Source: an uncultured Thermus sp.
GTDB lineage: Bacteria; Deinococcota; Deinococci; Deinococcales; Thermaceae
Assembly: GCA_947085095.1 (NCBI GenBank)
Contig: CAMTVD010000018.1
Location: forward strand, 59,074-123,073
Length of the DNA: 64,000 bases
Direction of reading: 5' to 3'
Shown here in pieces: positions 1-64,000 of the stretch (its first letter is position 1; every line of letters begins with the position of its first letter). The position numbers and the translations under genes are program-made. The notes beneath the pieces are model-generated. The model had not been told where the DNA came from and ran no database searches. It saw only the letters and a program-made list of their open reading frames with translations.

Positions 1-169
1 GCTTTACCACCTGGTCCACCACAGCGCCCTGCCCACCCCCGAGGGCCGGGCCTTGCCCGACTGGGCCAGCCGGGAGGCGGACTACTTCGCCCTGAGCCAC
101 CCGGAGGTGCGCCGGGTCCTCTCTGAGTTCCACCCCCTCACCTGGAAAGAAGTCCGGGAGGCCTTATGA
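1..169 (+). CDS. 3' end of an upstream CDS, possibly YdjC/ChbG-family carbohydrate deacetylase (5'-partial)
   Basis: Frame from base 2 reads LYHLVHHSALPTPEGRALPDWASREADYFALSHPEVRRVLSEFHPLTWKEVREAL*; its TGA (167-169) overlaps the next ATG (ATGA). The R-x2-D/E..L..PEV...L.W tail resembles YdjC C-termini. Confidence 0.5.
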   Translation, partial: LYHLVHHSALPTPEGRALPDWASREADYFALSHPEVRRVLSEFHPLTWKEVREAL

Positions 170-1419
170 AGGCTTGGCGCTACGCCTCGGGGCAAATGGG
201 TCTCACCATAGTTTCGGAGAGCTTCGGCACCTATCTGGCCTTTTTCTATCTGGAAAAGCTCGGGTTGTCCGCCGCATTTTATGCCCTGGCGCGCAGCCTG
301 TACGCCATCTGGGACGCGGTGAACGACCCCCTCTTTGGCCACCTCTCCGACCGCACCAAGACCCCCTTAGGCCGCAGGCGGCCCTGGCTTCTTCTGGGCA
401 TTCCCCTCTTCCTCCTCTTCTACCTCCTGGTCTTCTGGGTGCCGGACTGGGCCAAAAGCCCGGGGGTGCTTCCCTATTACTTCCTCCTGGCCATCGTGCT
501 TTATGAAACCACGGCCACCGTGATCTGGACCAACTACGGCGCCCTTTTCCCGGAGATGTTCCGGAACCTCGCGCAAAGGGCCCAGGCCGCGGCCTTGAAG
601 CGGGGCACGGAGCTCTTTGGCCTCATTCTGGGCATCGCCCTGGCCCCGGTGATCTACGCCCAGTTTGGCTTTGCGGGCATGGCGCTTCTCTTTGCTGGAC
701 TGGCCCTTTTCGCCTTCCTGTTCTTCCTCTCGGGCGTGGAGGAGGACCCCAGGGCGGAAAGCGGGCTTGGACTTTTGCCCTCGTTCCGCCTGGTCTTCGC
801 TAACCGGGCCTTCTGGGTAGCGGCTTTGGTGGGTCTTCTCTTTGAGTTCGGGCGCACGGTGATCCAGACGGCCATGGCCTTCTACGCCAAGCACAGCCTG
901 GGCCTGCCCGAGGCGGCCACCACCCTCCTCTTCGCCGCCGTCTTCCTGGTGGCCCTGCCCTCGGTCTTCCTCTGGGGAAGGCTTTCCCAGGTTTTGGGGG
1001 GGAAGCGGGCCTGGCGGCTTGCCCACCTCCTCATGGGCTTGAGCGCCCTTCTTCTTTTCCTGCCCCAAAGCCTTCTCCCCGCCGTCCTGGTGGGGGCCTT
1101 GGTGGGGATGGGCTTCGCCGGGGTGCGGGTCACGGGGGAGGTGATCATGGCCAAGGTCATTGACCTGGACGCGGAGAAGACGGGCACCCGCAGGGAGGGG
1201 GCCTACTACAGCCTGGTGGGGCTTCTGGGGCGGGTCTCCGGGGCTTTGGTGGGCCTGGCCTTCGCCCTTCTGGGGCCCCTCTTTGGCTACGTGAGCGGGG
1301 AGAACCCGGGGCCCAACCCTGGCCTGGCCTTCCGCTTCCTCATCTCCGTGGTGCCGGGGGTGGCCATCCTGCTGGCCTTCCTCCTCACCGCCTTATTCCC
1401 CCACGAGGTGCGGGAATGA
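166..1419 (+). CDS. MFS glycoside-pentoside-hexuronide (MelB-like) sugar:cation symporter
   Basis: About 12 hydrophobic segments; GPH signature WDAVNDPLFGHLSDRTKTPLGRRRPW; C-terminal D..EKTGTRREGAYYS. Confidence 0.9.
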   Translation: MKAWRYASGQMGLTIVSESFGTYLAFFYLEKLGLSAAFYALARSLYAIWDAVNDPLFGHLSDRTKTPLGRRRPWLLLGIPLFLLFYLLVFWVPDWAKSPGVLPYYFLLAIVLYETTATVIWTNYGALFPEMFRNLAQRAQAAALKRGTELFGLILGIALAPVIYAQFGFAGMALLFAGLALFAFLFFLSGVEEDPRAESGLGLLPSFRLVFANRAFWVAALVGLLFEFGRTVIQTAMAFYAKHSLGLPEAATTLLFAAVFLVALPSVFLWGRLSQVLGGKRAWRLAHLLMGLSALLLFLPQSLLPAVLVGALVGMGFAGVRVTGEVIMAKVIDLDAEKTGTRREGAYYSLVGLLGRVSGALVGLAFALLGPLFGYVSGENPGPNPGLAFRFLISVVPGVAILLAFLLTALFPHEVRE

Positions 1420-3776
1420 AGTCTGAGCCCAGATTCCTGCAAAAGGCCCTGCTGGCCCTCCGCTTCCTGGGCCCGGAGGGGACCCGGCGGGCCCTTTTCT
1501 ACGCTCTTTTGCGGGACTACTGGAACCGCATGCAACCTGCGCCGCAGGGCCCCTGGCGTGGCGTGGGGCCGCCCCAGGCCATGGTGGCCATCCCCGGGGG
1601 AGGGCGCTTCCTCTTCCCCGAGGGGGAGCTGGAGGCAGTTTTCCTAGAGGGGGGGCTCCGCCTCACCTGGACCCCGGGCCGCCTCCCACCCCCTTACGCC
1701 ATAGAGAAAGCCCCTGCCCTCCTGGAGCCTGAACGGGAGGAGGGCGGGGGGCGCTTCGCCCTGGCGGCGGGGGGCGTCCGCCTCGAGGTGGGGCCGGAGG
1801 GCCTCCTCTTCCTGGACGAAGGGGGCCGGGTGTGGCGGCGGGAGGCCCTGCCCGAGCGCCAAGGGGAGGCCTGGCGGCACCGGGTGGACCTGGCCCCGGG
1901 GGAGCGGCTTTACGGTCTTGGGGCGGTGGCGGCCCCTCTGGACCGCCGGGGGCGGAGCTACCGCCTCTGGAACCGGGATGTGGGGGGGAGTTACGGCCCG
2001 GATGAGGGCCCCCTGTACCTCACCATCCCCTCGCTCCTTTCCCGCAAGCCTGGGGGCGGGTACCTGGTCTTCTACGAGAACCCCCACGAGGCCTTTTTGG
2101 ACCTGAGCGGCGATGTGGGCCTGGTGGCCTTTTCCGGCGGGGCTCTGAGGTACTACCTCTTTCCCGGGGGGCCCAAGGAGGCCCTGGCCGCCTACACTGC
2201 CCTCACGGGCAGGCCGCCCCTCCCGCCCCGCTTTGCCTTGGGCCTCCACTTCGCCCGCTGGGGGCTTAGGACGGAGGAGGAGGCGCGGGAGGTGGTGGAG
2301 GGGTTTTTCGCCCACGACCTCCCCCTCTCCGCCCTGCACCTGGACATAGACTACATGGACGGCTACCGGGTCTTCACCGTGGACCGGAGGCGTTTCCCCC
2401 ATCTGGAGGGGCTGGTGCGGGACCTGGAGGGGCGGGGGGTGCGCACGGTCCTCATCCTGGACCCCGGGGTCAAGGCCGAGGCGGGCTTTCCCCCCTTTGA
2501 GGCGGGCCTGAAGGAGGGGGTCTTCTGCACCCTTCCCGGGGGCCGCCTCCTGAAGGCCCCGGTGTGGCCGGGGTGGTGCGCCTTCCCCGACTTCACCAGC
2601 CCCAAGGCCCGGGCCTGGTGGGGCGAGCGGTGCGGGGAGCTCCTCGCCCTGGGCGTTCACGGCTTCTGGCTGGACATGAACGAGCCCGCCGCCTTCGCCG
2701 CCTGGGGGGACCCCACCCTTCCGGGCCCCACCCGGCACGCCCTCGAGGGCCAGGAGGGGGACCACCGCGAGGCCCACAACCTCTACGGCCTCCTCATGGC
2801 CCGGGCCACCCACGAGGCCCTGCGGGCGCGGGGCGTGGCCCGCCCCTTCCTCTTCTCCCGCTCCGGCTTTGCGGGCCTGGCCCGCTACGCCTGGAACTGG
2901 ACGGGGGACGTGGAGAGCAGCTGGGAGGCCCTTCGGCGCACGGTGGGCATCGTCCTGGGGCTTGGGCTTTCCGGGGTGCCCTACACGGGCTCGGACATCG
3001 GGGGCTTCAGCGGCCACCCCTCCCCGGAGCTTTTCCTTCGCTGGTTCCAGGCCGCGGCCTTCATGCCCTTCTTCCGCCTCCACTCCGCCATCTCCACCCC
3101 CAGGCGGGAGCCCTGGCGCTTCGGCGAGCCCGTGGTTTCCGTTCTCCGAAACTTTTTGCGGCTCCGCCACGCCCTCATCCCCTACCTCTACACCCTGGCC
3201 TGGGAGGCCCGGGAGAAGGGCTATCCCCTGGTCCGCCCCCTCTTCTTCTTGGACCCGGAAAGGGAAGCGGAGGACGCCTTTCTCCTGGGGGAGGACCTTT
3301 TGGTGGCCCCGGTGGTGGAGGAAGGGGCCCGCCACCGCCTGGTGCCCCTGCCCAAGGGTCTCTGGTACGAGTTCTGGAGCGACCGGCTGGTGGAGGGGCC
3401 CGGGGAGGTATGGGCCGAGGCGCCCCTAGAGCGCATCCCCATCTTTGTGCGGGCGGGCGCCGCCTTGCCCCTGGTGGAGGGGGAGGGCCTGGTCCTCCAC
3501 CTCTACCCGGGGCCTGAGGGCCGGGCCGAAGGAAGCCTCTACTGGGACGAGGGGGATGGGGAGGGGCCCTCCCGGCTGGACCGCTTCCTCCTGGAGGGGG
3601 GGCGGCTCCTGTGGCAGGGGGAGGGGGATTACCCCTGGCCCTGGGAGGGGCTAGGGCTTCGCCTGCACGGGGCTGGGCTCAAGGGGGGAAGGGTGGGGGA
3701 TGCGGTCTACCCCGCCGAGGAGGGGGTTCTCTGGCTTCCCCCCTTCCGCGAGGTCCTTTTGGAGGTGGAGGGATGA
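1416..3776 (+). CDS. Glycoside hydrolase family 31, alpha-glucosidase-like
   Basis: GH31 motifs HLDIDYMDG, nucleophile region WLDMNEP, WTGD, GSDIGGF, PFFRLHS. Confidence 0.9.
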   Translation: MKSEPRFLQKALLALRFLGPEGTRRALFYALLRDYWNRMQPAPQGPWRGVGPPQAMVAIPGGGRFLFPEGELEAVFLEGGLRLTWTPGRLPPPYAIEKAPALLEPEREEGGGRFALAAGGVRLEVGPEGLLFLDEGGRVWRREALPERQGEAWRHRVDLAPGERLYGLGAVAAPLDRRGRSYRLWNRDVGGSYGPDEGPLYLTIPSLLSRKPGGGYLVFYENPHEAFLDLSGDVGLVAFSGGALRYYLFPGGPKEALAAYTALTGRPPLPPRFALGLHFARWGLRTEEEAREVVEGFFAHDLPLSALHLDIDYMDGYRVFTVDRRRFPHLEGLVRDLEGRGVRTVLILDPGVKAEAGFPPFEAGLKEGVFCTLPGGRLLKAPVWPGWCAFPDFTSPKARAWWGERCGELLALGVHGFWLDMNEPAAFAAWGDPTLPGPTRHALEGQEGDHREAHNLYGLLMARATHEALRARGVARPFLFSRSGFAGLARYAWNWTGDVESSWEALRRTVGIVLGLGLSGVPYTGSDIGGFSGHPSPELFLRWFQAAAFMPFFRLHSAISTPRREPWRFGEPVVSVLRNFLRLRHALIPYLYTLAWEAREKGYPLVRPLFFLDPEREAEDAFLLGEDLLVAPVVEEGARHRLVPLPKGLWYEFWSDRLVEGPGEVWAEAPLERIPIFVRAGAALPLVEGEGLVLHLYPGPEGRAEGSLYWDEGDGEGPSRLDRFLLEGGRLLWQGEGDYPWPWEGLGLRLHGAGLKGGRVGDAVYPAEEGVLWLPPFREVLLEVEG

Positions 3777-5821
3777 AGCTGGAAAAGGCGCTTTTTCTGG
3801 CCCATCCGGCCCAGGACCCCCGGGGGCTTCCCGGGGAGGGGTGGAAGGAGGTGGCCTTGCCCCACCAGTGGAGCCTCGAGGGCCTGGAGGCCGAGGTGGG
3901 CTGGTACCGCCTCCAGGTGCCCGAGGTGGGGCCAAGGCGCTTCCTGCGCCTTTGGGGGGATTACTACCAGGAGGCCTGGCTGGACGGGGCTTACCTGGGG
4001 CGGCACGAGGGGTACTTCTTCCCCTGGCTTTTGGAGCTTCCCCCGGGGCGGGAGCTTCTCCTAAGGGTCTCGGCCCCCAGGGAGCCCTTGGACCGGTGGC
4101 CCAGGTTCAAGCGGCAGATCAAGGGGGTCTTGGGCCAGCACGACTGCCGCCCTGGGGGGAACACGGAAAGGGGGCAGGAGCGGGGCACCGGGGGGCTTTG
4201 GGGCGGGGTGGAGGTCTGGCCCCGGCAGGAGGTGGCCCTCCTGGCCCTCACCCACCGCGCCCACCGGACCCCCACGGGCTGGCGGCTTCTGGTCCGGCTC
4301 TTGGTGGACGCTCCCCGGGCCTTTCAGGAGGAGGTTTGGCTTCGCCTCCTTCCGGAAAACTTCCCCGGGGAGGCCCGGGAGAAGCGGGGGGAGGTCCTTG
4401 GGGAGGGGGGCCGCTCCTGGCTTGAGGTGGTGTGGGACCTGCCGGAGATGCCCCTTTGGGAGGTGTGGGAGCGGGGCTTCCCCCACCTCTTCCGCCTCGA
4501 GGCGGAGCTCATGGGGGCCAGGCTTTCCGCCCCCCTGGGCTTCCGCACCCTGGGGCTGGATGGGGAGGGCTGGCTCCTTCTGAACGGGAACCGCCTCTTC
4601 CTCCGGGGCACCAACATCATCCCCACCCAGTGGCTTTCGGGCTACGGGGAGGAGCTGGCCCAAAGGGACGTGGCCCTCGTCAAGGAGGCCCACCTGAACG
4701 CGGTGCGGGTCCACGCCCACGTGGCCCACCCCGCCTTTTACCGGGCCTGCGACCGGGAGGGGGTTCTGGTCTGGCAGGACTTCCCCTTGCAGTGGGGCTA
4801 CGCCCCCGACGAGGCCTTCGCCAGGGAGGCCCTGCGCCAGGCCCGGGCCATGGTGGACCTTTTGGGGGCCCACCCCGCCATCTACCTCTGGTGCGCCCAG
4901 AACGAGCCCACCCACAACCGCCACACCCTGGGCCCCCTCCTCCTTACGGCCCTGAAGGAGGCCGACCCCACCCGCCCCGTGAAGGAGGCCTCGGACTTCC
5001 GGGAGCACCCCTATCCCGGCTGGTACTATGGGCACCACCGGGACTTCCTGGCCCTCCCCGGGGCCCCCCTGCCCTCGGAGTTCGGGGCCCAGGCCCTGCC
5101 CCGGGCGGAGCTTCTCAGGCGGGTCCTGGGGGAGGCCGCCTGGCCGCCTCGGTGGGAGGTCTGGGCCTACCACAACTTCCAGCCCCACGAGACCTTCCGG
5201 GTGGCGGGGGTGGAGGTGGGGGAGAGCCTCGAGGCCTTCGTGGAAAGCTCCCAGGCCTACCAGGCGAAGCTCCTCACCTTCGCCATCCACGCCTACCGCC
5301 GGGCCAAGGGCAAGGTGGTGGGTTACTTCCAGTTCATGTTCGTGGAGCCCTGGGAGGGGATTACCTGGGCGGTCTTGGACGTGGAGCGGGTCCCCAAGAA
5401 GGGGTTTTACGCCCTGAAGGAGGCCAGCAGCCCGGTCCTCCTCTCCCTGGTGCCCTTCCGCGAGCGGCTGGAGGTGGGCGGCCCGCCCCTCATGGAGGCC
5501 TGGCTGGTGAACGACCTGCCCCGGCCCCTAAGGCTTCGGGTGCGCCTTTGGCTGGAGGGGGAGGCGGGGCTGGACCTCTGGCAGGGGGAGATGGACCTGG
5601 GGGCGGGGGAGGCGCGGTGCTTCTTCCACCTCATGGAGGCCTGGGAGGCTCCCCTGGAGGCCCAGGCCGCCTTGGCTCCCTTGCAGGAGGCCCTGAGGGG
5701 CCTTCCTCCCGGGGAGTACCGCCTGGTGGGGGAGGCCTGGGAGGGGGAGAGGCTTTGGTCCCGGCACCAGGTGGCCCTCACTTACCTGCCCCCCCTCCTG
5801 CCCCCGGGGGTGGCCTGGTAG
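3773..5821 (+). CDS. Glycoside hydrolase family 2 (beta-galactosidase/beta-mannosidase-like)
   Basis: ATG at 3773 overlaps the GH31 stop, with GGAGG upstream; HEGYFFP, LRGTN, NAVRVHAH, acid/base WCAQNEP, nucleophile PSEFG. Confidence 0.85.
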   Translation: MKLEKALFLAHPAQDPRGLPGEGWKEVALPHQWSLEGLEAEVGWYRLQVPEVGPRRFLRLWGDYYQEAWLDGAYLGRHEGYFFPWLLELPPGRELLLRVSAPREPLDRWPRFKRQIKGVLGQHDCRPGGNTERGQERGTGGLWGGVEVWPRQEVALLALTHRAHRTPTGWRLLVRLLVDAPRAFQEEVWLRLLPENFPGEAREKRGEVLGEGGRSWLEVVWDLPEMPLWEVWERGFPHLFRLEAELMGARLSAPLGFRTLGLDGEGWLLLNGNRLFLRGTNIIPTQWLSGYGEELAQRDVALVKEAHLNAVRVHAHVAHPAFYRACDREGVLVWQDFPLQWGYAPDEAFAREALRQARAMVDLLGAHPAIYLWCAQNEPTHNRHTLGPLLLTALKEADPTRPVKEASDFREHPYPGWYYGHHRDFLALPGAPLPSEFGAQALPRAELLRRVLGEAAWPPRWEVWAYHNFQPHETFRVAGVEVGESLEAFVESSQAYQAKLLTFAIHAYRRAKGKVVGYFQFMFVEPWEGITWAVLDVERVPKKGFYALKEASSPVLLSLVPFRERLEVGGPPLMEAWLVNDLPRPLRLRVRLWLEGEAGLDLWQGEMDLGAGEARCFFHLMEAWEAPLEAQAALAPLQEALRGLPPGEYRLVGEAWEGERLWSRHQVALTYLPPLLPPGVAW

Positions 5822-5863
5822 CCTGGGGCGTGGACCGGGCCCGGAGCCCATAAAGGGGAAAGA

Positions 5864-7294
5864 ATGCGGGCGAAGCTGGGCGATGTGGAGCTGGCCCTCG
5901 AGGCGGAATCCCTGGAGAGGGTAGAAGGGGGAATCCGCCTTCTGGGAAAGGAGGTGCGGGTTTACCCCCCTTTCCAGGCCCGGACCTTCTTCCGCCACGG
6001 CTGGCAGAGCTGGAGCCTTACCGCCTGGGTGGACCTGAAGGAGGCCAAAAGGCCCCTCCTTCCCAAGGAACGGCGGCCCCAGGCGGACGACCCCTTCCTC
6101 CTGGAGTCCTCGGCCTGGTGGGGAAGCGGGGTGGGGGCCCTGAAGGGACCGGACGGGAAGGTGCTCCTCTTGGGCGCCCTGGGCGTGGGGGCCCGGGTGC
6201 GGGGGGAGGAGGGCCTCCTCCTGGGCCGCTACGCGGAGGGGGAGGGGGAGTGGTTTCTGGCTTACAGCGAGGAAGCGGAGGTTTTCGCCGCCTACAGCAG
6301 GCTTCTCCCAGGGAGGCTATCCGGGAGGCCCCCCAGGGTCTGGTGCTCCTGGTACAGCTTCTTCACGGGGATCAGCGAGGCCCTTCTCCTTTCCGTCCTG
6401 GAGGAGATACGGGGCTACCCCTTTGAGGTCTTTCAGGTGGACGACGGCTGGCAGAGGGCCTTAGGGGACTGGGAGCCCAACGAGAGGTTCCCCCGGGGCA
6501 TGGCCTTTTTGGCGGAGGCCATCCGGGAGAGGGGCCTGAGGCCCGGGCTGTGGCTCGCCCCCTTCCTGGTGACGGTGGAAAGCTCCCTTTACCGGGGCCA
6601 TCCAGACTGGGTGTTGCGGGACGGGGAAGGCAGGCCCATCCCTGCGGGCTTCAACTGGGGTAAGCCCCTTTTCGCCCTGGATTCCGGTAAGGAGGAGGTG
6701 GTGGACTTCGCGGTGGACCTGGTGCACAAGGCCCTCGCCTGGGGGTACGACTACCTCAAGCTGGACTTCCTCTACGCCGCCGCCCTCCCCGGGGCCGAGG
6801 GGGAGGGGCGGTACCGGGAGGCTTTGGGGCGGATCCGCCAGGCGGCGGGAGCAGCCTACCTCCTTTTCTGCGGGGCCCCGGTCTTCGCCTCCTTGGGCCT
6901 GGCCGACGGCCTCAGGGTGGGGCCCGACGCGGCCCCCTACTGGGACAACGAGGACCGGACCCTCTGGCTTTCCGACCCCACGGGGCCGGGGCTCAGGAAC
7001 GCCCTCCGCACCAGCCTCAACCGGCTTTGGCTCGGGGAAAATGTCCATGTGGATCCCGATGTGGTCTACTTCCGCACCCGCTTCAACCTGCTCCGCCCAG
7101 AGGAGATGCGCCTGCAGGAGGGCCTGGCCCACCTTACCGGGTTCAAGGCCACCTCGGACCCTCCCTCCTGGCTTCTGCCCGAGGAAAAGGAACGCCTTCG
7201 GGCCTTTCTTTCCCAGGAGGTGCCCGTGCGCCGTCTGGGCCCCTACCAGCTTCAGGTGGGGGAGGAGGTTCTGGACTATGCCCTCGTTCTATAA
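5864..7294 (+). CDS. Alpha-galactosidase, GH36 (Thermus/Thermotoga type)
   Basis: WCSWY, FQVDDGW, GLWLAPF, YLKLDFLY, RVGPD motifs. Confidence 0.88.
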   Translation: MRAKLGDVELALEAESLERVEGGIRLLGKEVRVYPPFQARTFFRHGWQSWSLTAWVDLKEAKRPLLPKERRPQADDPFLLESSAWWGSGVGALKGPDGKVLLLGALGVGARVRGEEGLLLGRYAEGEGEWFLAYSEEAEVFAAYSRLLPGRLSGRPPRVWCSWYSFFTGISEALLLSVLEEIRGYPFEVFQVDDGWQRALGDWEPNERFPRGMAFLAEAIRERGLRPGLWLAPFLVTVESSLYRGHPDWVLRDGEGRPIPAGFNWGKPLFALDSGKEEVVDFAVDLVHKALAWGYDYLKLDFLYAAALPGAEGEGRYREALGRIRQAAGAAYLLFCGAPVFASLGLADGLRVGPDAAPYWDNEDRTLWLSDPTGPGLRNALRTSLNRLWLGENVHVDPDVVYFRTRFNLLRPEEMRLQEGLAHLTGFKATSDPPSWLLPEEKERLRAFLSQEVPVRRLGPYQLQVGEEVLDYALVL

Positions 7295-8324
7295 GCGCTA
7301 CCACCGCAAGGCCGACGGGCGGGAGCTGATCCTCTATGGCCATAGCCCCCTCACAGCAGAACCCCTCCCTGAGCCCGAGGAGGCCTTCCGGCCCGCCCCC
7401 CACCTCCGCCACCACCCCTTGCGGGGGGAGTGGGTGGTCTACGCCGCCCACCGCCAGGAGCGCACCTTTTTGCCCCCCAGGGAGCACTGCCCCCTTTGCC
7501 CCAGCCGGGAAGGGGGCTTTCCCACGGAGATTCCCTTTCCCCGCTTCCAGGTGGCGGTTTTTGAGAACCGCTTTCCCTCCCTGGTGCCAGGCCCCCCCTC
7601 TCCCCCCGAGGGCCTGCCGGTGGCCGTGGGGGAGGCTTTGGGGCGGTGCGAGGTGGTGGTCTACACGGAGGCCCACACCGGGAGCCTGGCCTCCCTCTCT
7701 GAGGAGGAAAGGCTTCTCCTCGCCTGGGTGTGGCGGGAGCGCTACCAGGCCCTCTACGCCTTGGAGGGGGTGCGCTTCGTCATGCCCTTTGAGAACCGGG
7801 GGGAGGCGGTGGGGGTTACCCTCCACCATCCCCACGGGCAGATCTACGCCTATCCCTTCGTGCCCCCCGTCCTGGAGCGGGAGAGCCAGGCCTTCCGGGA
7901 GAAGGCGGTTCTGCTAGAGCTTTTCCCCCACCTGGGCCCTTACGCCGTGGACCAGGAGGAGGGTTTCTTGGCCTTCGTGCCCCCCTTTGCCCGCTACCCC
8001 TTTGAGGTCTGGGTGGCCCCAAAGGAGCGCCACCCCGGCCCCTGGACCTTCGGCGAGGGGGAGATGGCCGCCTTCGCCCGGCTTTTGGGCCGGGTGGTGG
8101 CCCGCTACGATGCCCTCTACGGGGAGCCTTTCCCCTACGTCATGGTCTTCCACGCCGCCCCCTTGGGGGAGGAGGGCACCTTCCACTTCCACGTGGAGTT
8201 CTACCCACCAAGGCGCACCAGGGACAAGCTGAAGTTTTTGGCGGGGACGGAGCTTGGGGCGGGCACCTTCGTGGTGGACGCGCTTCCAGAGGACACGGCG
8301 CGAATCTTACGGGAGGCGTTATGA
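7278..8324 (+). CDS. galT: Galactose-1-phosphate uridylyltransferase
   Basis: [25 protein letters not shown], catalytic HPHGQ; start trimmed to MPSFYKRY (ATG 7278, GGAGG upstream). Confidence 0.92.
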
Positions 8325-9811
8325 AATACTTGCTGGCCTTAGACCAGGGGACCACCTCCAGCCGGGCCATCCTCTTCACCCTGGGGGGCGAGGTGGTGGC
8401 CGTGGCCCGGCGGGCCTTCCGGCAGCTTTACCCGGAGCCGGGCCTGGTGGAGCACGACCCCAAGGAGATCTGGGAGACCCAGTTATGGGCGGCCCAGGAG
8501 GCTTTGCGCCAGGCGGGGGCGGACCCCAAGGAAGTGGTGGCCCTGGGGATCACCAACCAGCGGGAGACCACCCTGGTGTGGGACCGGACCACGGGCGAAC
8601 CCTTCCACCACGCCCTCGTCTGGCAGGATAGGCGCACCGCTTCCCTGTGCGAGGCCTTTAGGGAGAAGGGCCTGGAGCCCCTCTTCCGGGAGCGCACGGG
8701 CCTCCTCCTGGACCCCTACTTCTCGGGAACCAAGCTCCTGTGGCTTCTGGAGAATGTGCCCGGGCTTAGGGCGAAGGCGGAGAGGGGGGAGGCCCTCTTC
8801 GGCACCGTGGACACCTGGCTCCTCTGGAACCTCACCGGGGGTAGGGTCCACGCCACCGACCCCACGAACGCCAGCCGTACCCTGCTCTTCAACCTGCACA
8901 CCCTGTCTTGGGACGAGGAGCTGCTGGACCTTCTGGGGATTCCTGGGGCCATGCTCCCCGAGGTGCGTCCCTCGGACGGGGACTTCGGGGAGGCCCTGCC
9001 GGAGCTTCTTGGGGCCCCCATCCCCATCCGGGGGGTTCTCGGGGACCAGCAGGCGGCCCTCTTCGGCCAGGCGGCCCTCTTGGCGGGGGAGGGAAAGTGC
9101 ACCTACGGCACCGGGGCCTTCCTCCTCCTGAACACGGGGGGGCGCCCGGTCTTCTCCCAGAAGGGCCTCCTCACCACCGTGGCCTGGAGCCTGGGCGGGA
9201 AGGCCACCTACGCCCTGGAGGGAAGCGTCTTCGTGGCCGGGGCGGCCATCCAGTGGCTCAAGGAGGTGGGCCTCATCGGGGAAAGCCGGGAGGTGGAGGC
9301 CCTGGCGGGGAGCGTGGCGGATAACGGCGGCGTCTACCTGGTCCCCGCCTTCGCCGGCCTGGGGGCCCCCTACTGGGACCCCTACGCCCGGGGGGCCATC
9401 CTGGGCCTCACCCGGGGGACCACCAGGGCCCACCTGGCCCGGGCGGCCCTGGAGGGAGTGGCCTTCCTGGTGGCGGACGTGGCGGAGGCCATGGCGGAGG
9501 AGGCCCGCCTCCCCCTCCAGGAGCTCAAAGTGGACGGGGGCATGGCGGAAAACGACCTCTTCCTCCAGATCCAGGCGGATCTCCTGGGGAGGGCGGTGGC
9601 CCGGCCCCGGGTGACGGAGACCACGGCCCTGGGAGCGGCCCTGATGGCGGGGGTGGGGGCGGGGGTCCTGGACCTGGAGGGGGTGCGAGGGGTCTGGAAC
9701 CTGGAGGCCCGCTTTGCTCCCGGGATGCCCGGGGACCGCCGCCAGGCCCTCTTGCGGGGGTGGCGGCGGGCGGTGGAACGGGCTATGGGCTTCGCCAGGG
9801 AGGAAACGTGA
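8321..9811 (+). CDS. glpK: Glycerol kinase
   Basis: [60 protein letters not shown]. Confidence 0.96.
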
Positions 9812-11339
9812 TGGACCGGGAAGCCCTCTGGGCAAGGCTCAAGGAGCCCTTTGACCTCCTCATCCTCGGCGGGGGGGCCACGGGGGCCGGGGTGCTTTGG
9901 GAGGCCACCTTAAGGGGGCTCAAGGCGGCCTTGGTGGAGGCGGGAGACTTTGCCTCAGGGACGAGCTCCCGGAGCACCAAGCTCCTCCACGGGGGGGTGC
10001 GCTACTTGGAGCTGGCGGTGAAGCGCCTGGACCGCCGCCAGTTCAAGCTGGTGCGGGAGGCCTTGGCGGAGCGCAAGGTGGTTCTGGACCTTGCCCCCCA
10101 CCTGGCCCGGCCCCTCACCCTCATCACCCCCCTCTTCCGCCCGCTGGAGATCCCCTACTACTGGGCGGGCCTCAAGCTCTACGACCTCCTGGCGGGGAAG
10201 AGGTGCCTCGGCCCTAGCCGCTACCTTCCCCCGGAGGCGGTGCGGGACCTCTTCCCCGACCTGCCCAGGACCCTGGGGGGCGTGGCCTACCAGGACGGCC
10301 AGTTTGAGGACTTCCGCCTGAACCTGGCCTTGGTCCTCTCCGCCCTGGACCGGGGGGCGGTGGCCCTGAACCACGCCGAGGCCAAGGCCCTTCTCCTGGA
10401 GGGGGGCCAGGTGCGGGGGGCGGTGGTGGAGGACCGCCTCACGGGAAAGGAGGTGGAGGTCCACGCCAAGGCGGTGGTGAACGCCACCGGCCCTCTGGCC
10501 GACGGGGTGCGCCGCCTTTTGGACCCCCACCTCCCCCCCCTCCTCACCCCCTCCAGCGGGGCCCACCTGGTCCTGGACTACCCCCTGAAGGCGGGCCTCC
10601 TCATCCCCAGGACCCAAGACGGCCGGGTCCTCTTCCTCCTGCCCTACCGGGGAATGGCCCTCCTGGGCACCACGGACCTCCCCGCCGAGCCCGGGCCCTG
10701 CCCCCTTCCCCGGGAGGAGGAGGTGGCCTACCTCCTTCAGGAGATCCGCCCCTACCTGGGGGACCTCGCCTCCCGGGTGCGGGCCTCCTGGTCGGGCCTG
10801 AGGCCCCTGGTGGGGAAGGGGGAGACCAGGCTTTTGGTGCGGGACCACTACATAGAGGCCAGGCAGGGGCTCTACACCCTGGTGGGGGGGAAGTGGACCA
10901 CCTTCCGCCTCATGGCCCTGGACCTGGTGGAGCGGGTGGCCCGGGACCTGGGCCTTTTCCTACCCCCTTCCGCCTCCCACACCACTCCCCTCCTGGGGGC
11001 GGGCCCCCGGCCTCCCCTGGACCTTTCCGGGGAGGTGGCCCAGCACCTCTACGCCACCTACGGGGCCCTGGCCCTCGAGGTGGCCTCCCTGGGGGATAGG
11101 CCCCTCCTCCCGGGGCTTCCCTACCTGGAGGGGGAGGTGCGTTGGGGGGTACGGCACGAGCTGGCCCAAAAACCCCTGGACATCCTGGCCCGGAGGATGG
11201 GGCTAGCCTTCCTGGACCGGGAGAAGGCCCTTCTGGCCCTGCCCCGGGTGGTGGAGCTCATGGCCCCCCTCCTGGGCTGGAACGAGGGGCGGAAGGCGGC
11301 GGAGCTGGAGGAGGCCAGGAGGGCCCTCCCTGGGCTTTG

Positions 11340-11343
<4 letters not shown>
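9811..11343 (+). CDS. glpD: FAD-dependent glycerol-3-phosphate dehydrogenase
   Basis: [43 protein letters not shown]; start overlaps the glpK stop (GTGATG). Confidence 0.93.
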
Positions 11344-13184
<1,841 letters not shown>

Positions 13185-13257
13185 CGTCTACCTCCCTTGT
13201 CCTATGGTAGCGCCTTCCCGGTGAGAGGACTGAGGGGTGTGGTATCCTTTAGCGGCG

Positions 13258-14610
13258 ATGAAGGGGGTCCTCGAGGCCCTGCACCAAGGGGATTACGACA
13301 CCGCCATAGAGCGCCTCACCCGCAAGGCCCTCTTCGGCCGCAAAGAGGAGGCCCGGGAGGCCCTGCTCCTCCTGGCCGAGGTGCACAGCCTTTATGGGGA
13401 AGAGGGTCTGGAGAAGGCCCACCGGGCCCTGGAGGAGGCCTATGAGCTGGGGGAGCTGGAGTATAACCCCCTTTACCGGGCTTTGTTGGGGGAGCTTCTC
13501 GCCCTCGAGGGGCGTTCGGAGCGGGAGGTCCTCCCCCTTTTCCTGCCCACGGAGGACCCTAGGGCCCGCTACCACCAGGCCCAGGCCCTCTCCTATCTGG
13601 GGAAGTTTGAGGAGGCGTTGCAGGCCCTGAAGCCGGGGCTTCCTGCCTTTTTGGCCTGGCGGGCGGAGGGGCTTAGGGGGCGGGCCCTGGAGCGGCTTGG
13701 CCGCCACCGGGAGGCGGCCTTGGCCTACGAGGGGGGGGCGGGAATCGCCTTGGGGGTGGAGCGGTACTGGCTCCTCTTGGACGCCGCCGCCATGTGGCTG
13801 GAGGCGGGGGAGGGGGAGCGGGCCCTTTTGGCCCTCGAGGAGGCCGAGGCCACGGTGGAGGAGGAGAGCGCCGAGGACGCCGCCACCCGCCACTACCTCT
13901 TAGCCCGGGCCCACCTCCTCCTGGGCAACCCCAACCGGGCCCTGGAGGAGGCGAGAAGGGCCCTGGAGAAGGAGGAGGAAAGCGGCCACCAGGCCTACGG
14001 CACCCCTATGGTGGCGGGCCAGGCCCTTCTGCAACTGGGGCGCTACCCAGAGGCCATGGAGGCCTACCGGGAAGCCCTCCGGCGGGCGGAGGCGGCGGAG
14101 CGCCCCTACGTCCTCCACGAGATGGCGGTGGCGGCCCTGGACCAGGCGGCCTATCTGGAGGCGGAAGGCTACCTGCGGGAGCTTCTGCACGGGGAGGGCT
14201 ACCCCTACCGGGCCCAGGCCCTGGCGGACCTGGCGGAGGCCCTCTACCGCCAGGGGCGGTACGGGGAAGCGGAGGCGATGGCCCGGGAAGCCATGCGCCT
14301 GGGGGCGGAGGCCTCGGGAGAGCTCATCCTGGGCCACATCGCCTACGATCTCATGCACCTGGAGGAGGCCCTGGCCCACTACCGCCTGGCGGCGGAGCAG
14401 GCCGAGGAGGGAAGCCGGGAGTGGGTGGGGGCGCAGGAGATGGTGGTGGACACCCTGGCCCAGCTGGGCTACCGCTCCCCCGAGGAGATCCTGGCCCGCA
14501 CCGAGGCCGTTTTGCCCCACGTCCACCCCGCGGACGAGTGGCACCAGGCCCTCCTCGCCTACCGCGAGCGGGCTCTGGCCCTCCTGCGCGAGGGGAGGCG
14601 GCCTAACTAG
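13258..14610 (+). CDS. Tetratricopeptide-repeat protein
   Basis: Repeated helical A/L/E-rich TPR-like units (LG.Y.EA..AY..AL); start taken at ATG 13258. Confidence 0.75.
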   Translation: MKGVLEALHQGDYDTAIERLTRKALFGRKEEAREALLLLAEVHSLYGEEGLEKAHRALEEAYELGELEYNPLYRALLGELLALEGRSEREVLPLFLPTEDPRARYHQAQALSYLGKFEEALQALKPGLPAFLAWRAEGLRGRALERLGRHREAALAYEGGAGIALGVERYWLLLDAAAMWLEAGEGERALLALEEAEATVEEESAEDAATRHYLLARAHLLLGNPNRALEEARRALEKEEESGHQAYGTPMVAGQALLQLGRYPEAMEAYREALRRAEAAERPYVLHEMAVAALDQAAYLEAEGYLRELLHGEGYPYRAQALADLAEALYRQGRYGEAEAMAREAMRLGAEASGELILGHIAYDLMHLEEALAHYRLAAEQAEEGSREWVGAQEMVVDTLAQLGYRSPEEILARTEAVLPHVHPADEWHQALLAYRERALALLREGRRPN

Positions 14611-15640
14611 CCCCTTTGCGCAGGGGGAAAAGGGCCTTGAGCACCTCCTGGACCCTGAGGGGTTTGGGCAGGTGGAGGACCCGGAGGGGCCTAAAGAGGA
14701 GGCCAGGGGGGGTTTCGCTCACCAGGTAGAGGGAGGCCAGCCTGCCCTCGGGATGGCCCCGCACCCTCCTGGCCGCCTCCAAGGCCTTTTCCCCCTGGAG
14801 GACGATGCCTTTGGGCCTCTCCTTGAGAAGCCGCAGGAGCCCTTCCAGATCCCGGGGCAGGAGGACCCGGAAGCGGTGGGCTTCCAACAGGTAGAGGAGA
14901 AGCCGGCGCACCACCCCGCTTTCCGCCAGGACCAGGATCAGGGGGTCCTCCGCCAGCAGGGTGGAGGGGCGGACCAGCCCCCGGCTTTTCAGCTCGTGGA
15001 GGAGGTGGTAGACCTCCTCCTCGGGAAGGCCGGAGAGGAGGGCCACGCTCCTGGCCCGCCTGACCCCGTCCAGGAGCTCCAGCACCGTCCAGGCCTCGGG
15101 GGAGAGGGGATGGCGGGTGGGGTCCTCCACCAGGTGGAGGACCTCGTCCGGGTCCACCTGCCCTCTCCGCCACTCGTCCAGGCGCCGGGCGGCCTCCATG
15201 AGGGCCCAGTCCGTGTCCAGGGTCTGGGGGAGGGCCACCTGGCTCCCTTCCTCTAAGGGCTCGGCCAAGACCTCCCCTTCCTTCTCCCCCAAGAGGGTGG
15301 CCAGGGCCTCCAGCACCTGGGCTTTTAGGGCCTCCAAGAGCTCCTCCTCCCCAATGAGGCCCAGCTCCAGGGCCAAGGCCCCTAAGGGGGTCCCGGGGTT
15401 TTCCCGGTCCTGGCGCTCCACCAGGGTCTGGACCTCCTCCAGGCTCAGGTGCCCGAGGCGCACCAGATACTCCCCCAGGTGGGGGCCGGGCTCGGTGCGG
15501 GCGTAGAGGATGCGTCCCCCAAGGAGGTGGACCCGGCCGTAGATCCGGCCCCGGAAGCTCACCACGGCGCTCTTGCGGCTCCCGGCCAGGGCTTTCAGGA
15601 GCTCTCCCAGGTCCAACTCCACGAGCGAGGCCCGGATCAT
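14603..15640 (-). CDS. DUF4388 (PatA-N-like) protein with a C-terminal pseudo-receiver domain
   Basis: L.ELLKAL...[28 protein letters not shown]; the C-terminal ILVLAES...LPKP resembles a receiver fold without the acidic pocket. Confidence 0.7.
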
Positions 15641-16608
15641 AGGAGGGGTTCCACGGGGGGTGGGTAGCCCAGGTGGCGGTAGGCCTTTTCTGTGGCCACC
15701 CGGCCCCTGGGGGTGCGCTTCAGGAGGCCCTGCTGGATGAGGTAGGGCTCGTGGACCTCCTCCAGGGTCCCTGGGTCCTCGGAAAGGGCGGTGGCTAGGG
15801 TCCCTAGGCCCACCGGTCCCCCGGCGAAGCGGCCGATCAGGACCTCGAGGATCTCCCGGTCCCGCTTCTCCAGGCCCAGCTCGTCCAGGCCCAGGGCGTT
15901 TAAGGCTTCCTTGGCCCTTTCCCCGGTGATCACCTCCTCCCCCGCCACCTGGGCGAAGTCCCGCACCCGGCGGAAGAGCCTTTTGGCGATGCGCATGGTG
16001 CCCCGGCTCCTCTTGGCGATCTCCCGGGCGGCCTCCTCGGTGATCCCTACCCCGAGAAGCCTGGCGTCCCGCTCCACCCCCTCCATGAGCTCCTCCAGGG
16101 TGTAGTACTCCAGAAGCTCCACGATGCCGAAGCGGCTCCTTAGGGGTGCGGTGATGAGGCCCGGCCGGGTGGTGGCCCCGATCAGGGTGAAGCGGGGAAG
16201 CTCCAGGCGGATGGTCCTGGCCGCGGGCCCTTGGCCGATGACGATGTCCATGGCGAAGTCCTCCATGGCCGGGTAGAGGTGCTCCTCCGCTTGGCGGCTT
16301 AGGCGGTGGATCTCGTCAATGAAGAGGATGTCCCCCTCCTCCAGGGAGTTGGCCAGGATGGCGGCCAGGTCCCCGGGCTTCTCTATGGCGGGGCCCGAGG
16401 TGGTGCGGATGTTCACGCCCAGCTCATAGGCGATCACGTGGGCCAGGGTGGTCTTGCCCAGGCCAGGGGGCCCGGAGAGAAGCACGTGCTCCAGGGGCTC
16501 CCCCCGGGCCCTGGCGGCCTCCAGGTAGACCCTGAGCTTCCCCTTCAGCCGCTCCTGGCCGATGTACTCCTCCAGGGTTTTGGGCCTTAGGGTGAGGTCC
16601 TCGTACAC
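15637..16608 (-). CDS. ruvB: Holliday junction branch-migration ATPase RuvB
   Basis: [51 protein letters not shown] start at 16608 (16614 also possible). Confidence 0.97.
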
Positions 16609-16638
16609 GGCCACGCCTTCACATGATAGCCTTTTCCC

Positions 16639-17421
16639 GTGCGCACGGTGAAGGACTTTCGCCAGGCCAAAGGAAAGCGGCTCGTCTACCTCACCGCCTA
16701 CGACTACCCCACCGCCCGCTTGGCGGAGGCCGCGGGGGTGGACGCCATCCTGGTGGGGGACTCCTTGGGCATGGTGGTCCTGGGCTATTCCTCCACGGTG
16801 CCCGTGACCCTGGAGGAGATGCTCCACCACACCAAGGCCGCCCGCCGGGGGGCCCCGAACACCTTCCTGGTGGCCGACCTCCCTTACCTCAGCTACGCCA
16901 CCTTGGACCGGGCCCTCTTGGCGGCGGAAAGGCTCCTCAAGGAGGGTGGGGCGGACGCGGTGAAGCTGGAGGGCGGGGAGGAGGTGGCGGAGATCGTGTT
17001 GGGCCTCACCCGGGCGGGGGTGCCGGTCCTGGGGCATGTGGGCCTCACCCCGCAGACGGCGAGCCAGCTTGGGGGGTATAAGCTCCAGGGGAAGCGCCCG
17101 GAGGAGGCGGAGAGGATTCTCGGGGGGGCCTTGGCCCTCGAGGCCGCCGGGGCCTACGGGGTGGTCCTGGAGATGGTCCCCGCCCTCCTGGCCAAGGAGA
17201 TCAGCGAAAGGCTTTCCATTCACACCGTGGGCATCGGCGCCGGGCCCCACACCGACGCCCAGATTCTGGTCTTCCACGATGTGGTGGGGCTTTACTGGGA
17301 GTTCAAGCCCCGGTTCGTCAAGCGCTACCTGGAGGCGGGGAAGCTGATCCAGGAGGCCCTTGCCCGCTACGCAGAAGAGGTGCGGCAGGGGGTGTTCCCC
17401 CAGGAGGAGCACAGCTTCTAA
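16639..17421 (+). CDS. panB: 3-methyl-2-oxobutanoate hydroxymethyltransferase
   Basis: [35 protein letters not shown]. Confidence 0.96.
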
Positions 17422-17432
17422 AATGGACATTT

Positions 17433-18347
17433 GTGGTGCGCTTTCGTAGGGAGGGCCTGCGCCTGGACCAGGCGGTGGCCGAGGCCCTGGGGGTGAGCCG
17501 GGCCCGGGCCCAGGCCTGGATCGCCCAGGGCCGGGTCCGGGTGGGGGAGAAGGTGGTGCAGAGGCCCGCTTACCGCCTGAAGGGGGAGGAGGTGGCGGTG
17601 GAGCCCCCTGAGGAGCGCCCCCTGGTGGTGCCCGAGGACCTTTCCCTTCCCGTCCTCTACGAAGACGAGGACCTCCTGGTCCTCAACAAGCCCCCGGGCC
17701 TCCTCACCCACCCCGCTCCCGGGGTTTACACGGGCACCGTGGTCAACGCCCTTCTGGGCCGCTACTACGAGCCCGAGGCCGCGGAGCGCCCGGAGCTCGT
17801 CCGCCCCGGCATCGTCCACCGCCTGGACAAGGACACCAGCGGGGTCCTGGTGGTGGCCAAGCACGGGGGGGCCCTCGAGGCCCTCTCCCAGGCCTTCCGT
17901 GACCGCCTGGTGATGAAGCGCTACCTGGCCCTCACCGAGGGGCACCCCAAGGAGGGTACCCTCATCGCCCCCATCGGCCGCCACCCGGTGGAAAGGCACA
18001 GGATGCACGTGGGGGGGATCGCCCCCAGGTACGCCGAAACCCACTTCCAGATCCTGGCCACCTCTGGCCCCCACGCCCTGGTGGAGGCCCGGCCCCACAC
18101 CGGGCGCACCCACCAGATCCGGGTCCACCTCAAGCACCTCAAGGCCCCCATCCTGGGGGACGAGGTCTACGGCAGGAAGAGCCCCCAGATCGCCCGCCAA
18201 GCTCTCCACGCCTACGAGCTCCGCCTTCCCCACCCCCGCACCGGGAAGCTCCTGGAGTTCCAGGCCCCCGTGCCCCAGGACATGGTCCGGGCCTGGGAGG
18301 CCCTGGGAGGGGTGTGGCCGGAGGGGATCGCCTTAGAGGGGGTATAA
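17433..18347 (+). CDS. rluD: RluA/RluD-family 23S rRNA pseudouridine synthase
   Basis: N-terminal S4 domain (RLDQAVA...SRARAQ), [29 protein letters not shown]. Confidence 0.88.
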
Positions 18348-18355
18348 TCCCGGAA

Positions 18356-19228
18356 ATGGAAGCCTCCGTGGCCCTGCGTGCACCCTTGGATGCGGCCTCG
18401 CCCTCCCATCCCCCCGTCCGCCTCCACGTGGGGGATGCCCGGGAGGTCCTTTCCCGTCTCCCCGAGGCCTCCGTCCACCTGGCGGTCACCTCGCCCCCCT
18501 ACTGGACCCTGAAGCGCTACGAGGACCACCCCGGCCAGCTCGGCCACGTGGAGGACTACGAGGCCTTTTTGAACGAGCTGGACAAGGTCTGGCGGGAGGT
18601 CTACCGCCTCCTGGTGCCCGGGGGGCGGCTCGTCATCGTGGTGGGGGATGTGGCTGTGGCCCGGAAGCGCTTCGGGCGGCACCTGGTCTTTCCCCTCCAC
18701 GCCGACATCCAGGTGCGGTGCCGCAGGCTTGGCTTTGACAACCTGAACCCCATCATCTGGCACAAGCACACCAACGCCAGCCTCGAGGCCGACCGCCCCG
18801 GCTTCTTCCTGGGCAAGCCCTACGAGCCCGGGGCCATCGTCAAAACGGAGATAGAGTACATCCTCATGCAACGGAAGCCTGGGGGGTACCGCAAGCCCAC
18901 CCCCGAGCAGCGGGAGAAGAGCCGCATCCCCAAGGAGGACTTTGCCCGCTTCTTCCGCCAGATCTGGGACGACCTTCCCGGGGAGAGCACCAAGACCCAC
19001 CCCGCCCCCTTCCCCCTGGAGCTGGCCGAGAGGCTGGTGCGCATGTTCAGCTTCGTGGGGGACGTGGTCTTAGACCCCTTCGCCGGTACCGGCACCACCC
19101 TGCTGGCGGCCCTCAAGTGGGGAAGGGAGGCCGTAGGGGTGGAGCTCGTCCCCAAGTACGCCGAGCTGGCCAAAAAGCGCTTCGCCAGGGAGCTTCCGGG
19201 GGCGACGCTGGAGGTGGTGGGAGGTTAG
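18356..19228 (+). CDS. Amino (N4-C or N6-A) DNA methyltransferase, beta class
   Basis: Motif IV VTSPPY precedes HPAPFP and motif I VLDPFAGTGTT (beta order); SPPY is typical of N4-cytosine enzymes. Confidence 0.9.
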   Translation: MEASVALRAPLDAASPSHPPVRLHVGDAREVLSRLPEASVHLAVTSPPYWTLKRYEDHPGQLGHVEDYEAFLNELDKVWREVYRLLVPGGRLVIVVGDVAVARKRFGRHLVFPLHADIQVRCRRLGFDNLNPIIWHKHTNASLEADRPGFFLGKPYEPGAIVKTEIEYILMQRKPGGYRKPTPEQREKSRIPKEDFARFFRQIWDDLPGESTKTHPAPFPLELAERLVRMFSFVGDVVLDPFAGTGTTLLAALKWGREAVGVELVPKYAELAKKRFARELPGATLEVVGG

Positions 19229-19230
19229 CC

Positions 19231-19902
19231 GTGGACCCCGCCCTTTTGGCCTCGGAACTAGAGGGCATCCTGAGGCGGGTTGCGGCCGCTTCCCAGCAGG
19301 ATAGTGGCCGGCAAAACCCCCTGGCGGACTACCTCTTGCGGCGCCTGCGCCTCCGCCTTCCCGCTTCCCTCCATCCTCACCTCAAGCGGGAGGTGCAGGT
19401 GCCGGGTCTGGCCAGGCTCAAGTCCTGGGACCTGGGCCTGGTCTACCCGGAGGGCCCCGTCAGGAAACCCCGGCTTCTCCTATCCCTAAAGTCCATCCTG
19501 AAAAACCCCTCGGGTTCCTGGCCTAATCGGCTGGACGACCTGGTGGGCGAGGTCTCCTCCGTGCAGATGCTTTTCCCGGAGGTGGTGGTGGGTTACGTGG
19601 TGGTTCTGGACTACGGTGCCCCCACCAAGCGGAAGGGGGGGTACAAAAGGCCTGTGGGGGACGAGCTAAAGCCCCTCTACGCCCGCTTTGTCCGGGGTCT
19701 GGAGGCTCTTTCTAGAAGACGCCCCCCCCTCTGGGCCCAGGGGTTGGTGGAGGGGCACTGGGCGATTTCCGTGGACAGCCGGAAGGAGGCCCTCCTCCTG
19801 GAGCCCGAGACTACGGTGAGGGCGGGCGAGGCCTTCTTGGACGCCTTGGTGGAGGCCTTGCGGGAGCGGGAGCCTTTGCTGTTCGTGGACGAGCAAGGCT
19901 GA
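19231..19902 (+). CDS. Putative type II restriction endonuclease, PD-(D/E)xK fold, XhoI/PaeR7I-like
   Basis: Starts 2 nt after the MTase stop; KSWDLGL...LLSLKS...NRLDD..GE resembles the K.WD..E.KS...NR.EE pattern of that family. Confidence 0.55.
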   Translation: MDPALLASELEGILRRVAAASQQDSGRQNPLADYLLRRLRLRLPASLHPHLKREVQVPGLARLKSWDLGLVYPEGPVRKPRLLLSLKSILKNPSGSWPNRLDDLVGEVSSVQMLFPEVVVGYVVVLDYGAPTKRKGGYKRPVGDELKPLYARFVRGLEALSRRRPPLWAQGLVEGHWAISVDSRKEALLLEPETTVRAGEAFLDALVEALREREPLLFVDEQG

Positions 19903-19914
19903 AAAGTCCTTGGC

Positions 19915-21015
19915 CTAAGAGGGGGCCGCTCCCGCCAGTTGGAGCAGAGGGGGCAGGGCTTCTTGTAGGTCTTCTGGCGCGTCCCGCCTCAGGGTGATGT
20001 GCCCCACCTTGCGCCCGGGGCGCACCCCCTTGCCGTACCAGTGGAGGTGGGCCCCGGGCACCCTCAGGACCTCCCGGAAGTCGGGCTTGAGGCCGATGAG
20101 GTTCACCATGGCGCTATGCCCCCTGGGGGCGGTGCTCCCCAGGGGGAGGCCCAGGATGGCCCGCAGATGGTTCTGGAACTGGCTCGTCTCCGCTCCCTCC
20201 AGGGTCCAGTGGCCGGAGTTGTGCACCCGGGGGGCCATCTCGTTGAAGAAAAGCTCCTCGCCCACCTGGAAGAGTTCCAGAGCCAGGACCCCCACGTAGT
20301 CCAGGGCCTCGAGGGCCTTCCTCGCATACCCCTCCGCCTTCTTCCGCAGGGCCTCGGAAGCCCCCGGGGCGGGGGCCAGGGAGAGGCGGAGGATGCCCCC
20401 TTGGTGGTGGTTTTCCACCAGGGGGTAAAAGGCCACTTCCCCCGTGGTTCCCCGCACCGCCAGGATGGAAAGTTCCCGGTCAAAGGGCACGAAGCCCTCC
20501 AGGATGAGCCCCTTCCCTCCCAGGGCATGGAAGGCGGCCTCCGCCTCCTCGGGGGCCCGCACCAGGGCCTGGCCCTTGCCGTCGTACCCGCCCCTCCGGG
20601 TCTTGAGGAGGGCGGGAAGGCCCACCCGCTTGAGGCCCTCCTCCAGGTCAGGGAGGCTATCCACCGGGTGGAAGGGGGGCGTGGGCACTCCCAGGCCCCG
20701 GAAAAAGGTCTTCTCCAAAAGGCGGTCCTGGGCCACCTCCAGGGCCTTGGGCGAGGGGTAGACGGGGAGGAGGCCTTCCAGGAAGCGGGCCGCCCCCACG
20801 GGAACGTTCTCAAACTCGTAGGTGATGAGGTCTAGCCCCTGAGCGAAGCCCCTTAGGGCGGCCTCGTCCTCAAAGGCCCCTGGCAGAAGCTCCCCCACCT
20901 GGCCGGCGCAGGCCTCGGGGGAGGGGTCCAGGAAGCGGAAGGAAAGCCCCAGGGGGTAGCCCGCAAGGGCCAGCATCCGCCCCAGCTGGCCGCCGCCCAG
21001 AATCCCGATCCTCAT
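19915..21015 (-). CDS. purK: N5-CAIR synthetase
   Basis: GILGGGQLGRM, TYEFEN, GGYDGKGQ, NEMAPRVHNSGH, RKVGH. Confidence 0.96.
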   Translation of the reverse strand: MRIGILGGGQLGRMLALAGYPLGLSFRFLDPSPEACAGQVGELLPGAFEDEAALRGFAQGLDLITYEFENVPVGAARFLEGLLPVYPSPKALEVAQDRLLEKTFFRGLGVPTPPFHPVDSLPDLEEGLKRVGLPALLKTRRGGYDGKGQALVRAPEEAEAAFHALGGKGLILEGFVPFDRELSILAVRGTTGEVAFYPLVENHHQGGILRLSLAPAPGASEALRKKAEGYARKALEALDYVGVLALELFQVGEELFFNEMAPRVHNSGHWTLEGAETSQFQNHLRAILGLPLGSTAPRGHSAMVNLIGLKPDFREVLRVPGAHLHWYGKGVRPGRKVGHITLRRDAPEDLQEALPPLLQLAGAAPS

Positions 21016-21067
21016 ACCCTTATTCTTCCTTCAAAAGGCCCCCGTGAGGCGCTTTTCGGGAGCGGGA

Positions 21068-21562
21068 TCACGCCTCCTCCCTGGGGTCGGGGTGGGCCAG
21101 GACCGCCTCGGTCTGGGCTTGGCGGTAGGCCTTGACCCTTTCCAGCACCTCGGGGTGCCTGAGGCCCACGATGCTGGCGGCGAGGAGCGCGGCGTTCACC
21201 GCCCCCGCCTTGCCGATGGCCAGGGTCCCCACCGGGACCCCTGCCGGCATCTGCACGATGGAAAGAAGGGAGTCCAGGCCCTTCAGGGCCTGGCTTTCCA
21301 CGGGAACCCCCAGGACGGGCAAGGGGGTATGGGCCGCGGTCATCCCCGGGAGGTGGGCGGCCCCTCCCGCCCCGGCGATGATGACCATGAGACCCCGGGC
21401 CTCCGCGGTTTTGGCGTACTCCGCCATGAGGTCGGGGGTGCGGTGGGCGGAGACCACCCGCACCTCGTGGGGGACCCCGAGGGCCTCGAGGGTCTCCGCC
21501 GCATGGCGCAGGGTGGCCCAGTCCGAGCGCGAGCCCATGATGATGGCTACCAAAGGCTGCAT
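21068..21562 (-). CDS. purE: N5-CAIR mutase
   Basis: [35 protein letters not shown]. Confidence 0.97.
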
Positions 21563-21609
21563 CGTACCGGATTGTACAAGGGGAGGCCCCTCTGGTAGAA
21601 GGGGAAGCT

Positions 21610-22566
21610 ATGGAAGCCTTGGAGCTCCTGCGCTTGAACCTCCTTTCCCCCATGGTCCTGGCCTTCTTCCTGGGGGTGGCGGCCCGGCTTCTAAGAAGCG
21701 ACCTGGCCTTTCCCGAGGCCATGTACACGGCCCTTTCCATCTACCTCCTCTTGGCCATCGGCTTCAAGGGAGGGGTGGAGCTTTCCAAAACGCCCCTGGG
21801 GCTTCTCCTCCTGCCCGCCCTGGCCACCCTCTCTCTGGGGCTCATCCGGCCCCTTTCCGGCTACCTCCTGGCCCGGCGCTTCCTGGGGGTGGGGCGGGCG
21901 GACGCTGGGGCCTTGGCGGCCCACTACGGCTCGGTCTCCGCGGTCACCTTCCTGGCCGCCCTCACCTTTGTCCAGGCGGTGGGCGGGCGTCCGGAAGGGT
22001 TCATGCCCACCCTGGTAGCCCTCCTGGAGGTGCCGGGGATCGTCCTGGCCCTGGTCTTGGCCAAACGGGGGAGCGGGAGTGTGGGGGAGGCCACGCGGGA
22101 GGTGCTTACCGGCAAGAGCGTGGTCCTCCTCCTGGGGGGGCTTTCCATCGGGGCCCTTTCGGGGGAGGCGGGGATGGAGCGGGTGAAGCCCTTCTTCGTG
22201 GACCCCTTCTACGGGGCCCTCACCCTTTTCCTGCTGGATCTGGGGATGGTGGCGGCCTCGAGGCTCGCTACCCTGCGCCAGGTGGGTTTTCGCCTGGTCC
22301 TCTACGGGGTGGGCCTGGCCCTCGTCCACGGGGCCTTCGGGGTCTACCTGGGCCACCTGGTGGGGCTTTCCGTGGGCGGGGCCACGGTCTTGGGGGCCAT
22401 GGCGGCCAGCGCCAGCTACATCGCCGCCCCGGCGGCGGTGCGCATCGCCCTGCCCGAGGCCAACCCCAGCCTGTATCTGGCTGCCAGCCTGGCGGTTACC
22501 TTTCCCTTTAACCTGGTCTTGGGCATCCCCATCTACCACGCCTTGGCCCAGTGGATCGGGGGGTGA
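21610..22566 (+). CDS. sbtA: Sodium-dependent bicarbonate transport family permease (SbtA-like)
   Basis: About 10 TM segments; YLLLAIGFKGG, AAHYGSVSAVTF, ASASYIAAPAA, SLAVTFPFN. Confidence 0.85.
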   Translation: MEALELLRLNLLSPMVLAFFLGVAARLLRSDLAFPEAMYTALSIYLLLAIGFKGGVELSKTPLGLLLLPALATLSLGLIRPLSGYLLARRFLGVGRADAGALAAHYGSVSAVTFLAALTFVQAVGGRPEGFMPTLVALLEVPGIVLALVLAKRGSGSVGEATREVLTGKSVVLLLGGLSIGALSGEAGMERVKPFFVDPFYGALTLFLLDLGMVAASRLATLRQVGFRLVLYGVGLALVHGAFGVYLGHLVGLSVGGATVLGAMAASASYIAAPAAVRIALPEANPSLYLAASLAVTFPFNLVLGIPIYHALAQWIGG

Positions 22567-22569
22567 AGC

Positions 22570-22872
22570 ATGAACCTGGTGCCTTTGAAGCTGGTGACCA
22601 TCGTGGCGGAAAGCATCCTGGAGAAGAAGCTGGTGGAGGAGATCAAGCGCCTGGGGGCCAAGGGGTATACCATCGTGCCCGCAAGGGGGGAGGGTTCTCG
22701 GGGCATGCGCAGCCTGGACTGGGAGGGGCAGAACATCCGCCTGGAAACCATCGTCCCCGAGGAGGTGGCCCTTAGGATCCTGGCCCGCTTGCAGGAGGCC
22801 TACTTTCCCCACTATGCCGTGATCGCCTACGTGGAAAACGTCTTTGTGGTGCGGGGGGAGAAGTACGTTTAG
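22570..22872 (+). CDS. sbtB: PII-like regulator (SbtB-like)
   Basis: KLVTIVAE, GAKGYT, T-loop RGEGSRG, NIRLETIV; lies directly after the sbtA-like gene. Confidence 0.8.
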   Translation: MNLVPLKLVTIVAESILEKKLVEEIKRLGAKGYTIVPARGEGSRGMRSLDWEGQNIRLETIVPEEVALRILARLQEAYFPHYAVIAYVENVFVVRGEKYV

Positions 22873-23396
22873 GGCTGGCCCTTCCCCCGCCGCACCAGGG
22901 GGAGGAGGGCCAGGAGGAGAAGCCCTAAGAAGAGGAGCCAGGCCGGCACCCTCTGTCCCAGGAAGAAGGCCAAGAGCACCAGGCTCTGGGTCCAGAGGAG
23001 GCTCCCCAGGGCGGTGAGGAGCAGGTAGGGGAGGAGGGGATAGCCCAGGGCTCCAAAAAGGAGGGGGATGAGGGTGCGCAGGCCGGGGAGGAAAGGGGCC
23101 ACGAGGAGGGCGGAGGGGCCAAAGCGGCCGAGGAACCTCTCCCCCCGCCTTAGGAGTTCTTCGGGGAAGCGCTTTCGGACTCTGGCCCCAAGCCGCCGCC
23201 CCACCCCGTACCCCAGGGCGTGGCCGGCAAAGGCCCCTAGGAAGAGGAGGGGGAGGAGGGGGAAGAGGGCGAGCCTTCCCTCCCCGGCCAGGACCCCGAG
23301 GGTGAGGAGAAGGGTGTCCCCCCCGGGGACGAAGAGGCCAAAGGGGAGCCCCACCTCCAGGAGGAGGATGAGGGCGGGGACGAGGTGGGCGCTCAT
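22869..23396 (-). CDS. DedA-family membrane protein
   Basis: E.GL...PGGDTLL, G..LGY.VGR, PF.PG.R motifs. Confidence 0.85.
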   Translation of the reverse strand: MSAHLVPALILLLEVGLPFGLFVPGGDTLLLTLGVLAGEGRLALFPLLPLLFLGAFAGHALGYGVGRRLGARVRKRFPEELLRRGERFLGRFGPSALLVAPFLPGLRTLIPLLFGALGYPLLPYLLLTALGSLLWTQSLVLLAFFLGQRVPAWLLFLGLLLLALLPLVRRGKGQP

Positions 23397-23397
23397 C

Positions 23398-24093
23398 CTA
23401 GGGGGTCTGGGGGGCAGGCTTCCGCAGGGCCCAGAAACTGCCCAAAAGGAGCACCCCCAGGATGAAGAGGCTAAAGGCCTCCTTGTCCAGGCCCAAGGCC
23501 AGCTCGGGGCGGTGGAGGGTTTCCTTCGCCAGCTTGTCCCATCCGCCCACCAGAAGCTTTACTCCGGCGAGGCCCACCACCACGTAGGCCAGGTGTTTGA
23601 ACCGGGGATAGCGGTCCAGAAGGTTCATCACCAGGCTGGCCAGCATTCTCAAGGCCAGGATGCCCAGGAAGACCCCGGTGTAGATCACCCAAAGCTGGTC
23701 GGAAAGGGCCACGGCCACCAGGACCGAGTCCACGGCGAAGGCCAGGTCCATGAGCTCCACCTGGGCCACCACCTTCCAGAACTGGGCGGCGCTGGCTTCC
23801 AAGGGCGGGGGGGCGTGGGCATCGTCGGGCTTGAGGAAGTGCTTGAGGGCGATGTAGAGGAGGTAGGCTGCCCCCAAAACCTGGACCCACCAGAGCTTGA
23901 TGACCAAGGCGGCGAAGAGGAGGGCGAGGCCCCTGAAGACGTAGGCCCCCAGGATGCCGTAGAAGAGAGCCCTACGCCTCAGGTGCACGGGGAGCTTCTG
24001 CACCAAGACCCCCAGGATGAGGGCGTTGTCCGCGGAGAGGATGACCTCCAGGACGATCAGGATCAGGATCACGGAAATCACACCAGCTTCCAT
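23398..24093 (-). CDS. TerC-family (Alx/YkoY-like) Mn2+-related membrane protein
   Basis: LEVILSADNA, GILGAY.FR, ELMDLAFAVDSV; ATG 24093 with GGAGG RBS at 24099-24103. Confidence 0.9.
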   Translation of the reverse strand: MEAGVISVILILIVLEVILSADNALILGVLVQKLPVHLRRRALFYGILGAYVFRGLALLFAALVIKLWWVQVLGAAYLLYIALKHFLKPDDAHAPPPLEASAAQFWKVVAQVELMDLAFAVDSVLVAVALSDQLWVIYTGVFLGILALRMLASLVMNLLDRYPRFKHLAYVVVGLAGVKLLVGGWDKLAKETLHRPELALGLDKEAFSLFILGVLLLGSFWALRKPAPQTP

Positions 24094-24103
24094 GCTTGCC
24101 TCC

Positions 24104-24134
24104 AAAGAAAAGGACCACCGCTAAAGCGGTGGTC
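24104..24134 (-). terminator. Intrinsic terminator forming the riboswitch expression platform
   Basis: Minus strand GACCACCGC-TTTA-GCGGTGGTC followed by CTTTTCTTT; its 5' arm is also the 3' strand of the aptamer P1. Confidence 0.85.
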
Positions 24135-24222
24135 TTGCCCGGGCCTCTGGCCCCCGGCCCCCCGGGGCTTTTTCGCCCGTACTGACGAGAGGCCGGCTCG
24201 GGGCTACTCCCCAACCACCGCC
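24126..24222 (-). ncRNA. yybP-ykoY (Mn2+-sensing) riboswitch
   Basis: Minus strand carries GGGGAGTAGC...TCGTCAGTAC...GGCAAGACC, the family hallmarks, upstream of a TerC gene; TACAAT -10 box at 24223-24228. Confidence 0.88.
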
Positions 24223-24265
24223 ATTGTAGCAGAAAGGGCCGGGTGGACTCGGGTATACTGGGGGC

Positions 24266-24607
24266 ATGGACGAGGTGCGGCAGGAGGCGGGGCTTCCCAC
24301 CAAGGAGCAGGTCCTCGAGGCCCTTAAGGTGGTCTACGACCCGGAGATCCCCGTGAACATCGTGGACCTGGGCCTGGTCTACGACGTGGAGGTCCACGAA
24401 AACGGCGTGGTGGACGTGACCATGACCCTCACCGCCATCGGCTGCCCCGCCCAGGACGTGGTGAAGGCCGACGCGGAGATGGCGGTCATGCGCCTTCCCG
24501 GGGTGCAGGGGGTGAACGTGGAGTTTGTCTGGACCCCACCCTGGACCCCGGCCAAGATGACCGAGGAGGGCAAGCGCATGATGCGGATGTTTGGGTTCAA
24601 CGTGTGA
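24266..24607 (+). CDS. DUF59 / SufT-like metal-sulfur cluster assembly factor
   Basis: V.DPEIPVNIVDLGLVY, TLT..GCP, PPWTP. Confidence 0.9.
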   Translation: MDEVRQEAGLPTKEQVLEALKVVYDPEIPVNIVDLGLVYDVEVHENGVVDVTMTLTAIGCPAQDVVKADAEMAVMRLPGVQGVNVEFVWTPPWTPAKMTEEGKRMMRMFGFNV

Positions 24608-24624
24608 GCTTGGTTGCTTTACAG

Positions 24625-24646
24625 GGGGCCCGGAAGGGCCCCTTTT
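24625..24646 (+). terminator. Intrinsic terminator
   Basis: GGGGCCC-GGAA-GGGCCCC followed by TTTT, just after the DUF59 gene. Confidence 0.75.
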
Positions 24647-24662
24647 GCGTTAGAGTAAGGGC

Positions 24663-26393
24663 ATGCCGGTCAGCCGCTATTACGATGTCAAGCGGGACGA
24701 GAAGGGGGAGAGGTACCTGGAGCCCTACGTCACGGGCTTCCTCCTCCTCAGGCTTCCCCTCCTCAACAAGGGCACGGCCTTCACCGAGGAGGAGCGAAGA
24801 GCCCTGGGCCTCGAGGGGCTTCTGCCCCCCCATGTGAACACCCTCGAGGAGCAGAAGGAGCGGATCTACCGCCGCTACCGCCTTCAGACCTCGCCTTTGG
24901 AGAAACATATCTACCTGCGCCACCTCCAGGACCGCAACGAGGTCCTCTTCTACGCCCTCTTGGTGGACCACCTGGAGGAGATGCTCCCCATCCTCTACAC
25001 CCCCACGGTGGGGGAGGCGGTGCGGGAGTTCTCCCACATCTACCGCTACCCCCGGGGTTTCACCGCCAGCACCAAGAACATAGACCGGGTTGAGGAGGCC
25101 CTCATGAACGTCCCCCTGGAGGAGGTGCGCCTCATCGTGGCCACGGACTCCTCGGCCATTTTGGGCATCGGGGACCAGGGGTATGGGGGCATGGCCATCA
25201 GCATCGGCAAGCTCACCCTCTACACCGCCGTGGGTGGGGTAGGGCCCGACAAAACCCTGCCCGTGGAGCTGGACGTGGGCACGGACCGGGAGGACCTCCT
25301 CAAGGACCCCCTCTACCTGGGGGTGCGCCACAAGAGGCTTCGGGGAGAGGCCTACTACCGCTTCCTGGACCGCTTCGTGGAGGCGGTGAAGAAGCGCTAC
25401 CCCAAGGCCCTCATCCAGTGGGAGGACTTCAGCAAGGAGGCGGCCTTCACCGTCTTGGAGCGCTACCGCAAGGTGGTGCCCTCCTTCAACGACGACATCC
25501 AGGGCACGGGGGCGGTGGCCCTAGCGGGGGTCCTCTCCGCCTGCCGCCTCAAGGGGGAGAGGCTTTCGGAGCAGGTGGTGGTGGTCTACGGGGCCGGGGC
25601 CGGGGGGATTGGCGTGGCCTGGGCCCTCATAGAGGGCATGAAAAGGGAGGGTCTCTCCGAGGAGGAGGCCAAGGCCAGGGTCCTGGTCCTGGACTCCAAG
25701 GGCCTCCTCCTGGAGGGGCGGGCCATGGAGGACTACAAAAGGCCCTACGCCCAGAAGCGGGAGCGGGTTTCGGGCTGGCGCTTCGCCGGGGACTACCCCA
25801 ATCTTTTGGAAACTATAGAAAATGCCCGGGCCACGGTCCTCCTGGGCCTTTCCGGCCAGGGGGGAAGCTTCACCGAGCCCGTGGCCCGGGCCATGTTGCA
25901 AAACACCGAGCGCCCCGTCATCTTCCCCCTCTCCAACCCCACCTCCGCCTCCGAGGCCCTGCCCGACGACCTCATCTACTGGACTGAGGGCCGGGCCCTG
26001 GTGGCGGCGGGAAGCCCCTTTCCCCCTGTGGGCTTTAAGGGGCGGACCATCCCCATCGGCCAGGGAAACAACGCCTTCGTCTTCCCGGGCCTGGGCCTGG
26101 GGGCGGTGCTGGCCCGGGCCCGGGAGGTGACGGACGGGATGGTCCTCGAGGCCGCCTACGCCCTTCACGACTTCACCCGGGTCCACTTCCCCGACCTCCT
26201 CTACCCCCCGGTGGCCAGGCTCCGGGAGGTCTCCCCCTACGTGGCCGCCCGGGTCATGGCCAAGGCCCTGGAGGAGGGGGTGGCGGAGGAGGAGCGGATC
26301 CGGGGGCTGGACCTGGAGGGGCTTTTTGCCTTCGTGCAGAGCCGCTTCTGGGAGCCAAAGTACCTGCCCTACCGCCCGGCCCCGGTAATCTAG
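24663..26393 (+). CDS. maeA: NAD-dependent malic enzyme
   Basis: [54 protein letters not shown]. Confidence 0.93.
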
Positions 26394-26397
26394 GGGT

Positions 26398-27282
26398 GTG
26401 TGGCGGCTCCTCACCCTTAGGCCCGGGGCTCTGGCCCAGGAAGAGGTCCTGAAGGGGGCCCCGGAACCCCAGGCCTTCCATCCCCTGGAGTCCCCCTGGG
26501 AGCCCCGGCGGGCGGAGCCCAGGCCCTGGCCCGAGCCCCTCTACTTCGTGGACGGCAAGGAGCGGGAGGAGGCCCTCCTCCAGGGGGAGCGGCTCGCCCT
26601 TTTGGGGTGTGTGGCGGCGGGGGCCTTGGTCCGCCAGGGGGGGAGGATGGCCCTCCTCCCCCCGGCGGTGCGCCGGGTGGGGGTGGGCCTCACCGAGCCT
26701 TTGAGGGTGGGGGAGCTCCTCTACGAGCCGCTGCCCGCCGAGGGGGGGGACTACGCCGCTTTAAAGGCCCGGCTCCAGGAGGCGCGGGAGGCCCTGGAAT
26801 GGGAGGTGGCCCGGAGGCTTTCCGGGGGGCTTTTGGTGGTGGACGGGCCCGTGCGCTTCCTTAGGCCCCACGGTCTTCCCCTTCTCGGGTACATCAAGAC
26901 CCACTGGGCCCGCTACCTGCCCGAGGGGGCGGAGTCCCTCCTCCAGGCCCTAAGGCCAGGGGAGAGGACGCCTGTATTCCGGGTGCGGCGGGGGGGCAGG
27001 GAGCTGGCCAGCTGGTATTTGCGCCTTCCCTTGGTCCCCGAGGGCCTGCGCCCCCCCCAGGCGGGGCTCCTTCGGGTGGAAACCCCGCTGGAGGATTCCT
27101 TTTCGGAGCTGGCGGACCTTTCCTTGAGCCTCTTTCCCCTCCTGGCCTCCCACCCGGTCAAGGACCCCCGGGCCCCGCAGAACCTGACCCCCATCGGGGC
27201 CTTGGAATGGGGGCTGGCTCGGAGGATGGGAAGCCAGGAGGTGGTGGAGCGCCTTTTAAGGCGGCATCTGGGAGGTGGGTAG
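26398..27282 (+). CDS. nurA: NurA-family 5'-3' nuclease
   Basis: FVDG, LVVDGP, GYIKTH, KDPRAPQNL.PI..LE; directly upstream of herA. Confidence 0.85.
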   Translation: MWRLLTLRPGALAQEEVLKGAPEPQAFHPLESPWEPRRAEPRPWPEPLYFVDGKEREEALLQGERLALLGCVAAGALVRQGGRMALLPPAVRRVGVGLTEPLRVGELLYEPLPAEGGDYAALKARLQEAREALEWEVARRLSGGLLVVDGPVRFLRPHGLPLLGYIKTHWARYLPEGAESLLQALRPGERTPVFRVRRGGRELASWYLRLPLVPEGLRPPQAGLLRVETPLEDSFSELADLSLSLFPLLASHPVKDPRAPQNLTPIGALEWGLARRMGSQEVVERLLRRHLGGG

Positions 27283-29006
27283 TGGAGCGGATCGGCGTGG
27301 TGCTGGGCAGGCGGGAGGCCACCCCCCTGGAGTTCTGGGTGGGGGTGGAGGGGGAAGGGCTTTTGAGGCTGGACGACCTGGTGGTGGTGAAGGGCTTCCA
27401 CCCCAGGGTGGGGGAGGTGCTCTACTTCGGCATGGTGGATCACGTGGCCAAGCTCCACGAGGGGGAGGCCTATGACACCGACACCTTTTTGGCGGTGGAG
27501 GGGCAGATCCCCGTGAGCCTGGCCTACGTGGCCCACGTGAGCGTGACCCGCATCCTCCCCGAGGAGTTCTTCCCCCCAGACCCCGGCTCCCCGGTCTACC
27601 TGGCCCAAGGGGAGGACCTGGAGCGGGCCCTCTACTACGACGCCATGAAGAACCAGAAGGGGAGCACCAAGCTCCCCGCCGGGTTCTTGCAGAACGGGGA
27701 GGTGGCCTACCTGAACCTGGAGTTCCTGAACGGGGTCAAGGGGGGGCACGTCAACATCTCCGGCATCAGCGGGGTGGCGGCCAAGACCAGCTACGCCACC
27801 TTCCTCCTGAAGAGCCTCCTGGAAAGCGGGGTCCTCGAGGAGGCCCACCAGGCCAGGGTCCTCCTCTTCAACGTCAAGGGGGAGGACCTCTTCTTCCTGG
27901 ACAAGCCCAACACCCGTCTTCAGGAGAAGGACCGGGCGGAGTACGCCCGCCTGGGGCTTCCCGCCACCCCCTTCCAGAGCGTGGCCTTCATGGCCCCTCC
28001 CAAGAAGGAGGGGTACGTGCCCGACCTGGACACCCGCCTCCAGGGGGTGCGGGCCTACCACTGGGACCTGGTCCAGTTCTGCCAGCGGGGCCTCCTCCCC
28101 TTCCTCTTCGCCGACCGCTCGGCCATGACCAACCTGGGCTTCCTCCTGGCCCACGTGACGGAAAAGCTCAAGGAGCTGGCCCAGGGGCAGAAGGGCCCCC
28201 ATCTCCTGGTGGAGGACTGGCCGGGGGAGGACCTGCCCGAGGAGGTCACCTTTGACCATCTGGGCAAGGTGCGCCTCAAGAGCTTCGCCCAGCTGGTGCG
28301 CTACGTGGAGTACAAGCTCCTGGGCCCGGAGGTGGGGGAGGGCGAGGGGGACAAGAGGTGGATGGCCCGGCAGGCCAGGCCCACCCTCGAGGCCTTCGTC
28401 CGCCGCCTGCGCTCAAGCGTGGAGAACGTGGGCCACCTCATCCGGGGGGACCGGTCCGGCAACCCCCCAGACCCCCTCCAGGGGGAGCAGGTTCACGTGG
28501 TGGACCTGGCCAAGCTCTCTCCCCAGGCGCAGATGTTCGTGGTGGGAGGCCTCCTCAAGGACCTCTTTGAGCGCAAGGAAAGGGGCCAGTACCGGGGCCG
28601 GGTCTTCATCGTCCTGGACGAGCTCAACAAGTACGCCCCACGGGAGGAGGAAAGCCCCATCAAGGACATCCTCCTGGACATCGCGGAAAGGGGCCGTTCC
28701 CTGGGAGTCATCCTCATCGGGGCCCAGCAGACGGCGAGCGAGGTGGAAAGGAGGGTGGTGGGGAACGCCGCCATCAGGGTGGTGGGCCGCCTGGACGCCG
28801 CCGAGGCGGAAAGGCCCGAGTACCGCTACCTGCCCACCTCCTTCCGCCAGCGGGCCCTCATCCTGCCCCAGGGGGCGGTGATCCTCCACCAGCCGGAGAT
28901 CCCCGTCCCCCTCCTGGTGCGTTTCCCCTTCCCCGCTTGGGCCACCAAGCGGGAGGAGGTCCTGGAGGACAACTCCGCCGAGGCCTTAAGGCGGGAGTTC
29001 TTTTAG
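27282..29006 (+). CDS. herA: HerA/FtsK-family DNA translocase ATPase
   Basis: N-terminal HAS barrel, HVNISGISGVAAKTS, FNVKGED, IVLDELNKYAP, ERGRSLG..LIGAQQ; GTG start overlaps the nurA stop. Confidence 0.88.
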   Translation: MERIGVVLGRREATPLEFWVGVEGEGLLRLDDLVVVKGFHPRVGEVLYFGMVDHVAKLHEGEAYDTDTFLAVEGQIPVSLAYVAHVSVTRILPEEFFPPDPGSPVYLAQGEDLERALYYDAMKNQKGSTKLPAGFLQNGEVAYLNLEFLNGVKGGHVNISGISGVAAKTSYATFLLKSLLESGVLEEAHQARVLLFNVKGEDLFFLDKPNTRLQEKDRAEYARLGLPATPFQSVAFMAPPKKEGYVPDLDTRLQGVRAYHWDLVQFCQRGLLPFLFADRSAMTNLGFLLAHVTEKLKELAQGQKGPHLLVEDWPGEDLPEEVTFDHLGKVRLKSFAQLVRYVEYKLLGPEVGEGEGDKRWMARQARPTLEAFVRRLRSSVENVGHLIRGDRSGNPPDPLQGEQVHVVDLAKLSPQAQMFVVGGLLKDLFERKERGQYRGRVFIVLDELNKYAPREEESPIKDILLDIAERGRSLGVILIGAQQTASEVERRVVGNAAIRVVGRLDAAEAERPEYRYLPTSFRQRALILPQGAVILHQPEIPVPLLVRFPFPAWATKREEVLEDNSAEALRREFF

Positions 29007-29070
29007 ATGGTGGGGCCAGCCTCTTTAGACCCCTCCGCCCCTGGCGCCTTTGGGGGTAAGCTAGCCTTGT

Positions 29071-30120
29071 ATGAAAGAGACCCCGCTTTACCAGGCCCAC
29101 TTGCGCCACGGGGGGCGTATGGTGGAGTTCGCGGGCTACGCCCTTCCCCTCCAGTACACCTCCATCGTGGAGGAGCACCTGGCCGTGCGCCAGGGCGCCG
29201 GCCTCTTTGATGTGAGCCACATGGGGGAGTTCCTCATCCAGGGCCCCGAGGCCCTGGCCTTTCTCCAGTGGGCCACGGTGAACGACGCCGGGAAGCTGAA
29301 GGTGGGCCGGGCCCACTACTCCATGCTTCCCAATGAGCGGGGCGGCGTGGTGGACGACATCTACCTCTACCGCCTGGGGGAGGAGGCCTTCCTGATGGTG
29401 GTCAACGCCGCCAACATCGCCAAGGACTTCGCCCACCTTAGCGCCTTGGCCCAGGGCTTCCGGGTGGAGCTAAGGGACCTTTCCCAGGCCACCGCCCTCC
29501 TGGCCCTCCAAGGACCCAAGGCGGCCCAGGTGCTCCAGGGCCTCACCGGGGTGGACCTCTCCTCCCGCAAGAAGAACGACGTCTTTGAGGCGGAGGTGGC
29601 GGGCAGGCCCGCCCGCCTGGCCCGCACCGGGTACACGGGGGAGGACGGGTTTGAGATCTTCCTCGCCCCTGAGGACGCCGAGGCGGTCTTTGAGGCCCTT
29701 TTGGCGGCGGGGGCCAGGCCCTGTGGCCTTGGGGCCCGGGACACCCTGAGGCTCGAGGCGGGCTTTCCCCTCTACGGCCACGAGCTCACCGAGGCCACCA
29801 ACCCCCTCTGCACCCCCTGGGCCTGGGTGGTGAAGAAGGAGAAGGACTTCTTGGGCAAGGAGGCCATGCTTTCCGGGGTGTGCCAGGAGAAGCTTGTGGG
29901 CCTGGTCCTGGAGACGGGCATCCCCCGGGAGGGGTACAGGGTCCTCTCCGGGGAGCGCCCCGTGGGCCGGGTGACCAGCGGGGGCTACTCCCCCCTTCTG
30001 GAGAAGGGCATCGCCCTGGCCTATGTGGCAAAGGAGGCCGAGGGCCCCTTCCATGTGGAGGTGCGGGGGCGGGCGGTCCCCGCTTCCCTCAGCCCTTTGC
30101 CCTTTGTGCCGCTAAAATAG
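29071..30120 (+). CDS. gcvT: Glycine cleavage T protein (aminomethyltransferase)
   Basis: LFDVSHMG, ARTGYTGEDGFE, GLGARDTLRLEAG. Confidence 0.96.
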   Translation: MKETPLYQAHLRHGGRMVEFAGYALPLQYTSIVEEHLAVRQGAGLFDVSHMGEFLIQGPEALAFLQWATVNDAGKLKVGRAHYSMLPNERGGVVDDIYLYRLGEEAFLMVVNAANIAKDFAHLSALAQGFRVELRDLSQATALLALQGPKAAQVLQGLTGVDLSSRKKNDVFEAEVAGRPARLARTGYTGEDGFEIFLAPEDAEAVFEALLAAGARPCGLGARDTLRLEAGFPLYGHELTEATNPLCTPWAWVVKKEKDFLGKEAMLSGVCQEKLVGLVLETGIPREGYRVLSGERPVGRVTSGGYSPLLEKGIALAYVAKEAEGPFHVEVRGRAVPASLSPLPFVPLK

Positions 30121-30138
30121 CGGGGGTTAGGAGGCGTT

Positions 30139-30522
30139 ATGGACATACCCAAGGACCGCTTTTATACCAAGACCCACGAGTGGGCCCTGCCCGAAGGGGA
30201 TACGGTGCTGGTGGGCATTACCGACTACGCCCAGGATGCCCTGGGGGATGTGGTCTACGTGGAGCTCCCCCAGGTGGGCCGGGTGGTGGAGGCCGGGGAG
30301 GCCATCGCCGTGGTGGAGAGTGTGAAAACCGCCTCCGACATCTACGCTCCTGTGGCGGGGGAAGTGGTGGAGGTGAACCCGGCCCTGGAGAAAAACCCCG
30401 AGCTCATCAACCAGGACCCCTACGGGGAGGGCTGGATCTTCCGCTTAAAGCCCCGGGAGATGGCCGATCTGGACGGGCTTCTGGATGCGGAAGGCTACCA
30501 GGCGGTCTTAGAGAGCGCGTAG
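30139..30522 (+). CDS. gcvH: Glycine cleavage H protein
   Basis: THEW, GITDYAQ..LGD, lipoyl-Lys VESVKT, DPYGEGW; AGGAGG RBS. Confidence 0.97.
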
Positions 30523-30588
30523 GAGGCGGCATGCTTTGGGCGGGCCTTCCCCTTCCCCGCGCCTTAGGTGGGGGAGGCCCTTCTGTAG

Positions 30589-30615
30589 CCCCGGGTCATA
30601 TGGCCCGGGGGTTTT
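30589..30615 (+). terminator. Probable intra-operon terminator/attenuator hairpin after gcvH
   Basis: CCCCGGGTCA-TA-TGGCCCGGGG (one G-U pair) followed by GTTTT. Confidence 0.5.
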
Positions 30616-30631
30616 GCTGGAGGATGGTCCT

Positions 30632-31945
30632 ATGGATTACACGCCCCACACAGAGGAAGAGATCCGGGCCATGCTGGAGAGGGTGGGGGCCAAGCGTCTG
30701 GAGGACCTCTACGCCCACCTTCCCGAGGAGGTCCTAAACCCCCCCATCAGCCTCCCCGAGCCCATGCCCGAGTGGAGGGTCCTGGAGGAGCTGGCCCGCC
30801 TGGCCGAGGCCAACCTCCCCCCCAGGAAGGCCTTCCTGGGGGGCGGGGTTCGCGCCCATTACGTTCCCCCTGTGGTCCAGGCCCTGGGAAGCCGGGGGGA
30901 GTTCCTCACCGCCTACACCCCCTACCAGCCGGAGGTGAGCCAGGGGGTGCTTCAGGCCACCTTTGAGTACCAGACCATGGTGGCGGAGCTCACCGGGCTG
31001 GAGGTGGCCAACGCCTCCATGTACGACGGCTCCACCGCCCTGGCGGAAGGGGTCCTCCTGGCCCTCCGGGAGACGGGGAGGATGGGGGTCTTGGTCTCCC
31101 AGGGGGTTCACCCCGAGTACCGGGAGGTCCTGAAGACCTACCTGGAGGCGGTGGGGGCCGAGCTTCGCACCCTCCCCCTGGAGGGGGGGAGGACGCCCCT
31201 TCCCGAGGTGCCGGAGGAGGTGGGGGCGGTGGTGGCCCAGAACCCCAACTTCCTGGGGGCCCTCGAGGACCTTGCGCCCCTGGCCGAGGCCGCCCACCGG
31301 GCCGGGGCCCTCTTCGTGGCCGTGGCCGACCCCCTTTCCCTCTCCCTTCTCAAGCCCCCAGGGGCCTTGGGGGCGGACATCGCCGTGGGGGATGGCCAGA
31401 CCCTGGGCCTGCCCCTGGGCTTCGGCGGGCCCCACTTCGGCTTCTTGGCCACCAAGAAGGCCTTCGTGCGCCAGCTTCCCGGGAGGCTGGTCTCCGAGAC
31501 CGTGGATGCGGAGGGCAAGAGGGGCTTCATCCTCACCCTTCAGGCCCGGGAGCAGTACATCCGGCGGGCCAAGGCCAAGAGCAACATCACCACCAACGCC
31601 CAGCTCACCGCCCTCATGGGGGCCATGTACCTGGCGGCCCTGGGGCCTTTGGGCTTGAAAGAGGTGGCCCTGAAGGGGGTGGCCATGGCCCACCGCCTGC
31701 GGGCCCTCCTCCTCACGATCCCCGGGGTGGAGGCCTTCACCCCAGAGCCCTTCTTCCAGGAGTTCGCCCTGAGGCTTCCCAAGGACCCCCTGGAGGTGCG
31801 CCACGCCCTGGCAAAGCGGGGCTTCCACGGGGCCACGCCCGTGCCCAAGGAGTACGGGGAGAACCTGGCCCTTTTCGCCGCCACCGAGCTGCACGAGGAG
31901 GAGGACCTCCTGGCCTTCCGGGAGGCCCTGAAGGAGGTGTTATGA
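30632..31945 (+). CDS. gcvPA: Glycine dehydrogenase (decarboxylating) subunit 1
   Basis: MDYTPHT start, [33 protein letters not shown]. Confidence 0.95.
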
Positions 31946-33369
31946 GCTACCCCTTGATCTACGAGCGGAGCCGCAAGGGAAGGCGCGGCCTTAGGCTGGT
32001 GAAGGCGGTGCCCCAGGCAGAGGACTACATCCCCAAAGGCTTCCTGCGGGAGGCCCCTCCCCGCCTCCCCGAGGTGGACGAGCTCACCCTGGTGCGCCAC
32101 TACACCGGGCTTTCCCGCCGCCAGGTGGGGGTGGACACCACCTTCTACCCCTTGGGAAGCTGCACCATGAAGTACAACCCCAAGCTCCACGAGGAGGCGG
32201 TGCGCCTCTTCGCCCACCTCCATCCCTACCAGGACCCGAGGACGGTCCAGGGGGCGCTGAGGCTCATGTGGGAGCTGGGGGAGTACCTGAAGGCCCTCAC
32301 CGGCATGGAGGCCATCACCCTCCAGCCCGCCGCCGGGGCCCACGGGGAGCTCACGGGGATCCTCATCATCCGCGCCTACCACGAGGACCGGGGGGAGGGG
32401 AGGACGAGGCGGGTGGTCCTGGTGCCGGACTCGGCCCACGGTTCCAACCCCGCCACCGCCAGCATGGCGGGCTACCAGGTGAGGGAGGTTCCCTCGGGGC
32501 CCGATGGGGAGGTGGACCTCGAGGCCCTGAAGCGGGAGCTCTCCCCTCACGTGGCCGCCATCATGCTCACCAACCCCAACACCCTGGGCCTCTTTGAGCG
32601 GCGGATCCTGGAGATCTCCCGCCTGGCCAAGGAGGCGGGGGTCCAGCTCTACTACGACGGGGCCAACCTGAACGCCATCATGGGCTGGGCCAGGCCCGGG
32701 GACATGGGCTTTGACGTGGTCCACCTGAACCTGCACAAGACCTTCACCGTGCCCCACGGGGGCGGGGGGCCGGGTTCCGGCCCCGTGGGGGTGAAGGCTC
32801 ACCTGGCCCCTTACCTGCCCGTGCCCACGGTGGAGAAGGGGGAGGAGGGCTTCTACCTTTCCTTTGACCGCCCAAAGAGCATCGGGAGGGTGCGGAGCTT
32901 CCACGGGAACTTCCTGGCCCTGGTGCGGGCCTGGGCCTACATCCGCACCCTGGGGCTAGAGGGCCTCAAAAAGGCCGCCGCCCTTTCCGTGCTCAACGCC
33001 CGCTACCTGCAGGAGCTTCTGAAGGAGCGGGGCTACCGCATCCCCTACGAGGGGCCCTGCATGCACGAGTTCGTGGCCCAGCCCCCCCAGGGCTTCCGCG
33101 CCCTGGACCTGGCCAAGGGCCTCCTGGAGCTGGGCTTCCACCCCCCCACGGTTTACTTCCCCCTGATCGTCAAGGAGGCCCTCATGGTGGAGCCCACGGA
33201 GACGGAGAGCAAGGAGACCCTCGAGGCTTTCGCCGAAGCCATGGAAGCCCTCCTTAAAAAGCCTAAGGAGTGGCTGGAAAACGCACCCTACACCACCCCG
33301 GTCCGCCGCCTGGACGAGCTTAGGGCCAACAAGGCTCCCAAGCTCACCTACTTTGACCAAGAAGGGTGA
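31942..33369 (+). CDS. gcvPB: Glycine dehydrogenase (decarboxylating) subunit 2
   Basis: [23 protein letters not shown]-Lys [22 protein letters not shown]. Confidence 0.96.
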
Positions 33370-33382
33370 GATAAACTCCAAA

Positions 33383-33406
33383 GGGGGCGGGCAAAAGCCC
33401 GCCCCC
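33383..33406. terminator. Hairpin between convergent gcvPB and rhodanese genes, probably a bidirectional terminator
   Basis: Perfect 10-bp stem GGGGGCGGGC-AAAA-GCCCGCCCCC; TTT follows on the minus strand. Confidence 0.75.
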
Positions 33407-33419
33407 TCAGCCTATCCGG

Positions 33420-33860
33420 CTACTTCTCCACGGGAAGTTTGGCGTCGCTCCAGGCCTTGAAGCCACCGATGATGTTGATCGCGTTGTAGCCCTGGCCCCG
33501 GAGGTAGGGCAAGGCCATGCCCCCCCGGTGGCCGGAGCCGCAGTAGACGATGATGGGCTTGCCCTTGGGGAGCTCGCCCATGCGCTTGGGCAGCTCCCGG
33601 ATGGGGATGTGGACCGCCCCGGGGATGCGGCCGGCGTCGTACTCGCTCTTCTCCCGCACGTCCAGGATGAAGACGTCCAGGGTGTCCATCATCTGCTTGG
33701 CCGCCGCGGGCGCCCTGCCGTAGAAGTCCGCGGGCAGGGCCATGAGGAAGTTGCCCATCTCCCGCACCGTGAGGGCGGAGAAGGTCACCGTGGTGGCCTG
33801 CGCCAGAACCGGAATCGCCGCCAGAAGACCCAACCAAGCGAGCTTCTTCATGCCTTTCAT
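33420..33860 (-). CDS. Exported single-domain rhodanese (Sud-like sulfurtransferase)
   Basis: Signal peptide MKK-LAWLGLLAAIPVLAQA, LDVRE..EY..G.IPGA, active site CGSGHRG, GG..AW; AAGGAGG RBS. Confidence 0.85.
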   Translation of the reverse strand: MKGMKKLAWLGLLAAIPVLAQATTVTFSALTVREMGNFLMALPADFYGRAPAAAKQMMDTLDVFILDVREKSEYDAGRIPGAVHIPIRELPKRMGELPKGKPIIVYCGSGHRGGMALPYLRGQGYNAINIIGGFKAWSDAKLPVEK

Positions 33861-33895
33861 CGCTTACCTCCTTTCCCTAGGGGGCCAGAACCCCC

Positions 33896-34657
33896 TTAGA
33901 GACCCAGTCCTTGCCACTGGCCCACGAGGACCAGGAGGGCCCTCAGGCCAGCTGCCGAAACCAGCCCCAGCCACGGGGCGAGGCCTTTGCCGAAGAAGGC
34001 TCCAAGGCCCAGGGCCAAGAGGAGGCCGTAGGCGATGCCCCCCTCCTCCAGGAAGTGGGCCCGGGCCTCCGCGCTCAGGCTAAAGGGGTAGAGGGCGGCC
34101 AGGAAGAGGGCCAGGCCCAAAAAGCTCTGGAAGGGAAGCCTCGCCCAGGCCTGCTTGAGGAGGATGGCCAGCCCCAGGCCCAAAGCCAGGGCGGTGATGG
34201 GGAAGAGGGCCAGCATGAGGGCGTTCCAGAGGGGACGGTTCAGGTTCACCGCCAGGGCCAGGCCAGGGTAGGCCAGGGCCACCAGGCTGGCTACCAGGAA
34301 GACCCATTTGAGCGCCTCCTTAGGGCCCCGGTTCAGGTGGAGGAGGCCCCCGCTCAGGAAGGCCAGGGCCAACCCCCAGGCTCCCCACCAGATGGGGCTT
34401 TGCGGGTGGAAGGTGAGGAAGAGCCAGACGTGGGTGAAGCGGAAGCGGGCGGGGCTTTCCGCCCAGAGGACGAAGAGGTCCAAGGCGATGAGGCCCAGGG
34501 CCACGAGGGTGAAGAAGCGGGCCTCCTTGGCGTTTTGCAGGTGGAGAAGAGCGGCCAAAAAGGCCACACCCCCCGCCAGGCCCACCAGGATGAAGTGGAG
34601 GGCGTTGGTCCAGTGCCAGAACTCTCCGGCGTTGGGCAGGCCGTAGAACTCAGTCAT
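33896..34657 (-). CDS. psrC: Polysulfide reductase membrane subunit (NrfD family)
   Basis: MTEFYGLPNA.EFWHWTNALHF, about 8 TM segments, SPIWWGAW. Confidence 0.9.
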   Translation of the reverse strand: MTEFYGLPNAGEFWHWTNALHFILVGLAGGVAFLAALLHLQNAKEARFFTLVALGLIALDLFVLWAESPARFRFTHVWLFLTFHPQSPIWWGAWGLALAFLSGGLLHLNRGPKEALKWVFLVASLVALAYPGLALAVNLNRPLWNALMLALFPITALALGLGLAILLKQAWARLPFQSFLGLALFLAALYPFSLSAEARAHFLEEGGIAYGLLLALGLGAFFGKGLAPWLGLVSAAGLRALLVLVGQWQGLGL

Positions 34658-35237
34658 GGTGCACCTCGCTTTCCCGGGTGAGCCCCTTCTTGGAAGGGGC
34701 GTTCAGGTAGAAGAGCTTGGGCTCGGTGCCCAGCTCGGGCCTGAGGACGTCCACTCGCAAAGCCTCCTTCAGCACCTTCACTACGGGGCTTTCCGGGTCG
34801 TCCAGATCGCCGAAGGCCCGGCAGCCCGTGGGGCAGGTTTCCACGCAGGCGGGAAGCCTCCCCTTCTCCAGGCGGTGCTGGCAGAAGGTGCACTTGTCCA
34901 CGTACCCGGCGGGGTGCAGGTAGCGGGCCTCGTAGGGGCAGGCGGCCACGCAGGCCCCGCAGGCGATGCACTTCTTCGGGTCCACCAGGACCAGGCCGTC
35001 CTTGGTCTGGTAGCTGGCCCCTGTGGGGCAGACGGGCACGCAGGGGGGGTTGGCGCAGTGGAGACACTGCTCGGGGCGGAACTCCACGGTGAGGTCGGGA
35101 AAGACCCCCAGCTCCCGCTCCCGGATCCAGAGGCGGTGGACCCCAGGGGGAACCTCGTTTTCCATCTTGCAGGCCACGGCGCAGGCGGCGCAGCCCACGC
35201 AGAGGCTTAGGTCTATGGTCATAGCGTAGCGGGGCAT
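34650..35237 (-). CDS. psrB: Polysulfide reductase 4x[4Fe-4S] subunit
   Basis: CVGCAACAVAC, CLHCANPPCVPVCP, CIACGACVAACP, CTFC...PACVETCP. Confidence 0.93.
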   Translation of the reverse strand: MPRYAMTIDLSLCVGCAACAVACKMENEVPPGVHRLWIRERELGVFPDLTVEFRPEQCLHCANPPCVPVCPTGASYQTKDGLVLVDPKKCIACGACVAACPYEARYLHPAGYVDKCTFCQHRLEKGRLPACVETCPTGCRAFGDLDDPESPVVKVLKEALRVDVLRPELGTEPKLFYLNAPSKKGLTRESEVHHD

Positions 35238-37534
35238 CACATCCTCCTTTCGTCAAAGGGGCGCTTGGCCAGGGAGGTGAGGGAGGGAAGGTTGGGTTTC
35301 TTGGCCTTCTCCAGGCGGACGAAGTTCACCCTGAGGCCCGCTCCGCCGGAGATGGGGTCCAGCTTGTAGCGGGTCTGGAGGTAGTTGTCCGAGGCTCCCC
35401 GGCCGTGGGCCACCTTCATCAGGGGAGCCTTGTGGCCGAAGCCGTGGACCAGGTAGACGCAGTCCTTGCGAATCCTTTCCGTGGCCTTGACCTTCACCGG
35501 GCCCTCCTTGACCCCGTCCTGGTTGATGAGGTAGGCGTAGTCCCCGTTCTTCAGGCCCAGCCTCCGGGCCTCCTCGGTGTGGATCCAGACCTCGTTCTCG
35601 GGGTCCATTTCCATGAGGACCCAGTTGTTCTGGGTGCGGGCGAAGGTGTGCACGGGGCTTCTGCCGTAGAGGAGGCGGTAGAAGCCCTCCGGGGGCGGCT
35701 CAGGCGGGGTGTAGACGGGGAGGGGGTGGTGGCCCGCCTCCTTGAACCTCTGGCAGTAAAGCTCAATCTTCCCCGAGGCGGTCCCGAAGGGCAGGCGGCC
35801 CTCCTTTTCCCAGTCCTCCAGCCAGGGCTTGCCCTTCTGCACCAGGGTGCCCAGGGACTTCATGGTCTCCAGGTCAAAGCCGATGCTCTGGAGGCGGGTG
35901 TCCAGGTACTCCTCAATGGTCTGCCAGGGGAAGTAGGCCTCTAGGCCCAGCCGGATCCCCAGCTCCCGGGCGATCCACCATCCCGGCTTGGTGTCAAAGA
36001 GGGGCTCGTGGGCGGGGACCCTGAGCTGGATGAAGGGGGTCTTGTGGGCCACGGTCACCAGATCGTCGTAGCGCTCCAGGTAGGTGGCCTCGGGGAGGAT
36101 CACGTCCGCCCACATCACGTGCTCCTGGGGCAGGACGTCTATGGCCACATAGAGGTCCAGCTTCTTCAGGGCCTCCTTGGTGCGGGGCACGTTGGGGATG
36201 GCATGGAAGAGGTTGATGCCGTAGGCGATGAGCCCCTTGATGGGGTAGGGTTCCCCGCTGATCATGGGCTCAATGAGCTCCTGGATGGCGGTGGTGCGGG
36301 CGAAGAACTTCCCCTTGTCGGCCCGGGGCCTGAAGCCCTCGGGTTCCTGGTCCCCGCCCGCAGGCCCCGCGCACCCCCCAGCGGCGGGCTCCAGGGGCAG
36401 GGGGGGCGTGGGGTACTTCTCCAGGTAGGGGCTTTGGGCGATGTAGAAGCCACCTGGCCGCCCGTAGTTGCCCAGGAGGACGTTCACGTAGTAGAGGGCC
36501 ATCATCCGGTAGGTGTCGTCCCCGTACCAGACGGTATGCCGCGTGGGGGGAAGGACGGCCTTGGGTTTGTGGGCGGCCATCTCCCGGGCCACGTCCCGGA
36601 TCACCTGGGCGGGGATCTCGGTCTCCTTCTCCGCCCACTCGGGGGTGAAGTCCTTCGCGTGGGCCTTGAGCTCCTCAAAGCCCGTGGTGTACTTGGCCAC
36701 GTATTCCTTGTCGTAGAGGTCCTCGTAGATGAGGACGTGGATCCAGGCCAAAAGCAGGGCGGTGTCCGTGCCGGGCTTGATGGGAAGCCAGCGGTGGGCC
36801 TTGGCGGCGGCGGTGGAGAAGCGGGGGTCTACCATCACCACCTTGGCCCCGTTCTTCAGGGCCCGGGCGAAGTCCTGGAGCTGGGTGTTGTGGGTGTCCT
36901 CCCCGATGTGGTGCCCGATGAGGACGATGTAGCGGGCGTTCTCCCAGTCTATGGGCTCATGCCCGCCGATGGGGCGGCCGAAGACCCACTGGGAGGCCAC
37001 TTCCCTGGGAGCGGTGCAGATGGCCACGGAGGGCTTGGCGGCGTTGGGGCTTCCCCAGGCGGCGGGGAGGAAGTCCACGAACCAGTAATCCCCCGTGCCG
37101 TGGCCGAAGAAGGCGATGGCCTCGGTGCCGTACTGCTCCTTGATGGCCAGCATCTTCTGGGCCACGTAGTCCAGGGCCTCTTCCCAGGTGGCCACCCGGT
37201 ACTTCCCTTCCCCCCGCTCAGACCCCTCCACGCGGATGAGGGGGCGTTTCAGCCGGTCCGGGTCGTAGGTGGTCTGGGGCGCACCCTGGCCCCTGGGGCA
37301 GAGCATCCCCCGGCTTTTGGGGTTGGCCTCGTACCCCTCCACCTTGTAGACCCGGTTGCCCACGGCGTGGGCCACGATGCCGCATCGCCAGAAGCACCCC
37401 TCGCAGATCTGGTACACGCTCTTGACTTCCTTGGCGTACCAGGGGGCGCGGGCTGCTTTGGCGGGGCCGCTTCCCCTGAGGGCCAGGGCTCCGGCGCCTA
37501 GGGCGCTAAGCTTGAGAAACTCCCGTCTTTGCAT
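35237..37534 (-). CDS. psrA: Polysulfide/thiosulfate reductase Mo-bisPGD catalytic subunit
   Basis: Tat motif QRREFLK, CEGCFWRC...LCPRG Fe-S motif, probable Mo-ligand Cys in VAICTAPR, ADVILP.ATYLER. Confidence 0.92.
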   Translation of the reverse strand: MQRREFLKLSALGAGALALRGSGPAKAARAPWYAKEVKSVYQICEGCFWRCGIVAHAVGNRVYKVEGYEANPKSRGMLCPRGQGAPQTTYDPDRLKRPLIRVEGSERGEGKYRVATWEEALDYVAQKMLAIKEQYGTEAIAFFGHGTGDYWFVDFLPAAWGSPNAAKPSVAICTAPREVASQWVFGRPIGGHEPIDWENARYIVLIGHHIGEDTHNTQLQDFARALKNGAKVVMVDPRFSTAAAKAHRWLPIKPGTDTALLLAWIHVLIYEDLYDKEYVAKYTTGFEELKAHAKDFTPEWAEKETEIPAQVIRDVAREMAAHKPKAVLPPTRHTVWYGDDTYRMMALYYVNVLLGNYGRPGGFYIAQSPYLEKYPTPPLPLEPAAGGCAGPAGGDQEPEGFRPRADKGKFFARTTAIQELIEPMISGEPYPIKGLIAYGINLFHAIPNVPRTKEALKKLDLYVAIDVLPQEHVMWADVILPEATYLERYDDLVTVAHKTPFIQLRVPAHEPLFDTKPGWWIARELGIRLGLEAYFPWQTIEEYLDTRLQSIGFDLETMKSLGTLVQKGKPWLEDWEKEGRLPFGTASGKIELYCQRFKEAGHHPLPVYTPPEPPPEGFYRLLYGRSPVHTFARTQNNWVLMEMDPENEVWIHTEEARRLGLKNGDYAYLINQDGVKEGPVKVKATERIRKDCVYLVHGFGHKAPLMKVAHGRGASDNYLQTRYKLDPISGGAGLRVNFVRLEKAKKPNLPSLTSLAKRPFDERRM

Positions 37535-38033
37535 GGATGACCTCCGCTAAAAGGTCCACTGCGTGGGCGTAGAAGCCGGTGGCGTCTTGGGCTTTGACCG
37601 TCTCGCCAAAGCGCTTTAACCAGGGGTGGAGGAACTCCCGGGCTAGCCTCTCCGCCAGGTCCGGACGCTTGGGGGCCAGAAGGGCCATGGCCTCTCCCAA
37701 GGCGGCCAGGTGGTCCGGCAGGTCCCGCCAGGTTTCCCGCACCTCGAGGCCCCCCTCCCGGTAGATTTCCAGAAGCGCGTGGTAGGAAGGGCCCAAGAGC
37801 ACCCCATCCCGGGCGTAGCCCGCGTAGGGCGGGGCCGGAACCCCTTGGGGGTTGGTGACGAACAGGGCGGTGTAGGCCTCCTGTAGGGCGGGGAGGGGGG
37901 GGTGGGGGAGGGTGACCGGGGCCCCCTTGAGCTCGCTGAAGGCCTCTTCCAGGGTACCCCCTTGGAGCTCCTGCCAAAGGGCTTCCCCAGGGGGAGCGAA
38001 GAGACCGGCCACTACCCAACCCAGGAGTTCCAT
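37506..38033 (-). CDS. TorD/DmsD-family molybdoenzyme chaperone
   Basis: Y.ALF, PPY...Y, LPDHL...E, F...HL.PW; GGAGG RBS; overlaps the psrA start. Confidence 0.85.
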   Translation of the reverse strand: MELLGWVVAGLFAPPGEALWQELQGGTLEEAFSELKGAPVTLPHPPLPALQEAYTALFVTNPQGVPAPPYAGYARDGVLLGPSYHALLEIYREGGLEVRETWRDLPDHLAALGEAMALLAPKRPDLAERLAREFLHPWLKRFGETVKAQDATGFYAHAVDLLAEVIHAKTGVSQA

Positions 38034-38103
38034 GCCTCACCTCCTGGGTTTAGGTTAGTGATTGCCCACTCTTTCACAAGACAGAGGGCTTCCGCTCCAC
38101 CTG

Positions 38104-38118
38104 TAGGAAGGCTTCCTA
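38104..38118. promoter_or_regulatory. Palindromic candidate response-regulator operator upstream of the psr operon
   Basis: Perfect 7-1-7 inverted repeat TAGGAAG-G-CTTCCTA, about 25 nt upstream of a minus-strand TTGTGA-N16-TAACCT promoter-like pair. Confidence 0.5.
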
Positions 38119-38130
38119 AGGCAAATGTCC

Positions 38131-38727
38131 CTAGGCCAGGCCCTGCTCCCGGGCCCAGCGCACCAGCTCCGGGGTGTCCATGAGGCCCAGCTTGTTGAGG
38201 GCCCGCTGCTTGTAGGTGGAGGCGGTTTTCACGGAAACCCCCAGCTTCTCCGCCGCCTGGGAGAGGGTGTAGCCCTGGGCTAGGAGGGCCACCACCGCCC
38301 GCTCCCGCTCGGAGAGGACCTCGAGGCCAGGAGTGGTCTGGGCCTCCAAGAGGGCCTCGGTGAGGCTCGGGTGCAGGTAGCGGAGGCCCTTTTCCAGCCG
38401 CTCCAGGGCCTCGAGGAGGTCCTGGTCCAGGGCGTGCTTGGGCAGGTACCCCTTGGCCCCCAGCTGGAAGGCCCGGGCCACGTAGGCGGGCTCGTCGTGC
38501 ATGGAGACCACCAGGACCTTGCCCCTTTGGGACAGCTCGGGCAGGGCCTCGAGGCCCCCCATCCCGGGGAGGTTCAGGTCCAGGAGGACCACGTCCGCTT
38601 CCCAAGGGGCCTTTAGGGCCTCCTCGGCCCGGCCGTACTCGGCCACCACCTCGTGTCCCTCTTCCTCCAAAAGGAGCCGGAGGCCTTTGCGCACCAGGTG
38701 GTGGTCCTCCACCAGCACCACCCTCAT
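38131..38727 (-). CDS. NarL/FixJ-family response regulator
   Basis: VEDH, phospho-Asp in LLDL, GYLPK, LuxR-type HTH LS.RE.....LAQG....A..L.VS.KT. Confidence 0.93.
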   Translation of the reverse strand: MRVVLVEDHHLVRKGLRLLLEEEGHEVVAEYGRAEEALKAPWEADVVLLDLNLPGMGGLEALPELSQRGKVLVVSMHDEPAYVARAFQLGAKGYLPKHALDQDLLEALERLEKGLRYLHPSLTEALLEAQTTPGLEVLSERERAVVALLAQGYTLSQAAEKLGVSVKTASTYKQRALNKLGLMDTPELVRWAREQGLA

Positions 38728-39689
38728 AGGGGAACCCCGAACTCCACCCGGGTTCCTTGCCCAGGAGCTGAGCGCACGAACAGGCTTCCCCCCAGGCCCT
38801 GCACCCTCTCCTGCATGCCCAGTAGGCCTACAGAAGGAGGGGTTTCCCTGGGGTCAAAGCCCTGGCCATCGTCCTCCACCAGGCCAAAGAGCCTTTCCCC
38901 CTCAGGCCAAAGGGCCACTCTGACCCGCCTGGCCCTGGCGTGGCGCAGGACGTTGGTGAGGGCCTCCTGCACCACCCGGAAGATGGCCACCTCCTTTTCC
39001 TTGGGCAGGGAGGGAACCCGGAGGTCGGCCTCCACCTCTAGGCCATTTTTCCGGTATTCCTCCAGATAACGTCTAAGAGCCTCCTCGAGGCCCAGGTCGT
39101 CCAAAAGGGGCATGCGCAACTCCCGGGAAAGCCTCCGGACCTCCTCCAGGGCCTCGGCTACCTGGGCCCGGGCCTCGGGGAGCTTTTCTGGCCGCTTCTC
39201 CGCCACCTTGAGGGTGAGGAGGGCAGCGGTGAGGAGGCTCCCCACTCCATCGTGGAGCTCCCGCCCCACCCGGCGGCGCTCCTCCTCCTGGGCGCGGAGG
39301 AACCTGGCCGCCTGGCCCATGGCCGAGCGCTTCAGGGCCAGGAGGAGGAGGGCGGGAAGGGCCTCGGGAAGCCGGGCCCCCTCTTCCAGGCTGAGCACCA
39401 GAACCAGAAGGGGCTTGCCTCCCCGGCCTAGGGGGAGGGCCAGGAGGGAGTCCTGGGCCACCGGCTTTCCCGTGGACAGAGCCTTCTCCGCCAGGGCGCG
39501 GGAGTGCTCCACCAGGGGACAGCTGGTGCGGCAGGCCTGCATCTGGAAAAGGTGCAGGCCCTCCCCCACCCAGTAGGCTTCCCCACAGCGGAGGAGCCCT
39601 TTTCCCTCCAAAAAGGCCAGGGCCCGCCGGACCACCTCTTCCCGGGTCGGGGCCTCCAGCAAAGCCTCGGCCAGCTCCACACAGTCCAT
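38724..39689 (-). CDS. Soluble HisKA_3 sensor histidine kinase
   Basis: EERRRVGRELHDGVG H-box, FRVVQEALTNV.RHA, DDGQGF, GL.GM.ER; no clear TM segment. Confidence 0.9.
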   Translation of the reverse strand: MDCVELAEALLEAPTREEVVRRALAFLEGKGLLRCGEAYWVGEGLHLFQMQACRTSCPLVEHSRALAEKALSTGKPVAQDSLLALPLGRGGKPLLVLVLSLEEGARLPEALPALLLLALKRSAMGQAARFLRAQEEERRRVGRELHDGVGSLLTAALLTLKVAEKRPEKLPEARAQVAEALEEVRRLSRELRMPLLDDLGLEEALRRYLEEYRKNGLEVEADLRVPSLPKEKEVAIFRVVQEALTNVLRHARARRVRVALWPEGERLFGLVEDDGQGFDPRETPPSVGLLGMQERVQGLGGSLFVRSAPGQGTRVEFGVPL

Positions 39690-39728
39690 CCCCCTAAGCT
39701 TAGCCCTCTAGGGCGGGGAAGGTTGTCC

Positions 39729-40613
39729 TTAAAGCCCAAAGAAGCGCCGGGCCTCCTCCACGTCCTTGGCGATCTGGGCCTTTAGGTCCTCCAGGGAGGG
39801 AAAGGGCTTTTCTTCCCGTAGCCTCTTCAGGAAGCGCACCCGCATCTCCTCCCCGTAAAGCTCCCCGTAAAAGCCCAGGAGGTGGACCTCGAGGCGGCGC
39901 CCCTCCCCTCCCAGGGTGGGCCTCTGGCCTACGTTGGCCACGCCCTTGTACCGCCCGAAGGCCCCTTCCGCCTCCACCGCATAGACCCCAGGGGGGAGGA
40001 CCTTCAGGGGGTGGACCGCCAGGTTGGCGGTGGGGAAGCCCAGCCTCCGACCCACCTGGTCTCCGGGCACGACCACCCCGTAGGCGGTGTAGGGCCTTCC
40101 CAGGAGGTGGCGGGCCGCTTCCACCTGGCCCCTTTTGAGGAGGTCCCGGATGCGGCTACTCTTCACCGCCTCCCCTCCGAGTTCCAGGAGGGGGACCACC
40201 CGCACCGGGGCCACCCGCTCCAGGGCCTCCGGCGTCCCGGACCGCCCCTGGCCGAAGCGGAAGTCCTCCCCCACGTACAGGGCCTCGGCCCCCAGGGTCT
40301 TTAGGTCCCAAAGGAAGGACTCGGCGCTCCTCTTGGCGAACTCCTCGTTGAAGGGCACGGCCAGGATCAGCTCCACCCCCAAGGCCCTCAGGGCCTCCAC
40401 CTTCTCCTCGAGGTCCATGAGGAACCCCTCCCCCCGGGTGAAGACCTTGGTGGGGGGGTCAAAGGTGTAGACGAGGAGGGGCAGGCGCCGGTCCTTGGCC
40501 TCGGAAAGGGCCAGGTGCAGGAGGTGCTGGTGGCCCAGGTGCACCCCGTCAAAGGAGCCCACGGCCACCACCTTGGGCCCCTTGGGGACGTCAGCGACCT
40601 CGGAGAAAAGCAT
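39729..40613 (-). CDS. ribF: Bifunctional riboflavin kinase / FAD synthetase
   Basis: GSFDGVHLGHQ, VGEDFRFG, SSRIR, GFPTAN, RPT, EVHLL. Confidence 0.96.
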   Translation of the reverse strand: MLFSEVADVPKGPKVVAVGSFDGVHLGHQHLLHLALSEAKDRRLPLLVYTFDPPTKVFTRGEGFLMDLEEKVEALRALGVELILAVPFNEEFAKRSAESFLWDLKTLGAEALYVGEDFRFGQGRSGTPEALERVAPVRVVPLLELGGEAVKSSRIRDLLKRGQVEAARHLLGRPYTAYGVVVPGDQVGRRLGFPTANLAVHPLKVLPPGVYAVEAEGAFGRYKGVANVGQRPTLGGEGRRLEVHLLGFYGELYGEEMRVRFLKRLREEKPFPSLEDLKAQIAKDVEEARRFFGL

Positions 40614-41079
40614 GGTAGTAGAGGACCCCCACGATCCCCGTGGCCGAGAACTCCAGCTCGCCCCGCCGGTGCCGGAAAAGGGCCTCCTCAGGGGGCATCC
40701 AGACCACTTCTATCTCCTCGTTCTCATCGGGAATAGCCTGGGTTTCCTCCAGGTTCTCCGCCAGGAAGACGTGGGTCTTCTCGTCAGTGAAGCCGGGGGA
40801 GACGTAGTAGCTGAAGAGGTAGGTGAGGTCCCCCTTCAAGCCCGTTTCCTCGGCCAGCTCCCGCCTGGCCGCCTCCAAGGGGTCCTCCCCCGGTTCTATG
40901 AGCCCGGCGGGGATCTCCAAGGGGGCCAGGCCCAGGGCGGGGCGCATCTGGCGCACGAAGAGCATCTTCCCCTCCTTCAGGGCGATGACGGCCACGGCGG
41001 GCTTGTGCTCCACGATCTCGTAAGGGCCCTGAAGGGCCAGGTTCAGGATGCGGCCCCGGTAGAGGTAGGTGCGTTCCAC
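40591..41079 (-). CDS. Nudix hydrolase, ADP-ribose pyrophosphatase type
   Basis: Nudix box G.IEPGEDPLEAARRELAEETGL and SPGFTDE loop. Confidence 0.92.
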   Translation of the reverse strand: MERTYLYRGRILNLALQGPYEIVEHKPAVAVIALKEGKMLFVRQMRPALGLAPLEIPAGLIEPGEDPLEAARRELAEETGLKGDLTYLFSYYVSPGFTDEKTHVFLAENLEETQAIPDENEEIEVVWMPPEEALFRHRRGELEFSATGIVGVLYYHAFLRGR

Positions 41080-41098
41080 GCCCCCATGTTACGGGAAA

Positions 41099-41121
41099 CC
41101 CGGGGCCCCTGGGGCCCCGGG
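41099..41121 (-). terminator. Probable terminator after the multiheme cytochrome gene
   Basis: CCCGGGGCCC-N3-GGGCCCCGGG stem; TTT follows on the minus strand. Confidence 0.6.
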
Positions 41122-41138
41122 GCGGCCTTGCATCTTTA

Positions 41139-42251
41139 CTAGAGAGAGTTCAGGGTAGCCAGGAGCACCTGGCGGGTGTACGTGGGGTTATGCACCCCCT
41201 TGGAGCGGTCGTTCTGGATGAGGAGGTAGTTCCAGGCGGCCCGCACCACCGGGTCCTTGGTGGGGAAGACGGGCTGGCCCTTCTCGTCCCGGATGTCCGC
41301 CAGCTGGCTGTACAGCTCGCTCCCGTCCGTGAGGGTCATCTTGAAGGCGACCTGCCCGGCGATGGAGAGGATGTCCACCCGGTACACCGGGGCCCTCACC
41401 GCCACGTTGGGGGTGAACTGGCCGTTTTCTGGGTTGTAGGCCCGTACGGTCTTGATGCGGTCCCGCACCGCCAGCACCCGGGCGTTCACCTTGACCCGGA
41501 CCAGGGAGAGGAGGTGGTCGGTGTTCTCCTGGACCATCTCCTTGGTGTACTTGGCCCCGTGGCAGGAGGAGCAGAGGTTCTCCGGCGTCTTGAAGGTGTG
41601 GCTCGTGTACTCCCCGGTGCCTGCCAGGCTCATGTGGCAGGTGGAGCAGGCGCTGCCCGTGAAGAAGGCGTGGGGGTTGGGCCACTCCCGGGTGTCGTCC
41701 ACGAAGTAGGCGTTCTTGCCCAGGAGCACGTCCCCCTGGCTCGAGGCGTGGGGAGAGGTGTAGCGGCCCGGGTCCTCCGCATTCCAGGTGATGCGGCCGT
41801 TACGGGTGTTGTGACAGGCGATGCAGAGGGCGGCGCTCCCCACCGCCGTGGCCTTGAAGCCAGCGGGGAGCATGGGGGTGTCGTGGACCAGGCGCAGGTC
41901 CCCGTCCTCGTCGTGGCAGGCCTTGCAGGTGATGGGCTTCACCTGGTCGCGGGTAAGGCCCAAGCCCCTCAGGTAATCCACGGTGGCCGGTCTGCCGTCG
42001 GGACCCACCAGGTTGCCGGGATTCCCCTTCTTGAGCTGGTCCAGCCAGGCCAAAAAGCCCTGCTCGCTGTGGCAGCGGGCACAGTGGGCCGCCCCTTCGC
42101 CCCGGGCTTCCACCGTGGCCACGGTCAGGGTCTTGGCCCCCATGTCGCGGTTGTTGTGGCCGCTTCGCTCCCACTCCCGCTGCATGGCCTCCTTGCTGGA
42201 GAAGGCCACCATGAGGCCAAGGGCTAGGAGGGCCAGTACCGCTTTCTTCAT
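41139..42251 (-). CDS. Exported pentaheme cytochrome c (NrfA/OcwA-like core)
   Basis: Signal peptide MKKAVLALLALGLMVAFS; five CxxCH motifs (CARCH, CKACH, CIACH, CSTCH, CSSCH); C-terminal AAWNY...D.S.GVHNP.Y. Confidence 0.85.
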   Translation of the reverse strand: MKKAVLALLALGLMVAFSSKEAMQREWERSGHNNRDMGAKTLTVATVEARGEGAAHCARCHSEQGFLAWLDQLKKGNPGNLVGPDGRPATVDYLRGLGLTRDQVKPITCKACHDEDGDLRLVHDTPMLPAGFKATAVGSAALCIACHNTRNGRITWNAEDPGRYTSPHASSQGDVLLGKNAYFVDDTREWPNPHAFFTGSACSTCHMSLAGTGEYTSHTFKTPENLCSSCHGAKYTKEMVQENTDHLLSLVRVKVNARVLAVRDRIKTVRAYNPENGQFTPNVAVRAPVYRVDILSIAGQVAFKMTLTDGSELYSQLADIRDEKGQPVFPTKDPVVRAAWNYLLIQNDRSKGVHNPTYTRQVLLATLNSL

Positions 42252-42333
42252 ATGGGTCACCCCCTTACAGGGTGCAGTACACACCCTTACCACCGCTTTA
42301 GTCAAGGGTAATATGTCCCGCTAAACTGGGGCC

Positions 42334-43707
42334 ATGTGGCTTACCGACGGGAGAAAAAGCCTCCTTTTGCAGGGGGAGGGCATCGCCCGGGTGGAGGAGG
42401 GCAGGCGGGGCCGCCTTTTTGAGGCCATCACTCCTGGCCTTCAGGACGCCCACGCCCATCCCCTCTACTGGGGGGTGGCCCTCAGGGGTCTGGACCTTTC
42501 CGGCCTCACCCGGCCGGAGGAGGTGGCAAAGCGGGTGGCGGAAAGGGCCAAGGCCCTGCCCCCGGGCACCTGGCTTGAGGGCCAGGGCTTCCTCTTTCCC
42601 AAGCCCCCGCCCCCAGGCCTCCTGGACCGGGCGGCCCCGGAAAACCCCGTCTTCCTGCGAAGCCGGGACTACCATTCCGCCTGGATCAACCGCCAGGCGG
42701 CGGAGAGGGCGGGGTTTACCGCAGAAACCAAGCCCCCGGAAGGCGGGGCCTTCCTCCGGGGTGAGGATGGCGTTCCGTACTTCCTCCTGGAAAGGGCGCA
42801 AGAACTGGTTGTCCCTCACCTCCCCCCGCCCTCCCCCGAGGACCTGGAGCGGGGCCTTAGGGACTTCGCCAAGCGGGGGTACACCGCGGTCCACGCCATG
42901 GGGTATGAGCCCCCGGAGGCCCTGGACTGGGCCCTAAGGATGGAGCTTCCTTTGAGGCTCTGGTGGGCCCTGCCCCGGGGCACCTGGCGGGGAAGGGAGC
43001 CCGGGTGGCGCGGGGAAGTGCACCTGGCCGGGGTGAAGTTCTTCGCCGACGGGGCTTTGGGAAGCCGCACCGCCTGGATGCACGCCCCCTACCCGGACGG
43101 CTCCACCGGCATGCCCCTGGACCCCCTCGAGGCCCTCCTGGAAGAGGGGGAGGCCGCTCTTAAGGCGGGCTTTACCCTGGCCGTCCACGCCATCGGCACC
43201 CGGGCGGTGGAGGGGGTGCTGGAGGTCTTCCATAAGCTTGCCCCTTTGGCCAGGGGAAAAGGGCTCGTTTTGCGGATGGAACACGTCCAGCACGTTCGGG
43301 ACGAGGCCCTTCCCCGTTTTGCGGGGCTTCCCCTCGCCCTTTCCCTCCAGCCCCTCCACCTCCTTCTGGACCAGCGCCTGGTGCGGGCCTACGGCCTCCC
43401 GGAACGGGAAGCCTTCCGCTTCCGGAGCCTCTGGGCCACGGGCCTGCCCCTGGCCTTCGGCTCCGATGCCCCCGTGGCCCCGCCCGAGTACGCCCTCAAC
43501 CTGGAGGCCGCCACCCGCCACCCCCTTTCCCCGGGAGAAAGCCTTTCCCCAGAAGAGGTCCTCCAGGCCCACACCCTGGGGGCGGCCCAGGCGGCGGGCT
43601 GGGAGGATTGCGGTCGGCTTCAGGCGGGGGTGCGGGCGGACCTCACCCTGTGGGAGGGGGGGCGGCCCGTGGGCCGGGTTTACCGGGGGAATCTGGAGCT
43701 CTTTTAG
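42334..43707 (+). CDS. Amidohydrolase_3 (YtcJ-like) metal-dependent hydrolase
   Basis: PG..DAHAH, KFFADGALGSRTA, VHAIG, RMEH.Q, FGSDAPV. Confidence 0.88.
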   Translation: MWLTDGRKSLLLQGEGIARVEEGRRGRLFEAITPGLQDAHAHPLYWGVALRGLDLSGLTRPEEVAKRVAERAKALPPGTWLEGQGFLFPKPPPPGLLDRAAPENPVFLRSRDYHSAWINRQAAERAGFTAETKPPEGGAFLRGEDGVPYFLLERAQELVVPHLPPPSPEDLERGLRDFAKRGYTAVHAMGYEPPEALDWALRMELPLRLWWALPRGTWRGREPGWRGEVHLAGVKFFADGALGSRTAWMHAPYPDGSTGMPLDPLEALLEEGEAALKAGFTLAVHAIGTRAVEGVLEVFHKLAPLARGKGLVLRMEHVQHVRDEALPRFAGLPLALSLQPLHLLLDQRLVRAYGLPEREAFRFRSLWATGLPLAFGSDAPVAPPEYALNLEAATRHPLSPGESLSPEEVLQAHTLGAAQAAGWEDCGRLQAGVRADLTLWEGGRPVGRVYRGNLELF

Positions 43708-43725
43708 CGGGGGTATACTGGCCCC

Positions 43726-44219
43726 GTGTACGGGGTCTTGGTCTGGCCGCCTGAGGACCTCCGGGCCTTCATGGAGGGCCTGATGGAGGCGCACGGGGTG
43801 CGGGGCTTTGGCCCCCCCCATCTGAACCTGCGCCAGCCCTTTGACTGGCCCTATGAAGAGGAGGCCCTGAAGGTGGCCCTTTTGGGCATCCTCCGGGGGC
43901 ATGCCCCTTTCCGGGTGCGCCTCGGGGGGTGGGGGCATTTCCCCCAGGGGGTGGTGTACCTTAGGGCCTACGGGGGGAGGGCCTTCCTTCGGCTTTACCA
44001 CGCCCTCGAGGCCCTGGCCCCGCCCCTTAAGGAGATTGAGGGCCCCAGCTACATCCCCCACCTCACCCTGGCCCTGGGGCTTTCCGAGGAGGCGGCCAAA
44101 TACCTGGCGGAAAGCCTTCCCCCGCCCCCGCGCCGCTCCTTCTTGGTGAAGGAGGTGGCCCTGGTCAGGAGCCAGGAGGAGGGGGACCTCCTGGAGGTGG
44201 CCCGCCTCCCCCTGGGGTC

Positions 44220-44223
<4 letters not shown>
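43726..44223 (+). CDS. 2H phosphoesterase (2'-5' RNA ligase / LigT-like)
   Basis: Paired PHLNL and PHLTL motifs about 80 aa apart. Confidence 0.8.
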
Positions 44224-45571
<1,348 letters not shown>

Positions 45572-45575
<4 letters not shown>

Positions 45576-46696
45576 CGTCCTCCCTCCTTTTTTGCGAAAA
45601 GCACCTTGTACTCCCTCACCAAAAGGGTCTTGAAGTTGCCGAAGTGCGCCTCCAGTAGGGGCTCGTATTTGAGAAAGGGGTTGGCCACAAGGAAAAACCC
45701 ACCGCCCGGCTTCAGCCGGGCCGCCGCCGCCTCCACAAAAGCCTGGGCCACATCCAGGATGACCGCACCCCCCACGTGAAAGGGGGGGTTCGTAACTATG
45801 ATGTCAAACCGATCCTCGGGCGTCAAGGCCTCGTCCACGTCGGAATGGAGGGCCTCCGCCTTGAGGCCATTTGCCCCCAGGCTTCGCCTCAGGGAGAGGA
45901 GGGAGACCAGGTCGTCCTCCACCCCCGTCACCTCCCCCCCCAGGTGGGCCAGGGGCAGGGTGAGGGCCCCGTACCCGGCCCCCAGGTCCAGGACCCGCTT
46001 GCCCCGGAGGGAGGGCACCTCCTGGGACAGGGCCTCGAGGAGGAGGAGGGAGGCCTGGTCCACCCGCCCGGCGGAGAAGACCCCGGGAAGGTGGTGGAAG
46101 GTGAAGCGAGCCCCCAGGATCTGGGCCTGGAAGCTCTGCCAGAGGGGGGGAAGATGAGGGGATTCTTGCTCTTTTTCCAAAAGGGCTACCCGGTAAGGGC
46201 CTTCCCGCCTCAGCACCTCCCCGTAGCCGAAAAGGGCCTTGGCCTCCTTGAAGTAGCGCTCAAAGCCCCTGTTCTTGTCCCCTGCCAGGTAGGCCCTCCC
46301 TCCCATCCGCAGGGCCCGGGCTGCGGAGAGGAGGCTGGCCTCCACGTAGGCCGTTCCCCGGCCTGCGGGCAGGGCCAGGACCACCAGGTCAAAGGCCCCT
46401 TCCTCCGCTTCCCAAGGGGGGGCCAGGCGGGCGTTTAGGCCGCTTCTTTCCAGGCAGCGGAAGGCAGCTTTGGAGGTCTCCAGGCGCTCCACCGCCATCT
46501 TCCCCTCCAGGGGCAGGCTTCCCCAGCCCACCCCGGGGTTCAGGTCCAAGGCCCGCTCCCCGAAGGGGGCCACGGTCTTCTGCAAAAGCTCGTACACCGG
46601 GTCGCGGTAGCCCCGGGCCCCGGGCTTGACGTAGAGCACCCCCCCGGGGCGGGGCAGGGGGGTGAGGCGGTGGTACTCGGCCAGGGTAAGGCCCAC
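45572..46696 (-). CDS. rsmC: 16S rRNA m2G1207 methyltransferase
   Basis: PGVFS...[21 protein letters not shown] start at 46696. Confidence 0.88.
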
Positions 46697-46780
46697 GCTT
46701 TCCCAGGATACGCCCCTTGGGGGAGGAGGGCAAATGTGATAATATTCCTCAGACCGCCCCTTGGGCGGAAAGGAGGGAGC

Positions 46781-47998
46781 GTGGCCCTGGTGGTACAGAA
46801 GTACGGCGGCACCTCGGTGGGCGACCTGGAGCGCATCCACAAGGTGGCCCAGCGCATCGCCCACTACCGGGAGAAGGGGCATAAACTTGCGGTGGTGGTC
46901 TCCGCCATGGGGCACACCACCGACGAGCTCATCGCCCTGGCCAGGCGGGTGAACCCGAGACCCCCTTTTCGGGAGCTGGACCTCCTCACCACCACGGGGG
47001 AGCAGGTCTCCGTGGCCCTCCTTTCCCTGCAGCTTTGGGCCATGGGCATCCCCGCCCGGGGGTTTGTCCAGCACCAGATCGGCATCAGGACGGACGGGCG
47101 CTACGGGGACGCCCGGATCCTGGAGGTGGACCCAAGCCGGATCCAGGAGGCCATGGACCAGGGGTACGTGGCGGTGATCGCCGGCTTCATGGGCACCACC
47201 GAGGAGGGGGAGATCACCACCCTGGGCCGGGGCGGCTCGGACACCACCGCGGTGGCCATCGCCGCCGCCTTGGGGGCCAGGGAGTGCGAGATCTACACGG
47301 ACACGGAGGGGGTCTACACCACCGATCCCCACCTGATCCCCGAGGCCAGGAAGCTAGAGGTCATCGGCTACGACCAGATGCTGGAGATGGCCGCCCTGGG
47401 GGCCAGGGTCCTCCACCCTAGGGCGGTCTACTACGCCAAGCGCTACGGGGTGGTCCTCCACGTGCGCTCCAGCTTTTCCTACAACCCGGGTACCCTGGTG
47501 AAGGAGGTTCCTATGGAGATGGGCAAATCGGTGACGGGCGCGGCCCTGGACCTGGACCACGCCCAGATCGGCCTCATCGGCATCCCTGACCAGCCGGGCA
47601 TCGCCGCCAAGGTCTTCCAGGCCCTGGCGGAAAGGGGCATCGCCGTGGACATGATCATCCAGGGGGTGCCCGGCCACGACCCCTCCCGGCAGCAGATGGC
47701 CTTCACGGTGAAGAAGGACTTCGCCCAGGAGGCCCTCGAGGCCCTGGAACCCGTCCTGGCGGAGATCGGGGGGGAGGCCATCCTCAGGCCCGATATCGCC
47801 AAGGTGTCCATCGTGGGCGTGGGCCTGGCCTCGGCTCCGGAGATCCCCGCCAGGATGTTCCAGGCGGTGGCCTCCGTCGGGGCCAACATAGAGATGATCG
47901 CCACCAGCGAGGTGCGCATCTCCGTCATCATCCCCGCCGCCTACGCCGAGGCCGCCCTGAGGGCGGTGCACCAGGCCTTTGAGCTGGAAAGGGCCTGA
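46781..47998 (+). CDS. ask: Aspartate kinase alpha subunit
   Basis: [26 protein letters not shown], two ACT domains; GGAG RBS before GTG 46781. Confidence 0.96.
47513..47998 (+). CDS. askB: Aspartate kinase beta subunit (nested in-frame start)
   Basis: AAGGAGG RBS at 47501-47507, 5 nt before an in-frame ATG (MEMGKS) at the start of the ACT region; 161 aa. Confidence 0.8.
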   Translation: MEMGKSVTGAALDLDHAQIGLIGIPDQPGIAAKVFQALAERGIAVDMIIQGVPGHDPSRQQMAFTVKKDFAQEALEALEPVLAEIGGEAILRPDIAKVSIVGVGLASAPEIPARMFQAVASVGANIEMIATSEVRISVIIPAAYAEAALRAVHQAFELERA

Positions 47999-48101
47999 CG
48001 CCCCAGGGCGGCGCAGGCATGAGGGAGGGGTTGGGGCCAAGGGTCTAGGGTCAGGAGGAGTGCCCTGGCTGGACCCTTGACGCTAGACCCTGGACTCTCT
48101 C

Positions 48102-49085
48102 TTAAATCAGTCCCAGGGCCTTCACCTGGGCCATCTCGTCCAGAAGCTCCTGGGCGGTGATCTCCATGCGCTTGCGGGCGAACTCGTTCACCTCCAGCCC
48201 CTCCACGATCCGGTACGCCCCGCCCTTGGCGGTCACGGGGAAGGAGTAGACGATCTCCTCGGGGATGCCGTACTCCCCCTGGGAGGGCACGGCCATGGAG
48301 ACAAAGTCCCCCTCCGGGGTGCCCAGGGCCCAGTCGCGGATGTGCTCAATGGCGGCGTTGGCGGCGCTGGCGGCGGAGGAGGCCCCCCGGGCCTGGATGA
48401 TGGCGGCGCCCCTCTGGGCCACGGCGGGGATGAACTCCTTCTCGTACCACTCCATGTCCACCCATTCCAGGGCGGGCCTCCCGTCCACCTCCGCGTGGAA
48501 GAGGTCGGGGAACATGGTGGAGGAGTGGTTGCCCCAGACGATCATGCGGCGGATGCGGTCCACGGCCACCCCGGTCTTTTTGCTGAGCTGGGCCTTGGCC
48601 CGGTTGTGGTCCAGGCGGGTCATGGCGGTGAAGTTCCTGGGGTTCAGGCCCTCCGCGTTCTTATAGGCGATAAGGGCGTTGGTGTTGGCGGGGTTGCCCA
48701 CCACCAGGACCTTGACCTCCTTCTTGGCCACCTCCGCCAGGGCCCGGCCCTGCTCGGCGAAGATCCGGCCGTTCATCTCTAGAAGGTCCCGCCTTTCCAT
48801 CCCCGCCTTCCTGGGGGCGGCCCCCACCAGGAGGGCGTAGTCCGCGTCTTTGAAGGCCACCTTGGGGTCATCGGTGGCCTCAATCCCTGCAAGGAGGGGG
48901 AAGGCGCAGTCCTCCAGCTCCATGATGACCCCCTCTAAGGCTCTCAGGGCCTGGGGGATCTCCAGGAGTTGCAGGATCACGGGTTGGTCCTTGCCCAGCA
49001 TCTCCCCCGCGGCGATGCGAAAGAGAAGGCTGTAGCCAATCTGGCCTGCGGCACCGGTCACCGCCACGCGAACAGGGTTCTTCAT
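48102..49085 (-). CDS. mdh: Malate dehydrogenase
   Basis: [40 protein letters not shown]. Confidence 0.97.
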
Positions 49086-49126
49086 CCCTTACCTCCTTTG
49101 GGCCTTCGCCCACAGGGATTCTACCC

Positions 49127-50860
49127 CTAGAGACCCCGGTAGATGCGCCTTTCCGCCTCTATGGCCTGGTCCAGCTCCTGGATCTCCTTGAGGAGGTCCT
49201 GGCTGGGGCTTTGCAGGAGGCGTTCCTTAAGCCTGGCCCGGCGCTCCAGGTAGTAGGCCTCCCGCAGGCGGGCTAGGGCCTTCTCCACCACCTCCTGTAG
49301 GCGGGGGGCTTCCACCTCGGGGGCCATCATTAGCCGCTCCAGCAGGATGCCCCCGGCTTCCTTGCGGCTCAGGACCCCCCGCAGGTAGTCCTTGCGGGGC
49401 TCCCTGCGGGCCAGGTCCAAGAACTCCGCCAAAAGGGAGCCCTCGGGGGGCCAGACGTGGTCGGCCACATAAAGGACCCACTCCTGGAAGCGCTCCTCGG
49501 GGAGGGAGAGGAGGAGGGCGATCACGTCCAGCTCCAAAAGCAGGGTGCGGTTTCTGGGCTCCGCCTTGGGGGGCGGGGGAGGAGGGGGTTTGCCCCGTTT
49601 GCGGGCCTGCAGGTAGTCAGCGAGCTCCTTGGGGGAGAGGCCCAGGCGCTCCACCACGAGGGCCTTGATGCGCTCGGCCACGGGGTCAAAGGGCTCAGGG
49701 GAGAGCATCCTGGGGGTGAGGGCCTCGAGGACCTTTCGCTTGTGCTCGGGCCGGGTGAGGTCCAGACCCTTTACGGCCTCCTGGAAGCGGAACTCCACCT
49801 CGGGGAGGGCTTCCTCCAGGGCTTTTTGGAAGAGCTCCCTTCCCTGGGGGTGGAGGAGAAGCTCCCCGGGGTCCTTGGCGGGGAGGTGCACGGCGTAGAA
49901 GAGGAACCTCCTCGCCATCTCCAGGTTCAGGCTTTGCAGGACGGCCCTCTGACCGGCCTCGTCGGCGTCAAAGGCCAGGTAGACCTCCCCCACCCCCTGG
50001 GTCTTGAGGAGCTGGGCCTGCTCCTCGGAGAGCCCGGAGCCCAGCGCGGCCACCGTCTCGGGAAAGCCCATCTGGTGCAGGGCGATGGCGTCAAAAATCC
50101 CCTCCACCACGATGGCCCGGCCCTCCTTGAGCCTGGCCTTGGCCTCGGGGAAGGCGAAGAGGACCTCCCGCTTGCGGAAAAGGGGGGTTTCCGGGGAGTT
50201 CAGGTACTTGGGGGTCTCGCTCCCCAGAGCCCTCCCCGTGAAGGCCACGATCCGGCCCAGGTGGTCCTTGATGGGGAAGGTGATCCGGTCCCGGAAGCGG
50301 TCGTAGTACCGCCCTTCCTTTTCTGCCAGCACCCCCGCCTTAAGGCCCTCCTCGGGGCTCACCCCGTGGCGGGCCAGGTGGGTGAGGAGGCCGTTCCCTT
50401 TAGGCGGGGCGTAGCCAAGGCCGAAGCGGGCCAGGCTCTCCTCCGCAAGGCCCCGCCCCTTCAGGTAGGTCTGGGCCTCAGGGTGGGCCAGGAGGCCCTC
50501 CTGAAAGTAGGCCTGGGCCAGCTTCAGGACCTCGTAGAGCTCCTTCCGCTTCTCCCCTCCTCCCCCTCGCCGGGGGAGCTCCACCCCGGCCTCCTCCGCC
50601 AGGCGCTCCAGGGCGGTCTGGAAGTCCAGGCCCTCTATCCTCTCCACAAATGCGATGAGGTCCCCCCCCGCCTTGCAGCCAAAGCAGTGGAAGAGACCCT
50701 TCTCCTCGTCCACGTGGAAGGAGGGGGTCTTCTCCTGGTGGAAGGGGCAGAGGCCCTTCCACCTCCCCCGGCCAGCGGGCCTAAGGGCCACGTAGCGGGA
50801 AACCACCTCCTTGAGGGAGAGGCGGCGCTTGATGGCCTCTATTACATGGACCGAGTCCAT
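49127..50860 (-). CDS. dnaG: DNA primase
   Basis: Zn finger [34 protein letters not shown] and FDADEAG. Confidence 0.96.
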
Positions 50861-53427
50861 AAAGCCCCCCGCTTACGCCAGAGTCTGCGGACCCACCTTC
50901 CCAGCATACCGTACCCCCGAAGGTCTTCCCATTCGCCTTCCCCCGCCAAGACCGCCTTCCAGCCGCGGGTGAAGGGCAACGAGGGGGTGAATCCCAGGAG
51001 GTGGTCCACCTTTTCCCCGGCCTCGAGGAGGAGCTGGGCCCTGAGGAGCCGCGCCACCTCCAGGTGCACAGCGAAGCCGGTGCGGTGGGTGTGGTAGAGA
51101 AGGTACTGGGAGAGGACCTGGGCCTTCCTGGGGGCCCGAGGCCAGAGGTAGAGGGCCAAGGAAGTGAGGGTGAAGTAGTAGACGTAGGGGTTCGGGAGCC
51201 GTTTGGCCTCTTTCAGCGCCTCCTTGAGGAGGATTACGGGGTTTTCCCCTAGGAGCCAGCGGTGGTGGCCTAGGGCCAAGAGGGTCAGGCCCTTGCCGTC
51301 TGGGTGCTTCAGGGCTTCCTGGAGGAGGTCCTCCCGGAGCCGGCCCTTAAAGGCCCAGGCGGTGAGGAGGGCGGCGGAGAGCCAAGGGTGGGGAGCTTCC
51401 CGGTAGGCGGCCTCCCCCTCCTCCAGGGCCTGCTGGAGGTGGCCCGTTTCCACCAGGAAGCGGATCCTGGTGGCTTGGAAGCGGGCCCTGGCCTCCAGGT
51501 CTCCTTCCTCGGTTTCCGAAAGCAAGGCTTCCGCCTCCCAGTACCGCCCCAGATCCATGAGAAGCCCCGCTCTCAGGCTCCGCCCGTGGAGCTTAAGGTT
51601 TGCCGGGGCCTGGAGGGGAAAGGGGTAGAGCACCTCCAGGGCCCGCCGGGGCTGGAAGGCCCGCCACAGGGCCCCGGCCAAGTGGAGCCGGGCCTGGGCT
51701 TCCTCCTTGGGGTAGGGTTTTAAGCCGGGAAGAAGGGGGAGGAGGTCCTTGGGGTGCTTGGCCTCCCTGAAGGCCTGGAGGACGGGGTCCTCCTTCCTGG
51801 GGCCGGCTTCCGCCTCCGGGCCCAGCCCCAAGGAGGCCAGGGCGTCCTGGAGCTCGGGCCTGAGGGCTTCCTCCAAGGAGGGGTCGGTCTCCATGGCTTC
51901 GCGGTAGAGGGGGAGGGCCTTCTCCGGGTGGCCCTCCCGCCAGGCCTTCTGGGCGAGGAGGCGCAAGGTGAGGGCGGCCCTCCTCGCCTCTCCCGCCTCC
52001 TTCAGGTGCCGGGCCATGGGAAGGAGATCGTTTCGCTCCTGGAAGAGGCGGGCAGCTTCCAGGTGCCAAGCCCGCTTCCTTTCCTCGGGCACCAGGGCCT
52101 GGGCCGCCTGGGCCACCTCGGGCAGGGGGCCTTTTTCCCCCAGAAGCCCTTCCCGCCGTAGCCTTTCTAGGGAAAAGGTGCCCACGATTTCCCCCAGTGG
52201 CCCCTCCGGCACTCCGGCCAGAACCCCCCAGGCGAGGAGGGCCTGGCGCTCCCGGGAGGGGAGGGCGTCCAGGGCAGGCTGCAGGGCGAGAAGAAGGGGG
52301 GTCTTGGTCTCCTTGAGGGCCAGCTGGGGGGAGAAGAGGGGTCTACGGCTCTCCACCAGGAGAAGGAGATTGGGAAAGGGGTGGTTCAGGATGCGTTCCA
52401 GGGTAGGGTCCGGGGTATGCAGGTCCTTGAGGACCAGGAGCAGGGGCTTGGGTAAGCTCTGGAGGACCTGCTGCCAGGCCGTGACCATGGCCTCTTCCAG
52501 GGCTTCCCGCCCCCAGCTGGGCCGGGGCAGGAGGCCCAGGCTGTAGCGCCAGGCCACCTCCAGCTCTGGGGGGAGGGAGAGGTGTCCCAGGAGGGCTTCC
52601 GGGCTGCCAAAGGCCTTTTCCACCGCCTCCAGCAGGCTGGCCCGCAAGGGGGTCTCGGGGCCCATGCGCTCCAGGACCACCGCGGGGAAGGGGGGGTTCT
52701 CCAGGAACTTGTCCAGGAGAAAGCTCTTCCCGCTTCCCGGAGGGCCCACCAGGTTCAGGCGGGCCGGGGGGCTCGCCAAGGCTCGGCGCAGGCTTTGCAG
52801 GTGAGCCTCTCCCTCCGGGTCCAGGGCCAGGCGCACCCGGCGGAGCCGGTGCACCTCCCTGGCCCCCAGGCCCTGCACCTCTCTCAGGCCTAGGGGCTCG
52901 GCCTCGGCCCCAGGGGCCAGGCTCAAGGTGAGGCCCTCGGTCAGGACCTCCCCACTCTTCCCCAGCTTGGAGAGGCGCTCGGCCAGGACCACCGGGGGGC
53001 CCAGGGCCGTGGGCTCTCCCGCCTGGCCGCTCCCCAAGGGGGCCCAGAGGGCTTCTCCGCTGGCCACCCCCGCCCGGGCGGGGAGGGGGGAGGTTTGGAC
53101 CATCCTCAAGGCGGCCTCGAGGGCCCGCCAGGGCTCCCGCCCCCGGGCTTTGGGGGCCCCAAAGAGGACCAGGATCCCGTCCCCCAGAAAGCGGTGGACG
53201 AACCCCCCGTGGGCCCTTGCCGTGCGGGCGGCCTCCTCGAGGGCCTCCTGCAGGTCCTGGTAAGCGGCCTCTAACCCTTCCCGGAAGCGCTCGCTGGAGC
53301 GCACCAGGTCAAAGAAGACCACGCTCACAAAACGCCGCTCCTCGGGCAGGATGGCCCCTAGGGCCCGGCCGCAGGCCATGCAGAACCGGGCTTCTGGGGG
53401 GTTTTTCTGGCCGCAGGCGCAGCGCAT
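50842..53427 (-). CDS. Zinc-ribbon + class III nucleotidyl-cyclase-like + P-loop NTPase + TPR-like protein
   Basis: CxCG..N...FCxxCG, ERRFVSVVFFDL, FLGDG..VLFGAP, Walker A GPPGSGKS, LLVLKDLH, helical C-terminus. Confidence 0.8.
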   Translation of the reverse strand: MRCACGQKNPPEARFCMACGRALGAILPEERRFVSVVFFDLVRSSERFREGLEAAYQDLQEALEEAARTARAHGGFVHRFLGDGILVLFGAPKARGREPWRALEAALRMVQTSPLPARAGVASGEALWAPLGSGQAGEPTALGPPVVLAERLSKLGKSGEVLTEGLTLSLAPGAEAEPLGLREVQGLGAREVHRLRRVRLALDPEGEAHLQSLRRALASPPARLNLVGPPGSGKSFLLDKFLENPPFPAVVLERMGPETPLRASLLEAVEKAFGSPEALLGHLSLPPELEVAWRYSLGLLPRPSWGREALEEAMVTAWQQVLQSLPKPLLLVLKDLHTPDPTLERILNHPFPNLLLLVESRRPLFSPQLALKETKTPLLLALQPALDALPSRERQALLAWGVLAGVPEGPLGEIVGTFSLERLRREGLLGEKGPLPEVAQAAQALVPEERKRAWHLEAARLFQERNDLLPMARHLKEAGEARRAALTLRLLAQKAWREGHPEKALPLYREAMETDPSLEEALRPELQDALASLGLGPEAEAGPRKEDPVLQAFREAKHPKDLLPLLPGLKPYPKEEAQARLHLAGALWRAFQPRRALEVLYPFPLQAPANLKLHGRSLRAGLLMDLGRYWEAEALLSETEEGDLEARARFQATRIRFLVETGHLQQALEEGEAAYREAPHPWLSAALLTAWAFKGRLREDLLQEALKHPDGKGLTLLALGHHRWLLGENPVILLKEALKEAKRLPNPYVYYFTLTSLALYLWPRAPRKAQVLSQYLLYHTHRTGFAVHLEVARLLRAQLLLEAGEKVDHLLGFTPSLPFTRGWKAVLAGEGEWEDLRGYGMLGRWVRRLWRKRGALWTRSM

Positions 53428-53428
53428 C

Positions 53429-53839
53429 TCACTCCCGGAAGAGCATCAAGGGGGGCCAGAGGTGGACCTCGGCCCGCTCGGGCAGGGGGGTTTCGCTATG
53501 GACCAGGAGGGGGATGGGGCCTTCCAAAAGGTAAAACCCTTCCCCCAGGGGCCTGGCCCTTCCCCCCAGGCGGTAGGCGGGGCCTTCCCGCTCCAGAAAG
53601 GGGTCCTGGGAAAGGGGCCTGGCCTCCCGCACCAGGCCGTGGAGCAGGGCCCGAACCCGGCCCGAGGGAGCCGGGGGGGCTCCTCGGTCAAAGGCATAGA
53701 CCACCTGCCCCCTTACCAGGACCTCCAAGAGCGGGCTTCCCCAGGGCTCGGGGAAGAGGTGAACCTCCAGGGCGTGGTCCTGGAAGCGGTGGAAGAAGGT
53801 CTCCGGGCTCTCCTCGAGGGCCATCCCCTTCGGCTGCAT
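53429..53839 (-). CDS. Hypothetical protein
   Basis: Fills the gap between the helicase and cyclase genes; TAAACT box 6 nt before the ATG; stop 1 nt from the next start. Confidence 0.7.
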   Translation of the reverse strand: MQPKGMALEESPETFFHRFQDHALEVHLFPEPWGSPLLEVLVRGQVVYAFDRGAPPAPSGRVRALLHGLVREARPLSQDPFLEREGPAYRLGGRARPLGEGFYLLEGPIPLLVHSETPLPERAEVHLWPPLMLFRE

Positions 53840-53848
53840 AGGAGGAGT

Positions 53849-56050
53849 TTAATGCACCACCCGGGGGGGTAGGGAGAGGACCAGGTGGGCGCAAAGCAGG
53901 AGGGCCGCCCTCTTGTCCAGGTACTGGTTGCCGTTGCCGCACTTGGGGGAGAGGACGCACCGGGGGCAGCCCTCCTCGCAGGGGCAGGCCTTGAGGAGCT
54001 CCAGGGTGGCCTTAAGCCACTCGGGAAAGCGCCGGGCCGCCGCCCGGGCGTACCCCACGCCCCCGGGGTAGCCGTCGTAGATGAAGACCGTGGGACCCCC
54101 CCCCGAGGGCAGGGGGCGGGGGTAGAAGGGGTAGGAGAGGCCCCCGATGTCCTGCCTCTCCGCCAGGATGAAGAGGGGCAGGAGGCCGATCAGGGCGTGC
54201 TCCAGGGCGTGGATCCCCCCGGGGATCTGGTGAGGGGGCACCACCTCGGGAGGGTGGAACCAAAGGGCCTCGGTGGGGAAGGTGATCTCGGGCATGGCGA
54301 GGGGCACCTCCTCCAGGACGCTTCCCGTGAAGAAGCGCTTCTTCACGTACCCCACCACCCTTTCCCTAAGGACCACCCGGCCCACGTGGACCCCGTGGCC
54401 CACGTGCTCTCCGGAAAGAACCTCCAGATCGGTTTCCGCCCGGGGCTCGGTGTAGTAGTCCTCGAGGGCCGGCAGAAGCCAGATCTCCCGCCTTTCCAGG
54501 TCAATGTTCCGCACCAGGTAGCTTTCCCCCTGGTGCAGGTAAACGGCCCCGGGGTGGGCCTCCCAGTAGGCCTGCCTTTCGTCCAGGTAGCCCAGGACCT
54601 CCCCCTCTGGGCCCCGCAGGGTAAAGGTGGCCCCCAGGCCCCTCAGGGTGATCTCCCGGTGGGGGCGGCGCTTGGGGGTGAAGTAGCGCCCATCCTGCTC
54701 CTTGAGCCCTATAAGGGCCTCGGGGCAGAGGACCTCCTCCCGCTTAAGGGGCATCTCCCAGGCGGCGGCGTGCAGGTGGAGGGGGCAGAGGACGGGGTTT
54801 TGGGGGTCAGCCACCGCCTCCTCCGGAGGGGTCTTGAGAAGGAGCTCGGGGCGGTGGAGGAAGTACTCGTCCAAGGGGTCCTCCCGGGGGATGAAGACCA
54901 CCAGGGCCCGCCTCGCCCCCCGCCCCGCCCGCCCCGCCCGCTGCCCGAAGGCGGCCATGGAGCCCGGGTAGCCCACCAGGACCACGGCGTCCAGCTCCCC
55001 GATATCCACCCCCAGCTCCAGGGCGCTGGTGGAGACCAAGACCCGCACCTCCCCCCGCTTCAGGGCCTCCTCCAGCCGCCTCCGGTCCTTGGCGGTGTAG
55101 CCCGCCCGGTAGGGGCGCACCCCGGGATGGGCGGCGTAGCGGGCGATGAGCTCGGCGCTCTTGCGGCTGTTGGCGAAGACCAGTCCCCTAAGCCCCCCCT
55201 CGGCCAGGGCCCGGGCCAGGTAGGCGGCCTCGAGGAGGGGGCTCCGCCTTCTTTCCCCCTTCCGGTCCAGGGGCTTGGGGAGGAGGACCAAGAGCTCCCT
55301 CTCCGAGCGGGCCACCTCCTCCCTCAGTTCCGCAAAGGGGAGGCCGGTGAGGGCCTCGGCGTGGGCCTTGGGGTTTTTGATGGTGGCGCTGGCGGCGATG
55401 ACCTGGGGACTCGCCCCGTAGTGGCGGGCCAGGCGCAGGAGGCGGAAGAGGACCAGGGCCACGTGGGTGCCGAAGACCCCCCGGTAGGCGTGGAGCTCGT
55501 CCAGGACCAGGTAGCGGAGCCGGGAAAGGAAGGGGGCCCACTCCCCGTGCCGGGGGAGGAGGCCGTAGTGGAGCATATCGGGGTTGGAGAGGAGGATGAG
55601 GCCCTCCTCCCGGGCCTTGCGCCTTATGGGGCTTGGGGTGTCCCCGTCGTAGGGGAAGACCCCGGGGATTTCCAGGGCCTCGGCCATGGCCTTGAGCCGC
55701 CTTAGCTGGTCGTGGGCCAGGGCCTTGGTGGGGAAGAGGAGGAGGCTGGTTTCCCCTTCCAGGGCCGCCTTCAGCACGGGGGCCTGGAAGACCAGGCTCT
55801 TGCCGGCGGCGGTGGAGTAGGCCATGACCACGTTCTTCCCCCGCTCCACCTCCTCCAGGGCCCGCTTCTGGTGGGCGAAAGGGACCAGGCCTAAGGCTTC
55901 CAGGACCCCGGCGAAGGCCCCCCGGTAGGGGGTGGGCTTTGGGGGGGCTTTGGGGAGGGTTCTGGCGAAGGCGATGCGGCCCCGGAACTCCTCCAAAGAC
56001 TCCAGCCACTCCCGGTAGCCGGAAAATCCCTGGAGGGCTTCCGGGAGCAT
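53849..56050 (-). CDS. DEAD/DEAH SF2 helicase with DUF1998 (MrfA/SftH/Hrq1-like)
   Basis: STAAGKS, PTKALA.DQ, DELH, SAT, ALELGVDIG, QRAGRAGR, HALEH, C.C..GC..C. Confidence 0.92.
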   Translation of the reverse strand: MLPEALQGFSGYREWLESLEEFRGRIAFARTLPKAPPKPTPYRGAFAGVLEALGLVPFAHQKRALEEVERGKNVVMAYSTAAGKSLVFQAPVLKAALEGETSLLLFPTKALAHDQLRRLKAMAEALEIPGVFPYDGDTPSPIRRKAREEGLILLSNPDMLHYGLLPRHGEWAPFLSRLRYLVLDELHAYRGVFGTHVALVLFRLLRLARHYGASPQVIAASATIKNPKAHAEALTGLPFAELREEVARSERELLVLLPKPLDRKGERRRSPLLEAAYLARALAEGGLRGLVFANSRKSAELIARYAAHPGVRPYRAGYTAKDRRRLEEALKRGEVRVLVSTSALELGVDIGELDAVVLVGYPGSMAAFGQRAGRAGRGARRALVVFIPREDPLDEYFLHRPELLLKTPPEEAVADPQNPVLCPLHLHAAAWEMPLKREEVLCPEALIGLKEQDGRYFTPKRRPHREITLRGLGATFTLRGPEGEVLGYLDERQAYWEAHPGAVYLHQGESYLVRNIDLERREIWLLPALEDYYTEPRAETDLEVLSGEHVGHGVHVGRVVLRERVVGYVKKRFFTGSVLEEVPLAMPEITFPTEALWFHPPEVVPPHQIPGGIHALEHALIGLLPLFILAERQDIGGLSYPFYPRPLPSGGGPTVFIYDGYPGGVGYARAAARRFPEWLKATLELLKACPCEEGCPRCVLSPKCGNGNQYLDKRAALLLCAHLVLSLPPRVVH

Positions 56051-56260
56051 CTAGAGCATCCCCGCCAGGAAGCCCTCTTCCCGGATGGTGCGGATGAGGT
56101 CCATGACCGTGAGGTCCTGGGGGTCGTACTCCACCAGCACCTGGGCGGGGCCGGTGGCTTGGGCCTCCTTCACCCCTTCCAAGGCGCTTAGGGCCTTTAG
56201 GATGCGGGTCATCCCCTCCGGGGTGGGCTCCCCCCGGATCCCGATCAGCACGCGGCTCAT
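56051..56260 (-). CDS. Small HMA/ferredoxin-fold-like protein lacking CxxC
   Basis: I.G....G...I.KAL..LEGV......V.YDP......I...GF pattern of HMA domains; no Cys. Confidence 0.65.
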   Translation of the reverse strand: MSRVLIGIRGEPTPEGMTRILKALSALEGVKEAQATGPAQVLVEYDPQDLTVMDLIRTIREEGFLAGML

Positions 56261-56264
56261 GCTC

Positions 56265-56690
56265 CTATTCTAAGACCCCCCGCCTCTCCCCCCGCGCCCC
56301 CCGGCTTCCCAGGACCTGGACGCAAAGGACCAGGGGCCCCACGGCGAAACCCTCCATGAGGAGGGCCTTTTCCAGGGCTTTCCGCTTGGGATCCAGGTGG
56401 AGGGCCACCTCGTAGACCCCGGCGTCATAGGCGCTCTTGACCACGGCCCGGAGGAGGCCCTTGAGGACCTCCTCGTCCCTCCCCTCTATCCGAGAGATGA
56501 GCAGGGTGGTGCCCTCCCCCTGCCAGACCGCCTGGGCCAGGGCGAAGCCCAGGGGTTCCTCCCCTTCCTCCGCCAGGAAGGAGTGGCCGGTGCGGGCGAA
56601 GAAGCGGAGGGCCCCGAGGCTTACGGGCCTTTCCCCCGCCACCCGGTTTAGAAGGTCCAGGTCCTCTTCCGTGAAGGGGCGAAAGCGCAT
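56265..56690 (-). CDS. DUF1999-like GNAT-fold protein (Deinococcus-Thermus type)
   Basis: MRFRPFTE.D, F.RTGHSF.A, QAVWQG, KSAYDAGVYEV. Confidence 0.7.
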   Translation of the reverse strand: MRFRPFTEEDLDLLNRVAGERPVSLGALRFFARTGHSFLAEEGEEPLGFALAQAVWQGEGTTLLISRIEGRDEEVLKGLLRAVVKSAYDAGVYEVALHLDPKRKALEKALLMEGFAVGPLVLCVQVLGSRGARGERRGVLE

Positions 56691-56697
56691 GGGCCCA

Positions 56698-58020
56698 TTA
56701 TCCTTCCCTGCGCCTCAGGAAGAGGAGGGCCTCGAGGAGGAGCACCATCCCCGCCAGGAGGGCCAAATAACGCCCCGTTCCCCCTGGGACCCTAGGGAGG
56801 AAGCTTTCCCCGGGGGTGGGAAGCAGGGTCTCCTCGGGGGCGAGCAGGCCCGCTGGCGCTTCCCGGTAGGGCCTCAGGAAGTTGTAGACGAGGAGGGGAA
56901 AGAAGGGCCGGTCCTGGATGGCGGCGAGGGGGGGGAGGTAGAGGCCCCCTTCCGTGAAGTAGAGGAGGCCCACCCCTTCCTCCCCCTCGGCCAGGGGGCG
57001 CCAGGGGCCTTGGGGCCTGGGGGGCGGGGGGAGGCGCTCCCCCAGGAGGGCCACCCCCTCCAGGAGGGGATGGGGGGCGGTGAGGAGGACGGGGACCGGG
57101 CTGCCTCCCGAGGGGGCCAGGTAGAGGGTGGGCTTTGGGGGAGGCCCCTCCGGGACCCCCACCAGGACCCTGACCTCCCCCCCAGGGGCGGTTCCCAAAA
57201 GGCGGAAAAGGCGCTCCAGGGCGGGAAGCCTGGGGTAGGCCACCCCGAGCCGCCTCAGGCCCAAGGTGGCCCCGTCGTCCAGGGGCAGGGCGTCCTCCCC
57301 CAAAAGCCGGGCGGCGAAGGCGCTGGGGAGGCCCGGGAGGGGGGCAAAGCCCCTTGGGGGGACCAGGACCTCGTGGGTCCTTCCCCCCACCTCCACCCGG
57401 GCCAGGAGGGCGCGGTTTGCGCTGTTTCCCAGGGCCAGGAACCCGGGGGCCACGGCCACGATCCCCAGGTTCTCCGCCGGGCCTCCCACCCCCAGGTACC
57501 CCTCGGCCCCCGGAGGGGGTGGGCCGTCCGTGGCCACCACCGCGGGAGCCTTGAGGAGCCGCCTCCCCAGGGCCATGGCCCCCTCGAGGTCCGCCCTTTT
57601 GTCCCCCGCCTCCAGGGCAAGAAGCCTCGCCCGGAGGGCCACCCCGGGGGCGGGGCCAAAGGCCTCGGGGCGCTCCCCAGCCCGCACCAAGACCGCCTCC
57701 GGGGCCCTTTCCAAAAGGGGAAGGAGCCTCTCCTTGGCCAGGTCCAGCCGGGTTCTTCCCCCCTCCCGGGCCGCCATGCTGGCGGAGGCGTCCACCACGA
57801 GGACCAGGGGGGAGGGTCCCAAGGGGGGGTCCTCGAGGGCCAGCACCATGAGGGCCGCTCCCAAAAGGAGGAGGAATAGCCGAAGGTCCAGCCGGGGCCG
57901 GTAGCGCCTAGCCCGCCCCTTCCGCCAAAGCCACACCCCCGCCCAGGGCCGCGCCTTGGGAAGGTGCCTCCGGTAGAGGAGGTAGACCAGGAGGAGGACG
58001 GGGAGGAGGAGCCAGAGCAC
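56698..58020 (-). CDS. BatA-like / vWA domain membrane protein
   Basis: N-terminal TM segments, MIDAS DASASM, TDG, C-terminal TM ending LLLE.L. Confidence 0.7.
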   Translation of the reverse strand: MLWLLLPVLLLVYLLYRRHLPKARPWAGVWLWRKGRARRYRPRLDLRLFLLLLGAALMVLALEDPPLGPSPLVLVVDASASMAAREGGRTRLDLAKERLLPLLERAPEAVLVRAGERPEAFGPAPGVALRARLLALEAGDKRADLEGAMALGRRLLKAPAVVATDGPPPPGAEGYLGVGGPAENLGIVAVAPGFLALGNSANRALLARVEVGGRTHEVLVPPRGFAPLPGLPSAFAARLLGEDALPLDDGATLGLRRLGVAYPRLPALERLFRLLGTAPGGEVRVLVGVPEGPPPKPTLYLAPSGGSPVPVLLTAPHPLLEGVALLGERLPPPPRPQGPWRPLAEGEEGVGLLYFTEGGLYLPPLAAIQDRPFFPLLVYNFLRPYREAPAGLLAPEETLLPTPGESFLPRVPGGTGRYLALLAGMVLLLEALLFLRRREG

Positions 58021-58070
58021 CCACCCTAAGCCTAGCCCCCGGGGGTGGGCTTTGCTAGAGTGCGGGAAGG

Positions 58071-59039
58071 ATGTGGGTCTTGGGCATAGATACCTCCTGT
58101 GATGACACTGGGGTGGGTCTGGTAAAGGACGGCCAGGTGGTGGTGAACCTGGTCCTGAGCCAGACCCTCCACGAGGCCTATGGGGGCGTGGTGCCCGAGT
58201 TCGCCAGCCGGGAGCACCTCAAGGCCCTTCCCCGCCTCACCCAAGAAGCCTTGGGCAGGGGGGGAATCGCCCCTAAGGACCTCTCCCTCATCGCCGCCAC
58301 CCGGGGGCCCGGCCTGATCGGGGCCCTTCTGGTGGGCTACACCTTCGCCAAGGGCCTGGCCTGGGCCCTGGAGAGGCCCTTCTACGCCATTCACCACCTC
58401 GAGGGCCACATCGCCGCCGCCTGGCCCGAGGGCCTAGAGCCCCCCTTCCTGGCCCTGGTGGCCTCGGGGGGGCACACCCACCTCTACGAGGTCCTGGACC
58501 TGGGGAACTACCGCCTCCTGGGGGCCACCCGGGACGACGCCGCCGGGGAGGCCTTTGACAAGGTGGCGAGGCTTTTAGGCCTTGGCTTCCCCGGGGGGCC
58601 GGAGATTGAGCGCCTGGCCAAGGAGGCGGAGGAGCCTGTCCCCTTCCCCGTCCCCCTGAAGGACCAGGCCGGGTACGAGTTCAGCTTCTCCGGCCTGAAA
58701 ACGAGGGCCCTGCAGCTTGTGGAAAAGGGCCTTCCCAGGCCAGGGCTCGCCAGGGGCTTCCAGGAGGCGGCCATCGGGCACCTGGCCGAGGTGGTCCTGA
58801 GGGCGGCCCGGGACACGGGGCACCGGGTCCTCCTGGTGGCCGGGGGGGTGGCGGCCAACCAGGCCCTCCAGGCGCGCTTTAAGGCGGCGGGGATTGAGGT
58901 CCACTTCCCCCCCAGGGGCCTTTCCCAGGACAACGGGGCCATGATCGCCCTGGCCGCCTGGCGGCGCTTTAGGGCGGGCTTTCCCCCAAGCCCCCTTTCC
59001 TTGGGGGCCACCGCCTACTGGCCCCTCGAGGCCGTCTGA
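58071..59039 (+). CDS. tsaD: tRNA t6A threonylcarbamoyltransferase
   Basis: [46 protein letters not shown]. Confidence 0.96.
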
Positions 59040-59077
59040 ACGCTTTCTCATCCCGAGGGGGTACAATCGGCCTTAGG

Positions 59078-62077
59078 ATGCTGGGCCTCATACGGAAGCT
59101 TTTTGACAACAACGAGCGGGAGATTGCCCGCTACCACAAGCAGGTGGTGGAGCCCACCAACCGCCTCGAGGCGGAGGTGGAGAAGATCCAAGACCTGTCC
59201 GCCGCCTACCGCGAGCTCAAGGAGAAGCACGAAAGAGGCGCCAGCCTGGAGGAGCTTCTCCCCATGGCCTTCGCCCTCACCCGGGAGTCCGCCAAGCGCT
59301 ACCTGGGCATGCGCCACTTTGACGTGCAGCTCATTGGCGGGGCCGTGCTCCACGAGGGCAAGATCGCCGAGATGAAGACCGGGGAGGGGAAGACCCTGGT
59401 GGCCACCCTGGCCGTGGCCCTCAACGCCCTCACCGGCAAGGGCGTGCACGTGGTCACGGTGAACGACTACCTGGCCCGGCGGGACGCCGAGTGGATGGGG
59501 CCCGTCTACCGGGGCCTGGGTCTTAGCGTGGGGGTCATCCAGCACAGCTCCACCCCCGAGGAGCGCCGCAAAGCCTACCTCTGCGACGTCACCTACATCA
59601 CCAACTCCGAGCTGGGCTTTGACTACCTCCGGGACAACATGGCCATCAGCCCCGACCAGTTGGTCCTGCGCCACGACACCCCCCTCCACTACGCCATCAT
59701 TGACGAGGTGGACTCCATCCTCATCGACGAGGCCCGCACCCCTTTGATCATCTCCGGCCCGGCGGAGAAGGCCACGGACCTCTACTACAAGATGGCGGAG
59801 ATCGCCAAGAAGCTGGAGCGAGGCCTTCCCCCGGAGCCCGGAGTGCGCAAGGAGCCCACGGGGGACTACACCATTGAGGAGAAGAACCGCTCCGTCCACC
59901 TCACCCTCCAGGGGATCGCCAAGGCGGAAAAGCTTTTGGGGGTGGAGGGGCTCTTTAGCCCGGAGAACATGGAGCTCGCCCACATGCTGATCCAGGCCAT
60001 AAGGGCCAAGGAGCTCTACCACCGGGACCGGGACTACATCGTCCAAGATGGCCAGGTCATCATCGTGGACGAGTTCACGGGCCGCCTCATGCCGGGCAGG
60101 CGCTACGGGGAGGGCCTCCACCAGGCCATAGAGGCCAAGGAGGGGGTGAGGATTGAGCGGGAGAACCAGACCCTGGCCACCGTCACCTACCAGAACTTCT
60201 TCCGCCTCTACGAGAAGCGGGCGGGGATGACGGGCACCGCCAAGACCGAGGAGAAGGAGTTCCAGGAGATCTACGGCATGGACGTGGTGGTGGTGCCCAC
60301 CAACCGCCCCATGATCCGCCAGGACTTCCCCGACGTGGTCTACCGCACGGAGAAGGGGAAGTTCTACGCGGTGGTGGAGGAGATCGCCGAGAAGTACGAG
60401 CGGGGCCAGCCCGTTTTGGTGGGCACCATCAGCATTGAGAAGTCGGAGAGGCTCTCCCAGATGCTCAAGGAGCCCAGGCTCTACTTCCCCCGGCTGGAGA
60501 TGCGCCTGGAGCTCTTTAAAAAGGCCAGCGCCAAGCAAAGCGGGGAGGCCTGGGAGCGCCTGAGGAAGCTTCTGGAAAAACCCACCCAGCTCAAGGACCA
60601 AGACCTCGCCCCCTTTGAGGACCTCATCCCCCAGAAGGGGAACCTGCGGAGCGCCTGGGAGGGCCTGAAGCGGGCGGTGCACACCCTTTCCATCCTGCGC
60701 CAGGGCATCCCCCACCAGGTCCTGAACGCCAAGCACCACGCCAAGGAGGCGGAGATCGTGGCCCAGGCGGGCCGCTCCAAGACCATCACCATCGCCACCA
60801 ACATGGCGGGCCGGGGGACGGACATCAAGCTGGGGGGGAACCCCGAGTACCTGGCCGCCGCCCTCCTGGAGAAGGAGGGGTTTGACCGCTACGAGTGGAA
60901 GGTGGAGCTCTTCATCAAGAAGATGGTGGCGGGGCATGAGGAGGAGGCCCGGGCCCTAGCCCAGGAGCTTGGGGTAAAGGAGGAGCTCCTGGAGAGGATC
61001 CGCCAGATCCGGGAGGAGTGCAGGGCCGACGAGGAGCGGGTGCGGAGCCTGGGGGGGCTTTTCATCCTGGGCACCGAGCGGCACGAGTCCCGGCGCATCG
61101 ACAACCAGCTCCGGGGCCGCGCGGGCCGCCAGGGGGACCCCGGGGGGAGCCGCTTCTACGTCTCCTTTGACGACGACCTCATGCGCCTCTTCGCCTCGGA
61201 CCGGGTCATCGCCATGCTGGACCGCATGGGCTTTGACGACTCCGAGCCCATAGAGCACCCCATGGTGAGCCGCTCCATAGAGCGGGCGCAGAAGCGGGTG
61301 GAGGATCGGAACTTCGCCATCCGCAAGCAGCTTTTGCAGTTTGACGACGTGATGGCCCGGCAGCGGGAGGTCATCTACGCCCAGCGCCGGCTGATCCTCC
61401 TGGGAAAGGACGAGGAGGTGAAGGAGGCGGCCCTTGGGATGGTGGAGGAGACCGTGGCCTCGGTGGCGGAGAACTTCTTGAACCCCCAGATCCATCCCGA
61501 GGACTGGGACCTTCAGGGCCTGAGGACCGCTCTCCTGGACGTGGCCCCCCAGCTTTCGGGCTTCTCCTTTGAGGAGCTTAGGGGACTGAAGCCAGAGGAG
61601 GGGGTGGAGCGCCTGGTGGAGGCGGCCCTCAAGGCCTACGAGGCCCGGGAAGAGGAGCTCTCCCCGCCCCTCATGCGGGCGGTGGAGCGGTTTGTGATCC
61701 TCAACGTGGTGGACTCCGCCTGGAAGGAGCACCTCCACAACCTGGACGTGCTCCGGCAGGGCATCTTCCTAAGGGGCTACGGCCAGAGGGACCCTTTCCA
61801 GGAGTACAAGATTGAGGCCACCCGCCTTTTCAACGACATGGTGACCTTCATCAAGTCCGAGGTGGCCAAGTTCCTCTTCCGCCTCAAGGTGGAGGCCGAG
61901 CCCGTGCGGCCCGTGCGGGAGGCCCCTTATGTGCCCGTGCCCGAGCCCAGGCCGGAGGAGGCGGGGACCTTCGGCGTGGAAAGGAAGCGCCCTGCCACCC
62001 CCCCGCCCCAGCCCGGGCTTTCCCGGGCGGAGCGCCGCCGCCTCATGCGGGAGGAGAAGAAGCGCAAGAAGGAGTAG
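59078..62077 (+). CDS. secA: Preprotein translocase ATPase SecA
   Basis: [68 protein letters not shown]. Confidence 0.98.
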
Positions 62078-62090
62078 GCCCCCCGGGGTC

Positions 62091-62116
62091 CCCATCCTGG
62101 CGCAAGCCAGGATGGG
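62091..62116. terminator. Hairpin between convergent secA and yebC
   Basis: 11-bp stem CCCATCCTGGC-GCAA-GCCAGGATGGG with a GNRA loop. Confidence 0.7.
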
Positions 62117-62122
62117 ATGGTA

Positions 62123-62857
62123 TTAGGCCTCCACCTGGAGGCTTGCGGGGTCCAGGTTGGTGTAGACGTTCTGCACGTCGTCCAGGTCCTCGAGGGCCTC
62201 CACCAGGCGCATGACCTTGGCCGCCTCCTCGGGAGCGAGGGCCACCACGTTCTGCGGGTGTTGCGTCACCTCCGTGGCCTCTACCCGGATCCCTCGGCGC
62301 TTCAGCGCCTCGGCGATGCGGTAGACCTCGGCGGGCTCGGTGTAGACGGTGAGGCTATCCCCCTCCTCCTCCAGGTCCAGGGCCCCCAGCTCAATGGCGG
62401 CCTCCTGGGCGGCCTCGGTGTTCTCAGAGACGATGACCCCCCGCTTCTCAAACTGCCAGGCCACGCTGCCTGAGGTGCCCAAGGAGCCCCCGTACTTGCT
62501 GAAGACGTGGCGCACCTCCCCGGCGGTGCGGTTGCGGTTGTCGCTGAGGGCGTAGACCAAGACAGCCACACCCCCCGGGGCATACCCCTCGTAGACGATC
62601 TCCTCGTACTGCTCGGCGCCCTCCCCGCCCCCTTGGAGCTTCTGCAGGAGGCGGTCAATGTTTTCCATGGGCACATCGTCGGCCCGGGCGGCCTCAATGG
62701 CGTTCCTGAGCTGCACGTTGGCCTCGGGGTAGGGGCTTCCCCCCGCCCTGGCGGCCGCCTGGATGGCCCTGAGGTGCTTGGAGATGATCTTGCCGCGCTT
62801 CAGGTCGTTGGCGGCTTTCTTGCGCTTGATCTGGGCCCACTTGCTATGACCGGCCAT
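62123..62857 (-). CDS. yebC: YebC/PmpR-family protein
   Basis: MAGHSKW..IK.KK, YEGY.PGG, DNRNRT, LEDLDDVQNVY.N. Confidence 0.95.
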   Translation of the reverse strand: MAGHSKWAQIKRKKAANDLKRGKIISKHLRAIQAAARAGGSPYPEANVQLRNAIEAARADDVPMENIDRLLQKLQGGGEGAEQYEEIVYEGYAPGGVAVLVYALSDNRNRTAGEVRHVFSKYGGSLGTSGSVAWQFEKRGVIVSENTEAAQEAAIELGALDLEEEGDSLTVYTEPAEVYRIAEALKRRGIRVEATEVTQHPQNVVALAPEEAAKVMRLVEALEDLDDVQNVYTNLDPASLQVEA

Positions 62858-63864
62858 GGCTCACCCCATCCATTATAGCCAGCTCCTCCAGAACCCTCTC
62901 CGCCAGGCGTTCTCCCGCCTCGCGGAAGGGGTGGAAGAGGAGGTCCACCCCGGCGGCCAGCAGGGGGGGGTCTTCTTCCAGGTGGAAGCTGGTGGCGGCC
63001 ACCAGGCCCCTAAAGCCCCGCTCCCTGAGCCAGCGGGCGGCCAGGAGCTTGGCCTCCAGGTCCGGCAGGGCCAGCACCACCGCCTTCAGCCCCGAGAGGT
63101 CCAGCCTCTCCCAAAGCTCCGGGTCCTCGGCGTCCCCGTAGAGGACCCTCCGCCCTTTGCCCCGGTGGCGCTCCACCTTCTCGGGGTCGGCATCCAGGCC
63201 GAAAGGCTTTTCCCCCTGCTTTTCCAGCACCCGGTAGACGGCCCCCCCGCTGCGCCCCATGCCCACGATGAGGACCGTGGCCTCGTCCAGGCGCTCGGGC
63301 TCCTGGTCCGGGTGGGGCCCCCGGCGCTCCAAGCGGAGGAGGAAAGGCTCCAGGCGGCGGTAGAGGGTGTGGCTGTACCGGGAGAGGGGGGCGGAGAGCA
63401 CCATGGAGAGGGCCACCAGCAGGGCCAGGGTGGCCAGGTTCGTGGGCAGGAGGCCTCCCCGCTCCAGGGCCACGCCCACGATCAGGGCGAACTCCGAGTA
63501 GTTGCCCAGGTAGACCCCGGCCACAAAGCCCGTGCGGGCCCTGAGGCCCAGGAGGAGGAAGAGGAGGAAAAAGAGAGGGGCTTTGAGGAGGGAGAGGAGG
63601 AGAAGCCCCAGGAGAAGACCCATCTCCACCCCGCCAGGCCATGCTTCATGCCGATCTCCAGGAAGAAGGCCACCAAAAAGGCCTCCTTGAGGCTCCAGAT
63701 GGCCTTGGCCATCTCCGCCCCCTTGGGGTGGCCGGAGAGGAGGGCCCCCATCAGGAGGGCTCCCAGTTCCGGGGAGAGCCCCACCTGGCGAAAGCTCTCC
63801 CCCCCCAGAAGGGCTAGCCCCAGGCCGTAGAGGATGAGAAGCTCGTCGTGGCCGCTCTTTTCTA
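62844..63864 (-). pseudogene. 3' part of a CPA2 (Kef-type) cation:proton antiporter with TrkA-N domain; frameshifted and IS-interrupted
   Basis: LEKSGHDELL...ELGALLMG...KEAFLVAFFLEIG...GLAG, then a frame change at the C4 run 63629-63632 into VEMGLL...YSEFALIV...GMGRSG...YGDAED; 5' side cut at the IS630 end. Confidence 0.8.
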
Positions 63865-64000
63865 AGTACCCTCCCCCAAGATTTTCAACTCCACACCCCC
63901 CAGGGCCTTGAGGGCCTGAACCACCGCCTCCCTAAGCTCCTCAACCCCCCCGTAGTGCCGCCGAGGCATCAAAAACCCCTTCACCCGCCGCCACACACCC
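63862..64000 (-). mobile_element. Right end of an IS630-family insertion sequence (partial transposase)
   Basis: Minus strand reads GVWRRVKGFLMPRRHYGGVEELREAVVQALKALGGVELKILGEGT*, an IS630-like W..K tail; the stop TAG includes the presumed TA target (63863-63864). Confidence 0.75.

Follow-up and report, generated by a model that had tools for sequence, protein, structure and literature searches.

TCGA is purged from Thermus through synonymous codon choice that spares one palindromic octamer, a pattern pointing to a possible DNA-marking system

The word TCGA has been removed from the genus Thermus by synonymous codon choice, with CCTCGAGG as its sole escape. The octamer is retained roughly once per gene at strikingly regular intervals, a pattern that points to a DNA-marking system. 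In the window, the 64,000-nucleotide stretch of DNA analyzed here, a sequence-only reading had estimated about 50 octamers and about four one-flank variants, together with only two other TCGA sites, both in secA. Counting gave 51 octamers, among them all seven whose positions had been named, four copies of GCTCGAGG (TCGA at 11959, 29753, 41741 and 45355) and two CATCGAC (TCGA at 59724 and 61098), both inside an open reading frame (ORF, 59078-62077) that scores as SecA; these make up the 57 TCGA of the window. The TTTGAG reported at 841 is likewise present. Dinucleotide-preserving shuffles of the window contained 4.7 ± 2.0 octamers (maximum 10; 0 of 100 reached 51), whereas 127 ± 11 TCGA were expected and 100 of 100 shuffles held at least 57. 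The sites are as follows.

1781..62195, no strand assigned: CCTCGAGG palindrome, 51 copies, starting at 1781, 2741, 3874, 4495, 5227, 5896, 11073, 13269, 13503, 13833, 15843, 17136, 17873, 18781, 20307, 21484, 22256, 24313, 24809, 24842, 26144, 27833, 28385, 31261, 32517, 33219, 37742, 38319, 38409, 38547, 39083, 39887, 40406, 43125, 44004, 46033, 47734, 49723, 51021, 53115, 53235, 53812, 54460, 55228, 56730, 57582, 57831, 58397, 59024, 59164 and 62188
11957..11964, forward strand: GCTCGAGG, octamer variant altered in one flank; three further copies at 29751-29758, 41739-41746 and 45353-45360
59722..59729, forward strand: CATCGACG, TCGA outside CTCGAG, within secA, one of only two such sites in the window
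61096..61103, forward strand: CATCGACA, the second TCGA outside CTCGAG, within secA

The draft genome to which the window belongs (2,076,267 bp in 41 contigs, GC 67.5%, 93% complete) contains 1932 TCGA, of which 1576 lie within CCTCGAGG and 108 within GCTCGAGG/CCTCGAGC; 36 of the remaining 248 are found on a single 8.6-kb contig with 55% GC. At 759 sites per Mb, CCTCGAGG is the commonest palindromic 8-mer genome-wide (the runner-up, CCCCGGGG, has 812 sites), with observed-to-expected ratios of 19 at zero order and about 10 at orders 1 to 3. Relative to CTG analogues (2036 for the octamer, namely CCTGGAGG, and 1592 for the one-flank variant), the tolerance of TCGA was 1 when both flanks match, 0.066 when one does and 0.013 when neither does. 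The signal is exactly 8 bp wide and, beyond codon periodicity, its flanks show no conservation.

Within a crude gene set (1683 ORFs chosen on GC3, 83% of the genome), 1301 of 1371 octamers (95%) are read in the frame C-CTC-GAG-G, encoding Leu-Glu. Synonymous shuffling within genes yielded 793 ± 25 octamers and 8161 TCGA, against 1371 and 1603 observed, while a shuffle that also kept the codon junction with the next base yielded 307 ± 10 and 3376. The octamer is thus 1.7- to 4.5-fold enriched over codon-preserving shuffles, excluding a match with them, and other TCGA is 13- to 32-fold depleted (232 in ORFs versus about 7368 or about 3069 under the two codon nulls), so that the rarity of TCGA outside the octamer extends from the window to the genome. 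The codon evasion proposed for the window was also borne out: ATC makes up 95% of Ile codons before GCC and 3-4% before GAG/GAC, TTC makes up 88% of Phe codons before GCC and 1% before GA, and the avoidance spans Ile, Phe, Val and Leu codons before GA. For Leu before GAG, CTC takes 45% of the codons flanked as C_GAG_G (n = 2884) and 0-9% in each of the 12 further flank contexts tabulated (n at least 20); before other G-starting codons its share peaks at 28%. Thermus phages avoid TCGA as well, with 41 sites versus 313 expected at zero order in P23-45, 29 versus 150 in the first 50 kb of phiYS40, 3 versus 50 in P23-77 and 4 versus 62 in IN93. A translational preference for CTC-GAG as Leu-Glu, acting without any DNA-level agent, would match the reading frame of the octamers, and relatives do favor CTC before GAG (70% versus 28-49% before other G-starting codons in the family member G031). 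We nevertheless consider it very improbable, since codon choice varies with the final base of the codon before the pair and the initial base of the codon after it, TCGA is avoided over all codon pairs, and phages with other codon usage avoid it too.

The family sample comprised 32 genomes of this genus, 2 of a sister genus (g15) and 34 other members. The octamer accounted for 76-93% of SSTCGASS in all 32 Thermus genomes, 59-65% in both sister-genus genomes, 55% in the one genome of g13 and 11-31% in 33 genomes from three other genera, the purge being confined to the two genera with an M.TaqI-family methyltransferase. In G054 and G031, there is no TCGA purge and CTC-GAG stands at 65-82% in all flanks, G031 showing no preference for the CC..GG flank (75%) over the others (65-80%). 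In G082, from the sister genus, Ile is written ATC in 11% of cases before GA versus 91% before GC, and CTC-GAG stands at 33-49% across all four flank contexts, whereas G018 also tolerates ATCGAS (11 per 100 kb versus 1.5 in the present genome). Which word is spared therefore depends on the lineage: the sister genus keeps CTCGAG, Thermus keeps CCTCGAGG, and one species also keeps ATCGAS. Octamer density is 76-88 per 100 kb in purged genomes and 68-92 in unpurged relatives, the match arising from a preference of these relatives for CTC-GAG whatever the flank. The octamer is thus a survivor rather than an amplification, the remnant subset of a much older CTC-GAG (CTCGAG, Leu-Glu) abundance common to all relatives.

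Individual octamer positions turn over near the neutral rate while their density stays constant. In the comparison with G018, the third base of the octamer CTC was kept in 75% of cases versus 78% at all four-fold sites, and G015 has only 84 of 214 octamers in common with the present genome, although the density is 0.76-0.88 per kb in each. Exchange between the octamer and CCTGGAGG was balanced (26 versus 33) and consisted mostly of C-to-G and G-to-C transversions. Tests of compensatory turnover gave weak trends only, with octamer loss in 56/81 cases with a nearby gain versus 74/133 without one for G015 and in 14/29 versus 64/191 for G018, and one G018 gain-rate comparison ran in the opposite direction. 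From the window, it had been proposed that something protects or generates this exact octamer. Protection fits the flank-specific share of CTC and the presence of the M.TaqI family in all 32 genomes, but generation does not fit the similar density in unpurged relatives. One way to generate the word would be methyl-directed or very-short-patch repair that keeps making CCTCGAGG from near-variants, as in Elhai's model of HIP1, the highly iterated palindrome of cyanobacteria. Dcm/Vsr on CCWGG and CTAG in E. coli is likewise methyltransferase-linked and alters genome-wide oligonucleotide abundance, and this analogy, including CCWGG enrichment, speaks for repair together with the excess of octamers over codon shuffles. 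However, Vsr (PF03852) and C5-methyltransferase (PF00145) genes were not found in the present genome (93% complete), the deamination neighbors CCTTGAGG/CCTCAAGG are abundant (939 genomic sites), the balanced transversions misfit such a process, and octamer density is the same where no purge occurred. We therefore see hardly any likelihood in the repair that the earlier reading had suggested.

Genome-wide gap analysis yielded a new finding, namely that octamers repel one another up to a distance of about 500 bp. The coefficient of variation of the gaps was 0.81 versus 1.02 expected (z -8.7), and, with in-frame sites only, 190 gaps were shorter than 400 bp versus 340 ± 12 expected (0 of 500 permutations as low). 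The pair ratio was 0.25-0.31 below 100 bp and 0.5-0.7 at 100 to 500 bp. Similar repulsion was absent from 16 control words (6 synonymous 8-mers and 10 other palindromic octamers), the deepest dip being z -2.4 in one control. G018 and G015 also showed repulsion (z -2.8 to -4.4); G082 showed a weaker form for the hexamer, and the unpurged G031 and G054 showed none. Because neighboring copies interact, the surviving octamers are probably not simply neutral. Furthermore, repulsion persisted between different genes at matched distance (odds ratio 0.62 at 200-500 bp, p 0.029); as the sole cause, codon-pair preference is refuted by this result together with the flank dependence and the avoidance of TCGA over all codon pairs.

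TaqI and TthHB8I recognize T^CGA, with TCG-m6A as the modification. The link to this site that had been drawn from the window agrees with the exact 8-bp signal and with the distribution of the M.TaqI methyltransferase family, present in 32/32 genomes of this genus, 2/2 of the sister genus and 0/34 other family members. Among the methyltransferase families tested, it is the only one that occurs in all 32 Thermus genomes; its phyletic link with the purge counts as only one independent event in evolution and is thus statistically weak. The orthologue in the present genome matches M.TaqI (PDB 2ibs) with an E-value of 1.8e-170 and has an intact NPPY motif. R.TaqI (PF09573) was found in 9/32 Thermus genomes and 0/36 elsewhere in the family, and was not found in the present genome (93% complete). 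Genomes with R.TaqI hold only the R-linked methyltransferase, which is presumed to act on all TCGA, and two species carry identical R-linked methyltransferases, indicating recent transfer. Octamers averaged 1811 in the 9 genomes with R.TaqI and 1657 in the 23 without it, and the exemption was the same; an octamer-specific orphan enzyme is thus not the whole story, unless residence of the restriction-modification system is short-lived. Non-octamer SSTCGASS averaged 196 with R.TaqI and 256 without it, the purge being nearly as strong in its absence. Orphan and R-linked methyltransferase clades show an identity of 0.61 in both domains; the DNA-recognition domain has no extra divergence, and the 38 discriminating columns are scattered over the whole protein. 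The window encodes a different methyltransferase and an overlapping ORF:

18314..19228, forward strand: beta-class N6/N4 DNA methyltransferase, 304 aa, TSPPY motif (E 3.8e-164 to 2zie)
19117..19902, forward strand: 261-aa ORF overlapping the 3' end of the methyltransferase gene

This methyltransferase is orthologous to a Thermus thermophilus HB8 protein described as a 'putative modification methylase' (solved structure 2zie). It was rejected as the octamer's protector, high-identity copies occurring in only 17/24 genus genomes and the octamer pattern in all 24. The 261-aa ORF, for which Pfam, NCBIfam and the PDB sequences gave no match, could be the endonuclease partner of the adjoining methyltransferase and is outside the octamer story.

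We give roughly even odds to a restriction-driven purge of TCGA that spared the word protected by a resident methyltransferase and left survivors at a regulated density. The purging agent would be R.TaqI-type restriction, which would move horizontally so that each lineage is occasionally exposed to it; the near-equal purge without R.TaqI means that frequent gain and loss of the restriction gene is required, and it is assumed here. The methylation step, deduced from sequence, would make the spared word the one whose TCGA adenine the resident M.TaqI-family enzyme methylates exclusively or fastest, which would keep it safe on the arrival of a restriction gene or on a lapse of methylation. Regulated density may then arise in two ways. 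Octamers may be m6A landmarks with diminishing returns, one per roughly 1 kb sufficing to serve repair, recombination or self-marking in the manner of HIP1 or Dam/GATC, or close copies may compete for the protecting enzyme and make each copy riskier. P23-45 and two small plasmids together hold 3 octamers versus 41 CCTGGAGG-type candidate sites, the host ratio being 1576 to 2036, and the octamer is thus probably not immune in itself.

Alternatively, the octamer may be merely neutral, a modest flank preference of R.TaqI or M.TaqI having been amplified by weak selection to all-or-none without any function. A stepwise tolerance would be expected from graded kinetic risk, genomes with and without R.TaqI show the same equilibrium, and the flux with CCTGGAGG is balanced. 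We hold this to be quite improbable: neutral sites should not repel, but octamers do, and only in purged lineages; some mobile elements avoid the octamer; and the spared word differs between sister genera with homologous enzymes. The octamer could also be bound or recognized by some non-methyltransferase factor with a role in, for example, transformation, nucleoid organization or recombination, and positive selection for this role would outweigh the purge. Exact 8-bp specificity with an 11-fold drop for the one-flank variant, even spacing over about 500 bp that holds between genes, and constant density despite turnover would all suit such a factor, and recent reports tying HIP1 to transformation efficiency (10.1101/2024.09.10.611283; PMC13756078) were counted in its favor. 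It nonetheless appears unlikely, as the unpurged G031 has no CC..GG flank preference, so that the factor must be new in Thermus and the sister genus needs a different, hexamer-reading one. Moreover, no candidate protein was found, and Thermus DNA uptake is reportedly sequence-independent, which also counts against it.

A possible extension of the purge by restriction, to which we attach clearly less confidence than to the purge itself, would be a system of HIP-like landmarks built on the Leu-Glu codon pair. In it, CTCGAG would be marked by an orphan adenine methyltransferase of ancient origin, and a TCGA-reading TaqI paralogue, from or joining the same family, would have become a mobile selfish element; codons would then have been rewritten genome-wide, the protected word narrowing from CTCGAG, as in the sister genus, to CCTCGAGG. 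Stabilizing selection for some DNA transaction would keep the m6A marks at about one per kb. This transaction would need a mark within a few hundred bases, and mismatch-repair strand choice, recombination of transformed DNA and self-recognition are candidates. We know of no MutH- or SeqA-like reader protein for Thermus. Published methylomes were counted in favor of the restriction-driven purge with a protected word: Blow et al. 2016 (PMC4752239), a study that also treats orphan methyltransferases, lists in its table S3 CTCGAG-specific type II m6A methyltransferases active in Marinithermus hydrothermalis, Meiothermus ruber and M. chliarophilus (M.Mhy14884I, M.Mru1279II and M.Mch9957IV), with no cognate endonuclease listed. 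These belong to the same NCBI-taxonomy family as Thermus, modify the same adenine as the octamer's candidate mark and target its hexamer core, a word very abundant in the sampled relatives. The gene for the Marinithermus hydrothermalis enzyme is given there as Eco57I/TaqI-type, and, by the gene descriptions in table S5, CTCGAG methylation in these genera involves at least two unrelated enzyme types. Unlike Thermus, Marinithermus/Meiothermus genomes show no purge of other TCGA and no even spacing.

The likeness to HIP1 (GCGATCGC) that had been proposed from the window holds in part. Both are palindromic octamers with hundreds to thousands of copies per Mb (759 here and 300-2700 for HIP1 in Elhai, PMC4390886), mostly intragenic and non-random along the chromosome, and the inner word is the target of a clade-wide orphan N6-adenine methyltransferase in HIP1 (GATC) and would be the target of one here (TCGA). 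The likeness fails for individual sites, which are conserved in HIP1 according to Xu et al. 2018 (PMC5861425), whereas in Thermus their conservation does not exceed the neutral expectation. Also unlike HIP1, the inner 4-mer is nearly absent outside the Thermus octamer, which derives from a hexamer-level abundance in relatives. The zero-order observed-to-expected ratio is 55-228 for HIP1 and 19 here, and the spatial signal of HIP1 is a periodicity of 10-90 kb, versus repulsion within about 500 bp in our 41-contig draft, which bears on short-range spacing only. As in orthodox Type II own-site avoidance, TCGA is depleted in hosts through synonymous changes, against both composition- and codon-aware nulls, and in host phages, and the lineage carries cognate TaqI restriction-modification genes. 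Classical avoidance does not vary with the flanks, however, whereas here one 8-bp context is fully exempt (CCTCGAGG), as is a 6-bp context in another lineage, and the purge is almost undiminished in genomes that have the methyltransferase alone. Dam/GATC in enterobacteria and CcrM/GANTC in alphaproteobacteria resemble the Thermus case as clade-conserved orphan adenine methyltransferases with non-random site number and placement; to our knowledge, neither combines near-total site removal with a single exempt extended word. DUS/USS motifs are oriented, non-palindromic, often in terminators and taken up sequence-specifically by the competence machinery. The Thermus motif, which had been proposed from the window as a DNA-uptake or recombination signal and may be one, is palindromic and has 95% of its coding copies in one frame.

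HIP1 has reportedly remained unexplained for 30 years, partly since it is restricted to one phylum. The Thermus octamer is a second HIP1-like case, and its host is an unrelated thermophile that is genetically tractable and naturally competent; M.TaqI and R.TaqI are among the biochemically best characterized enzymes. A full-text literature search found no description of the CCTCGAGG pattern in Thermus; as it covered few subscription journals and not REBASE, the pattern may have been noticed earlier. In practical terms, TaqI and XhoI maps of Thermus DNA are nearly identical site sets, and codon optimization for Thermus should follow the TCGA/octamer rule. More broadly, restriction avoidance can depend on sequence context; the context that is spared probably reflects which sites the resident methyltransferase recognizes or prefers, and such specificities might thus be readable from sequence alone. 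Living relatives show the steps, from hexamer-rich genomes without a purge to a purge sparing the hexamer and then one sparing the octamer only. If the octamers do serve as landmarks, Thermus would independently provide a second example of the HIP1 phenomenon, one that is open to experiment and has its evolutionary intermediates still alive.

The octamer CCTCGAGG, a palindrome with a TCGA core, occurs 51 times in the window, close to the roughly 50 copies counted by eye in the sequence-only reading. Dinucleotide shuffles gave 4.7 ± 2.0 copies, and none of 100 reached 51. TCGA itself, the TaqI site, was found 57 times against 127 ± 11 expected, with only six copies outside the octamer: four in the one-flank variant GCTCGAGG and two in CATCGAC, both of which fall, as had been noted for two ATCGAC, within the ORF scoring as SecA. 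Across the draft genome of this Thermus (G000, 2.08 Mb, 67.5% GC; the window is C18:59074-123073), 1576 of the 1932 TCGA sites lie in the octamer and 108 in one-flank variants. Among palindromic 8-mers the octamer ranked as the most frequent, with an observed-to-expected ratio of 19 under a zero-order model and of about 10 under Markov models of orders 1-3, and no conserved flank was found beyond its eight bases apart from codon periodicity. A separate case is contig C41 (8.6 kb, 55% GC versus 67.5% for the genome), which carries 36 non-octamer TCGA, no octamer and an HsdM-type methyltransferase gene, and which may be foreign DNA, a plasmid or a contaminant, apparently untouched by the loss of TCGA, hereafter the purge. 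No description of this pattern in Thermus was found in the full-text literature searched, a scope that left out most subscription journals and REBASE, and two papers on highly iterated palindromes do not describe it either.

The purge is genus-wide and operates through codon choice. In 1683 ORFs called by GC3, a crude set covering 83% of the genome, 1301 of the 1371 octamers are read as xxC-CTC-GAG-Gxx (Leu-Glu). For leucine preceding GAG, with a C just upstream of the pair and a codon beginning with G just downstream, CTC is used in 45% of cases (n = 2884), compared with 0-9% for the other 12 flank combinations listed (n at least 20). The CTC share is 0.00-0.01 before GAC, GAA and GAT, and at most 28% before any other G-starting codon, whatever the flank context. 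The evasion of TCGA by unfavoured codons, as claimed from the sequence alone, was visible in all codon pairs: Ile ATC falls from 95% before GCC to 3-4% before GAG or GAC, Phe TTC from 88% to 1%, and Val GTC is at 0% at TCGA-forming junctions. The sequence-only reading had allowed that a codon shuffle might reproduce the octamer count; a within-gene synonymous shuffle gave 793 ± 25 octamers and 8161 TCGA versus 1371 and 1603 observed, and one that additionally kept the junction between a codon and the base after it gave 307 ± 10 and 3376. These two nulls thus indicate that octamer enrichment and TCGA purge are both real.

Strong junction effects unrelated to TCGA also occur in these ORFs, with Leu CTC at 70-80% before CTC or CTG and at 4-16% before most G-starting codons; the previous codon's last base before Leu-GAG-G is C at 2884 sites versus G at 502. 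Octamer placement within genes was set aside as a lead, since octamers are no more than mildly enriched over the first 100 nt (62-68% versus about 50%, with approximate ORF starts). A coding versus non-coding split by periodicity classifier was likewise dropped, as 38% of random positions fail the test, and an inclusive ORF mask still left coding-like stretches.

The same sites were counted in relatives.

Octamers per genome and octamer share of SSTCGASS sites in the family.
Thermus (same genus), 32 genomes: 1241-2174 octamers, 76-93% of SSTCGASS
Sister genus, 2 genomes: 1556-2007 octamers, 59-65% of SSTCGASS
Another genus (g13), 1 genome, 69% complete: 1031 octamers, 55% of SSTCGASS
Three other genera of the family, 33 genomes: 598-3579 octamers, 11-31% of SSTCGASS

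Codon use and density were compared on 200-400 kb sampled from a single genome each. In the unpurged relatives G031 and G054, CTC-GAG makes up 65-82% of Leu-Glu pairs in all flanks, the CTCGAG hexamer is abundant, and Ile ATC is equally frequent before GA and GC. Octamer density was 68-92 per 100 kb in relatives versus 76-88 in three Thermus genomes and, being the same in all lineages sampled, marks the octamer as a survivor rather than an amplification. In the sister genus, G082 is purged of TCGA (Ile ATC at 11% before GA versus 91% before GC), with CTC-GAG at 33-49% across the four flank contexts, so that the whole hexamer is spared. The exemption is exactly 8 bp wide in Thermus and 6 bp wide in the sister genus. 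G018, a close relative within Thermus, additionally tolerates ATCGAC and ATCGAG, at about 11 per 100 kb each versus 1.5 in the genome under study (G018:C4:1000001-1400000, L005-L024), and shows no tolerance of ATCGAT or ATCGAA; Ile ATC before GA stands at 35% versus 3%. Such tolerance suggests that an additional protecting activity, specific to that lineage, is at work, and since the spared words of G082 and G018 differ, the spared word is lineage-specific. Outside the family, two genomes of the same order, G033 and G026, have the octamer strongly depleted (17 of 3353 and 10 of 1370 SSTCGASS sites), and among the listed contexts of G026 CTCGAG does not occur at all; the depletion resembles what a restriction system similar to XhoI or AbsI would leave in those lineages.

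The purge co-occurs with the TaqI enzyme family. The genome under study encodes an intact orthologue of the methyltransferase M.TaqI (match to Thermus M.TaqI in the PDB, E 1.8e-170) without the nuclease R.TaqI. The M.TaqI family was found in 32 of 32 Thermus genomes, both sister-genus genomes and none of 34 other family members (E ≤ 1e-20), and it alone among the methyltransferases tested across relatives is present genus-wide; G031 has a homologue 56% identical to the enzyme of the genome under study. R.TaqI (PF09573) occurs in 9 of 32 Thermus genomes, each time adjoining the methyltransferase; it was found in no other genome of the family (36 genomes). A tree of 22 family members separated two clades, an orphan clade (support 97/94) with the two sister-genus genes and eight Thermus genes, including that of the genome under study, and a second clade with all eight sampled R-linked genes and three whose R was lost. 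Two R-linked proteins from different species are identical (L096 and L109, in G009 and G081) and those of G015 and G077 nearly so; the identity across species indicates that the TaqI system has recently moved horizontally between members of the genus. A specificity switch in the recognition domain was not seen: the clades are 0.61 identical in both domains, with 38 discriminating columns scattered over the protein, an even divergence that gives no sign of specificity change.

These observations would fit a scheme in which recurrent R.TaqI-type restriction drives the purge, and in which the spared word is the one that the resident M.TaqI-family enzyme would methylate exclusively or fastest. Against such a restriction and protection scheme, the equilibrium is identical with and without R.TaqI, though the R-linked enzyme should protect every TCGA, and the phyletic link between M.TaqI family and purge amounts to one evolutionary event. 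Active m6A methyltransferases of Type II that target CTCGAG, none with a named cognate endonuclease, appear in the supplement of Blow et al. 2016 (PMC4752239, table S3). They come from Marinithermus hydrothermalis, described as an Eco57I-type gene, and from Meiothermus ruber and M. chliarophilus (Type-I-like by description), genera that NCBI taxonomy assigns, like Thermus, to the Thermaceae; the table gives no CTCGAG enzyme for M. silvanus, and the species studied there did not include Thermus (PMC4752239). The orphan M.TaqI orthologue (L004, G000:C14:249236-252580) adjoins a 489-aa ORF that matches the anti-phage DUF499 profile only in its middle, and a weak match to D12 methyltransferases was obtained for a 933-aa frame 6 kb away (C14:245042); this neighbourhood may be a decayed defence island.

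Other candidate protectors were rejected. The genome also encodes a beta-class methyltransferase adjoining a BglII-like nuclease, a methyltransferase-Mrr fusion and, in the window, the following gene:

18314-19902 (with overlapping ORF), beta-class TSPPY DNA methyltransferase, orthologue of TTHA0409 (PDB 2zie), E 3.8e-164

It also carries two HsdM-type genes, a 1443-aa Type IIG-like frame and a D12-class methyltransferase. High-identity TTHA0409-like copies were found in only 17 of 24 Thermus genomes (not found in five, distant matches only in two), while the octamer pattern is present in 24 of 24. Outside the genus, the gene occurs in genomes with octamer shares of 0.5%, 6% and 27%, and a protector role was thus discarded. 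Three genomes of other families carry copies with 64-69% identity. The 261-aa ORF overlapping the 3′ end of this gene has no family match and could be an uncharacterised restriction partner. A D12 (Dam-like) protector is opposed by its presence in only 7 of 32 Thermus genomes, repair linked to Vsr or a C5-methyltransferase by the failure to find either gene in the genome under study, and transjugation cutting at octamers by the published model, which uses a different enzyme, TthHB27I (PMC7767461).

Octamer density remains constant despite positional turnover. In 301 ORFs aligned with G018, where identity at four-fold sites is 0.78, 142 of the 220 octamers persist, with the synonymous C retained in 75%, no better than neutral. 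Exchange with the CTG analogue CCTGGAGG is balanced (26 losses, 33 gains), and the twelve most frequent replacement words, accounting for 101 of the 220 octamers, never retain TCGA. Against G015 (four-fold identity 0.70), 84 of 214 are kept. This partial sharing indicates that density is maintained while positions drift; compensatory gain and loss showed weak trends only.

A new finding is that octamers repel one another, an effect confined to the purging lineages sampled. Labels of the octamer and its CTG analogues, CCTGGAGG and CCTCCAGG, were permuted among their sites within contigs, and octamer gaps were compared. The coefficient of variation of gaps was 0.81 versus 1.02 under this null (z -8.7), with 2.1% versus 7.6% of gaps below 100 bp and 11.7% versus 21.9% below 300 bp (z -11.7). 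For in-frame C-Leu-GAG-G sites only, 190 gaps fell below 400 bp versus 340 ± 12, a count as low in none of 500 permutations. The octamer pair ratio rose from 0.25-0.31 below 100 bp to 0.5-0.7 at 100-500 bp and about 0.9 up to 2 kb. As controls, six other synonymous 8-mer pairs gave z values of -0.8 to +3.1 for the coefficient of variation and a deepest short-gap dip of z -2.4. Repulsion was absent from ten further palindromic octamers, among them the all-GC CCCCGGGG with 775 sites, which argues against avoidance of hairpins (cruciforms) or microhomology as the cause.

An unmatched within- and between-gene comparison had pointed to gene scope and was superseded by a test at matched distance (200-500 bp), with odds ratios of 0.62 between genes and 0.68 within genes. 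This equivalence speaks against a cause at the mRNA or per-gene level and indicates that repulsion acts on DNA, not per transcript; the odds ratio for opposite-strand pairs was 0.59, based on few pairs and not significant. Repulsion was replicated in G018 (z -2.8 to -4.4) and in G015, a Thermus with R.TaqI (z -3.8 and -4.2). In G082 it was weaker, at the level of the hexamer (z -2.6 and -3.2), and it was absent from G031 and G054, neither of which is purged. Gaps exceeding three times the mean were also scarce (2.8% observed, 5.1% under the null). However, a hard-core model that excludes neighbours within about 300 bp, with density held fixed, is enough to give 2.7%, so that this deficit is not separate evidence of positive selection. 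Nor did octamers cluster at the replication origin, as CTCGAG is reported to do in Nocardia (PMC4752239): the probable oriC beside dnaA (G000:C14:22056-22273), with 13 DnaA-box-like 9-mers in two inverted sets, holds a single one-flank variant, CCTCGAGC, between the sets (about 22181-22188).

Thermus phages are also poor in TCGA relative to zero-order expectations, with 41 versus 313 in phage P23-45, 29 versus 150 in phiYS40 (first 50 kb only), 3 versus 50 in P23-77 and 4 versus 62 in IN93; six of the seven TCGA of the latter two combined are octamers. The host-like small plasmids pPS18 and pTMY carry 25 octamers among 32 TCGA and 14 among 19, respectively. P23-45, pTA16 and pAA3-7d together hold 3 octamers versus 41 CCTGGAGG-type sites, small numbers to be set beside 1576 versus 2036 in the host. 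This suggests that some elements moving between strains avoid the octamer, and hence that it is not intrinsically harmless. Cytosine methyltransferases are annotated on P23-45 (L045, 9937-11043) and pPS18 (L112, 13505-14881), although no C5-methyltransferase gene was found in the genome under study.

We propose that the octamers surviving in these genomes are probably under density-dependent selection. They could serve as putative m6A landmarks, where roughly one copy per 1 kb would suffice, or close copies may share a limiting protector.
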